A stretch of DNA of 62,152 nucleotides from a virus (Duplodnaviria; Caudoviricetes): positions 1 through 62,152 of IMG/VR virus record IMGVR_UViG_3300014501_000005; one strand, given 5' to 3'. Position 1 is the first letter of the stretch. Each line of letters opens with the position of its first letter. A model generated the notes under the pieces. The model was not told the origin of the DNA. It worked only from the letters and a program-made list of their open reading frames with translations, and ran no database searches. Both the position numbers and the translations under genes were made by a program. This document shows positions 1-62,152 of this stretch, one piece after another.

Positions 1-123
1 ACTTTTTATTCGCATCCGCAGCCGTCTCAAGAATCCTACGCATAGGAACGTATTCATCGCCGCGAGCGGTGTAGGTTTGGTAAGCTTCTTTGGTAATGAT
101 ACTATTCTTACCGCCGTTGTTGG
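1..123. repeat. Terminal overlap copy 1 (circular assembly signature)
   Basis: Bases 1-123 are identical to 62030-62152 and lie inside a continuous ORF, so the unit genome is about 62,029 bp. Confidence 0.95.
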
Positions 124-3100
124 TATCGGCAATGAGATCAAGAGCCTCTCGCTGGATAGCAAAATATCGTTTTGAGTAGTCAGCGATCTTGGCGTTATCC
201 TCCGGACTATGACGTTGTTGAATAGTGCTTAGATCACGTTGGATGGTTTGTTCTGTATAGCCGCCCGGAACAATCTTGCCATTTTTAATACTATCGCCCA
301 TTTCTCTGAGCGCATCCATATTCTTTTGAACATTATCTTTGAGCTTGGCTTGTTCAAGGATATCAGAACTCATAGCCGCTTGTTGTTTGAGTTGTTGAGT
401 CTCCTGAGTCAAGGCAGCCATATGCTCACGGACAACTTCATAGGTGCGCTTATAGCCAAGTAGATTCAAAGTCTGGGTTGTATCGGTATGCAAGCCACTG
501 GCACGAGCATCAGTTTCAATCCCCGAGACCTGTTGACGAGCTATACCAACACTTCCACGAATGCCGCTGATAGCGGATCGAACGGCCACGTACGTGCTTT
601 CGTTTAGTTTAAGTTGGCCCTTGGCGTCTCTAAAGCCCTTCCCACGCGGGTCTTGACTCATGGTCCATTCTTGCAGCGGGTTAGGACGATCGGTTACAAA
701 CGCATTTGGATCAAGCTTCTTCCACATATCGCCAATAAGTGATTGTCTCCATGAGAGCTGAGCTTCTGGTGCTTTAAGGGATTGCTGTTGGTCATGAAGA
801 ATATTTGCCATCTCCGGGCTAACGGGAGCGCCATCCATCGGAGGTGCTTTGAACCAAGCGGATATTGGTATATCCAGTGTGGAGCGCATATTGCGGGTGT
901 ATTGAACCGCACGGGCAATAGCAGTTGAGCGCAGTAACATAGGCGAGGTTGCGCCCAATACACCGCCAACGAACATGCCTGGATAGCCACCAACAGCCCC
1001 GCCAATAGCCATTCCAGCGGCCATACCGCCCATGATCTCAGAACCTTTGACAGCGCCCTGTTCCGGGAATCGCAATCGACTCTTCTCCGCATCAAGAGCG
1101 TCACTTAGGTTATCGTATTTGGTGCTCCAACCAGCATCAAGTCTAAGCGCGCGAACTCGGCCAGTGGCGTCTTTGGTATCAACGATTGTTGATTGACCAT
1201 GCGTTCCATGGACAATCTGGTCCATTTCGATGGAGTTGGTTTGCTTGGAATCCAGAATATGCGCTTCATATTCGTTGTTTGTGACCTTGCGAATCCAACC
1301 GTTCTGAAGCATGGCTGTGAGTGCGTCATCATGAAGGGTGCTTTTAAGTTGGGGAAGGAGAGCTTCTGCGAGTGAACCGTGAGTGTTATCGCGACCTGAT
1401 CCAAGGGCAATGAAGGTTTTCCCATCATGGGATAGCAGACCGTACATACCGGCCATCTTTTTGTCAGTTACTTTATATGCATTAAAGCCATTAGCCTTAG
1501 CAACAGCCAACATCTTATCAGGATCGGTTTCTTCTTGAGTAGCCAGTGGCCGTTCAAGGGCCATCCCGACAGAGCCCTTCTCAGTAGCTCGGGGAACTGG
1601 CTTCAATCCAATCTTAGAGTCAATGGCAGTAGCCATCGCCCTGTGAAGTCTGGCTTGTTCGGCCAACTCTGAAGCGTGCTGAGTAAATTCACTTTGATCG
1701 GGGATTTTACGTAATGTCTTCCCAAAAATTCTATTCGCATCCGCGAGCGACATCGTTTCTAGGGGTGCTGGCTTTGCTAGCTCTCCTGTTCCTGCTGGTG
1801 TCGCTACCTTTGGTCTTCGCCCTGTGGGAGCTTCTGGATAACGTCCGAGGATGTTTTCAGTGACGGCAAGGTCCTTCATCTTCTCAAGAAGATCGGTGTC
1901 TTCAATGCGACCGCCACTATCGCGCATTATTTCAAAACCTTCATCAATCTCAGCGCGTTTGGCGGTGATTTGCTTACGAAGCTTATCTTGAAACGCGCTC
2001 CATTGCTCATCCGTTAAGTTCTTTGGAGTGGGATTAGGAATGATATCGGAAGGCTTAGATGATGGAACCTCACCCATCTTTTCGTGAAGTATATCGCGAA
2101 CAGTGCGAGCCGGACCAGTCGGTTTGAACGGTTTCGATAAACCAGTCTCGGGATCAATACCCGCCCTAACTGGACCACCAGTTGCAAGTTGCTCTCGAAC
2201 ATACTTCTGATTATCTATGTTGTTATTCCACTGCTTCACACGGTCGTTGATGTAGTCAGCGCGGTCTTGATAGGTCTTAGCAGCATTGAGAACGTTATCA
2301 CGAAGGACACCTAGTTGATCCGGATGTGTGTTGTTGATCTGCATCCGCAGGATATCTCGCGCACGCGCAACTTGGGTATCACGATCAGCTTGGATAGCAG
2401 TTCGCTGTTCATCGCTGGTTGCGTTGTCGTGATCGGTTTTAAGCTTAGTTAAACGGTTAAACGCATCTGAAAGGGAGGCTGTTACATATGGTGATAGCGA
2501 TTGTTGCTTTGCTCGCGCTTCTGCTGCTAGCTGTGATAATTGGTTGGGGGCTTGCTCGGGCTGCGGGGAAGCAAACTCCGAAGCCTTTCGCTGGAACTCG
2601 GACTGAACAAAGTCCGGGCTCATCTTATCTACAGGGCTGGCAATTGGAACCGCCGATCGGGCGCCCACTATATCAGAGGGAGCTTCATAGTGCGCCATTC
2701 CAGCCGAGTCAGTCCCATTCCACTTACCACCAGCTTCCTCAACCATACGTCGGAGGGGTTCGTCACCAGGAGTGGTTGCGGTTGCTTGATTCGCTCGTAA
2801 AGGCGCAACAGCTTGCGCAGCCTGATCCTGTTGATCCGCCGTCAACGAATCTAAACCCTTCGGCCTCTCCGGAGCCACAATAGCTTGAGCTTTGGCCGCA
2901 GCCGCCTGTTGAGCAAGCTTCGATATCTCAGCTCGACGAGCATCGGTAAGTTTAACTGAAGCATCGGGGGCAATAGGAGGAGCGGATGGTTTTTCTTGCG
3001 AAGTGGATGGCTGTTCTATTTGATCGCGTAGATCGATTGAAGCCTGGAGAGCCTTCTGCGCATAAGCCTTCTCTTCCGGAAGCGCCGTCTGGGATTGAAG

Positions 3101-3964
3101 GACTCCCCGTAACCGGGCAATCTCACCCGTTTGACTCTGAAGTTCTTGGGCCGGGATTATCGTGCGCGGCTGATCGGCCAGAGCAACGGCACTGGTCCCT
3201 TCGCCTTCTCTACGCGGTGCTAGATCGCCTGCTGCTAACGGCTTCGGAGCGACAACATCTGGCTTGTCGGGAGCGTGAGGGGCCTGTACCTGATCCGCAA
3301 AGGCCTGACCGGGGTCCTTAGTCGGAGTCGGGGCAGACGCAACAGGAACATTCGTAGCTTGCGCCCGGACTTGATTAAGTAGCGTTGAACGAACTTCACC
3401 GGGCAAATGTGCTAATCCAAGAAGTGAAAATCCTTCATTGATAGCGGCATCGGCGTAGTTACCGGCCTTAACCGCATCCAATGCGCCCTTCTGTTGCATT
3501 GCAACGAACAAAGCATTGGTTCCGGCCTTAAGGACGGGTGCAACTTCTCCAACACCACTCAACATAAACGGCCAGTTCATCGGATCAGCTATTATGCCGA
3601 TAGCTTGCTTTGTGGTATCCGCCCCAACGCCCGTTACGAAAGTCTTCGCTGCTGCTACTACTGGCGACTGCCCGATAGTTGGAGTAGCCTGCTGCTGTCT
3701 CCAGGTATCTAAAGCATTTGCTGCTGGATCAATAACATACTTATGGGAGGCTGACAAAACCGCATTCGCCGCGGACAACGCTTTTGGATAGGCTGTTCCA
3801 GTTAGATAATCAAGCGTACTAGACGGCTGGCTAGGGGACCCACTTTGAGGTGGGGCTGATTGAGCAACGGGCGCAGCTTTAACCGGAGCAATATCCGATT
3901 CGGAGTATTGGCCGATGGGCTTCGGGGGCGATATGTCTTCAAGCGAATATTGTCCAGTAGCCAT
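1..3964 (-). CDS. Giant internal virion/ejection protein, N-terminal part (continues across the junction; ~2,011 aa total)
   Basis: ATG at 3964 overlaps the upstream TAA (TAATG); begins MATGQYSLEDISPPKPIGQY. The frame was open wherever I translated it and reads ...GDEYVPMRRILE in frame with ORF 59958..62072. Missing from the ORF track because it runs off the window edge. Confidence 0.85.
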   Translation of the reverse strand, partial: MATGQYSLEDISPPKPIGQYSESDIAPVKAAPVAQSAPPQSGSPSQPSSTLDYLTGTAYPKALSAANAVLSASHKYVIDPAANALDTWRQQQATPTIGQSPVVAAAKTFVTGVGADTTKQAIGIIADPMNWPFMLSGVGEVAPVLKAGTNALFVAMQQKGALDAVKAGNYADAAINEGFSLLGLAHLPGEVRSTLLNQVRAQATNVPVASAPTPTKDPGQAFADQVQAPHAPDKPDVVAPKPLAAGDLAPRREGEGTSAVALADQPRTIIPAQELQSQTGEIARLRGVLQSQTALPEEKAYAQKALQASIDLRDQIEQPSTSQEKPSAPPIAPDASVKLTDARRAEISKLAQQAAAAKAQAIVAPERPKGLDSLTADQQDQAAQAVAPLRANQATATTPGDEPLRRMVEEAGGKWNGTDSAGMAHYEAPSDIVGARSAVPIASPVDKMSPDFVQSEFQRKASEFASPQPEQAPNQLSQLAAEARAKQQSLSPYVTASLSDAFNRLTKLKTDHDNATSDEQRTAIQADRDTQVARARDILRMQINNTHPDQLGVLRDNVLNAAKTYQDRADYINDRVKQWNNNIDNQKYVREQLATGGPVRAGIDPETGLSKPFKPTGPARTVRDILHEKMGEVPSSKPSDIIPNPTPKNLTDEQWSAFQDKLRKQITAKRAEIDEGFEIMRDSGGRIEDTDLLEKMKDLAVTENILGRYPEAPTGRRPKVATPAGTGELAKPAPLETMSLADANRIFGKTLRKIPDQSEFTQHASELAEQARLHRAMATAIDSKIGLKPVPRATEKGSVGMALERPLATQEETDPDKMLAVAKANGFNAYKVTDKKMAGMYGLLSHDGKTFIALGSGRDNTHGSLAEALLPQLKSTLHDDALTAMLQNGWIRKVTNNEYEAHILDSKQTNSIEMDQIVHGTHGQSTIVDTKDATGRVRALRLDAGWSTKYDNLSDALDAEKSRLRFPEQGAVKGSEIMGGMAAGMAIGGAVGGYPGMFVGGVLGATSPMLLRSTAIARAVQYTRNMRSTLDIPISAWFKAPPMDGAPVSPEMANILHDQQQSLKAPEAQLSWRQSLIGDMWKKLDPNAFVTDRPNPLQEWTMSQDPRGKGFRDAKGQLKLNESTYVAVRSAISGIRGSVGIARQQVSGIETDARASGLHTDTTQTLNLLGYKRTYEVVREHMAALTQETQQLKQQAAMSSDILEQAKLKDNVQKNMDALREMGDSIKNGKIVPGGYTEQTIQRDLSTIQQRHSPEDNAKIADYSKRYFAIQREALDLIADTNNGGKNSIITKEAYQTYTARGDEYVPMRRILETAADANKK

Positions 3965-5196
3965 TATTGAGCGTCGAATGACCCATCGGGATGCATTGCC
4001 GTAATTTTAACGGTCTTGTTATTCTTTAGTTGAATCGTGTCCCCGACTTTATGGGCGGGGGCTGAGGAAGCTGGCCCACCTGAAGTGGGTCCCTTCATTG
4101 CGTGATACTGTGCCCAACTAGGAACAGTGATGCCTTTAGCTTTCATACCTTCAGCGGTTTGACGATAATCGCTAATCATGGCATCGTGCGCTTCTTTGTT
4201 AGCTTGGTTCTTTGCGTTAGTATCCGCTTGATATTGTTGATATAACTTACCGCTATTGGCAAAGTCAAACCCAGGCGTCTGCATGTTATTGTCTTCCCAC
4301 TCTTTTTGGCTATTGGTTGGTATTGGGGCAAACTCCTTTTGAGCCATTTGAACTTCGGAATCGATATCAAGTTGGGGTTGTTTAGAGGCTTGTTCTGAGC
4401 CGGACTTCTGGCCCGCGAGTCCGCCTTGCATACCCTGAAAGTTCGCCCAGTCCTTTTTGGCAGAAGGATCGCCTTCCGCCATTCTACGAAGAATGCCAGA
4501 TGGGGTATAGTTTTCGTTAAGTTGCGCCGCCTTCTGACTACCGAGGTGTTGAGCAAATGAAGGTTGGTATCCAGACGGTACCGGCTCAAGAGGTTGTTGA
4601 GTGACCTTACCACTAACCGGATCAAATACGCTTTGCCATGCATGACCTTGGTCATCGACCATTCCGGAGCCAATTGGCTTAGAGGAGTCTCGTTGGTTCT
4701 TGAGCATTTCACTCTGCCAAAGTTGATTTTGATTATCTAGTTGAATTTCTCTACGTTGTTGATATTGTTGGGCTTCCTGCCGTTGGCCAATCTGCGCCAG
4801 CTCATCCTGCATCTTAATCTGAGGTTCAGCCATCTGATAAGGCAGCATTGCAGACTGCATCATCTGATTGCGACGATCCATCTGGTTGCCTTTTAGCCCT
4901 TGCATGACGGCTTGAATGTTAGAACCAATAGACATACCGCCCTGCCCCATATCAGCAACGGTATTGAAAGCGTTATCCACTACGCCCGCTATCCCCGGAT
5001 GATTCTGAGCCAGCCAACTGTTCTGGCTCATCGTTTGATAGGGGTTCTGGATACGCTGGACGGCCTGTTGATAGGGGGCTATGAGCTGTTGGAGCTGCTG
5101 GCTCGTGCTAGCTTGATTCCAACCCGGTTGTTGAGTCTGAGCCGGTTGAGCAGGAGCAGCCATACCGTTTTGAATAAATTGATCGAATTCTGACAT
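3964..5196 (-). CDS. Putative internal virion (DNA ejection) protein
   Basis: 410 aa, Q/A/M-rich, predicted helical; sits between the tail genes and the giant internal protein, as in podoviruses. Confidence 0.6.
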   Translation of the reverse strand: MSEFDQFIQNGMAAPAQPAQTQQPGWNQASTSQQLQQLIAPYQQAVQRIQNPYQTMSQNSWLAQNHPGIAGVVDNAFNTVADMGQGGMSIGSNIQAVMQGLKGNQMDRRNQMMQSAMLPYQMAEPQIKMQDELAQIGQRQEAQQYQQRREIQLDNQNQLWQSEMLKNQRDSSKPIGSGMVDDQGHAWQSVFDPVSGKVTQQPLEPVPSGYQPSFAQHLGSQKAAQLNENYTPSGILRRMAEGDPSAKKDWANFQGMQGGLAGQKSGSEQASKQPQLDIDSEVQMAQKEFAPIPTNSQKEWEDNNMQTPGFDFANSGKLYQQYQADTNAKNQANKEAHDAMISDYRQTAEGMKAKGITVPSWAQYHAMKGPTSGGPASSAPAHKVGDTIQLKNNKTVKITAMHPDGSFDAQ

Positions 5197-5198
5197 TT

Positions 5199-5924
5199 TT
5201 ATCCCTGATAAGGCGATTGAGGCTGTGAATTTTGAGTGTTAAGGAAGGCGTTCAGATTAGAACCCATTCCGTTACTTGCGTCATATCCAATACTAGGAGC
5301 AGCCATTCCGGAACCCGATTGCTGCATATTGTTGCTGAAATAACCACTAGGTCCGCCGCTGGACTGAGCTTGGGGTTGTCCAAGGGGTCCATAGTTACTG
5401 GATTGACCACTACCGCCAGCAAGATTAGCCATGCTGCCCATGCCCGCGCTAGCCCCGCCAGTTGCGATGGCCCCAGCCGCGCCAAGAGCCGCCCCCGCAA
5501 CCTGTGGAAGCCACGTTCCAAGGCCGCTTTGACTTTGAGTCTGACCCGTCTGTTGCGGCTGAAACGACATCGCACTGTTGATTGCGCTTTGACGAGTGTT
5601 AGCTCCCTGAAGCAAGAGGTTGTTATACCCCTGCGATTGAGAAGCTTGGTTCTGCATGGAAAGCTGTGTCATCTGCTGTTGAGCCATCGGGGAGTTAGAC
5701 GATATTCCACCCTGTTGCAACCGTTGCCCAAGTGATTGCTGTGCTTGACCATACTGATTAGCATTGGTCAAGTTCTGCATCTGCTGTTGCTGTTGGAACG
5801 CAGAGTTAGAATAGGGATTATTAATCTCGCCCAATAGCGCACTTGATCCAGCGCCAACCTGAGCGTTATATGCGCCCTCGGCAGTGGAATTGTATTGATT
5901 AGTTGATACGGTTTTCTTTGACAT
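5199..5924 (-). CDS. Putative internal virion/pilot protein
   Basis: 241 aa, Q/S/G-rich with a Gly-Ala hydrophobic segment (GAALGAAGAIATGG) typical of ejected pilot proteins. Confidence 0.6.
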   Translation of the reverse strand: MSKKTVSTNQYNSTAEGAYNAQVGAGSSALLGEINNPYSNSAFQQQQQMQNLTNANQYGQAQQSLGQRLQQGGISSNSPMAQQQMTQLSMQNQASQSQGYNNLLLQGANTRQSAINSAMSFQPQQTGQTQSQSGLGTWLPQVAGAALGAAGAIATGGASAGMGSMANLAGGSGQSSNYGPLGQPQAQSSGGPSGYFSNNMQQSGSGMAAPSIGYDASNGMGSNLNAFLNTQNSQPQSPYQG

Positions 5925-6277
5925 TATAGGACCTTTTTATACCTAATCTCCGGTTCAGTTGAAATTTCTTTCGCACCCCAAGTTGTGGATACGTCACGCC
6001 ACGGCTTCATGGAGTCATTAGCATGAATATTGAAATAGTAGGCACCGATGCCCTTGGCCATCAAGTACGTTTCGATATCGCGCATGAAGATCACTTTAAG
6101 CTTATCTGGGAAGCTCTCGGGGAAATTTACTGGGTCTACCTCTATCACCGGGCGAATAACCGCTATAGGAGTGCCTGCTTGAGTATCGAGTGCAAGCATG
6201 ATACTGTCATTAGTAATATCGGATTGCTCACGGATTGATTCAACTTCATCCTGTCGAGCTAATCGAATCTTATTCAT
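5924..6277 (-). CDS. Hypothetical protein, possible GNAT-like fold (T7 gp13 position)
   Basis: Likely start MNKIRLARQDE; IRLA..DE N-terminus and position just before the internal virion genes. Confidence 0.45.
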   Translation of the reverse strand: MNKIRLARQDEVESIREQSDITNDSIMLALDTQAGTPIAVIRPVIEVDPVNFPESFPDKLKVIFMRDIETYLMAKGIGAYYFNIHANDSMKPWRDVSTTWGAKEISTEPEIRYKKVL

Positions 6278-6285
6278 AATCCCTC

Positions 6286-6486
6286 TCAATGTTTCGATAC
6301 AAAATGATTCAGCAATGCCATGATCGGCATCACGCCAATAACCTTGATGTTCTCCCACATCTTCGCATCTTTAATACCACTTTTGATATTGATGATCTCA
6401 ACTTCAGTGCGGCCTTTGTGTTCCCGAAAGTCGCCGTGGAGTTCATCCAGTTTCAACATCAATGCTGCCCATTGTTCTTCTGTCAA
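6286..6486 (-). CDS. Small coiled-coil protein with C-terminal hydrophobic helix
   Basis: 66 aa, tightly packed in the late operon. Confidence 0.55.
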   Translation of the reverse strand: MTEEQWAALMLKLDELHGDFREHKGRTEVEIINIKSGIKDAKMWENIKVIGVMPIMALLNHFVSKH

Positions 6487-6487
6487 G

Positions 6488-6976
6488 TTAGCTTCCTGTG
6501 ATAGCCGTTATGAGGCCGTTTGTAACTGTAATACTTGTGATAACAGTATAAGGTCCAGCCGATACCCCGGCTGTCGGGAGTTGGCTTAGAGCTAGATTGC
6601 CAGAGATATCCGTAAAGGCCGGTTGACTAAGATGGGGCTTACCTGTTCCATCGATTTCATATATCCATTCATGTGCAACTGGGTTAATCGCTTCCACCCC
6701 GCCAAGGGTAGTGGTTGTTGGATCGGGAAGGTCCGCGCCAACGAGCGGCCTAACTGATAACTCTCCGCCAGAGCCATTTGGAGTTGCATAAACTTCATTA
6801 GCGGGGAACGGTCCTGTTGCTGAGGCCGTTACAACCGCCGCTATACCGGCACTCGTTTGCGCAGTTTTAACTCCCTTATTCTGCGCTTCAATAGCTATAT
6901 TAACGTTATCCGCCCAAGCGTTGAGAGTTGCGACTTGACCGTCATCTTTGAAACTTCGCATCTTTAATCGTTGCAT
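6488..6976 (-). CDS. Putative tail-associated protein
   Basis: 162 aa with fibre-like motifs (RPLVGADLP, TTTLGGV, ITVTNGLITAI); TAATG-coupled to the nozzle gene. Confidence 0.55.
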   Translation of the reverse strand: MQRLKMRSFKDDGQVATLNAWADNVNIAIEAQNKGVKTAQTSAGIAAVVTASATGPFPANEVYATPNGSGGELSVRPLVGADLPDPTTTTLGGVEAINPVAHEWIYEIDGTGKPHLSQPAFTDISGNLALSQLPTAGVSAGPYTVITSITVTNGLITAITGS

Positions 6977-8742
6977 TAGATTCGATCCAAGGGCCAGACT
7001 TCAATACTCAAGCCCCCAAGGATAGTATCGGTGATTGCGCTGGAAGGAACGGACGTTGACGAGAGCGTAAAGCGATAGAACTTATCTTTCGCTAGCATGC
7101 CAGCTAGATAAACTTTGTATTCGTTAAACTGGGATAGCGTTAAAGGCGCAAGGGTGACAAGGTTGTTTGGAGTATTGAACGTATTAAACGTCGAAGCCCC
7201 ATCAACCGTCACAAGCATATTTGCATCTTCAGTTACAACTTCCATCTCATTGACTGTCTTGCGAACAGTCGCATCCCCAAGATCAAGCCATGTGGTTTGG
7301 ATCGTGGAGACAATACCTTCCTCGAATGTCTCGCCTTGTCGATCAAGCCATAGATCAGCTTCAAACACGCGCGTGATCCCCGCATTGTCACAGACTAAGA
7401 AGCGTGGAATACCGGCTAGGTTACAATAGTAAACTCCAGCGCTGAACAAATCTGCACACTTCCAAATGAACCATTTTCGGACATGCATATCGTATACGCA
7501 AACCGTGTCTGGAATCGTGTTGATGCCAGTGGGAATAAACAAGCAATACAGATTATACGGTCCGCTGCGAACCGAGATTGCCCATGAGTTCTTAGCGGCA
7601 GCGGCATTGATGTTGTTTAGGGTAGATTGAATAGTGGTCCCTACGTTCTGGAACGTGGTGAAGTCGCTGCCCAGAACTCGAAAGTCCGGTGTCATCCACA
7701 TGGTCCCAACCGGCGTTCCCTCAAGATAAACAACTTGCCACACATCCTGACATGCTAGCCCAGTGTCATTAAACACAATCTGCGGCAAAACGAAATTGGT
7801 TGGCCCATTACCTTGGAGCTGATAGATGTGAAGCTCAGTGCCGATGTACAGCGAGATGCCATCAGTCAACAGTCCACTGATAACTTCCGGCCCCGGCGCA
7901 ACCTCAAGGGCATTGGCCGCTGGCCAATCTTCTTCATAGCGCCCGGTGATGTTACCAGTAGAGGTGGTTGTCTCGGCTAAACTCTTACTGAATACTATCT
8001 GGCTTCCAAGAGCCATATAAATCCGCCCTTGGTTCGCAATAGGGAAGGACCCATTTGGAGGTGGAGTATTGAATAGCAATCCATGCGCCACGCCGCTAGT
8101 ATCGGTTTCTTGATATATGTTGTTGGTTAAAAGAGTTGCTTCGGGGGTGTTGTCTGTATAGGTGGTGGTCCCATTCGATACATCAGCAATGTGATATAGA
8201 ATAGTCGGATCACCACCATCTGCGGTTGCAAGGATAGCAACCATCGTTACTTGAGGATCGCTTGAGACTGGGATGTTTGTAAGTGGTTGATCGTTATTGG
8301 TAAGCGGACCTGTAGTTACCGAAGCTGGGCTTAGGTCGCTATAATTACCCGCTGCATCGAAGAACGCGGTATAGTAAATGCGGCCTGAGTTTAGGGTGAT
8401 GTTGCCAGCCCCCGGAGAGCCCAAGGTAACAGCGGTTGTCGGCGCAACAATGCCCCAGTTACTTAATCCAGTATCAAGGGTCCACTTCTTAAGATCAGCC
8501 GAAACCCCATCCTCGAAATACATATAATCCCGCGAGCAAACAGCGTATGGGCGGGTTGCTCCAGAGGATGGAGTAAAGATGGAGACTGGGTTGCCGCCAA
8601 GGTCCCAATAGAGAATGTTATTGGTCTCGGACATCACACCCGTTCCGTCAGCCGCCATCGCTATCGGCGTCCGCTCTTTATCATGGAGATCGAGATACAT
8701 ATCGATCTGTTGGGCTTTAATGAATGAGACTGGGGTTATCAT
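6976..8742 (-). CDS. Tail nozzle/tubular protein B-like, main body
   Basis: 588 aa, beta-propeller-like (GRIYMA, IVFS, LYIGTE, VCVYD...WF, IQTTWLDLGD...K); downstream of the adaptor. Confidence 0.65.
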   Translation of the reverse strand: MITPVSFIKAQQIDMYLDLHDKERTPIAMAADGTGVMSETNNILYWDLGGNPVSIFTPSSGATRPYAVCSRDYMYFEDGVSADLKKWTLDTGLSNWGIVAPTTAVTLGSPGAGNITLNSGRIYYTAFFDAAGNYSDLSPASVTTGPLTNNDQPLTNIPVSSDPQVTMVAILATADGGDPTILYHIADVSNGTTTYTDNTPEATLLTNNIYQETDTSGVAHGLLFNTPPPNGSFPIANQGRIYMALGSQIVFSKSLAETTTSTGNITGRYEEDWPAANALEVAPGPEVISGLLTDGISLYIGTELHIYQLQGNGPTNFVLPQIVFNDTGLACQDVWQVVYLEGTPVGTMWMTPDFRVLGSDFTTFQNVGTTIQSTLNNINAAAAKNSWAISVRSGPYNLYCLFIPTGINTIPDTVCVYDMHVRKWFIWKCADLFSAGVYYCNLAGIPRFLVCDNAGITRVFEADLWLDRQGETFEEGIVSTIQTTWLDLGDATVRKTVNEMEVVTEDANMLVTVDGASTFNTFNTPNNLVTLAPLTLSQFNEYKVYLAGMLAKDKFYRFTLSSTSVPSSAITDTILGGLSIEVWPLDRI

Positions 8743-9800
8743 TAGATCGCTTGGAATGGATACGCAAAGAGATTAGAGAACCACGGGGTTGATCCGGCGT
8801 TAGAGTTCCAGCTATCTGAGAACGTGCCACCTGTACCGGGAATATAGTATGCGAACATGGTTTCTTGTCCGGTCCATGGTGCATTTGGTGTTTGTGCGTT
8901 TCCATCCAATGAAGCGGAGAACAGAGCAGTACTTGCCGGAACTGATATACTCCCACTTGACCACGTAGCGGCGGTTCCATTTGCTTGAACGGACGGGAGG
9001 GTTTTAATCCCCAAATTGCTCCATTGAATGATATTCAATTGATTGCCGCTAAATGTAACGGCACTAAAGTTAAGGGTAATGGAGAGCGGGGTACCGTATG
9101 GCACATTCGCGCTGACGCGTGTCGCCCAAACTTGGAAGCTTCCACTGGAACCAATAGACTGTAAAGCAGTTATAGACCCCCAAGTATCGCCTGCACTATC
9201 CGTGATGGTAGTAACGTGCGGTACTGAACCGGCGTTGAGATTGATAGGGATAAAAATAGTATCACCGATTGATATTGCGTATATCTTAGCGTTCCAAGTA
9301 ACGCCGCCATCGATTGTATGAGCGCCAACAGTTACTCCCCAAGTGGGCGTTATACCTCCGGACGTTCCACCAACAACGACTTGCTGAACGTTACCATTAG
9401 AATCAACGATCGAAGTACCGGCTTGATAGACGTGATTTCCTTGCCAAGTACCAAAGGTCGGTTGGAAATTGGTAGTTAACGAGAGAAGGCTGTTACCGAA
9501 AAGAACCGTTTGGCTATAACTAAACAGCGGAGTCATGAACGTTGGAATTGGCCCATTCAGGACTTCATCGCTATCGATATTCGCGCCATTGTCTAAGGCT
9601 GGATTGAAGAATCGATAACCAAATCGCCTTAGCAACACTCCAGTAGCTGGCGGTAGGATGTTCGTAAGCTGCAAGAACGCATCCGGGTTTTGCGCAGGCG
9701 CAACGGTAAAGTCATCGATCCCGGCCTGCAACCAACTGTTGCGGTCGTAGCGATAGAGGTTGCCTTGGACTTCATAGGGGATGACTTTAGCTTCGGGCAT
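8742..9800 (-). CDS. Nozzle-like N-terminal segment fused to beta-rich accessory domains
   Basis: N-terminal PD..L.L.NI.P...GVL.RRFGY resembles the start of gp12/gp10-type nozzles; followed by a W....Y..G..IVDSNGN...GTSG...PTW...DGGVTW module. Confidence 0.55.
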   Translation of the reverse strand: MPEAKVIPYEVQGNLYRYDRNSWLQAGIDDFTVAPAQNPDAFLQLTNILPPATGVLLRRFGYRFFNPALDNGANIDSDEVLNGPIPTFMTPLFSYSQTVLFGNSLLSLTTNFQPTFGTWQGNHVYQAGTSIVDSNGNVQQVVVGGTSGGITPTWGVTVGAHTIDGGVTWNAKIYAISIGDTIFIPINLNAGSVPHVTTITDSAGDTWGSITALQSIGSSGSFQVWATRVSANVPYGTPLSITLNFSAVTFSGNQLNIIQWSNLGIKTLPSVQANGTAATWSSGSISVPASTALFSASLDGNAQTPNAPWTGQETMFAYYIPGTGGTFSDSWNSNAGSTPWFSNLFAYPFQAI

Positions 9801-9814
9801 GGTTAAGGAGATGT

Positions 9815-10252
9815 ATGAGAAAGTGTTCTAACTGTAGAATTGAAAAAGATGAATCATTCTTCTATCCCGTTCCAGTTGGGGATGGTATATCGCGTCAATG
9901 TAAGGAATGCAAAAAGCTATATGAACGAGTTCGGCGTAAAGAACATCCTGAAATTTATCGGGAATACGAATTACGTTCCCATTTTAATCTTTCAGTAGAA
10001 CAATACAATACCATGTTTACGGAACAAAACGGGCTATGTTTTATTTGTCACAAGCCTGAAACAGTATTTCGTAAAGGGTCTACTTTGCCATTAACCGTAG
10101 ATCATAACCATAGCTGTTGCCCAAGTTCTACATCATGTGGTAAATGTGTTCGCCATCTACTTTGTTTTCGATGTAACTCAGGCTTGGGTTATTTTATGGA
10201 CAATCCCGAGTTACTTATTGCCGCTGCAAGCTACATAAAAGCCTGCAACTAA
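9815..10252 (+). CDS. Endonuclease VII-family homing endonuclease
   Basis: CxxC N-terminus, Q.G.C.IC, L.VDH.H, VR.LLC..CN.GLG.F.DN; inverted relative to its neighbours. Confidence 0.85.
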   Translation: MRKCSNCRIEKDESFFYPVPVGDGISRQCKECKKLYERVRRKEHPEIYREYELRSHFNLSVEQYNTMFTEQNGLCFICHKPETVFRKGSTLPLTVDHNHSCCPSSTSCGKCVRHLLCFRCNSGLGYFMDNPELLIAAASYIKACN

Positions 10253-10267
10253 TTGAATACAAAGGAC

Positions 10268-11431
10268 TTAGAAGAATGGTGGGAGGTATCCAAGTATCTG
10301 TTGGTTACAATGAGTCCCGCCATCAGGCCGGATGAAGTCATTATCAGGAAACAAGTTCTTATCCCAAACCATTTCAGTCAGTCCTGATCGATATGCCTGT
10401 TGAGAGGCTTGGGCTTCGGCACTCTTACCTAGAAGCTTCCACGCAAGATACTGAACGCCTTGGACGATGATATCATCATAGTCTTCAGGAACTTGGAGAA
10501 CATCGGTTAGCTGGCTGAGAGACAGCCGTGTCTTGTAATATTTAAAGCCAATAATGTATCCGCCCATCGGTGCGATGGTCGATTGGGTTGGCGGCATGGG
10601 GCCAGTCGTGGTTAGTCCGCTTGTGGGTTCAATCCAATTGGTGCCGATGAGAACTGGAGCCGAGTTCTGAAGAGTTTCAAAGCCCTCTGCATTAGAGCTG
10701 AGGGTCGATGCCTGAGCCGCATAGACATTGTAGCTTTGATATATTACGCCGCTGGATGTTTCACTAAACGGTAAATGGGGCGATACAACCGTCAATAACT
10801 TCCCAGCCGGAATGGTTATGAACGTCGAGACTGAGCTATGAACAGACTCTCCGCCGATGCTATCGACGAAGGTAACGGTAACATAATATGTTCTTTGAGC
10901 CAAGGCCCCGCCGTTTAGAACGTTCTGGAGAATGGGCGGTTCAGGTGATGGCTTATATGGATTCTGGTTATCTGACCCCGGCCAGATGTGCATGATGTTG
11001 GGGTCGTTGTTGTCCTGATAGAACACCGCTGGCTGGTTCGGACGTGTCTGACCAGAGCGATAATTCAGGTTTGGACCAAGCGGCTGTGCACCGAGTGGTT
11101 TGAGAGTCCGGTCGTTGCTAAAGTCCCGAACCTCATCCTTCTTGAGCTTGTCAATATCAAACAGATGCAAACCAGTATCAACCATATACTCCGGCAACGA
11201 TTGAACCGGCCCAAGCCAATAATCAGTCTGACCATATGCCATCATGAAGTATTGGACCTCAGAAAGCAAAAATCCCCATCGACTAAACCGCAGCACTTGC
11301 TTGTGCGTGCGGTTTACATAGTCAATGAGGATTGATTGGCCGGGGTTGCCCGAGGCTGCGAGTTGGAGTCTAATATCCTGAGAGACCTTACTGATGATCG
11401 TGTTAACCGTCGAGAACGTTGTATAACTCAC
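10268..11431 (-). CDS. Head-tail adaptor/tail tubular protein A-like, with inserted domain
   Basis: Helical N-terminus (IDYVN...W.FL), IWP motif, C-terminal VPEDYDDIIVQG..YLA; central TYYV.VTFV...GES insertion. Confidence 0.65.
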   Translation of the reverse strand: MSYTTFSTVNTIISKVSQDIRLQLAASGNPGQSILIDYVNRTHKQVLRFSRWGFLLSEVQYFMMAYGQTDYWLGPVQSLPEYMVDTGLHLFDIDKLKKDEVRDFSNDRTLKPLGAQPLGPNLNYRSGQTRPNQPAVFYQDNNDPNIMHIWPGSDNQNPYKPSPEPPILQNVLNGGALAQRTYYVTVTFVDSIGGESVHSSVSTFITIPAGKLLTVVSPHLPFSETSSGVIYQSYNVYAAQASTLSSNAEGFETLQNSAPVLIGTNWIEPTSGLTTTGPMPPTQSTIAPMGGYIIGFKYYKTRLSLSQLTDVLQVPEDYDDIIVQGVQYLAWKLLGKSAEAQASQQAYRSGLTEMVWDKNLFPDNDFIRPDGGTHCNQQILGYLPPFF

Positions 11432-11552
11432 TAAGGTCTCCGTCTAGACATCCCATATACCGGGTTGCACCATTGAGGCGGTTGATCGGGCGCTAAACGG
11501 CACGGGGGTGTAGGCAATATTTGTATTGGCAGATTGCGGATGGCACAACCGC

Positions 11553-11777
11553 TTACTTGGATGACAAGGGCGATTGCGAGTAGTAAGCGGCAAGAATACA
11601 TGATACGAGTACCCCCACCGCCGTTTTCGGTTCAGCGGAAACAACGTGTTGCAACGACGGAAGCAAAAACGTGACGATTGCGCCAGTAGCGGCAAATATA
11701 GCTGGGCCGTGTGCCTTTAAAAAGTTCATAGCGTATTTCCTCACAATGATTCGTTCGATTGGATTAAGATTGTCCAA
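11553..11777 (-). CDS. Small two-TM protein, possible holin
   Basis: Two hydrophobic segments; lies in the lysis cluster. Confidence 0.45.
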   Translation of the reverse strand: MDNLNPIERIIVRKYAMNFLKAHGPAIFAATGAIVTFLLPSLQHVVSAEPKTAVGVLVSCILAAYYSQSPLSSK

Positions 11778-12063
11778 GTGACTTTTCCTCGATCTTTTCC
11801 ACTACTACAGCTCGTTCTATGTCAGCGGCTTGGGCCTTTTGACCATGATCGCTTTCAAGTTTATCGAGCCACCAACACATTGCCTTACCGAGTAAATCAC
11901 CGCGTTGGGCTGCTCGTTGGCTTCGAGAAGAGATAGTTTCATCCGGATCGCCGCCAAGTACAACATTCGCAAATTGATCGAAGCCAACGAGGGTACGATG
12001 AACGTACCCTTCTTTAGCCGCTAATACTTCCTGTTGGGCGATTTGACTAGGGGTCAACGGCAT
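11764..12063 (-). CDS. Conserved phage protein (DQ..N..LGG.PDETISSR type)
   Basis: Motif FDQFANVVLGGDPDETISSR, a type commonly seen near phage tail/lysis genes. Confidence 0.6.
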   Translation of the reverse strand: MPLTPSQIAQQEVLAAKEGYVHRTLVGFDQFANVVLGGDPDETISSRSQRAAQRGDLLGKAMCWWLDKLESDHGQKAQAADIERAVVVEKIEEKSLGQS

Positions 12064-12064
12064 A

Positions 12065-12445
12065 TTAAGCCACCGGGGAAGTCTGGACGTTCAACACGGC
12101 CACGACCGCATTAACAATACCATTAAGCTGTGTGCTGTTTATCGCCACACCTTCCTGAGTCAGCAACGTGGTGACGGTCGGGCCGACAATCGACGTGACC
12201 TGCGCGAGCTTCTGAAGGCTAGTACCAGCCGGTGAACCCGCAGCCGCGAACTTCTGCTCGACGGTCGCAACGGCTTGCTGGATGAGACTGACGCTATTGA
12301 CGACAGCCGCTGTGGTGCCAGCCGCTCCCGGGAACAGCAGGGTCGCGAGGGCTGAGGCTTCTGGTAGATACTTAACAACATCTTCCCACCCGACGAGGAT
12401 ATCCTTACCGATTCTTTCCATGATTGTAATAAACTTACTTGTCAT
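12065..12445 (-). CDS. Holin-associated/LL-H-like protein
   Basis: AVATVEQ...G..KL..V...I...VNAVVA pattern; directly follows the lysin. Confidence 0.45.
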   Translation of the reverse strand: MTSKFITIMERIGKDILVGWEDVVKYLPEASALATLLFPGAAGTTAAVVNSVSLIQQAVATVEQKFAAAGSPAGTSLQKLAQVTSIVGPTVTTLLTQEGVAINSTQLNGIVNAVVAVLNVQTSPVA

Positions 12446-12477
12446 TTGATCTCCGTTTGATCCCACCTGAAATGGGT

Positions 12478-12996
12478 CTATGCACTATCCCGACGAAGCC
12501 AGCCTTTGAGGAAGATTGCATCCTGAGGATGGCTTTCAACAATTGCTTTGTGATACTCTTCTGCCGCTGATATGATCTTAGGAAGCAGGGACCCACTTGA
12601 GGTGGAGTTAATGGCGATTATAGTCTGTGGGCCGAAGAACCCATCCGGATCGACATCAACCGCGATTTGAGCTATCTTATTTGCGTGAACCTTCCCGACG
12701 TTAACAGCCAGATCAAAAATCTTATTTGCAATAACCTGAGCATCGATCTCACCATATACCCAAAAGTTGGTTTGATAGAAACTAACAACCATACCCTGAA
12801 GGATAGAGTTAGTGTCAAGTGACTTAGGGAAGTTAGCGAGGCACTTTGCTAAGTCAATCCGCATCCAACCTTCCCACGCGCCCCAGTTGTTTCGGCTGAT
12901 ACCGCGATAGGTTTCACCGCCGCTGTCGAGGGGGTTGTTAACATAACCACCCTCCCAAAGCTCAGTGTTCGCAATCGCCGGTGGAAATAATGCCAT
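12478..12996 (-). CDS. Endolysin, glycoside hydrolase family 108 with PG-binding_3 C-terminus
   Basis: EGGYVNNPLDSGGETYRGIS catalytic motif, FDLAVNVG, DG.FGP.T, FLKGWLRR. Confidence 0.9.
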   Translation of the reverse strand: MALFPPAIANTELWEGGYVNNPLDSGGETYRGISRNNWGAWEGWMRIDLAKCLANFPKSLDTNSILQGMVVSFYQTNFWVYGEIDAQVIANKIFDLAVNVGKVHANKIAQIAVDVDPDGFFGPQTIIAINSTSSGSLLPKIISAAEEYHKAIVESHPQDAIFLKGWLRRDSA

Positions 12997-13355
12997 TAGA
13001 TCATCTGCCCGCCGCGATTGGCACCGTTGCGGTTCATGATATCAATGGCAACCTTATCCCGAGTTGGCTGAAGGATTCGCATATCTCCGCGCATCTTGTT
13101 GGCTAGCAATCGCCTAATCTCGCCAGCAGCTTCCGGGCTGACGAAGTACTTCCCAACCTTTCCGGTATAATTGCCATCAACTACTTCCGGTTCATACCGT
13201 TCAAAGTTAATGCTCACTCCGCAATGCCGTTGGTCGAAGATATCCGTTGCGGGAATTTCAACCCATTCCCAATTATCTTTGTCTTCATTCTTGAGTAGAA
13301 TTTCTTCCCTCTGAGTTAGTTTCTTCGGTGCGATGGACGTGATTGTGTCAGCCAT
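12996..13355 (-). CDS. Hypothetical capsid-adjacent protein
   Basis: 119 aa, TAATG-coupled to the lysin. Confidence 0.6.
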   Translation of the reverse strand: MADTITSIAPKKLTQREEILLKNEDKDNWEWVEIPATDIFDQRHCGVSINFERYEPEVVDGNYTGKVGKYFVSPEAAGEIRRLLANKMRGDMRILQPTRDKVAIDIMNRNGANRGGQMI

Positions 13356-13356
13356 T

Positions 13357-13740
13357 TTATTCTCCTGTCCCTTGTGGGGATTTTAATTGGTGGCTACATA
13401 TACCACCGTTAATGCGTTTGCTTTGATTGCAATTATAACATAGGACTTGGAAGCCGAGGGGGAACTGGTTCTTTACCAACCAAAGGTAAATTGCAATTCC
13501 ACCTCGACTGCCCACTATCTTTCGGTGTTCATATCCATCGTTGTCTACGTGGTCTATACAGAGCATTGAGGGCTCTGTGACCCCGCAGCAATTACAGATA
13601 TAACCGCCGTACGCGGCATAGCATGCGTCTTTAATGCGCCGACGATACGCTGTCTGTTGCGCCATGAGCTTCTCTCGATTGCGATGATAATGCGCTCGAT
13701 TAGTTGCTCGACGTTTATCGATGTCCGTGTAGTTACCCAT
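13357..13740 (-). CDS. HNH homing endonuclease
   Basis: YGG.IC.CCG, L.IDHV.NDG, FQVLCYNCN; immediately after the major capsid gene. Confidence 0.8.
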   Translation of the reverse strand: MGNYTDIDKRRATNRAHYHRNREKLMAQQTAYRRRIKDACYAAYGGYICNCCGVTEPSMLCIDHVDNDGYEHRKIVGSRGGIAIYLWLVKNQFPLGFQVLCYNCNQSKRINGGICSHQLKSPQGTGE

Positions 13741-13745
13741 TCAAA

Positions 13746-14768
13746 TCAATTGTTAATCGAGTTCTGCCCTGCGGACACGGCAGCCCAAATCCACGCTTGA
13801 TTCGTAATTATCGCTTTGAAAGCAAACTTATAACCAAGCTTTCTGGACTGTTGCAACGTATCTATCTGTCCGCCAGGAGCCGCCGCATACACACGGAGGT
13901 TCTGGAGATCAGAAATCTGATACGCATTGCGGGCAATCGCGAACGACGTATACAGCTTATTCGCAGCTCCCGTGACGGTCTGAGCGGTAAAGGCAAACCC
14001 CGGAGCGTTTGTTTTCACAACGCGCCAGCCGGTTAGCTCTTGCACTTCTCCGCGCCAGATTCTCTCAGGCTTCTGGTACTGGTTAGAAGCTTTGAAGTCT
14101 GGGTCTTGGAGCAAAGACGCATTGACCTGGGGCGCGAGAACAAACACGTAATCCCCATCGTCAAACGGGCGTCCGCCCTGGTCCATCAGATTCGCATGGA
14201 GAGCGGTAAGATCAACATAGCCGATCTTGTCGCTGGCCAGCGTGGTTGCGTTAGAGATGCGCCCATTCGGACGATAAACGTTCGTCGCCGTCTGGAGCAC
14301 GTTGAAGATAAGGATGTCATACGTTTCAGCCGCGTGCAGACCGAGCACATACAGAGCCCGTCCCACAACGTCATGCTTGGAAGTCAGTTCAGCGAGATCA
14401 GACAGTCTGAGCAAGAGCCCGTACTGTTCTGCAACCGCTGTGTACTGAGACATCTGAAGACCAGTCGCATCCGGGCTAACCCCTTCAGTCAACTGCGTCG
14501 GAGAGGTCGTGGTAGCCAGCTTCTCCAACCGGTTGAACTGAATAGTCTTAGAACTGTTCGACGGGATTGGGTCTTTGTCTCCGAACTGATCGAGCACGGT
14601 CATCAACACCGCAACCTCAAGCAGTTTAGCGGAGAAATACGTTTGCTGATCGGATGCTAGCGAACCAGCCGGTCCAGGAGTACCCGTTGAGCCAGTGACA
14701 ACGCTAATGACATCATCACCAAGACCCAGGATCATCCCGACGAGGGATACAAATTTAGACAAGAACAT
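13746..14768 (-). CDS. Major capsid protein (HK97 fold, N4 gp56-like)
   Basis: LDQFG...IP.N.SKTIQF.R, LTEGV.P, QYG...SD, GE...G.RVV.T, DTL.Q...GYK; follows the scaffold gene. Confidence 0.85.
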   Translation of the reverse strand: MFLSKFVSLVGMILGLGDDVISVVTGSTGTPGPAGSLASDQQTYFSAKLLEVAVLMTVLDQFGDKDPIPSNSSKTIQFNRLEKLATTTSPTQLTEGVSPDATGLQMSQYTAVAEQYGLLLRLSDLAELTSKHDVVGRALYVLGLHAAETYDILIFNVLQTATNVYRPNGRISNATTLASDKIGYVDLTALHANLMDQGGRPFDDGDYVFVLAPQVNASLLQDPDFKASNQYQKPERIWRGEVQELTGWRVVKTNAPGFAFTAQTVTGAANKLYTSFAIARNAYQISDLQNLRVYAAAPGGQIDTLQQSRKLGYKFAFKAIITNQAWIWAAVSAGQNSINN

Positions 14769-14793
14769 AGTGTTTCCTTTTTGGTTCCCGACC

Positions 14794-15717
14794 CTAGAAG
14801 TCTAACTTAGCTCCACGGGCTTCTGCATCCGCGATATAGGCTTTGATACCCTCAGCAGTCTTGAATGAAGGTCTCACAGCCTGTTGTGTCGGCGGTGCGG
14901 GAGTTGGCGTTTGAGCGGTTGGCCTCGGCGGTGCCGGGGGATTTTTTGTTTGATTTTGAGCCTGTGCTGCTAGCAACTCGGGAAGCTGACGACCTTGACC
15001 GGCTCGATAAGCAATTTCATACAAGCCAGGAAGTCGATCATGAAAGCGATAATCGCGTTCAGACGATTGGATAGCATCTCTAAGCTGAGGCATTGAATCA
15101 AGGGTTTGCTGATATTGCGGCGTCCCAATAAACGTCCCCGCTTCTGGAATGACCTTCGATACCGTTTCCACAGCTTGTTCCCTCGCGGCCCTCTGAAGAA
15201 TGGGCTGTAGGGGTTTTAGGGTATCGAGCATGAACTTGGCCTGAACGTCGCGATAGGCGTTTGGATCACCGGCTTTCGCGGCACTGTAGAGCGAGTCCAT
15301 GTATTTGTCAGGGCTGTTGAAGTAATCAACACCCTGTTGAACTTGGGGTTGGGAGGCGGCAACGGGCTGACCTGTGATTGGATCAATGCCGGTCGTAAGA
15401 GCGTATCGTTGTCGTAGATTCTCGATAAGGGCATCCTTTTGATTGATGCCTTCAACAGCGGCTTCGGGGGAGTTATAGATGGAAGTCGTGCCTTTCAGAA
15501 ACGGAGCAGTTGTATGCTGAGTGGTCTGAGAGGGGTTCCCAGTCGAAGCGGGTGCAGGTTCCTGCGCGGGAGCTATTGCTACTGACGTTGGTTCGGCAGG
15601 AAACAATGAATCAAACGTCGAGTCGTCGAGACTAGCCGGAGCATCGGAGAGATTGATGGTGCCTCCCGGTGCTACTTGGTCTAGTGCTGCGTGATTTGTT
15701 GGTGCTGGTGCGGGCAT
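14794..15717 (-). CDS. Capsid scaffolding protein
   Basis: P/A/Q-rich, disordered plus helical, directly upstream of the major capsid gene. Confidence 0.7.
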   Translation of the reverse strand: MPAPAPTNHAALDQVAPGGTINLSDAPASLDDSTFDSLFPAEPTSVAIAPAQEPAPASTGNPSQTTQHTTAPFLKGTTSIYNSPEAAVEGINQKDALIENLRQRYALTTGIDPITGQPVAASQPQVQQGVDYFNSPDKYMDSLYSAAKAGDPNAYRDVQAKFMLDTLKPLQPILQRAAREQAVETVSKVIPEAGTFIGTPQYQQTLDSMPQLRDAIQSSERDYRFHDRLPGLYEIAYRAGQGRQLPELLAAQAQNQTKNPPAPPRPTAQTPTPAPPTQQAVRPSFKTAEGIKAYIADAEARGAKLDF

Positions 15718-15744
15718 CTTATCCTCTACTTGTGGTGTTGGATT

Positions 15745-15909
15745 TTACTGCGATTTCAACAGTTGTCTGTTGATAATATCGTGTACTACTTGAGCATCGC
15801 CAAATGGCATTCCATAAAAAGGGTCTGTGAGAACCTTGCTAGCTAAGGGATCATCCCATGTAGCTCCACATTCTTTTTGAAGTAAAAGGAATCGCTCTTG
15901 AAGAGTCAT
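15745..15909 (-). CDS. Small hypothetical protein (54 aa)
   Basis: TAATG-coupled; MTLQERFLLLQKECG...; below the ORF-track cutoff. Confidence 0.45.
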   Translation of the reverse strand: MTLQERFLLLQKECGATWDDPLASKVLTDPFYGMPFGDAQVVHDIINRQLLKSQ

Positions 15910-16271
15910 TATCCTACTCTTTCTATTTGCGCGTCGATCTCTTTGAAAGCCGCTAATTCCTCATCAAACGGGTCTACGGCTCGCTCCGGGGCCTTAGTTG
16001 TCGCTCGCTGAATCTCAAGCTTGAGCCAGTTGGACCAATATATACCAGCCTGTAAGAAGGTCACGGCATCCATATTGGTATGCTTTTCAAAGACCAACTT
16101 AGCCTTGAGAGCAGCGTTTTGGGTGTCGAGTCGTTGAGTCAGATAAACAAAGCCTGGATGGGCGCTTAGAGTAGCCACACTTTCTGCGACTTCCTTATCT
16201 GCTTTGACACTTAGACGCTTGTCTAGTTCAACAACCTTGTAGGTTGTCTTTGGCTTAAATGATTCAAACAT
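15909..16271 (-). CDS. Hypothetical head-assembly region protein
   Basis: 120 aa with strong SD (GGAGGAGG); between portal and scaffold. Confidence 0.65.
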   Translation of the reverse strand: MFESFKPKTTYKVVELDKRLSVKADKEVAESVATLSAHPGFVYLTQRLDTQNAALKAKLVFEKHTNMDAVTFLQAGIYWSNWLKLEIQRATTKAPERAVDPFDEELAAFKEIDAQIERVG

Positions 16272-16287
16272 ATCCCTCCTCCTTTAG

Positions 16288-16503
16288 CTACGGCTTCCCG
16301 TGCGTTATACCGTATGGGTTCTTAGCCATCGTATCTTGCTGGCGATCAACCTCATACATATCACGTTCGGCCTTTTCGCCTTCAACCGGGAGTTGTTCTT
16401 TCACATTCCCGAATTGAGAAGCGATATGATGCGCGGGCCAGCTTGACTTGCCAACACCGCTGACGGGCTTATAACCGCGTTGAAACGGGGGTTGTTGGGC
16501 CAT
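16288..16503 (-). CDS. Hypothetical protein
   Basis: 71 aa, TAATG-coupled chain. Confidence 0.55.
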   Translation of the reverse strand: MAQQPPFQRGYKPVSGVGKSSWPAHHIASQFGNVKEQLPVEGEKAERDMYEVDRQQDTMAKNPYGITHGKP

Positions 16504-16865
16504 TATTTACCTCGATGCCGGGAAGCGGGGCGCTCAACCGGAAGCTGGAAGCCTGAGTGACCAACAACCTGCTGCGGAGGATAGTTCGGCAGCCGGTCGT
16601 AGTTAACCTCAACTTCAGTCTTCTCATCCATCTTATCTTCACGTGCTTCAGGCGGCATATTCGGCGCATCCTGATGAACGTGGCCATTATTAGGCTGGAC
16701 CTTCGCGCCGCCGGTATAATCAAAACCCATCACACTACCCGGCCAAAACTCCGGATGCATATGATCGGGCTGATACCAATCAGATCGTTCAGAGCCCGGT
16801 TCATTGACCATCTCGTATGTATCGGGAGCTAAGTCCCAAGCTGCGCCTTCAGTTCGTGGTTTCAT
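16503..16865 (-). CDS. Hypothetical protein
   Basis: 120 aa, TAATG-coupled chain. Confidence 0.55.
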   Translation of the reverse strand: MKPRTEGAAWDLAPDTYEMVNEPGSERSDWYQPDHMHPEFWPGSVMGFDYTGGAKVQPNNGHVHQDAPNMPPEAREDKMDEKTEVEVNYDRLPNYPPQQVVGHSGFQLPVERPASRHRGK

Positions 16866-17068
16866 TAGCTATGACTCACTTCGATGTCAGGATATTTACG
16901 GTGTACTTTAGCGCGGACTGTGGCCTTCTCGCTGGATGAACCGTGCTGGGAGACGCGAGCCAGAGCATTACGCGCATGACTCTCATCGTTAATCGGATAC
17001 GCCTTATCTGGCAGCGCGTATTCAGACTGAGGCATTTTATGTCGTTCGGCAGCAGTTAGCTTTGCCAT
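16865..17068 (-). CDS. Small basic protein, DUF6582-like
   Basis: MAKLTAAERHKMP.SEYALP...YPI.D..HARNALAR motif. Confidence 0.65.
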   Translation of the reverse strand: MAKLTAAERHKMPQSEYALPDKAYPINDESHARNALARVSQHGSSSEKATVRAKVHRKYPDIEVSHS

Positions 17069-17460
17069 TAGCGTTGATCTCCACCAGGGCCAGTCCAAGG
17101 AGAGCCCTCAGAACCACTGGTTACATGGGCGATGTCGCTAGCTCCCATTGTCTGTCCACCAGGAGCATCGGGATATAGATAAGCTGCACAAACCCCCGAA
17201 GGCGGACGGCTAACCATCGTCAACTCGCCAGGGGTATAGGAGTGCTCAGAAGTCGTACCCGGAAACATCGGGCTATTGCCAAGATGCCCAGGGGTCGTCG
17301 GGCCAGTGTACATTCCCCATTCATCGAAACTTGATCCACGCGAGGCTGAATGCGCATCGCTGAACGGACCTGTACTGATCGGTTCAGTTTCACTAACCGG
17401 ACCCTTCGCGCCAGCGGTCTTATCGGTATATTGCGGTTTCTCGTTATATCGTTCACTCAT
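17068..17460 (-). CDS. Hypothetical disordered protein
   Basis: 130 aa, G/P/S-rich, with SD. Confidence 0.55.
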   Translation of the reverse strand: MSERYNEKPQYTDKTAGAKGPVSETEPISTGPFSDAHSASRGSSFDEWGMYTGPTTPGHLGNSPMFPGTTSEHSYTPGELTMVSRPPSGVCAAYLYPDAPGGQTMGASDIAHVTSGSEGSPWTGPGGDQR

Positions 17461-17470
17461 GATTTTTCCT

Positions 17471-17725
17471 TTATTGAGGGTTCAGATCGTGTATTGCTTT
17501 CATGCGAGCTTTGAGGCCAGAAGAGTCGCTAACAGCTTGATTAAGAGTTCCAGTTATCGTTGAGCCTTGAGGATCGGCGCTATGAGATTGCGCAAAGGCA
17601 ACCCCAGCATCGTGACCGCCCATGGACCCACTAGAGGTGGCCATAGAGGGGCCAATGGTCTTGGCATGGGCTAGAGCGGCTTTAGCGGCAGCCAGCTTTG
17701 AAGCTACATCGTTCGGATCGGGCAT
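17471..17725 (-). CDS. Hypothetical protein
   Basis: Likely start MPDPNDVASKL right after the portal stop. Confidence 0.5.
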   Translation of the reverse strand: MPDPNDVASKLAAAKAALAHAKTIGPSMATSSGSMGGHDAGVAFAQSHSADPQGSTITGTLNQAVSDSSGLKARMKAIHDLNPQ

Positions 17726-17726
17726 G

Positions 17727-19943
17727 TTATCCTGCTCCCATCGTGTTGCCGCCGTTTTGCTGACTAAAACCACGCAGATGATCGGCCATGTCCCCACCGG
17801 GAGTTTCCACATTCCCGGAGTGGTTCTGGTTACCTTCTTTACGCCCCGGAGCCTGAGCCAAAGTCTCAACCGGCACACCGGCTTGCGTCTGAAGGAATTC
17901 TTCTATTTCCTGTTGGACGGCCAGAGCGTGATCGGTAACCGAGTTAGGTTCCTTCTTCTTGAGGCCTTCAACAACCGCCTTGGACTCGAACTTCATCAGC
18001 TCTCGCAACACTTCTTGCTGGATCGCTGTCTGAGACTGTTGCATCACCTCTTGCTGGACCTGTTGATCGGACTTGAGCAAACGGTTCGCAAATGGAATCT
18101 CCATGCACTTTGCGATCTCGCGCAGGAATTCACCCTGAACTATATATGGTGATTGGCTGGCAATGTTGTAGAAAGCCATCATGTTGCGCTGCTTAACGAC
18201 CTTGCCGGTTGCATAGTTAGCAGCCACAAAGTCAAAGCTGTAATTGCCGATGATGTCTGAGAGCTTGATCTGCCCGTACTTCGGAATACCTGGAGGCGCG
18301 TTGGTGATGGAGTATTCCATCTCGTCTGTACCGAATTGCTGGATCATGCTTGCAACCATCTCACACATAGGCTGCAAAACTTCAAGTTCATAATCCCGGA
18401 TGAACAGCTTGAAAACGTATCCGCTTTCGTTGATAACTTGGGAGATACCGCTAGCAGTTCCGGATGCTTGGCCTTGACCAGCAGCCAGCTCACTAATCCC
18501 CGAAGACATCTCTATCATTCCGCGATAGAGATCGATGATTTGATAAGACTGCTGTGGCGGGACGAAGTTTGGTAGTGGATAGATGGCTTTGGAGGGATCA
18601 CCAACCACTCCAACCTTTCCACCCGGACAGTTCCCCATATCTAGTTGATCGTGATCTATATCTACCTGCACATCATACGCAAACCGTTGGTTGATGCCTA
18701 TGTTCCAATTGTCGGTTATCATGTTCGTAAACACGTTAACCGCTTCATTGAGATCGCTGATTTTTTCGATCAGCCCGATCCCATACACATCGCCCTTTAC
18801 CTTGATGTATGGACAGTCAAGGATCGGTATGCGTTTGTGAGCAAACGGATTAGGCCCCGTGTAAAGTAGAACAGGTGGTCCGTTATACACCCTACGCTTA
18901 TAAGCAGAATAAGAAGCGTTGCGATATTGATATCTCCTATCCTTCCATCCAATTGCATCCGCATCCTCCCCGAAGGTGCAAAGAGTTACTGTCTTGTCCG
19001 TATCATTCCAAAGCTCTGCCATACGGATGATGATGCCATCGCGATCAAGATCACGATACTGGCTTAGGCGACGAGTGAGTTCAGCAAGTGCTTCTGGGTA
19101 GTAAAGATCAGGATTCGATTCAGCCGCCCTGCGCATCTCGCCCCATGACGTTTCCATCACATGAGCTTTGATCTTTTCGTCAGGATCAATAAGCAAGTCA
19201 TATATGTCAATAGCTATAAACTTCGGGCAATTCCTCGGCACCCGCTTAGAGACCATCTTCTGCCCGAGAACAATGTTGTTTCCGTCCTGATCCTTCTGCG
19301 GAACCATTACTGGCTGACCCTTGCCGTCTTTCTTTGGCCCACCTGTAGAGGGGTCCATCACCGGCATCATCGCGAAAACTGGCTCCGGACCGTTTACAAC
19401 ATCATAATCCCAATCCCAATCGACCTTGATCCCAGCGTGTCCGTAGATTGCGATATCCCGAATCTGCATCTCAAGGAAGCGTGTCCAGCGTGCGCGTTTA
19501 AGGCAATCAAGAATCACGCACTGCATCTTCATTGCCGCGTCTTCGGAACCGCCCTTTGCTCTTACTTCGATCGGCGGATCGAGAGAGAAAAATGCATCAT
19601 GCACGCGCGAGACCACTGTTTCAGTGTTCGAAGAAGCATAGGGAACGAAAGTATTAGAGCGAGGGGTAAGATTATCAGGATACATACGGCGATCACGTTG
19701 GCCAATATACTGACGATAAAAGTATGCACGTCGTTGGTCATATGGCCTCCGGAAGTTCCGCAAGCGTTGAAGTTGGTCTAGCGTCCACTGTGTAAGCTGG
19801 CCTTTGTTAATATACGTAAGAGCCGCATCTGGATTGCGCCCAGTCTCTCCACCGCCCATTGCATCAATGGTCGATCCAGTACCTACACTTGTAGGTTGGG
19901 TATATTGAGCAACCGCCGCTTCACCTGTGATATCGTTGGCCAT
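17727..19943 (-). CDS. Portal protein
   Basis: 738 aa; RSNTFVP, IYG.A..KV.W, YG.G.IE...D, TASGI....N..., LQPM; P22/T7-like podovirus portal pattern. Confidence 0.85.
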   Translation of the reverse strand: MANDITGEAAVAQYTQPTSVGTGSTIDAMGGGETGRNPDAALTYINKGQLTQWTLDQLQRLRNFRRPYDQRRAYFYRQYIGQRDRRMYPDNLTPRSNTFVPYASSNTETVVSRVHDAFFSLDPPIEVRAKGGSEDAAMKMQCVILDCLKRARWTRFLEMQIRDIAIYGHAGIKVDWDWDYDVVNGPEPVFAMMPVMDPSTGGPKKDGKGQPVMVPQKDQDGNNIVLGQKMVSKRVPRNCPKFIAIDIYDLLIDPDEKIKAHVMETSWGEMRRAAESNPDLYYPEALAELTRRLSQYRDLDRDGIIIRMAELWNDTDKTVTLCTFGEDADAIGWKDRRYQYRNASYSAYKRRVYNGPPVLLYTGPNPFAHKRIPILDCPYIKVKGDVYGIGLIEKISDLNEAVNVFTNMITDNWNIGINQRFAYDVQVDIDHDQLDMGNCPGGKVGVVGDPSKAIYPLPNFVPPQQSYQIIDLYRGMIEMSSGISELAAGQGQASGTASGISQVINESGYVFKLFIRDYELEVLQPMCEMVASMIQQFGTDEMEYSITNAPPGIPKYGQIKLSDIIGNYSFDFVAANYATGKVVKQRNMMAFYNIASQSPYIVQGEFLREIAKCMEIPFANRLLKSDQQVQQEVMQQSQTAIQQEVLRELMKFESKAVVEGLKKKEPNSVTDHALAVQQEIEEFLQTQAGVPVETLAQAPGRKEGNQNHSGNVETPGGDMADHLRGFSQQNGGNTMGAG

Positions 19944-19955
19944 GGTCTTTTTAGT

Positions 19956-20273
19956 TTACAGCTTGTTCAGATATGCCCACCAATATGTAACAGTTAAGCC
20001 AGAGCCATTATAAAGCGAGAAATAACTATTCTCTTGCCCTGTATCGAAAGTAAAGGTCTGGTTCTGCGGTATACGGAAGTCTGTTGCAATCGCAGCTACC
20101 GAGCTATTCCCAAAGCGAATGTTAACATCCTGATTCGCGTTGATAGCTATGATGCGTCTCTGGGTCGGTGCGCCCGGATTAACAGAGATTGCCGCAGTCG
20201 CTCCTCCGGTTGTTTGTGATCCGCTATTAGCGGGATCGGTACTTAATGCTAAGATCGATGCGAATGTAGCCAC
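19956..20273 (-). CDS. Small beta-sandwich virion protein (putative)
   Basis: 105 aa with the I.FG....A...DF.IP pattern typical of small jelly-roll virion proteins. Confidence 0.55.
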   Translation of the reverse strand: MATFASILALSTDPANSGSQTTGGATAAISVNPGAPTQRRIIAINANQDVNIRFGNSSVAAIATDFRIPQNQTFTFDTGQENSYFSLYNGSGLTVTYWWAYLNKL

Positions 20274-20282
20274 AAAATCTCC

Positions 20283-21926
20283 TTAAAGCTGCGAAATCCA
20301 ATTGGTTTCTCTATTGATATGCCAAAGTTGAGTAGGATAGTTAGCTGTTCCACTAGCAGGCGGTGCGGGCTGTGAAGTCGCGGACCCTGCTATGAAGTGA
20401 GAGACTTGAGCATCACTTATATTTAAGCCGCCGAGTGAAATGCAACCTGTGCCGGATGTTACGGCTGAATCTGAATAGTTACCGATAACGTTTCCATTGT
20501 GTAACATGTATAAAATGGTGCCAATAGCCGCGAGGGTGATAGTGTCTCCCGCCGCCCATGGCTTTGTAAGCTGCCACGTAAAATGGTATTGCGTACCAGA
20601 CGGGGATAAAAATGGAAGAGAAAATGGTATCGGAACACCGCCAATCGAAAAGGTCGCGGTTCCATCCCCATTATTGCTTACACTAAAGTCATAAGATGAC
20701 GCATCAAGTGCCCCGGTTCGGACTTGAACAGTCGCTCCTCCGGTTATCGCGAGGACATCGGTTTTAAATTGAGCAAATTGATCGGCGGGAAAACTAGCCC
20801 CAGTTAAAATACTAATACCATCGCCTGTCCACGGCCCGGCATAGTTTGCTATGATACTTGCGTTAGACATAACGCATTCATTGCTGAGAAGTTGACAGGG
20901 ATAATCACCCGGCGGGAACTCACTGCTATCGGCGGTCCAATTGCCACCATCACTTAGCGGGTTCTCGTTCGCCCGTATCATCGTGTCGCTGAATGTTTGG
21001 GTGAGCACGACAATGGGATTGCAAGCGGTAGGAGTGAAATTAACCCCAGTTATATTGCTTCCATTAACGGTCTCTTCAGCCTGCGCAGGAGAGAATAAAG
21101 CGCCCACTAATTCGGGTATAACTACATATGTATCATTTGGCAAAGCGGGACTAGTATAGTTACCGGCACCATTGGCAGTTGTAGTAAACACCGTTGCAAG
21201 ATTAGTCGAAACAAAAACAACGGTTGCACCGGCCCCCAAGACTCCTAGACTGCCGCTAATGGTATAATCAGGAAAGCTGTTATCAAGGAAGCCTAGTGCA
21301 AGGCAACCCCACGCACTTGATGGAGCCGTGATGAAAGTTGGTGTGTAGGTTCCAGCCGTGGCCTCGATATTATAGATGGCCGAGTTATTAGTCCCGGCTG
21401 CGTTAATCCAACCGGCCGCATTGGTAATAGACGAACCCCCCGCAGGAATCGCAATCCCCACGATTAAGGTAGGCGATGCCGCGACAGTGACACTAGATGC
21501 AGGTGCTGTACTTGACCCTGTTGTATAATTAAACGCAAGGAGGGGATTGCCGTAGTTACCTGAAAATTGTAGGACTTGCGCGATGGGAAAACTTAAATTC
21601 ATTCGCGATGCTTGCAAAATCCCGGTGCCGGGAATAACGCCCGCAGTGGAATACGCGAAAAAATCAAGCGTTAGCGTTGCAGTGCGCGTGGCGACAGCAA
21701 CCCAAGCGATAAGATAGCCATAGCCTCCAGCCTTCGGTATTTCAACTGGCTTATACGTATTTTGGCTATCGTACAGAGTGTATCCGTAGCTCCCCCCTGT
21801 TGGGTCGGGACCAGCCGATTCAAGCCACGCCACTATTAAGTTACCCTTAGTAACGCTCAAGGTTAATGAAGGCTGCGATGCACCGAAGGAGAAGTCATGG
21901 GCTTCATTGACAAACGCGTATGCCAT
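20283..21926 (-). CDS. Multidomain fibre/spike-like virion protein
   Basis: 547 aa, T/S/G/A-rich beta domains, an Ig/carboxypeptidase-regulatory-like segment (YTISG...TTANGAGNY) and a lectin-like C-terminal domain (D...RANENPLS.GGNW). Confidence 0.6.
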   Translation of the reverse strand: MAYAFVNEAHDFSFGASQPSLTLSVTKGNLIVAWLESAGPDPTGGSYGYTLYDSQNTYKPVEIPKAGGYGYLIAWVAVATRTATLTLDFFAYSTAGVIPGTGILQASRMNLSFPIAQVLQFSGNYGNPLLAFNYTTGSSTAPASSVTVAASPTLIVGIAIPAGGSSITNAAGWINAAGTNNSAIYNIEATAGTYTPTFITAPSSAWGCLALGFLDNSFPDYTISGSLGVLGAGATVVFVSTNLATVFTTTANGAGNYTSPALPNDTYVVIPELVGALFSPAQAEETVNGSNITGVNFTPTACNPIVVLTQTFSDTMIRANENPLSDGGNWTADSSEFPPGDYPCQLLSNECVMSNASIIANYAGPWTGDGISILTGASFPADQFAQFKTDVLAITGGATVQVRTGALDASSYDFSVSNNGDGTATFSIGGVPIPFSLPFLSPSGTQYHFTWQLTKPWAAGDTITLAAIGTILYMLHNGNVIGNYSDSAVTSGTGCISLGGLNISDAQVSHFIAGSATSQPAPPASGTANYPTQLWHINRETNWISQL

Positions 21927-22255
21927 TATGGTTTACAATTCGCGCAAACAGCGCCAGTTTCGGTGGCGTGAAACCGTGCTACGTGCTTATTGCATTCAAC
22001 ACAAATCGCGGTGTTTCCTATCGGAGCAACGAACTTTTCCACAATTCCTGGAATGCCTTGAGGGCCTGCTACACCTTCAGGACCAGTTTTACCAATCGGA
22101 CCTGGAGCACCATCTAAACCTTTCGGACCCATAGGACCTTGGATACCTTGTTTACCGTCTGATCCCCTTCGACCTTGAGCACGAGTCCCGCTACGAGAGA
22201 TAACCCATCCAAAGGTTGATATACTTATCGCAAGACTTACCAATTCGATTATCAT
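21926..22255 (-). CDS. Membrane-anchored collagen-like protein with C-terminal CxxC..CxxC
   Basis: N-terminal TM, about 16 Gly-X-Y triplets, then CVEC...CANC. Confidence 0.75.
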   Translation of the reverse strand: MIIELVSLAISISTFGWVISRSGTRAQGRRGSDGKQGIQGPMGPKGLDGAPGPIGKTGPEGVAGPQGIPGIVEKFVAPIGNTAICVECNKHVARFHATETGAVCANCKP

Positions 22256-22347
22256 TGCGAAAAGCTCCCTATTGCAGAGACGACAATTGGCGAGGTGGCT
22301 TGGTCGCCTAGTACGACAATGGCTGTGATGACGTAGTTGTTTGCCAT
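22252..22347 (-). CDS. 31-aa mini ORF
   Basis: MANNYVITAIVVLGDQATSPIVVSAIGSFSQ; fills the gap exactly, with ATGA overlap. Confidence 0.45.
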   Translation of the reverse strand: MANNYVITAIVVLGDQATSPIVVSAIGSFSQ

Positions 22348-22348
22348 T

Positions 22349-22726
22349 TTAGACGTACCATATTAAAACATCTGGCGCAACGGCAGGAATACCTGAGCCA
22401 ATTGCACTAGTCGCAGCACCGATTCCTATACCCGTTGAAAAGCTGCCCATAGCAAAAATAGTCGGAGGTACTGCAAGGGTAGCGCCTACGGCAATAGGCA
22501 CCCACCACACAACCCCAGTTCCCAAGGTTGGCGTCCCGGCGGTGTTGTAAAATTGCAAATAAATTATGGTAGACGCCTTGTTCGCGACCAGGAGACCATA
22601 CACACTTCCCGGCGAGGCTTTGATATTTTTTACACCCAGCGCTACAGCAGTACCGACCAAACAAGTTGCCGTGACTGGAGCGCTAGCGTTGATTAGCAAA
22701 TTTCCGTTATTGTCGTATACCGGCAT
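22349..22726 (-). CDS. Small jelly-roll virion protein (putative)
   Basis: IKASPGSVYGL...N....IYLQFYN....PTLG...F.TGI pattern. Confidence 0.6.
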   Translation of the reverse strand: MPVYDNNGNLLINASAPVTATCLVGTAVALGVKNIKASPGSVYGLLVANKASTIIYLQFYNTAGTPTLGTGVVWWVPIAVGATLAVPPTIFAMGSFSTGIGIGAATSAIGSGIPAVAPDVLIWYV

Positions 22727-22727
22727 T

Positions 22728-23924
22728 TTATTCCTCCGTCCCCATGGCTATAACCCGTACGTTTCCGGTCGCGAGGGCAGCGGACAGGTTGACGTTGAGA
22801 ACATTATTGGCCGCAGCGGAAAGAATCCCAACATTGCCTAAGTCTAGTTCTTGCTCAAGGCCATCACCAATTACGGTTGTTACAGCGGTTGTTGGCACGA
22901 AGACATCAAAAGAGATATTTATAGATGTGGTTGCGTCTTGAAAGTTCAGTGTCAGAACGGCCCCGGCAGCCAATGATGAATTATCCGTAACCTCGACGAA
23001 AAGCTTAAGTAGCCTAAATTTCTTTCCCGATGTCGGCGTCCAAACTGCCGTGTTGCCAGAAGCGGTGGCTTGCGCCGTACGAAAAATATGCGGGGCACGT
23101 TGGCGGTCCCAAGTTGACCCATTATATAAAAAGGGATAATTAAAAGAAAATAATTGTGTGTTCTGCGCGTTACTAGGAAGAGTTTGACTATTAGAAAATC
23201 CATCGTTGGCGGCACCGCTTACACCAAAAGCGGCCACTCGCAGCATCCCTGCCAAATTCTCGGATAGAAGAACCTGGTCACCTTCGGTCCACGTCGGGGC
23301 GGATGCGTTAGCAAGCGCCGGTAACACACCTAAGTTGTTTCCGTCCGGTGCTGCGTTGTTATTGGTTTTAGCCCCCGCAACAGTTACAGAGCCTGTGATC
23401 GTTGTAGATGCTAGTGTAACTGCGGGGGTGTTGGTAATATAAGCATTGACACCAGGTACGGTAACAGCACCGGGAGAGGTTCCATAAGCTGAGGGTGCCC
23501 CGAGAACCGTGCTATCCCATTCGGTGATATTCGTAGAAGCATTTGCAGGCGGGGCAGTAGTAACTGTCCCACTAACGGGTTGAACCGTTGTACCAGTAGG
23601 ATCAACTCGAACAGGGTTTGTTGGAGTACCGAGGATATTGGTTCCATTAGTAATCTCAACAGGCCACGCATTAGCAACTGTATTTGGAGAGCCTTGGTTG
23701 CTAGTAACGGTTCCAGAAATAGGAATAACAGTCCCGCCAACTATACCTTGAACAGTCAATACATCCGCATTCGGACTACCAGCAGTTCCCAATATCGATT
23801 GGCCAGCGGTATCAACTAATGCAACTGCTTCCGCTTCAACGACGTTGCCGCCAATAGTGTTCTCGAATGTCTGGACCTTCTTGCCTGTTGAATCCGGCGG
23901 AACTTGGATATATCCGTTTGACAT
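22728..23924 (-). CDS. Fibre-like virion protein
   Basis: 398 aa with V.GTV repeats, YNGSTWDRQR and a C-terminal VWTP.SGKKFRL jelly-roll. Confidence 0.6.
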   Translation of the reverse strand: MSNGYIQVPPDSTGKKVQTFENTIGGNVVEAEAVALVDTAGQSILGTAGSPNADVLTVQGIVGGTVIPISGTVTSNQGSPNTVANAWPVEITNGTNILGTPTNPVRVDPTGTTVQPVSGTVTTAPPANASTNITEWDSTVLGAPSAYGTSPGAVTVPGVNAYITNTPAVTLASTTITGSVTVAGAKTNNNAAPDGNNLGVLPALANASAPTWTEGDQVLLSENLAGMLRVAAFGVSGAANDGFSNSQTLPSNAQNTQLFSFNYPFLYNGSTWDRQRAPHIFRTAQATASGNTAVWTPTSGKKFRLLKLFVEVTDNSSLAAGAVLTLNFQDATTSINISFDVFVPTTAVTTVIGDGLEQELDLGNVGILSAAANNVLNVNLSAALATGNVRVIAMGTEE

Positions 23925-24079
23925 TAGAGCGATCCTATTATACTAAAGAATACACTAAAGAATGCCATTAAGTGGATAAAGCTGTTCATATGGCAACGTT
24001 GGCCTTGGATGATCGTCGGAATTAACGACGGTCCACCGGGAGCTGGCGTCAATTCATAAAATAGTAATGGTGCTAACAT
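23924..24079 (-). CDS. 51-aa mini ORF with C-terminal hydrophobic helix
   Basis: TAATG-coupled at both ends. Confidence 0.45.
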   Translation of the reverse strand: MLAPLLFYELTPAPGGPSLIPTIIQGQRCHMNSFIHLMAFFSVFFSIIGSL

Positions 24080-24432
24080 TATTCAGAGTCCTTATTATAT
24101 TCTATGATAGAACCATCATCATGTTCAATTGAGATATGCGGGTGTTTATAAAGTTTCATCCGGTCGATTTCCCCGCGTTGGTCGGCCTCGATGAGTTTGT
24201 GGATTGTGTATTCCAACATCTCAACAGTTTCGCGCATCTTTTCTTTGGGGGTGTTGCAAAGAAGCCCCACAAACTGAACCATCATGCATTTCTTGCAGTT
24301 GAAAGTAGGCTTGGTGGTCTTGCCATATGTATATCTATGGATGTCACAGACCAAAACAAACTTGTCTTTATCGAGCATCTCCGATGCGAACTTCTCAAGC
24401 ATCTGAGAGTTGAGTAAGCTATTAGCGTCCAT
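24079..24432 (-). CDS. Hypothetical protein with C/H/CxxC motif
   Basis: Likely start MDANSLL; CDIH...CKKC. Confidence 0.55.
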   Translation of the reverse strand: MDANSLLNSQMLEKFASEMLDKDKFVLVCDIHRYTYGKTTKPTFNCKKCMMVQFVGLLCNTPKEKMRETVEMLEYTIHKLIEADQRGEIDRMKLYKHPHISIEHDDGSIIEYNKDSE

Positions 24433-24859
24433 CCCTGTCCTCCGAAGAAATAGTCCGGCCAGTCTTAGGCTCGACACTTTCGAGTGGAGCCACCGGGAGG
24501 GATCGGTGCTGGCCGGAACTTGAAGCGGCTAATATTTGCTGCCGCAGTATTTCTAGTTCTTTCTTAAAGAAAGTTTGGGTATATATAGATTCAACTTGAT
24601 TAAAGAACTGCCTAGCTCTGAAACCTACTAGCAATGCTAGGACCCATTGCAGGTGGAGTCCCAAGGCTACTAGTATCAATGCGGTTGCCGGAACCATCAC
24701 TCCTAAAATCGCACCAAGTTCCGGGCCGATCTTATTAGCGAGGTATTTGATGCTGGCGTTAAGTTCGCCGATTACTCCAAACCGTTTAATTCGGGATTGA
24801 GTAGTCCAAGCATCAAATGCACTCAACAGAAACAGGATGATTGCAAGAACAAGAGTCAT
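24422..24859 (-). CDS. Membrane protein, DUF5658-like
   Basis: LSAFDAWTT...G..ELN plus three TM segments. Confidence 0.55.
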   Translation of the reverse strand: MTLVLAIILFLLSAFDAWTTQSRIKRFGVIGELNASIKYLANKIGPELGAILGVMVPATALILVALGLHLQWVLALLVGFRARQFFNQVESIYTQTFFKKELEILRQQILAASSSGQHRSLPVAPLESVEPKTGRTISSEDRDGR

Positions 24860-24862
24860 TGT

Positions 24863-25723
24863 TTAGCTGAAGGTTACAGCGTTTTGGCTGATGACGTTCC
24901 ATTTGCCTTGGTATGCCATGAGGGTCACGCTAGCCCCAGCATTGGCCGCGAAGGTGGCGACGTTAACAGTAGCAGCTCCGGTTTGTAGCAAACCAGTTGC
25001 AGTAATCGTGTGCGCGAATGCGGTGTTGGAAGTAACGATGATTGTAACACCATCAGAGGTTCCAACGGTCGGAGCCGCAAGAGTATTCGCTTCCATGGAT
25101 GCTTTTGTAATTACATAGGTTGCAGAGGTATTAGGTGGTATTGCAAAGTTGACAGCCGCGGCGATTGGGGTATCCGTAAATCCAGAAGCCTTTACAACCC
25201 CAGTGGCTGTGATATTAGCAGCATTTACCGTGCCTGTAAAGGTCGGCGAGGCTAGCGGAGCCAGCAGACCTTCGGCGGTTGTTGCTCGGCTGGTTTCAAC
25301 TCCGACAGCCAGATCGGTATAAGCCGTTGTTGCAATGTCCGTGTTATCGGTTAATGGAGCTTTGGTTGGAGCAGTCGGAGTTCCAGTAAACGCCGGGGAC
25401 ACCAACGGCGCATATCCAGCCGCAACTCGCGCTGCTGTTTCAACAGCCACTGCGCTATCTGTATAGGCTGTGGTTGCGAGCTGGGTATTGTCAGTTAGAG
25501 CCGCAGCGGTCGGTGCTGTCGGAATTCCCGTGAAATGCGGTGAGTTAATCGGTGCGCCAGCGGCCCCAGTTTCAAGCGCCTGCCAAACGCCAAACTGTTT
25601 GATATACAACAGTTCTGTAACCACATCCCAATACATACTTCCATCGGGAGCAACGTTAGGTTGATCGGTTGCGGTCCAGGTGATGAATTTTGCGTTTACT
25701 TTATCCGATGCGAAGTTTGACAT
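24863..25723 (-). CDS. Fibre protein with AP..SP.FTGTPTAPT repeats
   Basis: Three SP.FTG repeats and two DNT..ATTAYTD repeats; C-terminal domain paralogous to the N-terminus of 25785..26879. Confidence 0.75.
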   Translation of the reverse strand: MSNFASDKVNAKFITWTATDQPNVAPDGSMYWDVVTELLYIKQFGVWQALETGAAGAPINSPHFTGIPTAPTAAALTDNTQLATTAYTDSAVAVETAARVAAGYAPLVSPAFTGTPTAPTKAPLTDNTDIATTAYTDLAVGVETSRATTAEGLLAPLASPTFTGTVNAANITATGVVKASGFTDTPIAAAVNFAIPPNTSATYVITKASMEANTLAAPTVGTSDGVTIIVTSNTAFAHTITATGLLQTGAATVNVATFAANAGASVTLMAYQGKWNVISQNAVTFS

Positions 25724-25740
25724 CAGTTCTACCTTATCCC

Positions 25741-25781
25741 TCTAAGAAAGTGTGGGCGGTTTTAACGTCACCGCCCTTAGA
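25741..25781 (-). terminator. Intergenic hairpin (terminator or processing site)
   Basis: GGGCGGT/ACCGCCC stem with outer TCTAAG/CTTAGA pairing. Confidence 0.4.
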
Positions 25782-25784
25782 CGT

Positions 25785-26879
25785 TTAACTTGGGATCGTA
25801 ACTGTATTTCCACCGGCAAACGTGAGAGCACCAGTGTTATTTCCAGCCGCGCCTGCGAAGAAGCGACCGACTGAAGTTCCAGCAGTACCGAGTGAGATCG
25901 AAACCGCCGCAAGGATGTTACCATCGAATGCGGGGCTGCCGGTTCCAGCGAAGGTCGCGGAAGAACCAACGAGCCACCAAATGTTCCGTGCAAGAGCGCC
26001 ATTGAGAAGAGTAATAGTCGTTCCAGCGCCGAAGGTTAGTGTAGTGCCGATCTGTTCAATGAATACCGCGTTCGGATTGCCTTGAGCGTCGAAATTAACG
26101 TTCGCAGCTCCCGTGGTGCCTGTTGACGAAGCAACGGTGAACACACCGGGGGTAATTGTATAGCTATTGAGCGAACCTGGCAATGCGCCATTGCTTGCTC
26201 GCGTTGTGCCGTCGTTCCAAGCGGCTAGAACCGCAGCTTCCGCAGCAAGAGCATTAGCATTGTCCACATCGGTTCGCCCGGTGATCGTCGGGGAGCCAGT
26301 TATGGATGAACCTGGGCTCAGATATGCATTTCCGTTAATTGTGGTTGAGCCGGTGTTTGAAATCGAAGCCTGAGCCCCGATTGCGTAGGTAGCGGCGAAT
26401 CCAAGTTGAAGTCCGCCTGGAGCGCCTGCACCGAAACTAACACCACCGCATCCACAAACAAGCCACATACCTTGATAGGCCATCAGCTCGACGCTAGCTC
26501 CCGCGTATGACGGGAATAGAACGTAATCAGCAGGAGTAGACGTTGCGCCGGTCAGGAGAAGCCCCGGTGCACTGATGATATGGGCATAGTTGGTATCGGA
26601 CCAGATGGTGATGATTTTACCATCACTGAGCGGTCCGTTACCAGGAGCCACGACCTTGGGGCCAAGTGAAGGCGCTCCAAGGGTAAAGGTTGTCGGCGCA
26701 GCCGCTGTGATGACGTATGTGCGCTGAAGGTTAGGGTCAATGTTATAGATTGGCGTTGCGCCCGGAGATGCAATGGGAAGGGCATATGTATCCCGCGCGA
26801 GTAGGTTATGTGAACCGCTTAACCACTCGACATCGGAAAGGTGCCCGAGATTGGGGTTCTCATTTCTGAACAAGCTCAT
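25785..26879 (-). CDS. Virion-type domain fused to DUF3494 ice-binding-like beta-solenoid
   Basis: LG.AA.YAI.A...ISNTG.TTI.G...LSPGSSITG, TPGVF, DAQGNPNAVFI.QIG.TLT, L.NGA.A.NIWW.VGSSAT, F.GNILA..SISL. Confidence 0.85.
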   Translation of the reverse strand: MSLFRNENPNLGHLSDVEWLSGSHNLLARDTYALPIASPGATPIYNIDPNLQRTYVITAAAPTTFTLGAPSLGPKVVAPGNGPLSDGKIITIWSDTNYAHIISAPGLLLTGATSTPADYVLFPSYAGASVELMAYQGMWLVCGCGGVSFGAGAPGGLQLGFAATYAIGAQASISNTGSTTINGNAYLSPGSSITGSPTITGRTDVDNANALAAEAAVLAAWNDGTTRASNGALPGSLNSYTITPGVFTVASSTGTTGAANVNFDAQGNPNAVFIEQIGTTLTFGAGTTITLLNGALARNIWWLVGSSATFAGTGSPAFDGNILAAVSISLGTAGTSVGRFFAGAAGNNTGALTFAGGNTVTIPS

Positions 26880-26909
26880 GTTTTTATATTCTCCATTTGC
26901 TCGTTTAGA

Positions 26910-27752
26910 TTAGATTCCCGGCATGTAAACGGAAGCCACGATGTTGAGGGTATTGGCAGCCGTTCCAGTTGCGCTGAGAACATAAGTAAAGCCAGTCTTC
27001 GTGATCGTCGAAACATCGATACCAACATAGGCCGTAGCGGGTTGAGTTCCGCCGCTAACTGACACCGCAACCGCAACCGGGGTGCCGTTCTGAACGTCAT
27101 TGAGGGTAGCCGCCGGATTAGTTTCCACAACTGACGCGAGGTTGTTGACCGTGACAGTCGAGGCTGACGTTGCGATAACCGTGAAGGTACCGTTGTTACC
27201 GGAGTTCGTGAAGCCAGCGATCGTGACCGAATCCCCAACGATGATGCTGGAATCCGCACTCGTGGAGTGATAGGCCGCTGTTCCGCCTTGAACCGCGCCT
27301 GCATGCGTTTCCGCAATGGCATTCGCATTAGCGAGCGTAACAGTCGTAGCCGTGGACGCAACCGCGATGAAAACGCCGTTGTTGCTCGCGTTCACAAAGC
27401 CCGTAACGGTAAAGTAGTATCCAACAAACGCATTAGCTGCGCCGCCGGTGATCGTGCCGGTATAAACAGCATTGCCGCCGGACGAGGCCGCAACAGCCGT
27501 GAGGGTCAATGAGCTAGTCGTGAAAAGCCCCGCATCAACGGACTGAAGCGGAAGAACGATCTGCTTGCCGAATGAAGCCGAGCCATCAATAAAGTTGACC
27601 GTTCCGGACGCCGTACCGCCATCAAGAACAATCGTTGCTAGACCAACCATCGTGCGACCGAGCGGACCGCCGTTGTTATTCGCAACGATCTGACCAGCGC
27701 CAGCCGGTTTCGGCTGACCGATATAACTGAGATTGGGAACATTATTTGCCAT
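26910..27752 (-). CDS. Virion structural protein with duplicated beta module
   Basis: Two G....GF.N..NNG.F....S...VT..N..A..ET repeats; strong SD. Confidence 0.65.
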   Translation of the reverse strand: MANNVPNLSYIGQPKPAGAGQIVANNNGGPLGRTMVGLATIVLDGGTASGTVNFIDGSASFGKQIVLPLQSVDAGLFTTSSLTLTAVAASSGGNAVYTGTITGGAANAFVGYYFTVTGFVNASNNGVFIAVASTATTVTLANANAIAETHAGAVQGGTAAYHSTSADSSIIVGDSVTIAGFTNSGNNGTFTVIATSASTVTVNNLASVVETNPAATLNDVQNGTPVAVAVSVSGGTQPATAYVGIDVSTITKTGFTYVLSATGTAANTLNIVASVYMPGI

Positions 27753-27782
27753 GTCTTTTAATTTCCTTTTTTAGTTTGAGGT

Positions 27783-27953
27783 TTACTGCCGGGAAATCGA
27801 TTTTGTGGGATCAAGTGGGATACTAATCCGCCTGACATCTCCACAACTTGTACATACTAAAATTATCCAAACAAACGTATCGCCAGTGTGGCCCTTAACC
27901 TCAGAGCAAAAGAATCTGTGATTGTTACTGCAAGTATCCCCGCTCTTCGCCAT
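27783..27953 (-). CDS. Small Zn-ribbon-like protein
   Basis: MAKSGDTC...H...CTSCG. Confidence 0.45.
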   Translation of the reverse strand: MAKSGDTCSNNHRFFCSEVKGHTGDTFVWIILVCTSCGDVRRISIPLDPTKSISRQ

Positions 27954-28377
27954 TTTCAACCCTCTTAATCCAATTACAATTGGCACAAAGCAATTGATAT
28001 GTTTTTTCAATTTTTGGTAGGTCTAATAAATATCTGTAGTATACTTCTCCATGCCCTAACTTCTCAAACTCTCGCGCCCCGCCTCCATTAATATGATCTA
28101 TTTGCAAGGCACGTTCATCATCAAACCCACATCGAACACATTTACCCCCCAGCTTTTCTAATACGGACCGACGGAGTTGTATGAACCGATTATGCCTACG
28201 CCTGTTAAATTCAATGCGCTTTTCCGGGGTATGTGCGTGATATCTTAAACGGGCCCGCGCATTATATTCTTCTAAAGTTAAGCAAGAACCCCAATAGTAA
28301 GGTCGTCCTTCTGATAATCGCTTCGCTTTCCACGCTGCTACCACTTCTGGATTCCTACATTTATTGTCCGAAGCCAC
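27925..28377 (-). CDS. HNH homing endonuclease
   Basis: LGGKCVRCG.DD.RALQIDHINGGG, YQLLCANCN. Confidence 0.8.
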   Translation of the reverse strand: MASDNKCRNPEVVAAWKAKRLSEGRPYYWGSCLTLEEYNARARLRYHAHTPEKRIEFNRRRHNRFIQLRRSVLEKLGGKCVRCGFDDERALQIDHINGGGAREFEKLGHGEVYYRYLLDLPKIEKTYQLLCANCNWIKRVENGEERGYLQ

Positions 28378-28987
28378 TTTTCCCCGTCCTCTTGTTTAAA
28401 AGTGCCTTAACACCAAACTTCTTCCCATCATGATGAACGGCTATGATGCCGCCCGGATCGACGTTCTCTTTGTTGTGATCGCCGGTTACTAGGCTTGAAA
28501 CTTCTTTGAGAATGCTGGAATGGGCGACTGTGAGGCTTGGGGTGCCTTTGGAAATCCCCGCTTGGATCGAGTTCAGAATCGGCTTCTTAACGCGAGCTTT
28601 GAATTGGTTCAGCGACTCGCCATTTGGAATTTGCTCGTCGGGATGACGTTGGAAGTATTCGATATCGTCTTGATGAGTAGCCTTGTCTTCGCCAGCGAGA
28701 TAACCAACGTTCCAAGATCGAAGGTTGGGGTCTGGGGTATAGTTCAGCCCCTTTGGTTCAAGAACCGCGCGAGCCGTCGTTTGAGCCCGCTGCTTATCAG
28801 AACTAAAGCCATCACTAAGTTTAACACCAGAGAAAAAATCAGCCGCTTTGTGTGCGTCATCGATACCTCGGTCATCGAGGGGCGGGTCTAGTGGACCCCT
28901 AAACTTGTTGCTCTCATTCAAATCTGTGGTTCCGTGACGAACAAAGTAAGCCACTATCGAAGGTGTTTGATCGGTCATAGGACCCAT
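28361..28987 (-). CDS. Histidine phosphatase (phosphoglycerate mutase family)
   Basis: FVRHG.T..N, G..D.PL...G, SSD..RA.TTA, PNGES, VAH. Confidence 0.9.
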   Translation of the reverse strand: MGPMTDQTPSIVAYFVRHGTTDLNESNKFRGPLDPPLDDRGIDDAHKAADFFSGVKLSDGFSSDKQRAQTTARAVLEPKGLNYTPDPNLRSWNVGYLAGEDKATHQDDIEYFQRHPDEQIPNGESLNQFKARVKKPILNSIQAGISKGTPSLTVAHSSILKEVSSLVTGDHNKENVDPGGIIAVHHDGKKFGVKALLNKRTGKSGFGQ

Positions 28988-28988
28988 T

Positions 28989-29330
28989 TTAGGTGGAATG
29001 ATTATCTTTCCAAACCAACGCAACGTAAGCTGCGAAAGCTGGCCATTGCAGCATCTCGCCTGTCCAGATGAAAAAGTCCCCCGGACTTGCGATTCCCACG
29101 TGCGGAATCATGATCCAGTCGGCTAGAAACTTAAGATGAACCGCCGCCGACCATACTGAATGGATATCATCCATCAATGAGCCCGGAACCAGTGTTCCAA
29201 ACTGCGGTGAGACCCAGACCGGCATAACCCCCCGATTAGCCGTAATAACAAGCATATTCAAAGCAAAACCAAAGTAAAGCGCCATCGTGGGGCCGAACAG
29301 CCATTGCCAGTGGGGGAATTTGATTTTCAT
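28989..29330 (-). CDS. Membrane protein, DUF5317-like
   Basis: LN.LVI.AN.G.MPV, L.FLADWI, SPGD.FI. Confidence 0.7.
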   Translation of the reverse strand: MKIKFPHWQWLFGPTMALYFGFALNMLVITANRGVMPVWVSPQFGTLVPGSLMDDIHSVWSAAVHLKFLADWIMIPHVGIASPGDFFIWTGEMLQWPAFAAYVALVWKDNHST

Positions 29331-30914
29331 TTAAGTATAGGACGATGAGTTACGTCTAAACCTCGGAATTGGATTGTATTCGTCTGTATCTGCGAATCCT
29401 GTTACATCTATTGCTGGTGAACCACTTTGGAAGAAATCCATGTCCTTCGAGCGCTGGGTTTGCTTGCGGCCTTTGGGTCTGAGCGTCATTGCATACTGAG
29501 TTGCGTTTAACAGATGGTCGTTTCTCTTGCGCGGCTTCTCTTTGGAAAGTCCCTTTTGAGGTCCAACGGCGAAGGAATCCCAAGTATAGTGAGTAATCTC
29601 ATGCTCAAAATTAGGACAACCATCGATAAGATAGAACTTGGGATGACGACTATTAGGAGTGATTGTAGCGTTGATATACTCTCTAGAAACATTCAGTCCG
29701 TAATCTTCTCCAACATCAGGCAGTCGTACTGGGATTCCGGCCTCGCGCCAGAGCTGGGCTCCTGTTTTGTGAGTCTCAGCGTTGCGTTGGCTGCCCCATT
29801 TAGGATCAAGTAGCCAGATGTCGATTGGGTCTCCACCGCATTTGATCTTGATGCTTTTGGCATGTTCACTGACTATTTGCTCCCGCTCGTAATACTCACG
29901 GTATCCGAACAGATCGCCGTTGTCTGAAACTGCAATCCATATAGCGGCTGTGACACCTGTTGCGGCGGGATCAATACTGACAATACGTTGCCAATAACGC
30001 GGTATAACGAAAGGTCGTACCACATGTTTGGCGCGGTCCCACATGGGGTATACAAGTCCGGACCGCCTAACGAATTTTCCATAAAGCCTCGCGCCCTCTT
30101 CTGGATCACCTGCCCACATCTCTAGCAACCGAGTCTTCTCTATTTCAGGGACAAACGGGCTGTTAAGAGTACTAAGCTGGCAAAACTGCAAGTCATGATT
30201 ACCGGCCAAAAACTCTTCGTAAAGATCAAAGACCCATGGGGTGCGAACACCAGAATTAATGTCGGTAAGAGGAGTAAGAGTGAGAAGAATACGCCCGCCA
30301 CAGTCCACAGTGCGTTGATAACACTCATCATAGACATCAGATTCACATTCCTCGTCAATCCAAACTAAATCAACACTCGCGCCTTGAAACTTCTCTCTTC
30401 CCGCATCTGCTGACTTACCTGTAATGATACTGCCATTTTCAAAGAATACTTGGAAGTCGCCGTCTTTGACATCCCTAATCGAACCATCGTTCGGTAGAAA
30501 TGGCGGATGGTTCTTGCCATACCGGAGCTTTTCATGCCAGATGACATCCCTCAGAACGCTGAAGTCCAAACCCACTACCCAGATGTTTTTGGGTCCATCT
30601 GGGATTGGAAGGTCTTTGACGTATTCCCAGGCTGGTTCGTTTCTGAAGTAATCTTTTCCAAGAGCCCAGGCAACGGCAATGAACGCGCCCAAGATCGTTT
30701 TACCGCTTCGATTTCCACCGAGGAGGCCGAAAACCTTAACACCAGCATCGAACCGTACGAGTGCTTCAAGTTGTTCCTCCCAAGGCTTAAAATACTTAAT
30801 ATAACTCTTAGCCTGCCTCTTCTGGATCAGAAGGTCCAGAGCTGCTAACCTCTCGGCTTCCGGCAGTCTATTAAGCTCATTAAGAGCTTGGTCCCTCTTG
30901 CTATAGTCCACCAC
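29331..30914 (-). CDS. terL: Terminase large subunit
   Basis: Walker A GGNRSGKT, Walker B VWIDEE, LTLTP coupling motif, nuclease IDPA and DHLLNA.QY; likely GTG start. Confidence 0.92.
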   Translation of the reverse strand: MVDYSKRDQALNELNRLPEAERLAALDLLIQKRQAKSYIKYFKPWEEQLEALVRFDAGVKVFGLLGGNRSGKTILGAFIAVAWALGKDYFRNEPAWEYVKDLPIPDGPKNIWVVGLDFSVLRDVIWHEKLRYGKNHPPFLPNDGSIRDVKDGDFQVFFENGSIITGKSADAGREKFQGASVDLVWIDEECESDVYDECYQRTVDCGGRILLTLTPLTDINSGVRTPWVFDLYEEFLAGNHDLQFCQLSTLNSPFVPEIEKTRLLEMWAGDPEEGARLYGKFVRRSGLVYPMWDRAKHVVRPFVIPRYWQRIVSIDPAATGVTAAIWIAVSDNGDLFGYREYYEREQIVSEHAKSIKIKCGGDPIDIWLLDPKWGSQRNAETHKTGAQLWREAGIPVRLPDVGEDYGLNVSREYINATITPNSRHPKFYLIDGCPNFEHEITHYTWDSFAVGPQKGLSKEKPRKRNDHLLNATQYAMTLRPKGRKQTQRSKDMDFFQSGSPAIDVTGFADTDEYNPIPRFRRNSSSYT

Positions 30915-30915
30915 T

Positions 30916-31299
30916 TTACCCGCCCAATACAAACTCTGCCGTGGTGCCCGCCCCACTGCCAGTCAAACTCAAAGCTGTGATACCAGCCCCGCCAGCAGCC
31001 TCAAGGAAAGTAATAGCTGATCCCGGCTCAAGCGTTACCACGGGATTCAAGCCCCCACCATTCGGCGTCCACGTAACAGATAGCGTTTGTGATGGATGCA
31101 GGTTCTTGATATAAACAAACTGAGTCGGTGAGATCGGTAAGCTAATCGAAACTGGGCTGGTGCCAATCGAAGCCGTTTGCAGCTCCGTAAAGGCGCTTCC
31201 AGTCATGGCAAGCCCCGCGAATAGCTTAGTATAGGCTACGGTGCCAGTCTGACCATCGGTTATATTAATTGACCCAACAATACTTATTGTAATTGCCAT
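30916..31299 (-). CDS. Small beta-sandwich virion protein (putative)
   Basis: FVYIKNL...L.PG pattern; TAATG-coupled. Confidence 0.55.
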   Translation of the reverse strand: MAITISIVGSINITDGQTGTVAYTKLFAGLAMTGSAFTELQTASIGTSPVSISLPISPTQFVYIKNLHPSQTLSVTWTPNGGGLNPVVTLEPGSAITFLEAAGGAGITALSLTGSGAGTTAEFVLGG

Positions 31300-31820
31300 T
31301 AAGAACAACCTCGCATATACCGGGCAACGGCTAAATGCTCTTCCGCCGTACCGTTACTTTTTATATTATTTGCCTTATGACTAATTATAGCAATATTGCC
31401 CTTTATATATCCCTCGAATGAATTGGTTCTATCAATCGAAGGACTATTATTGCTAAGTGTTCCCTTACCACGTCCGGTGATTAAAGGTATGCCCAGAATA
31501 GGACAAATGGCTGGAATATGAATATCAGAGATATCGATATTAAAATCCCATCCACATTCCTGTGCTCGATGTTTAGCCCCTACCCATATCTTCCATTCTA
31601 GTGTATTAGACTGACCGTGCGTATGCCAATGATTACGACCGATTAAAAGGCATCCACAACTACGTGTTCTACCGCTCTTTAAATTCTTCGCAGAAGTAGT
31701 CGTTATATTACCACAATCGCATTTACAAATCCAACGAGTTTCCATTTTGAAACGTCCTAATAGTCCAGAAGCTATTAAACGTCCAAATCGCCGATTTGTT
31801 AAATCCTCACAAGGTTTCAT
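31299..31820 (-). CDS. HNH homing endonuclease
   Basis: RFGRL..W.C.CDCG...SCGC; CPILG.PL, SPSIDR...GY..GN..IIS..AN..K. Confidence 0.85.
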   Translation of the reverse strand: MKPCEDLTNRRFGRLIASGLLGRFKMETRWICKCDCGNITTTSAKNLKSGRTRSCGCLLIGRNHWHTHGQSNTLEWKIWVGAKHRAQECGWDFNIDISDIHIPAICPILGIPLITGRGKGTLSNNSPSIDRTNSFEGYIKGNIAIISHKANNIKSNGTAEEHLAVARYMRGCS

Positions 31821-32248
31821 TGAATTGAAACCTTCTCTTTTTTGCTAATAGAGGCTCGAATAAGATCGAGGTCCTTTTGGCTGAGTTCGCCGAATATATT
31901 TACTTGCCCCTCTCCAGATGCCCAACCCTTTATTTTACATATCTTTAGGAGCACTTCAGCGCTCTTGTCATTAGCGCCTTCTTCTTCAAGCTTCTGGGCT
32001 AACACCTGCATCTTGCCAACAACGCTGTCTTGCGTGAACGAAGGGTCCCTGGCTAGCTCACTATGATATCTATGTCGTTCAAGCCAAAGGGCTTTCTGAA
32101 AACTAACCCTATTCAGTATCTTATGGCATTCCTCGCTGGTAACTTCCTCGCCGAGTTCAGTAACGGCTTGCTTCAATGAGCACCCAGTCTGTGCCATCAG
32201 CAGTATTGCTTCTTGCATCCAGTTGCTCAGTTGGAATGGTTTGCTCAT
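31817..32248 (-). CDS. Terminase small subunit (putative)
   Basis: HTH-like N-terminus plus helical oligomerisation region; first late gene, upstream of TerL. Confidence 0.6.
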   Translation of the reverse strand: MSKPFQLSNWMQEAILLMAQTGCSLKQAVTELGEEVTSEECHKILNRVSFQKALWLERHRYHSELARDPSFTQDSVVGKMQVLAQKLEEEGANDKSAEVLLKICKIKGWASGEGQVNIFGELSQKDLDLIRASISKKEKVSIQ

Positions 32249-32280
32249 AAAACGAACTACTCGCCCTTCGTATATCCCAC

Positions 32281-32315
32281 TAAGGGATATACACAAATGA
32301 GAGCGTTTTGTTACA
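32281..32315 (-). promoter_or_regulatory. Putative phage-sigma promoter, copy 1 (late operon)
   Basis: TGTAACAAAAC-N10-GTGTATATCCCTTA, about 33 nt upstream of the terS ATG. Confidence 0.75.
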
Positions 32316-32324
32316 CACTATTTT

Positions 32325-32600
32325 GCCACTTAAGTGCTTTAGAATCAGTAAATGCTCTTTTTAGGGCTAAGTAGTCCTATTCATGGGACTTAAAGTCCTT
32401 TATAATCAGTGACCACCCTTTTGACACAAATTATTTTCATGTCCCGTCTAGATTGAAAACCAGATCAATTTTGCGCAATTATCGCTAATTTTCGCTTAAG
32501 TCCTTTATTTATCGATATATACACCATAATCGCCCTAAGCCCTTGATTCCAAACACCTTTAACTCCTTTGACCTTAATCAGTTATAGCTAGGCTATCTGT
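32325..32600. promoter_or_regulatory. AT-rich region with IHF-like/TAAGTCCTT repeats (candidate packaging site or origin)
   Basis: TAAGCCCTTGATT (32536-32548) matches YAANNNNTTGATW; several related TAAGT(C/G)CTTT repeats. Confidence 0.45.
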
Positions 32601-33114
32601 TGCATTTTCAATTTCTTAAATCTCGCTGGGGCATAACCAACACCAATCCCTTTCGCGAAATTTACAAAGCCCCAACTCCATTGGTATCGCCAATGCTTAC
32701 AACAAGATAGCTTGTAGGAAGCTGCTAATATAAAGAGCGTTTGCGAATTTTTCTGAAATGTGAAAAGTGGCAGCAAGGCAAGCGACACAAGGGAGTTATG
32801 GCTTATGACACAACATGCTATGAACGTGGCTGTAGCGTTGAAGATACTGACGCCAAGGGAAGTTAGCAGCGGGCAATGGTTCTATCATGGGCAACTCAAT
32901 GGAAAGTATGTGTTGCGGAACATGAGAACTGGACAACGAAGGCTAGTCTAACACACTGGAGGATATGATGATCGTTATCAAAGCAAACGAGATACAGCGA
33001 ACGATACTGAAGCTTGCGACTGTGACACATCAAAAGCGAGCGATTAAACAAGGCAAGCTGAATGCTAAGAGATTCAAGCGTATGATCGGTAAACGAGTTT
33101 TCGTCTAGAAGTTA

Positions 33115-33173
33115 TGGCGAAACATGGGCTAACTGCCCATGTATGCTGGTAGATAGCCAGCACTGATGAGCCA
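33115..33173 (+). ncRNA. Hammerhead ribozyme, type II
   Basis: UGGC-GAAA-C-AUGGGC(loop)GCCCAU-GUA^UGCUGG(loop)CCAGCA-CUGAUGA-GCCA: complete catalytic core and three stems. Confidence 0.88.
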
Positions 33174-33408
33174 CGAATGGAGGCTAACATGAAGATTCTA
33201 CAGTGGTTAGTTGGACGGAAACTGACGAAGAACGAGGAGTTGCGGATGTTGCTGTCGAAATTGCGACGTGCAGCATGAGCGATGAATACGTGATTATCGC
33301 GGGGAAGAGGTATTGGCTATGAGAGCGGTGACCGTGTATGACAGGCGACAAGATGGTTGGCGGTATGTTAAAACCGTTGAAGTAGGAGCGGAGTCAGTTC
33401 CGTGCTGT

Positions 33409-33424
33409 TGCAAGCGATGTGCCA
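33409..33424 (-). promoter_or_regulatory. Sigma54 (-24/-12) promoter
   Basis: TGGCACATCGCTTGCA with exact GG-N10-GC spacing. Confidence 0.6.
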
Positions 33425-33522
33425 AACAGCAAAAAGTGGCAATTGTGCCGCAAAATGGCGCTGATTTGGGCAAATAGTGGCACAGTGATTTTGCAAGTGC
33501 TTTGTTTTCAGCAAGCCGAGTT

Positions 33523-33538
33523 TGGCAAGCGGGTTGCA
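33523..33538 (+). promoter_or_regulatory. Sigma54 (-24/-12) promoter for the early operon
   Basis: TGGCAAGCGGGTTGCA with exact GG-N10-GC spacing, upstream of the gene at 33621. Confidence 0.6.
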
Positions 33539-33620
33539 AGATGGATTGTGCAATTCGGCAGTTCAAAATTCGATGGAATAGCCGACCATCGTCTTAACAT
33601 TGGCTAAATTGGAGGATATT

Positions 33621-33923
33621 ATGGCACTTAAAGACACGATTGTTTCATTGGCGACTGGGATTGATCCGAAGGCGTTGACGTACAAGAACGATACCAAAAA
33701 CCGTCCAATGGCAACTAGCAGAAACATTGGCGTGATTCAAGAAGGCGTTCCGGTTCCGGGATTGGCTGGCAAGGTTGGACGGATGCAAGCTACGTTTTGC
33801 GTGAATTATCTCAATATCGTTTCGGCTGAGGAATATGAAGTTAAGGCCGAATCACGGGAAGCATCGGAGCTTGAGACGCTTAAGGCGTTGCTGGCGAAGT
33901 ACGGGAATCCGGATCAGGAATAA
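33621..33923 (+). CDS. Hypothetical early protein
   Basis: GGAGG SD then MALKDTIVS. Confidence 0.7.
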   Translation: MALKDTIVSLATGIDPKALTYKNDTKNRPMATSRNIGVIQEGVPVPGLAGKVGRMQATFCVNYLNIVSAEEYEVKAESREASELETLKALLAKYGNPDQE

Positions 33924-34010
33924 CCGAATAAAGTAAATTGCCTGTGGATGCTATAACCCATGAGGACTAGCATCCATCGGGGGAGTTTACTTTGATTGGA
34001 GGACGCTAAA

Positions 34011-34232
34011 ATGCAATGGAAGCTAAAGATTGCGCTTGGGATGAGTGCCTTGGTGTTGGGATTGCTGTTTAGTCTCACACTAGCGTACGGGCAAACGCTG
34101 GCTAAACTGTACAAAACAAGCAATTTAGGCCCGAATGTTGTTGCTGTGGCGTGTTTTTATAGCGGTGATCCGGTGGTTGATAAGCATGGGAGTTTGATAA
34201 TCGTGAGTTGTCCAAGCATAAACACGAAGTAA
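34011..34232 (+). CDS. Small exported/membrane early protein
   Basis: SD and signal-peptide-like N-terminus ending AYG. Confidence 0.55.
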   Translation: MQWKLKIALGMSALVLGLLFSLTLAYGQTLAKLYKTSNLGPNVVAVACFYSGDPVVDKHGSLIIVSCPSINTK

Positions 34233-34440
34233 GCTTCAATACGGGCGATTATTCCACCTAAAGAGGGTCTATAGTCGCTCGAATGAAGTTTATTTTGGAG
34301 GATTATGACAGACAAATCACTGGTTGTGTGGACCATTGTTATCTTTGGCGTAAGTACAATAGTTGCAATTTTGCTTTATGCGGCGATTGGTTATGCTATT
34401 GTTCATTTTATTACTAAACTTTGGTAAATTGGAGGTTACA

Positions 34441-34782
34441 ATGACGCGCAGAAAGTTTTCTCAACGGGATTATGATGCAATTGATCGGATGCAAAAGCAT
34501 AATCTTGGGGGGCAGTTTCGGGATGCCGTTTCCGATGACACGCCGATTGATGAGTTTCGGCGGAGATTAGTGAAAAGGCATGTTGCGGCTAAGATGACGC
34601 TTGCTAAGGTTGCGGCTAGGAAGATTACGTGGATATTCCTCCAGCAAGGGATTAAGCGTGGGGATTTGCTGGTTGAGAGTAATGTATATTTGAATTCCAT
34701 CATTCGCAAGTACGGCATTGAGCCGTTGCTTTGGGATTTTACACGCAAGGTGATTAAAGAGAAACTGAAGGAGCAAGCATAA
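34441..34782 (+). CDS. Hypothetical early protein
   Basis: GGAGG SD then MTRRKFS. Confidence 0.6.
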   Translation: MTRRKFSQRDYDAIDRMQKHNLGGQFRDAVSDDTPIDEFRRRLVKRHVAAKMTLAKVAARKITWIFLQQGIKRGDLLVESNVYLNSIIRKYGIEPLLWDFTRKVIKEKLKEQA

Positions 34783-34960
34783 TGGACGAATTAAACGATG
34801 ACACGATATTTATTACAACATCCGAGGATGGATTTGAGGTTTACTATCCGAATTCTAATGTGCCAGATGTGTATTTGAGCGTGGACGATATGCTGAGGCA
34901 TGTTAGGGCGAAATTGCAATCCATGAAGTTTAAGGATGATAATATTGCTGGGGGTGTTTA

Positions 34961-35377
34961 ATGGGATTGTATAATCGAAAGCTATTCGACAAGCATATGG
35001 ATGCTATTGATGCGGCATCCAGTTGTATCTCAGCTGCCATTAGTGGGGATGAGTATGCTGGTAGGATTGCGCATAGGCTGGATGATTTTGTTGAAATATC
35101 GGAGTTGTTCGTTAAGAACAAACGAGATATGAGAGATGTGGCTAGGACGTTTCATCGGTTGGTGATTGGTTGTAAGGTGAGTGGATTGGAATCGTTTAAG
35201 CTTGAAAGCATACTTGAACGATGTAGATTGAAAGTTAAGGGCCGGTTGTTTATGACACGGATGATATTGGCTGAGGGCGATGCGAAGGCTAAGTGTAATG
35301 AGCCGGATAATCATACGCAGCCATGCAAGTGTAGGCCATTGAGATTAAAACAGCTAGCAGATCAGGAGCAATCATGA
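34961..35377 (+). CDS. Hypothetical early protein
   Basis: 138 aa, co-oriented with neighbours. Confidence 0.55.
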   Translation: MGLYNRKLFDKHMDAIDAASSCISAAISGDEYAGRIAHRLDDFVEISELFVKNKRDMRDVARTFHRLVIGCKVSGLESFKLESILERCRLKVKGRLFMTRMILAEGDAKAKCNEPDNHTQPCKCRPLRLKQLADQEQS

Positions 35378-35877
35378 ACCAAGACGGGATGCTGGAGTGT
35401 GAAGATTTGATAGAAGTGTTTATGCGTTTCAAGAGTGGTACCTTCGTAAACTGGCCTGCTATTACTAAGGAACTAAATCGTCGTATGTTCCCGCTAGAAA
35501 CGCCAAAGGAGAAGCCATGAACGAGAAAGATAAGATAATCCAATCCCTAGGGGATGCATATCGATATTGTGATGACGCTGAACGTGCGGGGATTATGATT
35601 GCTGCGCATATGATTGCGGTAGATCAGAAGTGGAAACCGAAGAAGTTTCAGGCGGAGGTTAGAAAGGCGGGGACAAGATGAAAGACAACGTAAATTGGAT
35701 ATTGTACGATATTGAACTCTCAATGCGCTATCTCAAGAGTATGCACATAATCGAAGCGTATGAACTTTTAATACGAGTAGTAGTGGAATTAAAAGAAATA
35801 CGAAAAGGTTTACAATGATTTTTCTAACGATGTTTTTATTCGCAACGTTTGTTTGGTTGTGTGTTTGGAGGCCGTGA

Positions 35878-36066
35878 ATGTCAACGATAATTGAAGAATT
35901 CGCAACGCGTGAGGATCGGGACATACGTTATAAAGTATTGAGAGAAAAGCGTCAAAAGCATGTCGGTAAGTTTTCTACGTCCAAACTGCATGAATACGTG
36001 ATTCCTGAAACGGGCGAGATTAAGACCATTGGAGTGGACGTTTATTGTGTTAGCATCGGGGTTTAA
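35878..36066 (+). CDS. Hypothetical early protein
   Basis: GGAGG SD, 62 aa. Confidence 0.5.
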   Translation: MSTIIEEFATREDRDIRYKVLREKRQKHVGKFSTSKLHEYVIPETGEIKTIGVDVYCVSIGV

Positions 36067-36089
36067 TGGACCCATTAGGAGGTGGATTT

Positions 36090-36494
36090 ATGAGAGTTTT
36101 AGTTTGTGGGGATAGGAATTGGACGAATCAAGCCATTATATTACGTGAATTGCATACGGTAGAAGATGAATTTGACGAATACATCACGGTTGTAATCCAC
36201 GGCGATGCGAGGGGCGCGGATACACTAGCGGGATTGGCTGCAAGACAAATGTGTGGCTATGAACATCCCAAGGAACAGGTTGACGATAATACGCCGAAGC
36301 TTGAGGTCTATCCCGCTCAATGGGACAAGTTTGGTCGAGCGGCTGGGCCAATTCGCAATCAACAGATGTTGGACGAGGGGAAGCCGGATTTGGTGTTGGC
36401 GTTTCATGCGGATATTGAGAATTCCAAGGGCACGAAGGATATGGTTAATCGCGCGAGAAAAGCCGGGATTCCGGTTAAGGTTTTTGGAGTATAA
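36090..36494 (+). CDS. SLOG family protein (YspA/DUF2493-like)
   Basis: RVLVCGDR.W, VIHG.ARGAD.LA, AAGPIRNQQML, VLAF...SKGT.DM...A. Confidence 0.88.
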   Translation: MRVLVCGDRNWTNQAIILRELHTVEDEFDEYITVVIHGDARGADTLAGLAARQMCGYEHPKEQVDDNTPKLEVYPAQWDKFGRAAGPIRNQQMLDEGKPDLVLAFHADIENSKGTKDMVNRARKAGIPVKVFGV

Positions 36495-36495
36495 C

Positions 36496-36816
36496 GTGGA
36501 TTTGCATAGACAATATTGGCAATGTCCACAGTGTCAAGAAACACTTGGTGCGTTTACAGATACGAACTTGGAGATTATCAAACGAATGCATCTGGATGCG
36601 CATCATAAGCTTTGGATCGGACAGAATCCGTTTGATTATTTGCATTTGAACAACCATACACGGTATTTGCGGGAATCGACCGGACAATGGGAGGACTGGA
36701 GTGATGTGGAGTTTTTGACTGGATGCGGGATTGCAGTTGAGTTTGAGGACAAACGAACAACAGAACAGCTTGAGAAACGGTATAAGCCAAGAGATAACTT
36801 TGCGGGAGGGTTTTGA
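36496..36816 (+). CDS. Hypothetical protein with CxxC
   Basis: Likely GTG start; WQCPQC; D.EFL..CGI C-terminal motif. Confidence 0.45.
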   Translation: MDLHRQYWQCPQCQETLGAFTDTNLEIIKRMHLDAHHKLWIGQNPFDYLHLNNHTRYLRESTGQWEDWSDVEFLTGCGIAVEFEDKRTTEQLEKRYKPRDNFAGGF

Positions 36817-37155
36817 TGCGCTGGATCGAGTTGGATGAGGATTATACGTGGTTTATTGATAATGGTGTAGACGATGAACGACAACCTTAACGATCTTTGG
36901 ATTGATGTTGGCGGTGAGGCGTGAGCGATAAGCAAACCGCGTTGGAGATGCTTGAGGCTCTTCCATACTATCAATACAGTTCACACTATGAACTTTGCAA
37001 GCGCATATATCAAATCGTCGCCAAGCTACGCGAGGAACAGGATACATATGAGCGAAGTCATCCAAGGCGAGATTGACGTTAGGTCGAGATGTGAGCAATG
37101 CGCGAAGGATATTGAGGGAAGTTACCGATAAAATCTATGAATACGGGAGCCAAGA

Positions 37156-37338
37156 ATGAATGAATCAGCGTTGAAAATCAAGTTACAGGCGATTATCGGA
37201 CTTGCGAGTGAGATTACCGTGCATAACTTTGATTTGAACGCACGCGCTATTGAGGCTTTGGCTGAGAATACGATTGAAGAAATGATGATTGAGAGCAAAA
37301 TGGCGACCAGGATTGAGAATGCGCCATTTAGAGCGTGA
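37156..37338 (+). CDS. Hypothetical protein
   Basis: 60 aa with SD. Confidence 0.45.
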   Translation: MNESALKIKLQAIIGLASEITVHNFDLNARAIEALAENTIEEMMIESKMATRIENAPFRA

Positions 37339-37339
37339 T

Positions 37340-37693
37340 ATGGGCAGCGAATGGACAAACGGTGAGGTTGATTGGAAAGAGCGTTGTGAGCAAACGATCA
37401 ATCCGACGACTAAATATCCAACTAAGTGCAATGGATTCTTAATGGTAAGTTGGTTTTCGACGCTGATTCCCGATAGATGGTGCAAGAAAACTGAGTGTAT
37501 TACTTGTCATAATCGGACGTTTAAGCATATCTCAGTTGCGTCAAAGACAGATGCTCCTTTTTACAAGGAAGGACCTAAAGCTGCGGGGATGTTAGAATGT
37601 CCAACTTGTCATGTGTTTGTTAATAAAGTCAGCCATCATCGAGGGGCTTTGATGTGTGATTATTGTATAAATGCTAATGTGGAGGTTTATTGA
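37340..37693 (+). CDS. Cys-rich Zn-finger-like protein
   Basis: Several CxxC motifs. Confidence 0.5.
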   Translation: MGSEWTNGEVDWKERCEQTINPTTKYPTKCNGFLMVSWFSTLIPDRWCKKTECITCHNRTFKHISVASKTDAPFYKEGPKAAGMLECPTCHVFVNKVSHHRGALMCDYCINANVEVY

Positions 37694-38739
37694 TGTTGAA
37701 AGCAAAGAATCCAGTTGGGGATAGGTTTATTGCGAATATCGGTCAGCCAACAATCGGAACTGATCCGGAGGTGTTTGCATTGGACGGTAAAGGGAAGTTG
37801 TTTCCGGCGTTTGAGTTTTTACCGCCAAAGCACGCGCCACATATTAACAATCACAAATGGGGTACAACGAACTCGTATTGGGATGGGTTTCAAGCGGAAT
37901 ATCGGTTTAGTCGGGGATATAGTTGTTTCATAGAATTGATGATGAATGTGCAAGATGGGTTGAATCAGATAGCAACTAAAGCGAAAGAGAAGGATGCAAA
38001 CGCTAAGTTAACGCTCAAAAACGTATTTCGCATACCTGCTAAGACGCTTAAGGATGCGTTTGATCCGCATGTTGAGCTTGGATGTGAGCCGAGTTTCAAT
38101 GCTTATGGATTAAAGGCAACGACTGTTGAGAATCCAAGGGAATTGAGATATCGGTTTGCCGGTGGGCATATGCATTTTGGAACCGATTACGCAGTTCGGG
38201 ATCGTGAAATTGCGGTTAAGACATTGGATAAGATTCTTGGACTTTGGAGCATTGGAGCGGCCAAATCGATTGATAATCCAATCAGGCGACGATATTATGG
38301 GTTGCCGGGTGAGTATCGGAAGCCAAAGTATGGTGTTGAATATCGGGTTTTGAGTAACTTTTGGCTATCGCATCCAATTGTTTATCAGGCAACGTGGGAG
38401 ATTGGGCGGATGGTTGCAATGTTTGCATATAGCAAGTTCGCTGATCTTTGGGTTGCGCCGGAGGAGATGGTTATTGAGGCGATTACAAACTCCGATACGA
38501 AGATAGCTAAGAAGTTGTTAGAGTTGAATAAACCGATTTTCCTGTGGCTGTTTGGGCAACGGGGATGGAGTTTGCCAGAGCGAGAGCGGTTGTTTAATGT
38601 TGGGATTGATGGAATTGAATCCATTATTCGCGATCCAGAGGATATTGAAGGGAATTGGAAGGGAAAGATTGATCCTTGGGGCCATGATAAACAGCATACT
38701 TGGTTGGGGTTTGTAACGAGCGGAGATAAGCTAATCTAA
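37690..38739 (+). CDS. phiEco32-like COOH-NH2 ligase (type 2)
   Basis: IG.DPE.F, DGFQAE, GCEP.FNAY, RFAGGH.H.G, RR..YG..GEYR.P.YGVEYRVLSNFWL. Confidence 0.88.
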   Translation: MMLKAKNPVGDRFIANIGQPTIGTDPEVFALDGKGKLFPAFEFLPPKHAPHINNHKWGTTNSYWDGFQAEYRFSRGYSCFIELMMNVQDGLNQIATKAKEKDANAKLTLKNVFRIPAKTLKDAFDPHVELGCEPSFNAYGLKATTVENPRELRYRFAGGHMHFGTDYAVRDREIAVKTLDKILGLWSIGAAKSIDNPIRRRYYGLPGEYRKPKYGVEYRVLSNFWLSHPIVYQATWEIGRMVAMFAYSKFADLWVAPEEMVIEAITNSDTKIAKKLLELNKPIFLWLFGQRGWSLPERERLFNVGIDGIESIIRDPEDIEGNWKGKIDPWGHDKQHTWLGFVTSGDKLI

Positions 38740-39017
38740 TGAAAATCACATGCCCAATCTGCCGGGGACGATTTTTTCTCAATCATAAGGTTGTGAAGTC
38801 GATTGGGCGATGTCCAATGTGTGATGATAACAAGTTTGTGGATACGGAGATTGTGTGCGCATGTGGACGGCCAGTTGTGAAAATGGTTGAGGGGACGCTG
38901 GTTTGCGCCGCTAATGACTGCGCGAAACGTGCGGTTACGCTGAAGGACAAAAAGATTGATGTTGTTCAACAAGAGTTTGATGCGTTTGGGGAAGGCAGCA
39001 TTTATTGTGGACACTAA
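38739..39017 (+). CDS. Zn-ribbon protein
   Basis: Multiple CxxC motifs, TAATG-coupled. Confidence 0.55.
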   Translation: MKITCPICRGRFFLNHKVVKSIGRCPMCDDNKFVDTEIVCACGRPVVKMVEGTLVCAANDCAKRAVTLKDKKIDVVQQEFDAFGEGSIYCGH

Positions 39018-39421
39018 CGCCAAAAGTTCTGCCCGTTGTAGGGATGGAAACGCGCCCCGACGGTGGCAAGACCGCAGTGGCCCTGTATGGGCCAAGGAGG
39101 GGAACCTTCGCATCTTATCACTTTGTTTCGGTTGATGCGGGAATGGTTTTGCGATTAGGTCAATACTGAACGTGGAGAAAGTGCGGCTAAGTGTAAAAGC
39201 CCTCGGCCTTGGTCGAGGTTCTTACTGCGATTTCATTGAAGCGTTTAGCATATCTATGACCGGCTATTTCGATTAACTCAAACATCGGGACAGGACACAA
39301 ACTCTAGCGAACGGGCAGAAACTCCTATGAATGAATGCATGTATTGTAAGACAAAGGCAACGGAAAAGCAATTGAAAGACCATGAATTATGGTGCGCGGT
39401 CAAAATTCACACGGATAAACG

Positions 39422-39868
39422 ATGATAGAGATATATACCGATATTTGGGATCATTACAACAAGCCGAATACGACTGTGTTGTTTACATATGCGACACAGT
39501 TGAAAAAGAATGGCTTGGCGTACATGGCGCGTGGGACATCTTGTCAAGCGAAGCATCGGATCGCGGGGATTGAGAAACGGTTAGGGAGAGCAATTTCTTT
39601 AAATGGCCCTCTAATACAAGCAATTTACCCGAATCTTTGGGCGTTTCCGACAAAGCAAAGGTGGTTTGGAGAGGCGCGTTTAAATATGATTATGATAAAC
39701 ATCCTACAGCTTACTGGATTAGCTGCTAACTCACCAACGATAAGATTTTATTTTCCTCGACCCGGATGCGGGCATGGGGGGTTGGATTATAGAGCGAGCG
39801 GGATCAGGACAGCTTTAATGGTATTGCCAGATAATGTTTTTGTTTGTTGTAAAAGGGAGAAGGAATGA
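39422..39868 (+). CDS. Macro-domain (ADP-ribose binding/hydrolase)-like protein
   Basis: DIW, M.RG...Q, FPTK..W, PRPGCG.GGL. Confidence 0.75.
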   Translation: MIEIYTDIWDHYNKPNTTVLFTYATQLKKNGLAYMARGTSCQAKHRIAGIEKRLGRAISLNGPLIQAIYPNLWAFPTKQRWFGEARLNMIMINILQLTGLAANSPTIRFYFPRPGCGHGGLDYRASGIRTALMVLPDNVFVCCKREKE

Positions 39869-40296
39869 AGCCAGCTAAGTTGTTTGTTTACGGTATCTTA
39901 AAGCGCGGGTATAGCCTTGATCTTGGGCAATTCCCTGAAACTTCATTCACCGGGGAAGCGTTTCTTCAAGGCGCACAGCTTCATGCAATTGGGAGTGGGG
40001 TTGGATTGAGGTTTGTCCTAGACCCATTGGAGGTGGCTCACGGGGAGGTTTGGGCGATTCCGGATAGCATGTGGGACTATCTCGATGAGATTGAGAGCAA
40101 TGGGAGGGTTTATACGCGCAAGATTGTGGATGTGAAACAGGAGTTTGCTACTGGGCCTGATTATGGCGGTGAAACACACACAGTCAAAGTATGGGTATAT
40201 GCTCATACCATGCTTGCTACTCAAGCGGAGTATGATAAGCATTATCCGAAAATTGAAGATGGGAGGTATGTTGGCTATGAGAAAACTCAAATTTAA
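39865..40296 (+). CDS. Gamma-glutamylcyclotransferase (AIG2-like)
   Basis: LFVYG.LKRG, GEVW, LDEIE...Y.R, WVY. Confidence 0.88.
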   Translation: MKPAKLFVYGILKRGYSLDLGQFPETSFTGEAFLQGAQLHAIGSGVGLRFVLDPLEVAHGEVWAIPDSMWDYLDEIESNGRVYTRKIVDVKQEFATGPDYGGETHTVKVWVYAHTMLATQAEYDKHYPKIEDGRYVGYEKTQI

Positions 40297-40425
40297 AGCA
40301 ACGAGTTGTTGTTTACGTTGTTCTTTTATATTATATAAACAGTATCGGTATAAAGATGTACCGAAACAAACCTATTGCTATTTTTGCGGTGGGCTAAATG
40401 AAACACGATTAGTGAGGCACCTACG

Positions 40426-40680
40426 ATGATAAAACTCGATCAGCCAGTGGGTTCTGAAGGGCTTACGATTCAAGATTTGATAGTTACGCTTTTGAAGGAG
40501 CTGGCTAAGAACAACCTTCTTTGCACGGGGATTGTGTTAGATATCGACAATCCGGGCCAGTCCCGTATATTCGGGCATGGCAATGAGCAATCGATGGCCG
40601 CGATGTTGGAGATTGGCGTTAAGGGGTTGACGAAGGGAACGATTGGGGATATGCAAAGGTTTACACAGGGCGGCAATTAA
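40426..40680 (+). CDS. Hypothetical protein
   Basis: 84 aa with SD. Confidence 0.5.
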   Translation: MIKLDQPVGSEGLTIQDLIVTLLKELAKNNLLCTGIVLDIDNPGQSRIFGHGNEQSMAAMLEIGVKGLTKGTIGDMQRFTQGGN

Positions 40681-41003
40681 TCCACCTGAAAAGGGTCACT
40701 TAGACATTGGCGTACTGTAACTGACACGCCAATTTCGATAGCACCTCCCAAGGGTGCGGTCGATTAGCTCGCAAGGGGAAGCCTGCATTAGTGCAGCCAG
40801 TACCTGCTTACCGGACAATCGACAACCGGAGTCGATGAGCGAAAATAAACGTCCGAAGCACAATTGGGGGCGGAGGGTAGTTGAGACTTTTTAGCCCCCT
40901 TTAAATTTCTTTGGAGGATGATATGTTCTGGAGAGTATATCTAGCGCTTTTAGGTATGGCGCTGTTTGGGTTTGGGGCTGGATTCCTTATTGGGAGAATG
41001 TAA

Positions 41004-41507
41004 ATGGCACTGCCGTTTTATCTGATAGCTAAAGTTACGCTCAAGGGTGGGAGAAGGCTTGCGCTTATAAAGAAATGGGCACCTGAGCCAATGCAAGAGC
41101 GTAATTATCTGCCGAGTGCGTATCAGCAACCCAAGAAGCAAAAAGCCGATGATATTTATGACAAGGAGCTTGGGTTTATTAATTGGGAGTTTCGGTATTG
41201 GGCGATTGAACGGCATGGGAATATGCCTGCGGTTGCGGTTTGTCGGTGCTGCGGGGATTTGGAGCAATCGAAAGAGAAACGCAGGCAACATCATGATAAG
41301 CATAGTTGTACATCGAGTTTGCATTTTGCGTATAAAGAGCTTATTAAGGACAAGAAGTGTGTACTTTGCGATGCTTATACAATCAATACAGAATGGGGAG
41401 TGCCGGTTTGTAATCATATGGGGTGTATAACAAGGTGGAAGTTTGAACCTGATCCAGCGCCATTGATTGAGGCTTTGAGATTGACACAGATGCAGACGGG
41501 AGCATAA
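41004..41507 (+). CDS. Hypothetical Cys-rich protein
   Basis: CRCC, CVLC, C...C motifs. Confidence 0.55.
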   Translation: MALPFYLIAKVTLKGGRRLALIKKWAPEPMQERNYLPSAYQQPKKQKADDIYDKELGFINWEFRYWAIERHGNMPAVAVCRCCGDLEQSKEKRRQHHDKHSCTSSLHFAYKELIKDKKCVLCDAYTINTEWGVPVCNHMGCITRWKFEPDPAPLIEALRLTQMQTGA

Positions 41508-43061
41508 ATGGAATACCGGGATGAAAAACGGCGGCTTTATCGTAATCTAGTAGCTGAGGGTGCGAATAAAGCTGGGGTTAAGGAAGTAGCTAAGAGGAAT
41601 GCGGTTGCAGCTCCGGATGATCTTATAGACAAGTGGGAGAATCGGTTTTTCGCAAGCCCGATAGCTACGTATCCGACGGAGCCAAGGTTGGTTAATAGGT
41701 TTTGTATCGGCGCTGATCCGGAGTTTATTTTTACACAGACGTTATTGGCGAATGTCGGTAAGGTCGCCAAAGAGCGATATATCCATGCGGAACAGCTAGG
41801 CTTGAACACTATCGACGCATTTGGCTGTGATATGAGCGGACGGCAAGCTGAGTTGAGAGCATATCCATCGAGGTTTGTGCTTGAGGTGGTTGCGAGCTTG
41901 GTTGATACAGTTCGTTGGATGAATGAGTTTCATAAGCTGGATGGGTACAATTGGCTGGCTCCAGCGCGATGGAATGATGGGGTTAATAATGATGGGGTTG
42001 GTGGGCATGTACATATTGGCAGGAAGCGGCCTGATTTGGATACAGCGATCCAATCCCTTGATGCGTGTACGCAGTTGTTGTTAGCTGCGGGGGTTTTGGA
42101 CGCGAAAGGCCAAGCGGATCGGCGTGCAAACACGCATTATGGACGGTTTGGAGATTGGCGGCCACAGACTCATGGCTATGAGTATCGAACCATGCCAAGC
42201 TGGATGACTAGCCCATGGGCGGCTTATTTTACGTTGGTTGTGAGTAAGCTGGCTGTGCTTGAGGATGTTCGAGAGTTTATGAACACGAAGAGGCCGGTTG
42301 AGACGCTGGTTAATCTCTTGCGAGCTTATAAAGGCCGGGATGACGATGCAAGGATTGCGCTTTTGGCGCTGGATAAACAAGGGTTTCCGAAGTATGAAGC
42401 TGATGATTTTAAAGCGCGGTGGGGGGTTGCAGGGGTTACAGGAATAACAAAGAACGGCACATATTATGCGCCTCCGGTTATATCGCCAAGTGGGGACACA
42501 TGTAGAGGGTTATTTGATGCGTTGGTCCGTGGTACACAAATACCACGGGGTTTACCGAAAGCAACGTGGGAGCCATTCAAACTGCCAGATGGGGTTTTTA
42601 AACCAACCGCCCAATCTCATGTTTATGGAATATCGGATGTTGCGCAAGGGTTGTTGTGTCGGGGGTATCAATCGAATTTCTTTCAGCAAGCGCGAGGGTA
42701 TTTTAACATAATGGCACCAAAGCTCATTGATATTGAGCCGATTAGGATGGAGTTCAGAAAGCATCCCGAGATCGCGCATTGGAAAGTTCAATATGCGCAA
42801 AGCGATCCGGGAAAGTTAAACATCGGCATTCCAAAAGACATTTATAACGAGAACAATCATGCGACTAACAAAGACATGCGAACGGCGATTCGAACTGTGT
42901 TAACCGAGAGCGGATTGTTTCCGTTTGTGAAATATCAGGATTTTGCAAAGCCAATTGTCGAGAAAGCGGCACCAAAAAAAAATCCGCCAAAAGTCATCGG
43001 GCGGGTGGTAACGGTTGTACACGGAAGAAACGGAAACGGGATTGAGGTTGAAGAGGAGTAA
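41508..43061 (+). CDS. Second phiEco32-like COOH-NH2 ligase with C-terminal extension
   Basis: IGADPEF, AELR..P, GGHVHIG, YG.FGD.R.Q.HG.EYRT.PSW..SP. Confidence 0.85.
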   Translation: MEYRDEKRRLYRNLVAEGANKAGVKEVAKRNAVAAPDDLIDKWENRFFASPIATYPTEPRLVNRFCIGADPEFIFTQTLLANVGKVAKERYIHAEQLGLNTIDAFGCDMSGRQAELRAYPSRFVLEVVASLVDTVRWMNEFHKLDGYNWLAPARWNDGVNNDGVGGHVHIGRKRPDLDTAIQSLDACTQLLLAAGVLDAKGQADRRANTHYGRFGDWRPQTHGYEYRTMPSWMTSPWAAYFTLVVSKLAVLEDVREFMNTKRPVETLVNLLRAYKGRDDDARIALLALDKQGFPKYEADDFKARWGVAGVTGITKNGTYYAPPVISPSGDTCRGLFDALVRGTQIPRGLPKATWEPFKLPDGVFKPTAQSHVYGISDVAQGLLCRGYQSNFFQQARGYFNIMAPKLIDIEPIRMEFRKHPEIAHWKVQYAQSDPGKLNIGIPKDIYNENNHATNKDMRTAIRTVLTESGLFPFVKYQDFAKPIVEKAAPKKNPPKVIGRVVTVVHGRNGNGIEVEEE

Positions 43062-43080
43062 CCCAAAGGAGGGTAGCTAT

Positions 43081-44118
43081 ATCTGCGGTCAAGCGGGAAT
43101 TGTAAGGATGGGCAAGAAGAAGATACCAGAGGATGCGATTACATTGTTGCTAACCGGCAACGAACACCGGGGTAATGATGCAAGCGGAATTGCGTTTGCA
43201 CAAGCAAACGGGGAAGTTAATGTATTCAAAGCAGATGATCCGGCGTGGAGATTCGTCACGTCCAAGTCATATGCGGAGTTTATCGAGAAGAATCTCCGCG
43301 ATGACACATGGGCGGTTATTCTCCATGCGCGAGGTGCATCACAGGGTAGTCCGAGGAAGAATGAAAATAACCATCCAATGTATATGGGGAAGTCCGCTAT
43401 TGTCCATAATGGACAGATTCATAACGATCACACACTGTTTACCAGCCGGAAGTATCCTAAATCTGCTGAGACTGATTCAGATATCATTCGAGCGTTTGTG
43501 GATGAGTTTGGAATCACTGAGAAGTGCATTGAGGAGTTGAATGTGCTTAGTGGATCAGCGGCGGGAGCGGCGATTCATCCGGAGTTTCCGAGGAAGTTGT
43601 TATTGTTTAGAAGCGGAAGCCCGATGATTCTTGGCTCTAATGAAGATTTCTTCGCATGGTCAAGTGAGAAGAACACACTTCATAAGGCTATGAGGCCATG
43701 GGTTGTTCGGTTTAAGATGTATTTTCAGCAACAGAAGCCCGATATGGGATTTGCTCCGATGGCTGACGATACCGCTTGGATCATTGGGGAAGAAGGGCTG
43801 GAGTTTCACGGGAAGTTCAAAGCGTTGTGTGGGAGTTACGTTGAGCCGTTTCGGAAAACTTATGAGAATTACGGGGAGAGACAGAAGCGATGGGATGAGG
43901 ATGCAAAGCGGAATTTGAATATCGTTCGTTCCACCGAAAATGGGTCCCATAACCATAATCGAAAGAAACGGGATCAATTTGACGATGCGTATTGCCCGGA
44001 TTGCAAGATGGAATGGATTATTCCAAAGGGCGGAATTCCGAAGGACTTTACTTGCAATAAGGAAAGGGGCGGTTGCGGAAAGACGTTGATTGCGAAACCG
44101 TTTGTGACGATCAATTGA
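43081..44118 (+). CDS. Class II (Ntn) glutamine amidotransferase with C-terminal Zn ribbon; likely ATC start
   Basis: CG.AG, RG.DASGIA, H.R.ASQG, NNHP, HNG.I.N, ETDS; GGAGG SD directly before ATC-TGC-GGT. Confidence 0.85.
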   Translation: MCGQAGIVRMGKKKIPEDAITLLLTGNEHRGNDASGIAFAQANGEVNVFKADDPAWRFVTSKSYAEFIEKNLRDDTWAVILHARGASQGSPRKNENNHPMYMGKSAIVHNGQIHNDHTLFTSRKYPKSAETDSDIIRAFVDEFGITEKCIEELNVLSGSAAGAAIHPEFPRKLLLFRSGSPMILGSNEDFFAWSSEKNTLHKAMRPWVVRFKMYFQQQKPDMGFAPMADDTAWIIGEEGLEFHGKFKALCGSYVEPFRKTYENYGERQKRWDEDAKRNLNIVRSTENGSHNHNRKKRDQFDDAYCPDCKMEWIIPKGGIPKDFTCNKERGGCGKTLIAKPFVTIN

Positions 44119-44125
44119 GGGAGAT

Positions 44126-44350
44126 ATGAAAAAGACGGGAATATTTCATGATAAGGCTTCATCAACATTTAAGTTTTGCCCAATGTGTGGCGCATCTCTT
44201 ATAGAAGATAGTTATGGCGGATTGATTTGTGGAGTACCTAATACTTGTTGCGATGTAACCTGGGTTGAGGAAGAAAGCGGAAAGCCCGGCGAAGGTTACT
44301 GGGGATCGTGGACTTGGACCATCAAGGGTGAAGTGTGGGGATGCGCATGA
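44126..44350 (+). CDS. Small Zn-ribbon protein
   Basis: FCPMCG; SD GAGGAG. Confidence 0.55.
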   Translation: MKKTGIFHDKASSTFKFCPMCGASLIEDSYGGLICGVPNTCCDVTWVEEESGKPGEGYWGSWTWTIKGEVWGCA

Positions 44351-45120
44351 ACATTGCATTGTTGGTTGCGAAAGTCAGTGCTCCAACCGGGCAGACGTTG
44401 GCGAATCTGTTGGCTGAGAAAGGCGTTAACGTTGTTAGTCTGGAGAAAGCGCAAGCGGTGGTTTGCTATGGGGTTGGGTATACTGGAGAGTTGGCCGCCC
44501 TAAACGCGAAGGCCGGAACACTCGATAACCTACAGCAAATAAAGAAGTTAGCGGAATGTGGGGTTAGAGTTCCACCGATTGTAGATGATATTGAGAAAGC
44601 CGATTGGGAACATTTACAGTTCCCGATGCTGGCAAGGGAGGCGAAACATCATGGCGGGAAAGACATACGCCCAGTTCTCCAACAGGAAGAAGCTCCGTGG
44701 CGTAAAGCCGCAGGGGCCGCGTTCTTCACGCAATATATTCCTGTGGCCGAAGAGTTTAGAGCTTGGGTTTACCGAAGACGAGTCCAAGCGGTCTACAAAA
44801 AAGAAATGAAGTATCCGGAGAAGTTCAAACGCATAGGCAGGAATTGGCAGAATGGGTTTGCGTTTTCGTTTGTTGAGAAAGATCAGCGGCATATTGCAAT
44901 GGCAGGGATTGCCGCTAAGTCAGTGTTTTCAGTTGGATTGGACTTTGGCGCAGTCGATATTATATTAGGAAAAGAGGGAAGTTTTTATGTATTGGAAGTA
45001 AACAGTGCGCCAGGGGTAAGTGAGGGCATTCGACAGGGCATAACCTCTCTAGCATCATCGATTGTTCGTTGGACTGTAAATGGATGCAAAAAGCAATCCG
45101 AAAAGTGGAGGGAGATTTGA
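44347..45120 (+). CDS. ATP-grasp ligase (RimK/YheCD-like)
   Basis: FTQYIP..EEFR.WV, RN...GF.F, GLDFGAVDI, YVLEVNSAPG. Confidence 0.88.
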   Translation: MNIALLVAKVSAPTGQTLANLLAEKGVNVVSLEKAQAVVCYGVGYTGELAALNAKAGTLDNLQQIKKLAECGVRVPPIVDDIEKADWEHLQFPMLAREAKHHGGKDIRPVLQQEEAPWRKAAGAAFFTQYIPVAEEFRAWVYRRRVQAVYKKEMKYPEKFKRIGRNWQNGFAFSFVEKDQRHIAMAGIAAKSVFSVGLDFGAVDIILGKEGSFYVLEVNSAPGVSEGIRQGITSLASSIVRWTVNGCKKQSEKWREI

Positions 45121-45530
45121 GCACAAAGCTTAGGGTTCTTGTCCAAACTAAAGGTCAGAGGCCACTTTCAGGCGCTAGGGCGGTTCGATTTCTCTATAGC
45201 GCGGTCAGAACGCGATTACGAAACATCGAGATGCCGATTGGATGGAAAGAGTTTAACACGCAACAGACGCTTGAGTTTCTTGGGCAATATCTGCCAGAGA
45301 ACACAAAGCTTATTCTTATTCGAGAGCGCAAACACACGCGCCGAACAAGATCACTTTATGCAAAGATGTTGAAAATGGGGAAGCCGAAAGTGGATGAAGA
45401 GTATATGGTAGAGATCGCGGACATTCCAGTTGCGCGGCCAATGAACCCTAATGTGCAATACCCGTGGATTGGCGGCGATGCAATATTTAATGCTGGTAAT
45501 CCACCGGATAATCCGGCAAGGGGGATATAA
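45118..45530 (+). CDS. Hypothetical protein
   Basis: Likely TTG start after SD; basic. Confidence 0.5.
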
Positions 45531-46298
45531 ATGTACGACAATTACTACTACGTCACTCAAGCCCCGGATATCACAGAGATAACCTGTTGTGGGCTTGAAA
45601 GCGTATTGACGCAAGAAAAGTTGATGGATATTGTTCATACTGAGTTTGCATGGGTAACGATATCGCCAAGGACGCATAAGCGGGGATTGGATGCGCTTGA
45701 AAGATTGGGGTTTAAGCGATTGACTTCCATGAGAAATTGGTATACCGGACATAATGCTGAATGGCGAAGGTTGGATTTTTATTGGAAAAGGTTACGAGAG
45801 GTTTCTACGGATAAAGTAAACGCGATACCCCGAACTTGGCGTGGTGGTTGTAAACCCAATCTATCTGCAAGTGGTTGTGGGTTTGCATTTGATACACCCC
45901 CGATTTTAGATCAGTTTAAAAAGTTCTTTACGCTTGTTCGAGTGCCGTTGATCGAGCATCAAGAAAAGAAACATCTTGTTACACTAGAGAAGTTCAACTA
46001 TCGATTAGTTGATGTTGGCAGTCAAGCGGCGTTCTTTATCAATGGTTGGGATTCGGATAAGTGGAGTCGAGAGGTTGAGTTAGAGTTCTTTGGAGGTGTG
46101 GATGAGAAGGAGCTTACTAAAAAGGTTGTCGAGTTTGAAAATAACGTCGATCGTGGAGGTAACGTGGCTGGACAGCGCGTTGACGGAGGGATGGCGGTAC
46201 AACCACAAGTCGCCGGGGGAATTGCCAATAATAACAACCATTGGGTACGTCCTCGGGATGAACACGGACGTTTTAGAGCTGGCCTCGACAATCAATAG
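45531..46298 (+). CDS. Hypothetical protein with internal duplication and C-terminal RD..GRF motif
   Basis: Two (C/G)CG...LE.(L/F)..... units; tail PRDEHGRF. Confidence 0.6.
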   Translation: MYDNYYYVTQAPDITEITCCGLESVLTQEKLMDIVHTEFAWVTISPRTHKRGLDALERLGFKRLTSMRNWYTGHNAEWRRLDFYWKRLREVSTDKVNAIPRTWRGGCKPNLSASGCGFAFDTPPILDQFKKFFTLVRVPLIEHQEKKHLVTLEKFNYRLVDVGSQAAFFINGWDSDKWSREVELEFFGGVDEKELTKKVVEFENNVDRGGNVAGQRVDGGMAVQPQVAGGIANNNNHWVRPRDEHGRFRAGLDNQ

Positions 46299-46384
46299 CG
46301 AGGGGGCGGTTTTGGGCGTTATTGGGATTCCGATTGGATGTATTGTGGATGTTAAGAGACTATAGACCCTTTGGAGGTGGGCGA

Positions 46385-47326
46385 ATGCAGATAGATAATT
46401 CAGCCGCTAACATGTTTAGAATGTGTCCTTGGGCGTATTATGAGGCGTATCTGAGGAATGGGAATGGGGTTCAACCCATCCCAATCAAGGGCGAAAGCTA
46501 TGGGCCGTTGGAGCTTGGGGGAAGGGTGCATGAGCTTCAAGAGTTTCACTATAAGGGGCTTGGGATTCTACAAGGAAAGCCGTGGGAGCTTCCGAAGTAT
46601 AACCTCCCGGAGAATGAGAAGCTAGAAGATGAAGCGCGCTGGATGATGGATGCTTATATAGCTGCTCATCCAAACGACAACTGGGAAATCATCGATGTTG
46701 AGAGGACGTTTAGGGTTCAGCTTCCCTCTAACTGTCCTAAGTGCGGCGGTGAAGGTCATGAGAAGATGTCTTCGTACAGAAAGTTAGTCTGCGATAACTG
46801 TGGGGAAATGTTCGTTACACATATTTATTGCGGCAAAATTGACCTGTTTATTCGAGACAGAGCGGATGGTAAGTATTGGATCATAGATCATAAAACAGAG
46901 AAGCGAGGCTCTAAGTCCCATATTCCACAGAAGTTAGCTGTTTCCGATCAGGGAAGTTTGTATCTGTGGGCCGCTAAGAAGGTCTATCCCCAAGTGGATG
47001 GAATGAAGTACAACATACTTACCCGGCCATCTACAGCGGGCAGGGAGGGGCCAAGCTTTCCAGAGAGGTATCAAATTGAAAGGGGGGAGCATGAGATTGA
47101 TGTCGCGGTTCGAGATATTACGATCATTGCGGATCATATCACTGATTATACAGCGCGTTTTCATGATGGAGAATGGCCCGCAAATAGAGAAGAATGTTAT
47201 GGATGGGGCTATTGCGATTACTATCTCCTTCACCGTTATGGCGAGGACCCAACAGAAATCTTGAAGCACAAGTTCCAAGCGCGGGAAGAATATCTAGCCT
47301 TAGATGGCGTGGAGGTCATAAAATGA
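46385..47326 (+). CDS. PD-(D/E)XK exonuclease (RecB/Cas4-like) with inserted Zn ribbon
   Basis: CP..YY, G..VH, GKIDL, IIDHKT, Q...Y, C.....CDY; CPKC..CDNC insertion. Confidence 0.85.
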   Translation: MQIDNSAANMFRMCPWAYYEAYLRNGNGVQPIPIKGESYGPLELGGRVHELQEFHYKGLGILQGKPWELPKYNLPENEKLEDEARWMMDAYIAAHPNDNWEIIDVERTFRVQLPSNCPKCGGEGHEKMSSYRKLVCDNCGEMFVTHIYCGKIDLFIRDRADGKYWIIDHKTEKRGSKSHIPQKLAVSDQGSLYLWAAKKVYPQVDGMKYNILTRPSTAGREGPSFPERYQIERGEHEIDVAVRDITIIADHITDYTARFHDGEWPANREECYGWGYCDYYLLHRYGEDPTEILKHKFQAREEYLALDGVEVIK

Positions 47327-47512
47327 GCATGGAAGACGCGTTTGAATATCTAAGGCTGGTCATTAACGATATGTATAAAGATGAGCCTGACATTGAGTCA
47401 AGAATGGCGGCTCCATGTTGCCAAGGTTTAGGACGACATGATATAACTTGCGGTAGTTATCCCGCGCTAAAAGTGGGCGCAAAATTGCCTGATAAGAAGG
47501 ATGCAGCGGAAA

Positions 47513-47925
47513 ATGGCGCAAAAGACTGAAAAGAAATGGTTTAGCGTTGTGCCCGCTGGCTGCAATGTTATCGACACAAAGGAGGCTATATCTTATACGA
47601 ACTCTTACGACCCACACAAACCAATGACAAGGAGGAAATTTCTGCGGATTATCATCTTGTTTGGGAAGAGACTGTGCGGAAGGTTGCAGGGGGATTAACA
47701 GTCCTACCGGATGCAAAGGGAAGTTGGACTGATCCGGACGGCCAACGGACATATGAGAATATGACGCCAGTTCTGATCCGTTGTAATGAGGATCAGTTTG
47801 AGATTATTTTGGACTTCACTCTCAAATACTATCAGCAACGGGAAGTGTTTGCTTTTAGGCTGGCCCATGAGAAGAATGTTATCACTTGGAAAGCGCCGGA
47901 TAATGTGGTGGAGTTTAAAAAATGA
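47513..47925 (+). CDS. Hypothetical protein(s); reading frame unclear near 47680
   Basis: Overlapping short ORFs; GGLT.....G.W..P.G..Y.E.M.PV.I.C motif in the 3' part. Confidence 0.35.
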
Positions 47926-48479
47926 CGGTCTTACTCTATTCAGATAGCCACTTAAACCACGCTCAAATTGCGACATATTGCGATAGACCAAAAGGGTTTA
48001 CGGACACCATCATCAAACGTTGGAATGAACGAGTTACAGATATGGATACCGTTATACATCTCGGCGATGTGGCTATTGGGCCAAGGCCATTAGTCGAGGC
48101 CCAAATCCGGCATCTACGCGGCAAGAAAATTCTTGTTCGCGGGAACCATGACAAGTCAAGTTGTAGTTGGTGGATGGATCATGGGTTTGATTTTGCGTGT
48201 GATAGCATTCTTTATAATCGATGCTTGCTAACACATCATCCATATACTCACAAGTGCGCTGAGTGGGATTTGAACATTCACGGTCATCTACATAACATAT
48301 GGGATAAGCCCACGCCCGCTGAGAACCAAAAGGAGTTTGTTTTACATAACAAGCTTCATAATAATTGGCAGAGGTTGTTTGCCTGTGAATATACAAACTA
48401 CTATCCCATTGAGTTTCAAGAGTTTATAGAACACCCAGACAAGTACCAGTCTATGGGACCCATTAGAGGTGGGCAATGA
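47922..48479 (+). CDS. Calcineurin-like metallophosphoesterase
   Basis: SDSH..H, HLGD, GNHD, H.P, NIHGHLH. Confidence 0.88.
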   Translation: MTVLLYSDSHLNHAQIATYCDRPKGFTDTIIKRWNERVTDMDTVIHLGDVAIGPRPLVEAQIRHLRGKKILVRGNHDKSSCSWWMDHGFDFACDSILYNRCLLTHHPYTHKCAEWDLNIHGHLHNIWDKPTPAENQKEFVLHNKLHNNWQRLFACEYTNYYPIEFQEFIEHPDKYQSMGPIRGGQ

Positions 48480-49043
48480 GGCGAATATTGAGGTTCATTC
48501 TCTTAAAGGTTATTGCTTTTCTTTACTGGTTAGATAGTAAAATGCCAAATCCCGGCAATCTAGGAAGCGATATCTATAGTTGGCTCGAAAGGCATCACAT
48601 GTGTTGCTCAATACATGGATGGAAAGGAAAAGACTAATGATCGAATATCCGAAGGAGTTTTTGGAGGATTTGAATGTGGCGCTATTGCAATACCGGGCAG
48701 ACTATAATATGAGTCCTATGCCCATCCTCGACGTTATTCACAACTTTGTAAACGGGAAGTATGGGCCAGTTAACAAAAACGATATGTATGCACGTAAAGG
48801 AGAATAGCAATGCAAATAGTAGCAATACCGGCAGCGAAGTACCATGTATTGAATGACAGCGGGGAATTGGTTGGGGTAATCAAACAAAAGACACATGAGC
48901 ATATCTGCATCCCGCGTAAAGTATTGAATGCAACCGAAGCTTACTTCATTGCTAAAAATCTATGGAGACTAGATAAGACGTTTGACCTTAGATAATTCCC
49001 ACCTAACAATGGGTCCCTCCAAATCTAACCTAAGGAAATATCA

Positions 49044-49217
49044 ATGTATACTAAATGTCACCACGGCATCTATGATGCCTCAGTATGTTATTATTGCTCT
49101 CCCCCCTCACAAAAGGCAAAGGAGTTCGCAGACAAGCGCCATCAACAGGAAATCGAAGAGGTGTTTCTCTACCCATCGGAAGGGGGCGTAAATGATGATG
49201 GGGGCTATTATGAATAA
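49044..49217 (+). CDS. 57-aa C-x-H...CxxC mini protein
   Basis: SD TAAGGA; MYTKCHHGIYDASVCYYCSPP; overlaps the sigma start. Confidence 0.5.
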   Translation: MYTKCHHGIYDASVCYYCSPPSQKAKEFADKRHQQEIEEVFLYPSEGGVNDDGGYYE

Positions 49218-49908
49218 GTGTATCCACAGTGTATTCATTCCAGAGCGGTTTGGCGATGTTAACTATAGCGATGGATGTTCAATCTGCCAAACCCTATTCC
49301 CCAAACTGGATTATCATTATGGTTTGGTAATCGATGTTACAGCCTCCCCGCGAACAATGATGGGAGCATATGAACTTTGGAAATCCAATAAGTCAACTTT
49401 CACATATGAGAAGCTATTCTTTGTTGTTAGAAGGTTTGTGCGGTTGATAGCTCGATCCAGATTGGGTTTGATTGGCGGTATTCCCAGTTGGGATGATCTT
49501 GTTGAAGATATAGCTTCTGATTGTCTTATCAAGATTAACAGCTATGATATCAATAAAAGCGCCTTTTCAACTTGGCTTAAAGAATGCACTAATCATGCGA
49601 TAACGAACTGGTTGGACCGTGAGGTAGGCTGGGATGAAGATTCTATTGATGATCCTGAACATCCAGTTGATGTGATTGATCGTCGATCCGGATTAGATGA
49701 GAAGATATTTTCAAGAGAAGTTCGCTCAAAGCTCGATGAAAATGAACTTAAACTCTTTGAAATGATGGCCGAGGATCGTAGTTGGCGTGAGATTGGGGAT
49801 GTACTTGAAGTAAGCCATGTGACGGCGTATAGACTTGGAATGGCGCTTAAAGCGAAGATATATGAAATGGGAGAGACCACTGGCCGATCCCTTAACCATC
49901 CCACTTAA
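49210..49908 (+). CDS. Phage ECF-type sigma70 factor
   Basis: Region 2 DDLVEDI...I.SYD...F.TWL...N; region 4 L.E.E..LF.M....SWREIG.VL.VS..T.YR. Confidence 0.85.
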   Translation: MNKCIHSVFIPERFGDVNYSDGCSICQTLFPKLDYHYGLVIDVTASPRTMMGAYELWKSNKSTFTYEKLFFVVRRFVRLIARSRLGLIGGIPSWDDLVEDIASDCLIKINSYDINKSAFSTWLKECTNHAITNWLDREVGWDEDSIDDPEHPVDVIDRRSGLDEKIFSREVRSKLDENELKLFEMMAEDRSWREIGDVLEVSHVTAYRLGMALKAKIYEMGETTGRSLNHPT

Positions 49909-49930
49909 CCGTCCCTTTGGGGGACAAGTA

Positions 49931-49965
49931 TAAGGGATATACACGGTAGAACGGGTTTTGTTACA
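49931..49965 (-). promoter_or_regulatory. Putative phage-sigma promoter, copy 2 (antisense to the sigma gene)
   Basis: TGTAACAAAAC-N10-GTGTATATCCCTTA on the minus strand. Confidence 0.7.
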
Positions 49966-50048
49966 AAATAAATCTCCTTTAGATTGAACCACTTAGCAAA
50001 AGTGAAGGTCTGTTTTTGTATGTGGTTACAAACAAACGAGATAAAAAA

Positions 50049-50083
50049 TGTAACAAAACATCATTTCCTGTGTATATCTCTTA
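50049..50083 (+). promoter_or_regulatory. Putative phage-sigma promoter, copy 3 (replication operon)
   Basis: TGTAACAAAAC-N10-GTGTATATCTCTTA. Confidence 0.75.
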
Positions 50084-50084
50084 T

Positions 50085-50206
50085 GGGAAGGCGGAGAGCA
50101 ACGAGCGAGTTAGATTGAATGTAGCTCATAGAAGCGACCGGGCAGACCATCTATTAGGATGCCGCCCCCGGCAATCTCGTTTAGTATGGCGATGATCCGC
50201 CTTCCC
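50085..50206 (+). ncRNA. Candidate structured RNA/leader
   Basis: 11-bp closing stem GGGAAGGCGGA/TCCGCCTTCCC with internal stems; starts right after promoter copy 3. Confidence 0.5.
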
Positions 50207-50393
50207 AATAAGATAGGAGACTGCCATCCGCGCATATATTCCCGGCACTATGAGTACAAAGTACTTAGAGGCTCTGAGACAGCACCAATCCACATTCTTG
50301 GACTCTATTACTGAAGCTCCAGAGGAAACAGCCTATAGAAAGCTGTGTTTTCAGAAATGGCTAGCTAGCACGTTTAAGAGAGAGGGGGAATAG

Positions 50394-51218
50394 ATGGCGC
50401 TTGTTGTTCAAAACTCTACAGTTCTTGTTGATCCAGCGAACCTAAAGCTTAAGATACTGTTGGTTGCAATGCCGGGGTTTGGCAAGACTTCCTTCATTGC
50501 TGATGCGCCTAACGTTGGACTTGGCGTTAGCGAGACTGGTCATGGGAAGGGACTGTTGGCTGTAGCTTCAAAGGGGATAGAGTTCTGTGAGATTAACAGC
50601 TTTGATGATTTTGCCGCATTTTGTAGCGGCGCTGTATTCAAAGATAAGGATACCCTTGGCTGTGATTCTCTTAGTGATATGGCTAAGAGCTTTATCAAAG
50701 ACAAGGCGTTGAGTATACCGAGAAGTAAGGGAGAGTCTCTCAAGAGAAACTTAGGCGTACCGGAGATGGACGATTATGGCGTCATGGCGGAACTTACTCG
50801 CAAGTATGCGAAGAAGCTTATTGACCAGCCTAAGCATGTGGTTGTCTCGGCTGGACTTAGGATTGATAAGCCTGACCCAGAGAATCTTCAAGCGGACACG
50901 TTGGTGGGACCCGACTTCCCAGGGCAGATGTTCTTGGGCAGTACGGCCATGTTTGATATTGTTTTGGTTGGTAGAACGCGCGGTATGTTACGTGACCCGA
51001 AAAACGCTTCAACCCGATATACCCAACGCTATTGGATGACGGAGGGAAGTGGTGGTTATCTTGCTAAAAATCGCCTCAGTGTTGATGCGAAGTTGGGTAG
51101 TTTTTTGCCTGCTGAACTTGTCTTTGATTTCGGGACAAACAGTGGGACGTTTGGTGATATTCTTAATCGCGCACAAGAAGCATATACGAAGTTTTTGGCA
51201 GCCAAGGTAGCTGTCTAA
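50394..51218 (+). CDS. AAA_24 ATPase (Sak4-like recombinase)
   Basis: MPGFGKT Walker A, DSLSD, DYG, FDIV, AKNR. Confidence 0.8.
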   Translation: MALVVQNSTVLVDPANLKLKILLVAMPGFGKTSFIADAPNVGLGVSETGHGKGLLAVASKGIEFCEINSFDDFAAFCSGAVFKDKDTLGCDSLSDMAKSFIKDKALSIPRSKGESLKRNLGVPEMDDYGVMAELTRKYAKKLIDQPKHVVVSAGLRIDKPDPENLQADTLVGPDFPGQMFLGSTAMFDIVLVGRTRGMLRDPKNASTRYTQRYWMTEGSGGYLAKNRLSVDAKLGSFLPAELVFDFGTNSGTFGDILNRAQEAYTKFLAAKVAV

Positions 51219-51364
51219 CAAGTTTGGGGAACGAAGCCGTGTAGTTAAATGCTAGCTCTGTCTTGACCCTGACAACTAGCTAGGTGGAGCTTCTGGATAG
51301 AAGCTACGGGCAGTTCCCCAAAGTAGTACCAGCGGGTCCAAACTAAAACGGAGGAATAACTGAA

Positions 51365-51829
51365 ATGGGTTTTAACGAGGTAATTTTAGCTGATATCCAA
51401 CTAGAAGAGAAGGGCGTATATGCCCCTATTCCAACTGGCACATACACGTTTCAACTCGATCCGGGCGCGAAGATTAGGACCAATGAGAAGTCCGGTATTG
51501 AGTCTTTGAACCTGAGTTTCACGATTGCGGAGGGGGAATTTGCGGGCCGTAAGGAGTGGGTTAGCTTCCCTGATCCGGCAACTATCACGCAAAAGGAAGG
51601 TAAGAATCAAGGTAAGCCCATGACTTGGAGTAAGCAGGCTCAGAAGAAGCTCTCAGTGAGCCTAGGTCATGATGCGAATCCCGGTGAGACATCTGTTGAT
51701 TACTTTAATCGTGTTGCGCTGACTGGCAATGCGCGGGTAACCGGCGTGATTCAAGCTGATCCTTATGTCAAGGACGGTCAGCAACCTGGAACTCGTTTGT
51801 CGCTGTTCGACTTCGGACCGGCGGCTTAA
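51365..51829 (+). CDS. ssDNA-binding protein (DUF669-like)
   Basis: PIPTGTY, L.L.F.I.EGE..GRK; follows the Sak4-like gene. Confidence 0.7.
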
Positions 51830-51954
51830 TGAGTCCACTGAAGAAAGGATCGTCTAAGAAGACGATCAGCAAGAATATAGCTACGGAGATGCATGCTGGC
51901 AAACCTCAGAAACAAGCAATTGCCATCGCTTATTCGGTAGCTAAAAAGAAGTAG
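51829..51954 (+). CDS. 41-aa basic protein
   Basis: [41 protein letters not shown], a common phage small-protein pattern; TAATG-coupled. Confidence 0.7.
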
Positions 51955-52383
51955 CTTATAAGGATGGGGGAGTGGGCCGGGCTTGTCTCGCACTCCCCTA
52001 TAATTTCGTCTGGAGGATTATGTTAAAATATAAAATATTGATTCCAACATTGCGGCCTAAAGAGGCACCGCCGCTTACAAAACAACAAGTTCGGGCAATA
52101 TTGAAAAGCGTATTGAGGGAGAGTTATGAGCGTTAAGTTAACTTGTCCGAAGCATCCACGATACAACGCAAAGATCAGCCCCAGAGCTAATTGCGATGAG
52201 TGTTTAGCTATCTATACCATGGCCCTCAACGCAGCGGCTTTGAGGATTAAGGTGAGCTGATGTTTGATAGATTGCTATTTAGCATCTACGAGTATGTTGT
52301 CTGGAAAAAGCGGATGCTGGATTTTTGGTTCGATAACTCGATCCGATCAAGATACTATAGACAATACTATAAGGTGATGAAAA

Positions 52384-52596
52384 ATGTTTGACTATCACAG
52401 TTGTGGAAAGCACCTTGGCGTTGTTTGGTATGAGAATGTGATGTGTCCTGATTGCCTGTTAGAGCACGCACAGAACCTTGTCATAGCGTACCAAGAGGGG
52501 CTAAAAGATGGCCATTGGGAAGAGATACAGTTTCAGCAACGGAAGCTAAACCCCGGCAAGCCCTTGACTGAACATCAAATAAATTCTTTAGAATGA
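52384..52596 (+). CDS. Hypothetical protein
   Basis: CGKH...CPDC. Confidence 0.45.
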   Translation: MFDYHSCGKHLGVVWYENVMCPDCLLEHAQNLVIAYQEGLKDGHWEEIQFQQRKLNPGKPLTEHQINSLE

Positions 52597-53090
52597 AGAA
52601 CCTAATAGGACGGGTTTTTACTAGACTTACGGTAGTGGCACGGACTGAAACCAATAAACACGGTCAGTCTATGTGGCTGTGTTCCTGCACATGCGGCAAT
52701 ACCAAAATCATTAGCGGCGGAAACTTAAGTAGTAGGCATACAAGAAGTTGCGGTTGCCTTTTATTAGAGAATAAAGGTAGCAAGCCAAAACACGGACACT
52801 CATCGAAAACGTATATTTCTCCTACTTACTATTCATGGACGAGTATGTTGAATCGTTGTACAAATCCAAATGGGGTAGATTGGGAGCACTATGGAGGAGC
52901 CAATCCTCCCGTTTTGGTATATGAACCATGGTATGATTTCATAAACTTTTTAGCTGCCATGGGTGAACGTCCGCCAAAGACGACAATCGGTAGATTTGCA
53001 GATACAGGGAATTACGAGCCAGGAAACGTTGCGTGGCAGACATGGAAAGAACAACGAGAAGCCCAGAAACTAAAGCGACTAGCGAAATGA
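52593..53090 (+). CDS. HNH homing endonuclease (possibly degenerate)
   Basis: F.RLTV..WLC.C.CG...SCGC, W..M..RC.NP..YGG, F..F...MG.RP, TIGR (usually TIDR), GNYEPGN..W.T. Confidence 0.8.
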   Translation: MKNLIGRVFTRLTVVARTETNKHGQSMWLCSCTCGNTKIISGGNLSSRHTRSCGCLLLENKGSKPKHGHSSKTYISPTYYSWTSMLNRCTNPNGVDWEHYGGANPPVLVYEPWYDFINFLAAMGERPPKTTIGRFADTGNYEPGNVAWQTWKEQREAQKLKRLAK

Positions 53091-53257
53091 AACAGACTCT
53101 CTACGATCCACCGTCTGGTTGGCAATATGGATTCCCAAAGCCCTATGAACCATTAGATGGCGAGTCCATCCAAGACACTTTGATTCGGGATGGATATCCT
53201 GAAACGCTAGCTAAAGAATTAAGCAAGTGGACACGATTTATCGGTCCAGCCATCTAG
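53087..53257 (+). CDS. Small hypothetical protein
   Basis: MKQTLYDPPSGWQYGFPK; ATGA overlap. Confidence 0.55.
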   Translation: MKQTLYDPPSGWQYGFPKPYEPLDGESIQDTLIRDGYPETLAKELSKWTRFIGPAI

Positions 53258-53266
53258 GAGACTCCC

Positions 53267-55690
53267 CTGAAAGTCATCGAATGCGATGCTTGTTCTGGAT
53301 GCCGGATGCGGGAGCTTTATCCGGATAACACTTTTATTCCACCTGCAAAGGGTCCCTCATTACGTTTGATTGTCGGGGAGGCCCCAGGTGAAGATGAAGC
53401 TCGCGAAGGTAAACCCTTCGTCGGTTCAAGTGGGAGGGTTCTTGATTCACTATTCCGGAAAGCGGGAGTTCAACGTGACCAACTTACTGTTACAAACACT
53501 CTTAGCTGCCGTCCTCCTAACAATATATACCCGACAGATGAAAAGGCCCGTGCGTATTGTACTGCCAGTGAAGGACAAGCTATACAGAAGCACTGCTATA
53601 AGAATCATGTTCTACCGCTCCTTGCTTCCAGACCTTGGGAACGAATTGATGCGATAGGAGCGCATGCTCTTGAGGTATTGACGGACAAATCGGGGATTAT
53701 GAAGTGGCGCGGATGCCCCTTACCATTGAAAGATGAAGATCGTCCACGTGTAATGCCAACACTCCATCCGTCATACCTCATGCGCGACCAAAGCATGATC
53801 CCGGCAGTCATCAGTGACTTGCAAAAGGGCATCCAAGTTCCACCTCAGCATTATAATCTTCAACCAACTCTTGAGGAGCTAGAAGCTTTTGATCCAACGT
53901 TCTTGTGCATGGATATCGAAACGAATCGATTTACCAACCAGATTACTATGGTCGGTATTGCTAATCGGCCCTACCACGTCTTGGTGGTCCCATTTCGTGG
54001 TGCTTATATCGGGCAACTCAAGCGGATATTTAGTGGTGCCAAAGAAATCGTTGGTCAAAATCTCATTCAGTTTGATCTCAGAGTTCTCGAAGAAAACTCG
54101 ATCATCATAAATAAGGATGTACAGATATGGGATATAATGCTTATCCACCATTTACTGCATCCAGACGAGGCCCATGACCTTGAATACATTGCTTCAATCT
54201 ATACGCAGATGGTTGCTTGGAAGCATCTTAAACATCAGGATATGGCATGGTACAATGCCTGCGATGTGGACGCCACCATTCAAATCTTCCGAGCGATGCT
54301 ACCTGTCCTTCGGCAACAAAAGCTTTTGGATTTGTATAAGCTCGTACAGGTCCCTTTAGCGAAAATATGCGCTCTTATGGCCGACACGGGCCTGAAGGTT
54401 GATCCCAACCGCATCCACCTCGCACGTAAACAGTTCGAGGGAGAGTTAACAGAGTTAGAGGCAACACTTCCGAAGGAGTTGAGACCGTATGATAAAGTTA
54501 TCCGTGTCCGAGAGAAGGCACCTGAAGGCACTTTGGGAAAAGCTGGAAAGCCAATCAAGTTCATTCATGTACCCGGCATCGAACGAGTCGTTCCTTGGGA
54601 TTCCCCTAAGCAAGTTGAACGATACCTTTACGAGACTCTTGGGCTCACAAAACAGCTTCATGCCAAAACGAAGAAAATCACGAGCGACAAAACCGCGTTA
54701 GAGAAACTTTATCGTCAAACAAAGAATCCAGCTATCGACGCTATTAGGAGGGTCAGACAACTTGGAGAACTTATTGGAACTTTTCTCAAGGATGAAACTG
54801 AAGACAAACAGGTTGCTGTGGGACGAATACATTCTAACTTCTTGGTACATGGCACGAACACCGGAAGACTGTCTAGCAGTGGCCCCAATCTACAAAACAT
54901 CCCTCCGAAAGCACGTTATATATACGTCCCATCCCATTCTGACTGGTGTTTTGTGGAAGCTGATTTTAGTTCTTTGGAAAATCGCCTTGCTATGTGGTAT
55001 GCAAATGACACTGAAAGAATGGAGCGACTCTCCGATCCCAACTTCGACGAGCACAGATGGTTTACTGCTCAAGTTTACAACATCCCGGAATCAGAAGTAA
55101 CAAGCGAACTCCGAAAGAAAGGCAAGATCGCAAACCATGGATGCGATGGAGGGTTAGGTCCACGTAAGCTAGCAACCACCCATTCCATCCCAGAAAAGGA
55201 AGCCCGTGAACTTATCCTCAAGTGGAGGCAGATCAATCACAAAAGCGCGAAGTGGCAAGAGGAAATTGGCAATCAAGCGCAGAACAAAGGCATTCTTACC
55301 AACGCCTTTGGCCGTAAACGTTGGTTCTGGTCGCACTCAGCGTATACTGAAGGCATTAGGTTCCTTCCTCAATCAACTGGAGCAGACATATGTTTCCGGG
55401 CAATGGTAGGTTTGTTTTATGAACGGATAGGTTGGCCGCTTGAATTAGCATTACAAGCATCACCAATATGTAAACCAATCCCGCGACCGGCTAGATTAGT
55501 ATTGCAAGTGCATGATAGCATTCTTATTGAATGTCCTCAAGCACAAGTCCCCGAAGTGGCAACCTGCCTTAAAACTGTAATGGAACAACCATGGGCCGAG
55601 TTAGCTGGGTTCTCAATTCCTGCTGAGGTTAAAGTAGGCGAACCATCCGCGAGCTGGGCCGAACTTCAATCCTACAAAGAGGGAAAATGA
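53267..55690 (+). CDS. Uracil-DNA glycosylase (family 4)-DNA polymerase A fusion; likely CTG start
   Basis: UDG: CxxC, VGEAPG..E, PFVG.SG, CRPP.N, HPS. Exo: DIET, N..FD, YN..D. Pol: TGRLSS..PNLQNIP, ADFS.LE.R, QVHDS. Confidence 0.9.
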   Translation: MKVIECDACSGCRMRELYPDNTFIPPAKGPSLRLIVGEAPGEDEAREGKPFVGSSGRVLDSLFRKAGVQRDQLTVTNTLSCRPPNNIYPTDEKARAYCTASEGQAIQKHCYKNHVLPLLASRPWERIDAIGAHALEVLTDKSGIMKWRGCPLPLKDEDRPRVMPTLHPSYLMRDQSMIPAVISDLQKGIQVPPQHYNLQPTLEELEAFDPTFLCMDIETNRFTNQITMVGIANRPYHVLVVPFRGAYIGQLKRIFSGAKEIVGQNLIQFDLRVLEENSIIINKDVQIWDIMLIHHLLHPDEAHDLEYIASIYTQMVAWKHLKHQDMAWYNACDVDATIQIFRAMLPVLRQQKLLDLYKLVQVPLAKICALMADTGLKVDPNRIHLARKQFEGELTELEATLPKELRPYDKVIRVREKAPEGTLGKAGKPIKFIHVPGIERVVPWDSPKQVERYLYETLGLTKQLHAKTKKITSDKTALEKLYRQTKNPAIDAIRRVRQLGELIGTFLKDETEDKQVAVGRIHSNFLVHGTNTGRLSSSGPNLQNIPPKARYIYVPSHSDWCFVEADFSSLENRLAMWYANDTERMERLSDPNFDEHRWFTAQVYNIPESEVTSELRKKGKIANHGCDGGLGPRKLATTHSIPEKEARELILKWRQINHKSAKWQEEIGNQAQNKGILTNAFGRKRWFWSHSAYTEGIRFLPQSTGADICFRAMVGLFYERIGWPLELALQASPICKPIPRPARLVLQVHDSILIECPQAQVPEVATCLKTVMEQPWAELAGFSIPAEVKVGEPSASWAELQSYKEGK

Positions 55691-56004
55691 AACTTCACGA
55701 TATAATATGCATCAAAACCACCGGCGAAAAGGTCTTCCTTCTCGCTGAGACTGAACGCAAGACTTGGAAGGTTCGTCGGCCAGTCATTGCTGAGAACGGT
55801 TCTATCGGCCATGAGGTTGAAGAGTTCTTTGAGGCTGAGCTGGAATCAGTCGAAGACTTCACAAAGCGATTGGTATCTGAAATGATCCTCAAAGCTAATT
55901 CTCAACGTAAGTTACTCTCAGTTGAGCGAGCGATTGTCGAGGAAGTCGAGAACGAAGCCGCAATTGCGGATGACCAAGCGGATGGAATTAAGTCGGTCAA
56001 CTAA
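55687..56004 (+). CDS. Hypothetical protein
   Basis: 105 aa, ATGA overlap. Confidence 0.6.
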   Translation: MKLHDIICIKTTGEKVFLLAETERKTWKVRRPVIAENGSIGHEVEEFFEAELESVEDFTKRLVSEMILKANSQRKLLSVERAIVEEVENEAAIADDQADGIKSVN

Positions 56005-56016
56005 AAAGGAGCAAGT

Positions 56017-56760
56017 GTGGCTAGCACGCTCGAACATTTGCTTGCTTCCCCAATTCCGCCTACCAAGTATCATGCTTATCCAGTGATTCCAGTTAAAGGA
56101 ATAGTTATCATTGGAGCACAATCCAAATCCTATAAGTCGTTTCTTGCTATGAACATAGCATACGATCTTGCGGATGGTAAGTCAGTACTTGGTGCGTGGG
56201 CAGTAGAGAAGCCAAAATCAGTTCTGATGATCGAACAAGAGCTAGGGGAATATAGGCTTCGGGATCGGCTGGCGGGGATTCATGGATATAGAGCAAGCGC
56301 AATAGCGGCCATGAACTTCTTCTATGCAAGCAAAGACCTTATTTGTAAGTTTGATAACCCTCCCGGTCTTCAACGCATAGAAGAACATATCCAAAGTTGT
56401 AAGCCTGATGTTGTGATTTACGATCCGCTGGTTTGGTTCCACAGCAAAGACGAGAACGATAACTCACAGATGCAACGGGTTATGGAGAAGATCATTGGAC
56501 TACAAGAACAATACGGACATTCAAGTATCATCGTGCATCATATGTCAAAGCCAGGAGAAACTAGAGCCGGTGATGATGCCAATTCTTTGCGAGGAGCATC
56601 GTCCGTATTTGGAGCTGTTGATTCAGTCATTACGATACAGAAACCCGTTCCAGCCGACGAAACAATCATAAGGCTTAAGTTTGTTCTTCGTAACACAGAA
56701 AATCCTCCGCCTATGACGCTTCAGCTAGACAGTAAAACCCTGACCTTTAATCGGAGATAA
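56017..56760 (+). CDS. AAA_25/RepA-like SF4 helicase (no primase domain)
   Basis: GAQSKSYKS Walker A, VL.IEQE, VIYDP, DEND, VHH..K, RGAS. Confidence 0.8.
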   Translation: MASTLEHLLASPIPPTKYHAYPVIPVKGIVIIGAQSKSYKSFLAMNIAYDLADGKSVLGAWAVEKPKSVLMIEQELGEYRLRDRLAGIHGYRASAIAAMNFFYASKDLICKFDNPPGLQRIEEHIQSCKPDVVIYDPLVWFHSKDENDNSQMQRVMEKIIGLQEQYGHSSIIVHHMSKPGETRAGDDANSLRGASSVFGAVDSVITIQKPVPADETIIRLKFVLRNTENPPPMTLQLDSKTLTFNRR

Positions 56761-56762
56761 AA

Positions 56763-57536
56763 TTGGCAATTAAACAGGCAGTGGCAGTATATGACACGCA
56801 CTATCCAGAATGGCACAAACCCACATGGGGGGTGATCTTTGACTATTTGCGAAAGAATAAGCCGGATATTTTCATCTTTGGGGGCGATCAGTTTCATTTC
56901 GACTGCATCTCCCACCACACTCGCGATTTACCGTTGTATCGAGTGCGGCGCGGATACCGAAACGATATTGAGGGATTTCGACGGGACATCCTCGATCCCC
57001 TTGAAAGACTGCTGCCTAAAGGTTGTACAAAAATCTGGATTATTGGCAACCATGAACGGTTTGAGCGTGATCTCATCGAGCGAAACCCTGAACTCGAAGG
57101 AGCCATTGACCACGTTGAGCTTCTCGCGTTGGCAGATCGGGGATGGACAATTATTCCATTGGGTCACTGTTATAAACTCGGCAAACTCAACATCATCCAC
57201 GGAGAAACTCTCTCTGGAATTGGAAATCAGGCTGGCATGTACCCATCCAGAAAGGCCGTGGAATTATATGCAGGCAATGTTCTTGCAGGACATACTCACG
57301 CCCCTCAAACGTTTACCAAGGTCAGCCCAGTTGAACATACAAATAAATGGCAGGGCCATATCGCTCCAATTGCTGGAAGCGTCAATCCAAGTTATCTTAG
57401 GAACAGAGCAACAGCGTGGTTAAATGGTATGGTGTTGATCGATGTATTTCCGAATGGACAATTCAATCTCTATCCGGTAATTGTGATTAACGGAACCGCA
57501 TCGTATGGAGGCAAGCAGTATGGCAAAAAGATATAG
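56763..57536 (+). CDS. Calcineurin-like metallophosphoesterase
   Basis: DTHYP, GGD..D, GNHE, HG, GHTH. Confidence 0.85.
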   Translation: MAIKQAVAVYDTHYPEWHKPTWGVIFDYLRKNKPDIFIFGGDQFHFDCISHHTRDLPLYRVRRGYRNDIEGFRRDILDPLERLLPKGCTKIWIIGNHERFERDLIERNPELEGAIDHVELLALADRGWTIIPLGHCYKLGKLNIIHGETLSGIGNQAGMYPSRKAVELYAGNVLAGHTHAPQTFTKVSPVEHTNKWQGHIAPIAGSVNPSYLRNRATAWLNGMVLIDVFPNGQFNLYPVIVINGTASYGGKQYGKKI

Positions 57537-58101
57537 CGTTGGGATTGATGTGGACGGCGTTTTGGCCGCATTCACCCACGCCGCTCGGCAGACCATGAAG
57601 AAACTCTTCGCCGGTCGCCCGGATGATTTACTTGTTCAGACTACATGGGCGTTTGAATCGCTTGGCATCACCGCTGAGGAAGAGCGTATATTCTGGCGTC
57701 ATGTGGATAACGAACCGAATTGGTGGTTGACGTTGAAAGCGTTGCCATTCACTTTTACACTTCCCGAGCTAGTTGCCAACCATCGATGTGTGTTCATTAC
57801 TAATCGCAAGGATGGAGCTGGCTTACCAATCGAGCAACAGACATCCAGTTGGCTCCGGGCGCACTTCGGGCTTCGGGAACCGACGGTTGTAATTAGCAAC
57901 AACAAGGGACCTGTTGCAGTTGGATTGAAGCTAGATTACTTCATTGATGATCGCCCAAAGAATGTGTCGGAAGTTATAAACTGTTCAAGTACCCGCGTTT
58001 TTCTCTGTGACGCCACCTATAATGCGTCCTATGACGACGCTCAACGAGTAGCTAACTTCGACCAATTCGCAAAGATCATTATAAGGAGAGCTAATGGCTG
58101 A
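57520..58101 (+). CDS. HAD-family 5'(3')-deoxyribonucleotidase (NT5C-like)
   Basis: IDVDGVLA, FITNR, T..WL, K, FIDD.P.N. Confidence 0.85.
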   Translation: MAKRYSVGIDVDGVLAAFTHAARQTMKKLFAGRPDDLLVQTTWAFESLGITAEEERIFWRHVDNEPNWWLTLKALPFTFTLPELVANHRCVFITNRKDGAGLPIEQQTSSWLRAHFGLREPTVVISNNKGPVAVGLKLDYFIDDRPKNVSEVINCSSTRVFLCDATYNASYDDAQRVANFDQFAKIIIRRANG

Positions 58102-58468
58102 GGAAATTGATCCGGGACACTTGTATGCACTCCAAGTCCTTGATAGCCAAGAAGATAGGACCGTACTCCGGTTCGTCAAACGTGAAGGCCCAAACTATCC
58201 TAGAAACGTTGGACACTATCCAGGAACTACAATGCAAGAAGTCTTGCGTGCGGTAGTTCAACGGGCCGATTATGTTGACAAGCAAATCTTCGACTACGAC
58301 ACACAAATAGCTCGGGACCTTTGCAAACAAGCTATATTTCATTTAGAAGCAAGAGCAGCTCGAAGGCATGGACGACCTGTAGACTTTGGAATTGAAGAAG
58401 CGGTAACTGGAATTACCTGCCCTACTTGCGGGCACATACATTGTGGAGGACATGATGCTGCCAAGTGA
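58094..58468 (+). CDS. Acb2/Tad1-like helical protein (putative nucleotide-signal sponge)
   Basis: L.FVK, GTT.QEVL....R..Y, A.....AI..LE.R..RR.GR pattern. Confidence 0.55.
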   Translation: MAEEIDPGHLYALQVLDSQEDRTVLRFVKREGPNYPRNVGHYPGTTMQEVLRAVVQRADYVDKQIFDYDTQIARDLCKQAIFHLEARAARRHGRPVDFGIEEAVTGITCPTCGHIHCGGHDAAK

Positions 58469-58919
58469 TCCGAAAGACCGTAAGGGACTGCCGATTGTGA
58501 CAGGAGTTCTTGACTACTTTCCACTTGCATTAGCTGAGGTTGCCAAGGTCTCAGTCATCGGCAACAACCAACACAATCCAGGACAGCCCTTACACTGGGC
58601 AAAAGAGAAGTCAACCGATCATGCGGATTGCATTGGTCGGCATCTGGTTCAGCGCGGGACCATTGACACTGATGGCGCACGGCACTCGGCTAAACTTGCG
58701 TGGCGGGCGTTAGCTAATCTTGAGATCGAGCTGGAGCAAGTGGAAAAACAAGAGCCACAATCCGATAAGGACTGTGGCAAGATCGATCACTATAAGTTTA
58801 AGGACCCCTGTCCTCAATGTGAGGAGGGACCCTCTGCAGGTGGAGGTGCATACAATGACCCAGCTAACTTATATTCACCGGACATCATTATCACCGCTAA
58901 GAAAGCACTTGGCTATTAA
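58452..58919 (+). CDS. DUF5664 dATP/dGTP diphosphohydrolase-like protein
   Basis: K.P...L.YFP.AL.EVA.VS..G..H, W, D...RHL, D.DG..H.A..AWRALA. Confidence 0.75.
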   Translation: MMLPSDPKDRKGLPIVTGVLDYFPLALAEVAKVSVIGNNQHNPGQPLHWAKEKSTDHADCIGRHLVQRGTIDTDGARHSAKLAWRALANLEIELEQVEKQEPQSDKDCGKIDHYKFKDPCPQCEEGPSAGGGAYNDPANLYSPDIIITAKKALGY

Positions 58920-59574
58920 ATGCTTCTGATTCCGCTAGCAGCGCTTCTTCTAATTGTTCTGCTGTTAGCACTGGCGCTTCATCCGTAAAGGCAGCCTTGA
59001 GTTCTGGATAAGCCTTCTCAATGATCTTCCACCAGAGCCCTTGCATTGCTTGGCGAAAGACCGAGACATCCACAAGCCATTCGAGGTTAGCGGCTAATGC
59101 AGCTTCCCTCAGCGTCGCATACAGCCAACGTCCATGAAGTGTACCGTCATGGGGTTCGCCGGATATTTCTTCGAGTATCCACTTTCTAAAGCGCACGTCA
59201 GCCACTTCAAGAAGCCGTTTGAGATCATCAAGTCTCAGGCGGCTTTTTGTTGTATGGAGAACAACATGACCATCTGGCTTAACGGGGTTAAACAGTGGAA
59301 GTTCACAGTCTTCTATCATCCACTTAAAGAAGTTTCTAACACATCGAAGCTCTATCTCTATTGTAGACCTATTGACACCCGCGCGTATCCGACTGATACG
59401 GTAATCGGCTATGTCTGTGATAGTGAAGGATTCGATGCCAAGGTTATTTGGAAAGAAGGACAGGAACCGTTCGAGATGCGTATCAACAAAGTAAAAGCGT
59501 TCCCGCCCATAGAGCTTGAGAACGAAGCTCTCGTAGCGACCGAGCCAAACTCGAATGTTGTATTTGATAGCCAC
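58897..59574 (-). CDS. Degenerate tyrosine-recombinase-like DNA-binding protein
   Basis: Core-binding domain (T..DI..Y...R......STI..EL..VR.FF.W...NPV) is intact; catalytic R, HxxR, H/W and Y are not recognisable. Confidence 0.7.
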   Translation of the reverse strand: MAIKYNIRVWLGRYESFVLKLYGRERFYFVDTHLERFLSFFPNNLGIESFTITDIADYRISRIRAGVNRSTIEIELRCVRNFFKWMIEDCELPLFNPVKPDGHVVLHTTKSRLRLDDLKRLLEVADVRFRKWILEEISGEPHDGTLHGRWLYATLREAALAANLEWLVDVSVFRQAMQGLWWKIIEKAYPELKAAFTDEAPVLTAEQLEEALLAESEAFNSQVLS

Positions 59575-59589
59575 CTTGAAATGGGTCCC

Positions 59590-59958
59590 TTATGACTGAG
59601 AAGAAGCCTTCTTCATTCGAATATCGTTGTCCACAAACGCGCAACAGCCAAACTGAATATCAACGATTGCTGGCTGCGGCTGGTCAACTTCACCACCAGT
59701 CCCGGCAACTGATTGAGGCTTCTCTTCATGCTCGACTGCGGGGTCTGCCATCATCACAGGATGATTACACCGACCTCTACCGACTTGATCGCGAAACACT
59801 TGACCTTCTGTGCGCCCACGTAGCCACTTGCAATCTTTGCAATGGTACGGACCTGAAGCGGCATATCCGGCGAGCTTCGTTCCGATCCATTTGATAGGGG
59901 GAACGGCGGAATCTACGAACGTCTGGAGTTTGATTAGTGATACTTCTTGTTTTGTCAT
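59590..59958 (-). CDS. Cys-rich hypothetical protein
   Basis: CKDC, C.HP, GCC; TAATG-coupled to the giant protein. Confidence 0.6.
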   Translation of the reverse strand: MTKQEVSLIKLQTFVDSAVPPIKWIGTKLAGYAASGPYHCKDCKWLRGRTEGQVFRDQVGRGRCNHPVMMADPAVEHEEKPQSVAGTGGEVDQPQPAIVDIQFGCCAFVDNDIRMKKASSQS

Positions 59959-62152
59959 TAGCGACCTGTCGTTCCTTGGCTCAAGGCGTTCCCAGTTCCG
60001 TATCCACTAGATGTCTTTTGCGTAGTACGATCCAATAGCCCCTGAAATGCATTCATCATTTGTTGCTTGTATTCACGAATATTCTCAAGTTGCTTTTGTT
60101 GCGCTTGGGGATCGCTGGAGGGATTCGCCATTATTTTCTTTTGCATAGTATTCAAAGCTCCAAGCCGTTGCTGCATAGTCGTGGCTAATCCGCCCTTCCA
60201 AATCTCCTCCGCATGAGCTTGATGATATTGCTCGGCTTTCACGGAGTCAATTTGCTTTAACTGATTGTAGTTATTGAGGGCTTGCGTGACCTGTCCAATG
60301 GAATTGTAGAACTTCTGTTGAGCATTGATATCCGCTTGATTGATTGGAGTACCGGAGAAGGGACCAGCGGGCTTGGTTGCACCCTGAGTCGCGGGATAGT
60401 TCTTCGCGAAAAACGGATCAGTCAATGCCTCCATATTACGTGCGCCAGCCCCTAATATCCCGCGAGAGATATGTTCAAGGCGTTGTGGGGATGTGCCAGT
60501 CGCTCCCCCAAGTGCCATCATAGTTGGGCTAACGTTCTTTGCACCAAGCCCTTGAAGCTCTGGGGATACCTTTGGATTAGTTACGATTGGCGCGAACCGC
60601 CCAAACTGATCTGTCTTGTTAAAGGCTTCCTCGATTGGAACCCGAATAGCCGGATTGATCTGACTGCCAACTGACATCGCGGTCTTGCCAAGCAGTTCAG
60701 CAGCAGTTGACCGGGCGCTTGTAAACGCCTGCGCATCAAAGTTCGGATGGCCAGGTATGAACCCAGAAGCTGCATTCGCGATTAGTTGTGTCACAGGACG
60801 TGGATCAGCATGGGTTTTCATTATACTGTCCATCTCTTTATACATCGCGTCTTCCATGGGTTGGAAAAAGGTTCGGACGAAATCTGGTTTACTGACTCGA
60901 TGATAGATTGGATTACCGTCAACGTCACTCTTGCCGGTTAGCCCAACCCAATATTTCATTTTATCTGAATCAGAAACCTTCGCCCAAAGCGAGTTTCCCT
61001 TATCGTCCTTCTGTTGAAGGTTGTGAGAGATGAGGGCGAGAGTTGGAATTGCAACGGCTAGTCCCGCGAGCATTAACTTACCACGATATTCATGGTCAGC
61101 CGCAAGCGCAAGGTCGCTGCGAATGTGTGCCCAATCTGCCCGTAAGAAGGTGGTCATGCTACTAAGCGCACCATCACTTGCGCCCATTTGCGCATAATCG
61201 GGAATAGGTCCACGGGTGATCGTTTTGAATGTCGCGGCTTCAGGATCGTATCCAGCTTGTCTGAGTCGATTGTAATGATATTGTTGAATGGTATTGGGGA
61301 TTAGCTCACTGAGTTGACGATAAGATTCAAGTGGACGCTTAGTAACATTCGTAAGCGGCCCCTTCGCCCCAAGTTGCATGTTGTTAAGGCGATCTTCGGG
61401 ATACATCATTGTTGTTAATGAGTTACGAGCCAGTCCTGTCTTGGCTGCCTCAACCCATTTATCGTCATGAGTCCAAGTTGACTTAACAGCATCCTTGGCT
61501 GCTGATAACATCGCTGGCGGGTCTTTCATCATCTTCTCAAATAGGTTGCTATACTTTGGACCTTCGCCTGTTATCAACTCACGCCCAATAATATTCGGTA
61601 ACGCAACACCAAGTTGCCACGCGGGGTTACCAACGGTAGTTAATCCCTTGAACATGCTATTGACATATCGAAGAGCAATGTTGGTCGCGCTATGAGTTTG
61701 AAGCATGGAGGAATTATCAAGTGATTCCCCAAGCGATTGGGGAACGGCATACCGGGTTTGAATTCCATTCTCGTATTTCCCAACGACCATCTCGCCCTTA
61801 ACTGGTTGATAGTCATTATGAACGGGAGTAAAGTACTGCGCAATATCGGGAATCTTCTTAGCTGCATCGAGGAAGGTTCCAAGAGTTCGGTTACGATAAA
61901 ACTCACGGATTGACTCAGCGGCCCCATCAGCCCCAGCCTGCCAAGGATCAACGTTGGTTCTTTCGGAACCCATCAGTTGATGAATGACATTCTGTTGGCG
62001 TAGATAGAGCGGGGAGTTTTTGCCATAGAACTTTTTATTCGCATCCGCAGCCGTCTCAAGAATCCTACGCATAGGAACGTATTCATCGCCGCGAGCGGTG
62101 TAGGTTTGGTAAGCTTCTTTGGTAATGATACTATTCTTACCGCCGTTGTTGG
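59958..62152 (-). CDS. Giant internal virion protein, C-terminal part, with LPD38-like region
   Basis: In frame with 1..3964. The segment W..VSDSDKMKYWV...IYHRVSKPDF...NPAIRVPIEEAFNK...GRFAPIV resembles the LPD38 domain of large polyvalent/internal virion proteins. Confidence 0.75.
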   Translation of the reverse strand, partial: NNGGKNSIITKEAYQTYTARGDEYVPMRRILETAADANKKFYGKNSPLYLRQQNVIHQLMGSERTNVDPWQAGADGAAESIREFYRNRTLGTFLDAAKKIPDIAQYFTPVHNDYQPVKGEMVVGKYENGIQTRYAVPQSLGESLDNSSMLQTHSATNIALRYVNSMFKGLTTVGNPAWQLGVALPNIIGRELITGEGPKYSNLFEKMMKDPPAMLSAAKDAVKSTWTHDDKWVEAAKTGLARNSLTTMMYPEDRLNNMQLGAKGPLTNVTKRPLESYRQLSELIPNTIQQYHYNRLRQAGYDPEAATFKTITRGPIPDYAQMGASDGALSSMTTFLRADWAHIRSDLALAADHEYRGKLMLAGLAVAIPTLALISHNLQQKDDKGNSLWAKVSDSDKMKYWVGLTGKSDVDGNPIYHRVSKPDFVRTFFQPMEDAMYKEMDSIMKTHADPRPVTQLIANAASGFIPGHPNFDAQAFTSARSTAAELLGKTAMSVGSQINPAIRVPIEEAFNKTDQFGRFAPIVTNPKVSPELQGLGAKNVSPTMMALGGATGTSPQRLEHISRGILGAGARNMEALTDPFFAKNYPATQGATKPAGPFSGTPINQADINAQQKFYNSIGQVTQALNNYNQLKQIDSVKAEQYHQAHAEEIWKGGLATTMQQRLGALNTMQKKIMANPSSDPQAQQKQLENIREYKQQMMNAFQGLLDRTTQKTSSGYGTGNALSQGTTGR
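62030..62152. repeat. Terminal overlap copy 2
   Basis: Identical to bases 1-123. Confidence 0.95.

Follow-up and report, generated by a model that had tools for sequence, protein, structure and literature searches.

The genome of a 62-kb phage from cold soil, labelled G000 in all cross-genome comparisons, carries 21 copies of a DNA element, A-D-G-GACCC-W-Y-T-N2/3-A-GGTGG-V, which spans about 20 bp, is oriented and is under selection; each strand bears its own regular series of these sites, about one per 4-7 kb. This strand-alternating arrangement is a new finding. Comparison with related genomes shows that the motif is a trait of a whole uncultured phage family and that its sequence has diverged between lineages. 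We tentatively propose, with somewhat less than even confidence, that the copies are polar sites for protein binding arranged as an array, with the protein encoded at 58897-59574 as the leading candidate for the binder. The window, that is, the whole stretch of DNA analysed (62,152 nucleotides), is a complete virus record.

Copy number and consensus

GACCC-N5/6-AGGTGG has 19 exact matches in the window, whereas 100 dinucleotide-preserving shuffles gave a chance expectation of 0.09 and a largest value of 1. All 19 were reproduced at the coordinates and on the strands listed by the initial annotation, and its CGGTGG variant at 43931(-) is real, but its total of 20 missed a second one-mismatch variant at 58013-58028(-) (GACGC...AGGTGG), so that there are 21 copies, 11 on the plus and 10 on the minus strand. 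In the codon-preserving check that had been suggested, the called ORFs were shuffled 300 times among synonymous codons, which brought the count down to a mean of 5.8 and a maximum of 7, well below the 19 observed; the roughly six surviving copies are taken to be those outside the shuffled ORFs. The genome has a 123-bp terminal repeat, and the largest gap between sites, counted across this repeat, is 6295 bp, in agreement with the earlier figure of about 6.3 kb. The copies are located as follows:

3837..3853, plus: motif copy GACCCACTTTGAGGTGG, antisense, 111 nt into the 5' end of the giant gene
4076..4091, minus: motif copy, sense, 112 nt short of the end of the 410-aa gene 3964-5196
8048..8064, plus: motif copy, antisense in gene 6976-8742, coding PPPNGS
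12463..12478, minus: motif copy, sense, at a gene junction, over the endolysin stop codon and 17 nt 5' of the ATG at 12445
12590..12605, plus: motif copy, antisense in the endolysin gene 12478-12996
17625..17640, plus: motif copy, located between 17460 and the end of the portal gene (17727), antisense relative to the minus-strand block
19339..19355, minus: motif copy, sense in the portal gene, coding DPSTGG; specific to G000
24641..24656, plus: motif copy, antisense in the 145-aa gene 24422-24859
28981..28996, plus: motif copy, antisense, where genes 28989-29330 and 28361-29023 (histidine phosphatase) meet
34254..34269, minus: motif copy, intergenic, where the plus-strand (early) block begins; antisense to that block
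36069..36085, plus: motif copy, sense; GGAGGTGG is the ribosome-binding site, 4 nt 5' of ATG 36090 (SLOG-domain protein)
40021..40036, plus: motif copy, sense in the GGACT-like gene 39865-40296
40682..40697, minus: motif copy, antisense, 2 nt past the end of gene 40426-40680
43931..43946, minus: variant copy GACCCATTTTCGGTGG, antisense in the amidotransferase gene 43015-44118
46365..46380, plus: motif copy, sense, intergenic; GGAGGTGG lies 4 nt 5' of ATG 46385 (exonuclease)
48457..48472, plus: motif copy, sense, at the phosphoesterase gene end, 3 nt 5' of ATG 48476
48999..49015, minus: motif copy, antisense, about 180 nt 5' of the sigma-like gene 49192-49908
53339..53354, minus: motif copy, antisense, within DNA polymerase codons 12-17
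58013..58028, minus: variant copy GACGCATTATAGGTGG, antisense in the 5'-nucleotidase gene 57505-58101
58828..58843, plus: motif copy, in the 3' part of a dATP/dGTP diphosphohydrolase-like gene, 54 nt past the stop codon of the recombinase-like gene
59571..59587, minus: motif copy, over the start codon (GTG, 59574-59572) of the recombinase-like gene

Convergent pairs are formed by the copies at 3837 and 4076 (239 bp, centred on the gene junction at 3964), 40021 and 40682 (661 bp), 48457 and 48999 (542 bp), and 58828 and 59571 (743 bp), and a divergent pair by those at 12463 and 12590 (127 bp). On the minus strand, the spacer of the 28981 copy holds the stop/start overlap TAAAATG. The portal, endolysin, polymerase and GGACT-like genes do contain copies as reported, but the gene called a nozzle could not be upheld as such, the sole match of gene 6976-8742 being a weak one to an 'internal virion protein' family. 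Strain variation touches several sites: a divergent strain (two runs) retains the 40021 copy despite differing in the next 23 nt, strain SNPs at 48454 and 48473 lie on either side of an unchanged 48457 copy, and in a strain variant 36067-36546 is replaced or absent, from the 36069 copy onward.

Among the 19 exact copies the spacer measures 5 nt in 13 and 6 nt in 6, and zero copies with spacers of 0-4 or 7-11 nt occur in the window. The W-Y-T constraint described for the spacer is real, with A/T in 20/21, T/C in 21/21 and T in 20/21 copies. Outside the blocks, A is found at -3 in 14/21 and G at -1 in 16/21, and T at +1 in 0/21, while the two or three internal positions are unconstrained in all motif classes. 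The ACC/GGT pseudo-palindrome is present, but the local fold is weak (mean -4.4 vs -2.9 kcal/mol shuffled, sd 2.05), and no Rfam family matches the element.

Conservation in related phages and selection on nucleotides

The same or a co-evolved motif was found in 14 of the 18 related genomes examined, with 7-20 copies each; this check had been recommended, and its outcome strengthens the original proposal of a dedicated site system independent of strand and frame. The class A form, GACCC-N3-9-GGTGG, occurs in 15-20 copies in G001 and G003-G005, 8 copies in the 41-kb fragment G002 and 17 in G011. G007 carries ACCCCTTTTTAGGTAGG (10 copies), G008-G010, G019 and G027 carry ACCCCGTTYT-NN-GCGAGGA (7-17 copies), and G017 carries CGCCGGGACA (class D, 10 copies). 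Within class A the distance from GACCC to GGTGG ranges from 3 to 9 nt, mostly 5-7, and the base before GGTGG varies among close relatives (A, G or T); the ACCC block is common to classes A, B and C.

Alignments show that selection on the nucleotides, not on the encoded proteins, keeps the motif, as the initial annotation had argued, since orthologous sites persist while codons, frame or amino acids change. The antisense site in the 5' part of the polymerase gene is at the orthologous place in four of six class A genomes (G000, G001, G003, G004); in G001 its nucleotides are kept in a shifted register (IHPKTGP vs IPPAKGP), and in G005 the amino acids PPQIGP are retained with the motif absent. 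Similarly, the 8048 site has an orthologous copy in G002 and G003, and G001 retains PPNGS through other codons with the motif absent. At the portal site 19339, all five aligned class A relatives have Gln where G000 has Gly, and it is this Gly that completes GGTGG. Copies also occur in the 12590 neighbourhood in G003 and G005, and 41-90 nt from the 24641 site, in the orthologous gene, in G003, G004 and G005.

The lineage-specific classes bear on whether a host factor might read the site, for example as a Chi-like signal taming the host helicase-nuclease from either direction, in which case the motif classes would mirror different hosts. Polar signals needed in two directions at limited spacing would yield two balanced regular series; moreover, the E. 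coli Chi sequence is GCTGGTGG, with GGTGG as its 3' end, and the exact octamer lies within one G001 copy. However, known Chi sequences are 5-8 contiguous bases, whereas the present motif has two blocks with 11-17 fixed bases in all and a spacer of variable length, and the base before GGTGG differs even among close relatives, which makes this explanation quite improbable.

Arrangement on the two strands

The 194 sites in 14 genomes form 183 pairs of neighbours, of which 147 have one member on each strand, and no same-strand neighbours are less than 2.1 kb apart. In ten genomes with 153 sites, same-strand pairs under 2 kb number 0, against 35.9 under random placement and 24.3 under strand shuffles, and opposite-strand pairs under 1 kb number 32, against 19.8 and 16.8, respectively. 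The per-strand gap CV in ten genomes (0.44 vs 0.84) was reached in 0 of 2000 simulations, and strand counts are more balanced than under binomial sampling (fraction 0.0052). The earlier description 'evenly spread' holds for each strand of G000 taken alone (CV 0.47 vs 0.88, fraction 0.0006), whereas all its sites pooled are only mildly regular (0.65 vs 0.94 under random placement). Since each strand has a separate regular series, neighbours mostly alternate in strand, and the mention of several close inverted pairs was thus correct but understated, as close neighbours are always on opposite strands, the closest being 72-239 bp apart. Convergent pairs are tighter than divergent pairs (median gap 1412 vs 3572 bp, MWU p = 3.5e-6, 14 genomes; 48 vs 17 pairs under 2 kb); a typical convergent pair spans 0.1-2 kb, and the stretches between pairs are typically 2-6 kb.

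The initial annotation had named four mechanisms and picked none: loading sites for an injected protein, priming sites, nicks, and a repressor or organiser site. The distribution is a poor fit to T5-type nicking, in which single strands would be cut at the copies in a programmed manner, as is the case in T5, phiKMV-like phages and tf, but here on both strands. The phiKMV-type consensus is likewise bipartite with a free 5-nt spacer (CGACxxxxxCCTA/CTCCGG), tf has 14 nick sites, positions are similar among related phages, and co-evolution of nickase and site has been proposed, according to the cited account (PMC3517423); the asymmetric consensus, size and copy number of the present motif are similar to the tf and phiKMV-type sites described there, and an HNH endonuclease gene (52593-53090) lies just upstream of the polymerase gene. 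In the T5-like, phiKMV-like and tf phages covered by that account, however, all sites are on a single strand (PMC3517423), against 11 on plus and 10 on minus, alternating, in the present phage; opposite-strand copies as near to each other as 72-239 bp would presumably weaken virion DNA. Furthermore, the HNH gene is not a core gene, having homologues in only two of ten relatives and being absent from a strain variant (joint 52430-53120), and the class A recombinase-like protein is without the catalytic Tyr. Taken together, nicking appears improbable.

Site orientation is independent of transcription: 9 of the 21 copies are sense and 12 antisense to the two gene blocks of G000, 6 of 10 in its structural block point against the genes, and 81 of 153 are antisense in ten genomes. 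The earlier contention that the orientation does not follow transcription, unlike that of L5 stoperators, is therefore supported. The copies could conceivably serve as promoters, used either by the phage sigma-like factor (49192-49908) or by a phage RNA polymerase that escaped recognition. T7-type promoters are conserved asymmetric elements with lineage-specific variants, as is this element of about 20 bp, a sigma-like gene is encoded, and the layout of the class B motif resembles the T3 promoter in outline. But half of the copies oppose the genes, many lie deep within long genes, no single-subunit RNA polymerase was recognised in the 50 ORFs scanned, and a block spacing of 5-6 nt misfits -35/-10 geometry, so that a promoter role deserves very little credence.

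A role in RNA, as a translation-initiation or mRNA-processing element or as arms of long-range stems between sense and antisense copies, is disfavoured and highly improbable. AGGTGG, GGAGGTGG and GCGAGGA do resemble ribosome-binding sites, three G000 copies lie 3-4 nt 5' of a start codon, as do several in each relative, and close copies, being invariably inverted, could pair. Against these points stand the antisense copies in the counts given above, which are as concentrated at gene junctions as the sense ones (19 vs 16, interval -40 to +10). In addition, partner copies are no more similar than non-partners (0.674 vs 0.674) and show no matching in spacer sequence or length for mutual base pairing. 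Because partners are unmatched, the fold is weak, Rfam gives no match and the internal positions are free, recognition by a protein is favoured over base pairing.

Priming sites would account just as well for the regular spacing on each strand. The copies would then be strand-specific start sites of DNA synthesis, where a primase or initiator reads the single-stranded complement and starts a pppACCC primer; such starts would require a site on each strand every few kb, and both strands are indeed equally served over the whole genome, each by its own regular series and without redundant close same-strand sites. The complement of the invariant G-ACCC is 5'-GGGTC-3', given in the cited source as an extended T7 primase recognition site, including the cryptic C, with the primer pppACCC (PMC2910064), and ACCC is the block common to classes A, B and C. 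Among the 50 scanned G000 ORFs no primase catalytic domain was recognised, the helicase at 56017-56760 matching only the helicase half of primase-helicase families; this may give room for such a way of priming, but also leaves no primase among those ORFs to do it. DnaG-type primases, as described in the same source, recognise a trinucleotide (PMC2910064), in contrast to the approximately 17 fixed bases here, and classes B and C have A or G ahead of ACCC, a block that class D is without. Priming likewise offers no account of the excess of short convergent pairs or of a copy on the recombinase-like gene start in two motif classes, and we regard it as unlikely.

A candidate binding protein

58897..59574, minus: candidate binder, 225-aa tyrosine-recombinase-like protein; its gene closes the minus-strand block, following the giant polyvalent-protein gene

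This protein, which the initial annotation had named for testing, is the best candidate for the motif binder, and its sequence suggests a catalytically dead relative of tyrosine recombinases: a SAM-like core-binding domain at the N terminus is combined with a decayed catalytic domain that lacks the active-site Tyr. The protein is homologous along its length to true recombinases with PF00589, a domain retained in the G007 (7e-20) and G017 (2e-26) forms and found in none of six class A forms; class B forms are reduced to a core-binding domain of roughly 110 aa. As PF00589 is lost in class A and only the core-binding domain is left in class B, DNA binding is the common part. The family is present in all nine complete array-bearing genomes, and also in G006, G013 and G015, in which the array was not found, and it is the gene family most often located inside convergent pairs (4 genomes).

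A motif lies over or directly before the start of the gene in five of the nine genomes with the long protein form: 0-9 nt before or over it in G000, G001, G002 and G007, and directly upstream in G011. This corresponds to four of seven class A genomes and one of one in class C, despite class-specific motif sequences. The adjacency is missing in class A genomes G003, G004 and G005 and in all five of class B, and the closest copy in G017 lies about 240 nt upstream. A single inherited event may underlie all four class A cases, which would leave about two independent observations. Identity of the protein among G001-G006 is 26-35%, compared with 49-85% for portal, capsid and terminase, and such strong divergence would be expected of a specificity-determining protein. 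Foldseek similarity to recombinases is weak (best E-value 0.024, none reaching 0.001), and the C-terminal half of the predicted structure has low confidence. The 3-9 nt spacer range of class A is loose for a rigid clamp, and class B combines the longest, most conserved motif with the small N-terminal domain only, so that one two-domain protein cannot explain every class. A further point against the binding-site reading is that sites are 2.6-fold enriched within 30 nt of gene boundaries (45/194), although they may merely settle at the places of least cost.

Proposed mode of action

For the array of polar binding sites, we envisage that a single phage protein molecule would occupy each copy on double-stranded DNA and contact it through two parts, one reading GACCC and the other AGGTGG across a T-rich linker of slightly variable length; the best candidate would be the 225-aa protein of 58897-59574, as a tyrosine-recombinase descendant stripped of catalytic residues. 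On an asymmetric site, the bound protein would show a different face to tracking machines arriving from either side, and because the sites alternate in orientation, the array would act in both directions. It might thus provide polar barriers or markers for a strand-tracking machine, possibly RNA polymerase, a helicase or replisome, or an exonuclease or translocase. By analogy, stoperators, Ter sites and XerD sites may have a comparable mode of action. In L5-type phages, as outlined in the source cited, an asymmetric site present at more than 20 places is read by a monomer that has two DNA-binding domains (PMC9283540), and XerD bound at dif-like sites is described as unloading Smc-ScpAB (PMC11840125).

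An oriented motif dispersed over the G000 genome

The window is a whole IMG/VR virus record of 62,152 bp, classed as complete with direct terminal repeats, and the terminal 123 bp at its two ends are identical. The genes of this phage genome (G000) are arranged in two blocks, one per strand, with the following main features.

32296 to 1, continuing 62029 to 58897, minus strand: block with large terminase, portal, tail fibre and endolysin genes
13746-14768: capsid gene, read as such from its position and conservation
3964 to 1, then 62029 to 59958, minus strand: giant gene crossing the record ends, about 2011 codons by arithmetic, with the polyvalent-protein domain LPD38
58897-59574, minus strand: gene of a 225-aa tyrosine-recombinase-like protein, the candidate binder
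33600-58919, plus strand: block with family-A DNA polymerase, helicase, exonuclease, Sak4-like annealing protein, HNH endonuclease and sigma-like protein, and also amidoligase, amidotransferase, ATP-grasp and nucleotide metabolism genes

No tRNA genes were found in G000, and no integrase was recognised among the 50 ORFs scanned. A megablast search with 25 kb returned no cultured relative, and tblastn with the portal protein gave two weak cyanophage matches at 22-26% identity. The public runs holding G000 sequence, all of them available as contigs, are labelled as permafrost and peat metagenomes, with no RNA runs among those listed. The giant gene passes through the 123-bp terminal repeat and has LPD38 in its C-terminal part; giant genes of 4.0-6.5 kb occupy the same place in related phages, with little sequence similarity between the motif classes tabulated below. 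Also, a strong positive GC skew (0.13-0.27) at 32000-52000 is confined to the plus-strand early block, and the structural block has nearly none.

The 19 exact copies of GACCC-N5/6-AGGTGG reported in the initial annotation were recovered, against an expectation of 0.09, with spacers of 5 nt in 13 copies, 6 nt in six and no other length. The total of 20 given there, which included a CGGTGG variant, proved one short, as one-mismatch variants stand at 43931- and 58013- (start and strand) and the latter had been missed; G000 thus carries 21 copies, 11 on the plus and 10 on the minus strand. The W-Y-T described after GACCC was found again, and the consensus extends further outward than had been noticed, with A at -3 in 14 of the 21 copies, G at -1 in 16 and T never at +1. 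GACCC is present in 20 of the 21 and A precedes GGTGG in the same number; about 17 positions are constrained, the second block AGGTGG included. Synonymous-codon shuffling of the ORFs, a control proposed with that annotation, reduced the 19 copies to a mean of 5.8, a residue taken to be the copies outside the shuffled ORFs. An origin by chance or composition is rejected on both the expected count and the shuffles.

Conservation in related phages and selection on DNA

A search with the portal protein yielded 71 related loci, and 17 related records were examined in full. The strict G000 pattern is rare in these uncultured phage genomes (six copies in G002, one in G001 and none in eight others), and they carry motif versions of their own.

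Motif versions in genomes related to G000, with copies per genome
Class A (which includes G000); GACCC-N3-9-GGTGG; G001 15, G002 8, G003 20, G004 20, G005 16, G011 17
Class B; ACCCCGTTYT-NN-GCGAGGA; G008 17, G009 12, G010 15, G019 7, G027 7
Class C; ACCCCTTTTTAGGTAGG; G007 10
Class D; CGCCGGGACA; G017 10

The conservation for which the initial annotation had suggested looking is thus present, as the same or an altered motif in 7-20 copies per genome in 13 relatives. No array was found in G006, G012, G013 and G015, of which two are fragments and in which a weaker motif could escape detection. Searching viral contigs for a 14-base version of the motif gave, among the matches listed, single scattered ones only. 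That the copies are a signal read by the host, such as a Chi-like one, which would be over-represented and oriented in the host chromosome, is, in our view, very improbable.

A copy lying antisense in the polymerase gene (codons 12-17) is common to G000, G001, G003 and G004 at the orthologous position. In G001 its nucleotides are held in a shifted register, so that the amino acids differ, and in G005 the amino acids are kept and the motif is absent. Similarly, G001 encodes the PPNGS of the site at 8048 from other codons and lacks the motif there, and the portal copy places Gly in G000 where five of five class A relatives in the alignment have Gln. Contigs from other samples carry SNPs at 48454 and 48473 (among the 40 listed of 255 differences) that bracket one copy and leave it intact, and a divergent strain retains the copy at 40021 despite differing in the next 23 nt. 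A by-product of protein coding is rejected, because the copies fall in varied frames and strands and relatives either conserve the protein sequence where the motif is absent or conserve the motif over a changed protein sequence. The initial annotation had argued for selection on the nucleotide sequence, and the persistence of orthologous sites in a changed register, together with amino acids kept without the motif, bears this out; on the evidence of these alignments, selection on the motif is at the DNA level.

Orientation and spacing of the copies

The copies obey a layout rule. No same-strand pair closer than 2 kb occurs in the first ten genomes (153 sites), against 35.9 such pairs for random placement and 24.3 for strand shuffles, and 32 pairs on opposite strands lie less than 1 kb apart, where 19.8 and 16.8, respectively, are expected. 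The CV of within-strand gaps in these genomes is 0.44 versus 0.84, which was matched in none of 2000 simulations. When the set is extended to 14 genomes and 194 sites, 147 of 183 neighbouring pairs are on opposite strands (binomial p = 4e-17), and the smallest gap between same-strand neighbours is 2092 bp. Convergent neighbours lie at a median gap of 1412 bp, 48 of them below 2 kb, and divergent neighbours at 3572 bp, with 17 below 2 kb (MWU p = 3.5e-6). Strand counts are balanced in all 14 genomes, beyond chance (fraction 0.0052). In G000 taken alone, the per-strand CV is 0.47 versus 0.88 (fraction 0.0006), and the two closest copies on one strand are 1558 bp apart (fraction 0.0024). In G017, the alternation is strict at nine of nine steps with the 10-mer, and the looser 8-mer core adds one same-strand pair, 317 bp apart. 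The rule holds in 14 genomes despite motif sequences that have diverged beyond recognition.

With respect to genes, nine copies in G000 are sense and 12 antisense, which upholds the contrast with mycobacteriophage L5 stoperators drawn at first sight, and the ten genomes have 72 sense and 81 antisense copies among the 153. Called ORFs contain 108 of the 153, the other 45 being intergenic or at ORF edges. Gene starts are nonetheless preferred over random positions, as 45 of 194 sites (23%), in both orientations, lie within 30 nt of one, against 8.8% (2.6-fold), and the sense copies at 36069, 46365 and 48457 in G000 double as ribosome-binding sites. Given that orientation is independent of transcription, the array is not, as it stands, explained by promoters, translation signals or L5-type stoperators. 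T7-like phage promoters would be co-directional with the genes and accompanied by a phage single-subunit RNA polymerase, none of which was found among the ORFs scanned, and we give promoters hardly any credence.

A function in RNA can be judged from folding as well. The local hairpins of the G000 copies are about 0.7 sd more stable than those of shuffled sequences, and the motif has no match to Rfam families at gathering thresholds. Partner copies are no more alike than non-partners, and their variable positions do not match, for which reason long-range pairing of partners is rejected. Taken together, the lack of likeness between partners, the weak local fold and the absence of an Rfam match make base pairing an unlikely object of selection, and RNA roles of any kind, translation signals among them, seem to us extremely improbable. 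This leaves a process in which each asymmetric copy is read by itself and which requires service in both directions at limited distances. The per-strand series, the alternation and the close convergent pairs point to a direction-sensitive process that needs service on both strands.

A recombinase relative as candidate binder

The 225-aa protein matches integrase families weakly (phrog_1 at 1.6e-7), a word-based protein search with it gave no matches, and locus searches from its alignment or from single proteins yielded nothing beyond the query's own record. A profile of eight homologues nevertheless collected 6269 relatives at E<=1e-3, 68 of them at E<=1e-30. The relatives of 290-340 aa, which have PF00589 and align across nearly the whole profile (positions 7-229), are true recombinases. 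In the class A proteins of the alignment, the central catalytic region is missing and Phe or Leu stands opposite the catalytic Tyr (Phe in G000), and PF00589 is detected in none of six, the G000 protein included. The domain is still detected in the proteins of G007 and G017; that of G006 is truncated, and that of class B is a core-binding domain only, of about 110 aa. The AlphaFold model of the 225-aa protein is confident for residues 1-100 only, and the best Foldseek matches of this predicted model are DNA-bound recombinases and isolated core-binding domains (lambda Int, Tn1549 Int, IntI and XerA at the top), at weak E-values of 0.02-0.2. By its SAM-like core-binding and catalytic-domain homology, the protein is assigned to the tyrosine recombinase superfamily.

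The gene always comes after the giant gene, and its product is among the fastest-diverging of the shared genes. A motif copy lies over or directly before the gene start in G000, G001, G002 and G011 of class A and in G007 of class C, despite the difference in motif sequence between these classes, and an inverted copy lies downstream of the gene in G000, G001, G003, G005 and G011. Against the candidate, adjacency of a copy to the gene start is absent from G003-G005, class B and G017, and phylogenetic profiling also places the family in three genomes without a found array. A full integrase of G007 (phrog_1, 2.7e-63) at L223:16893-18143, adjoining its recombinase-like gene, makes at least one member of the phage family look temperate.

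We tentatively favour, at somewhat less than an even chance, the reading that the copies form an array of polar sites bound by a protein, the candidate for which is this recombinase relative. The ACCC block common to classes A-C would be read by one part of that protein, and the purine block by another part or, in class B, by another factor; the array would then work from both sides on a machine that tracks along a strand. We infer the steps from a selected oriented site to its binding by the 225-aa protein and on to a polar barrier. If this is true, the candidate binder would exemplify a tyrosine recombinase domesticated for DNA binding alone.

Comparison with known site systems

To our knowledge, few phages carry oriented sites in a genome-wide array; the known cases are the stoperators and the nick sites of T5, phiKMV and tf. 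From each of these came a new mode of control or a still unsolved puzzle. The present array is of this known kind, dispersed oriented sites in phage genomes, and its layout rule and candidate binder are new; we found the rule described for neither stoperators nor nick-site phages, and the literature searched held no earlier description of these motifs or of a dead recombinase at a dispersed array.

The stoperators of Cluster A phages (L5 gp71, TipsytheTRex repressor) are described as more than 20 short asymmetric sites across the genome, each read by one repressor monomer whose two DNA-binding domains occupy adjacent major grooves, a design proposed to enable the evolution of other immune specificities (PMC9283540). 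The 21 copies in 62 kb resemble them in number and dispersal, and the change of site sequence between lineages recalls the other specificities proposed there. In the same description, stoperators lie in promoters and short intergenic spaces and their orientation correlates with the direction of transcription (PMC9283540), whereas here 81 of 153 sites are antisense, 108 of 153 are inside called ORFs, orientation alternates and per-strand spacing is regular. Also, the stoperator binder is a monomeric HTH immunity repressor of a temperate phage, in contrast to the candidate binder here, a recombinase relative in a genome with no integrase recognised among the 50 ORFs scanned.

The localized single-strand interruptions in T5, phiKMV-like phages and tf are reported to have an asymmetric consensus in about 4-14 copies, at positions partly conserved among relatives and with a function long unexplained, and the phiKMV-type consensus is bipartite with a free 5-nt spacer (PMC3517423). 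The motif shares the asymmetric bipartite form, the free spacer and the partial conservation of positions with these systems as described. The T5-like, phiKMV-like and tf sites are, however, described as lying on one strand only (PMC3517423); the copies here use both strands equally and in alternation, and we regard nicking as quite improbable.

Strand-specific priming explains the per-strand spacing as well as polar sites would. T7 primase is described as reading 5'-GTC-3' with a cryptic C, extended to GGGTC, and as making the primer pppACCC (PMC2910064). The complement of GACCC is this GGGTC, cryptic C included, and both strands carry sites in each case. No ZBD-TOPRIM primase was recognised among the 50 G000 ORFs with PHROGs and/or Pfam, and the helicase at 56017-56760 matches the helicase half only. 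The identity with the T7 site and the absence of a recognisable primase speak for priming. The T7 site, however, comprises 3-5 bases in that account and is read by a ZBD-TOPRIM primase, and the length of the motif, with about 17 constrained bases, counts against priming, as do class D and the bias towards convergent pairs; we hold priming to be unlikely. If true, it would explain lagging-strand starts in a phage group without a recognisable primase. Either way, with priming or with polar binding sites, the family supplies site and protein variants that form a natural series for the study of how DNA-recognition specificity evolves.

A recombination site such as lox, dif or an att core consists of two inverted arms around a crossover region of 6-8 bp, and one motif copy is about the size of one such arm. 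Although the candidate protein is homologous to PF00589 recombinases, each copy is a single asymmetric arm, and the distance to the closest inverted partner is 127 bp in G000 and 72 bp in G017, the shortest in any genome; the layout given for dif is 11-6-11 (PMC11840125). The motif departs from a tyrosine-recombinase recombination site in that the copies are single units and the G000 protein lacks R-K-H-R-H/W-Y competence. A parallel is XerD, a tyrosine-recombinase family protein that binds specific sites without recombining them, as the candidate here would, and that at dif-like XDS sites acts on the DNA-tracking Smc-ScpAB (Karaboja et al., 2021, as cited in PMC11840125). XDS sites cluster in the bacterial terminus, whereas the present array spans the whole phage genome in alternation, and the class A protein, in contrast to XerD, has lost catalytic residues.

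Tus-Ter and CTCF boundary pairs are asymmetric bound sites that act according to the direction of approach, and inverted pairs of them form two-way boundaries. We know of such polar barriers in cellular chromosomes and of none in a phage, and their resemblance to the array is one of layout only. It can be speculated, as an idea that we consider doubtful, that in a family of uncultured soil phages a small Xer-like tyrosine recombinase became a sequence-specific boundary protein devoid of catalysis, with about 20 single-arm sites of alternating orientation that partition the genome into domains a few kb long and halt or mark, in both directions, a machine tracking along a strand. The forms of the protein would then run from intact, to catalytically dead, to a core-binding domain alone, and the machine could be RNA polymerase, the replisome or a helicase, a host nuclease or an SMC-type translocase. 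In viruses, such a system would correspond to Ter or CTCF-type polar barriers, and its protein and site would co-evolve in the manner of immunity systems.

Further observations on gene content

A group of genes (37690-45120, plus strand; 39865-40296; 36090-36494) encodes two COOH-NH2 ligase-like proteins, a class II amidotransferase, a RimK-like ATP-grasp protein, a GGACT/gamma-glutamyl cyclotransferase-like protein and SLOG (YAcAr). This cluster, which may be a peptide- or nucleotide-modifying system, is mostly conserved across the phage family. Four plus-strand genes encode a dATP/dGTP diphosphohydrolase N-terminal domain (PF18909), a deoxy-5'-nucleotidase (NT5C) and two metallophosphoesterases (58443-58919, 57505-58101, 56763-57536 and 47922-48479), which hints at nucleotide-pool remodelling. 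PF18909 is a domain known from 2-aminoadenine phages, but no PurZ-like gene was recognised among the G000 ORFs scanned. The N-terminus of the polymerase (53306-55690, plus strand) has a GEAPG...E...PFVG stretch, conserved in relatives, which we take to resemble family-4 uracil-DNA glycosylase. The product of 49192-49908 (plus strand) is sigma-70 region-2-like, weakly in G000 and at 1.8e-11 against a phage sigma family in the G001 homologue.

Contigs from another sample join 52430 to 53120, with the HNH endonuclease gene skipped or replaced, and 36066 to 36547, where the SLOG gene is skipped or replaced from a point exactly at a motif copy; both joints look like strain variation in gene presence. 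A histidine-phosphatase gene (28361-29023, minus strand; PF00300, 2e-30) stands beside the terminase gene among the packaging and structural genes. It is conserved in each of the ten relatives compared, and in three genomes of class B it lies between the two copies of a convergent pair.

Repeats with a 6-nt period are over-represented in some relatives (ACTCC-N1-ACTCC, 26 in G001 and 12 in G003; CGACC-N1-CGACC, 25 in G010; loci L199-L202, L206-L208 and L233-L236) and are probably tandem repeats within a gene. In G006 and G015 (L217-L220 and L260-L262), both without a found array, long G/C homopolymers and hairpin-like GGGG-N8-CCCC dyads are over-represented, and G006 is enriched in the word GTTA-N2-TGTA / TTAATGTA.
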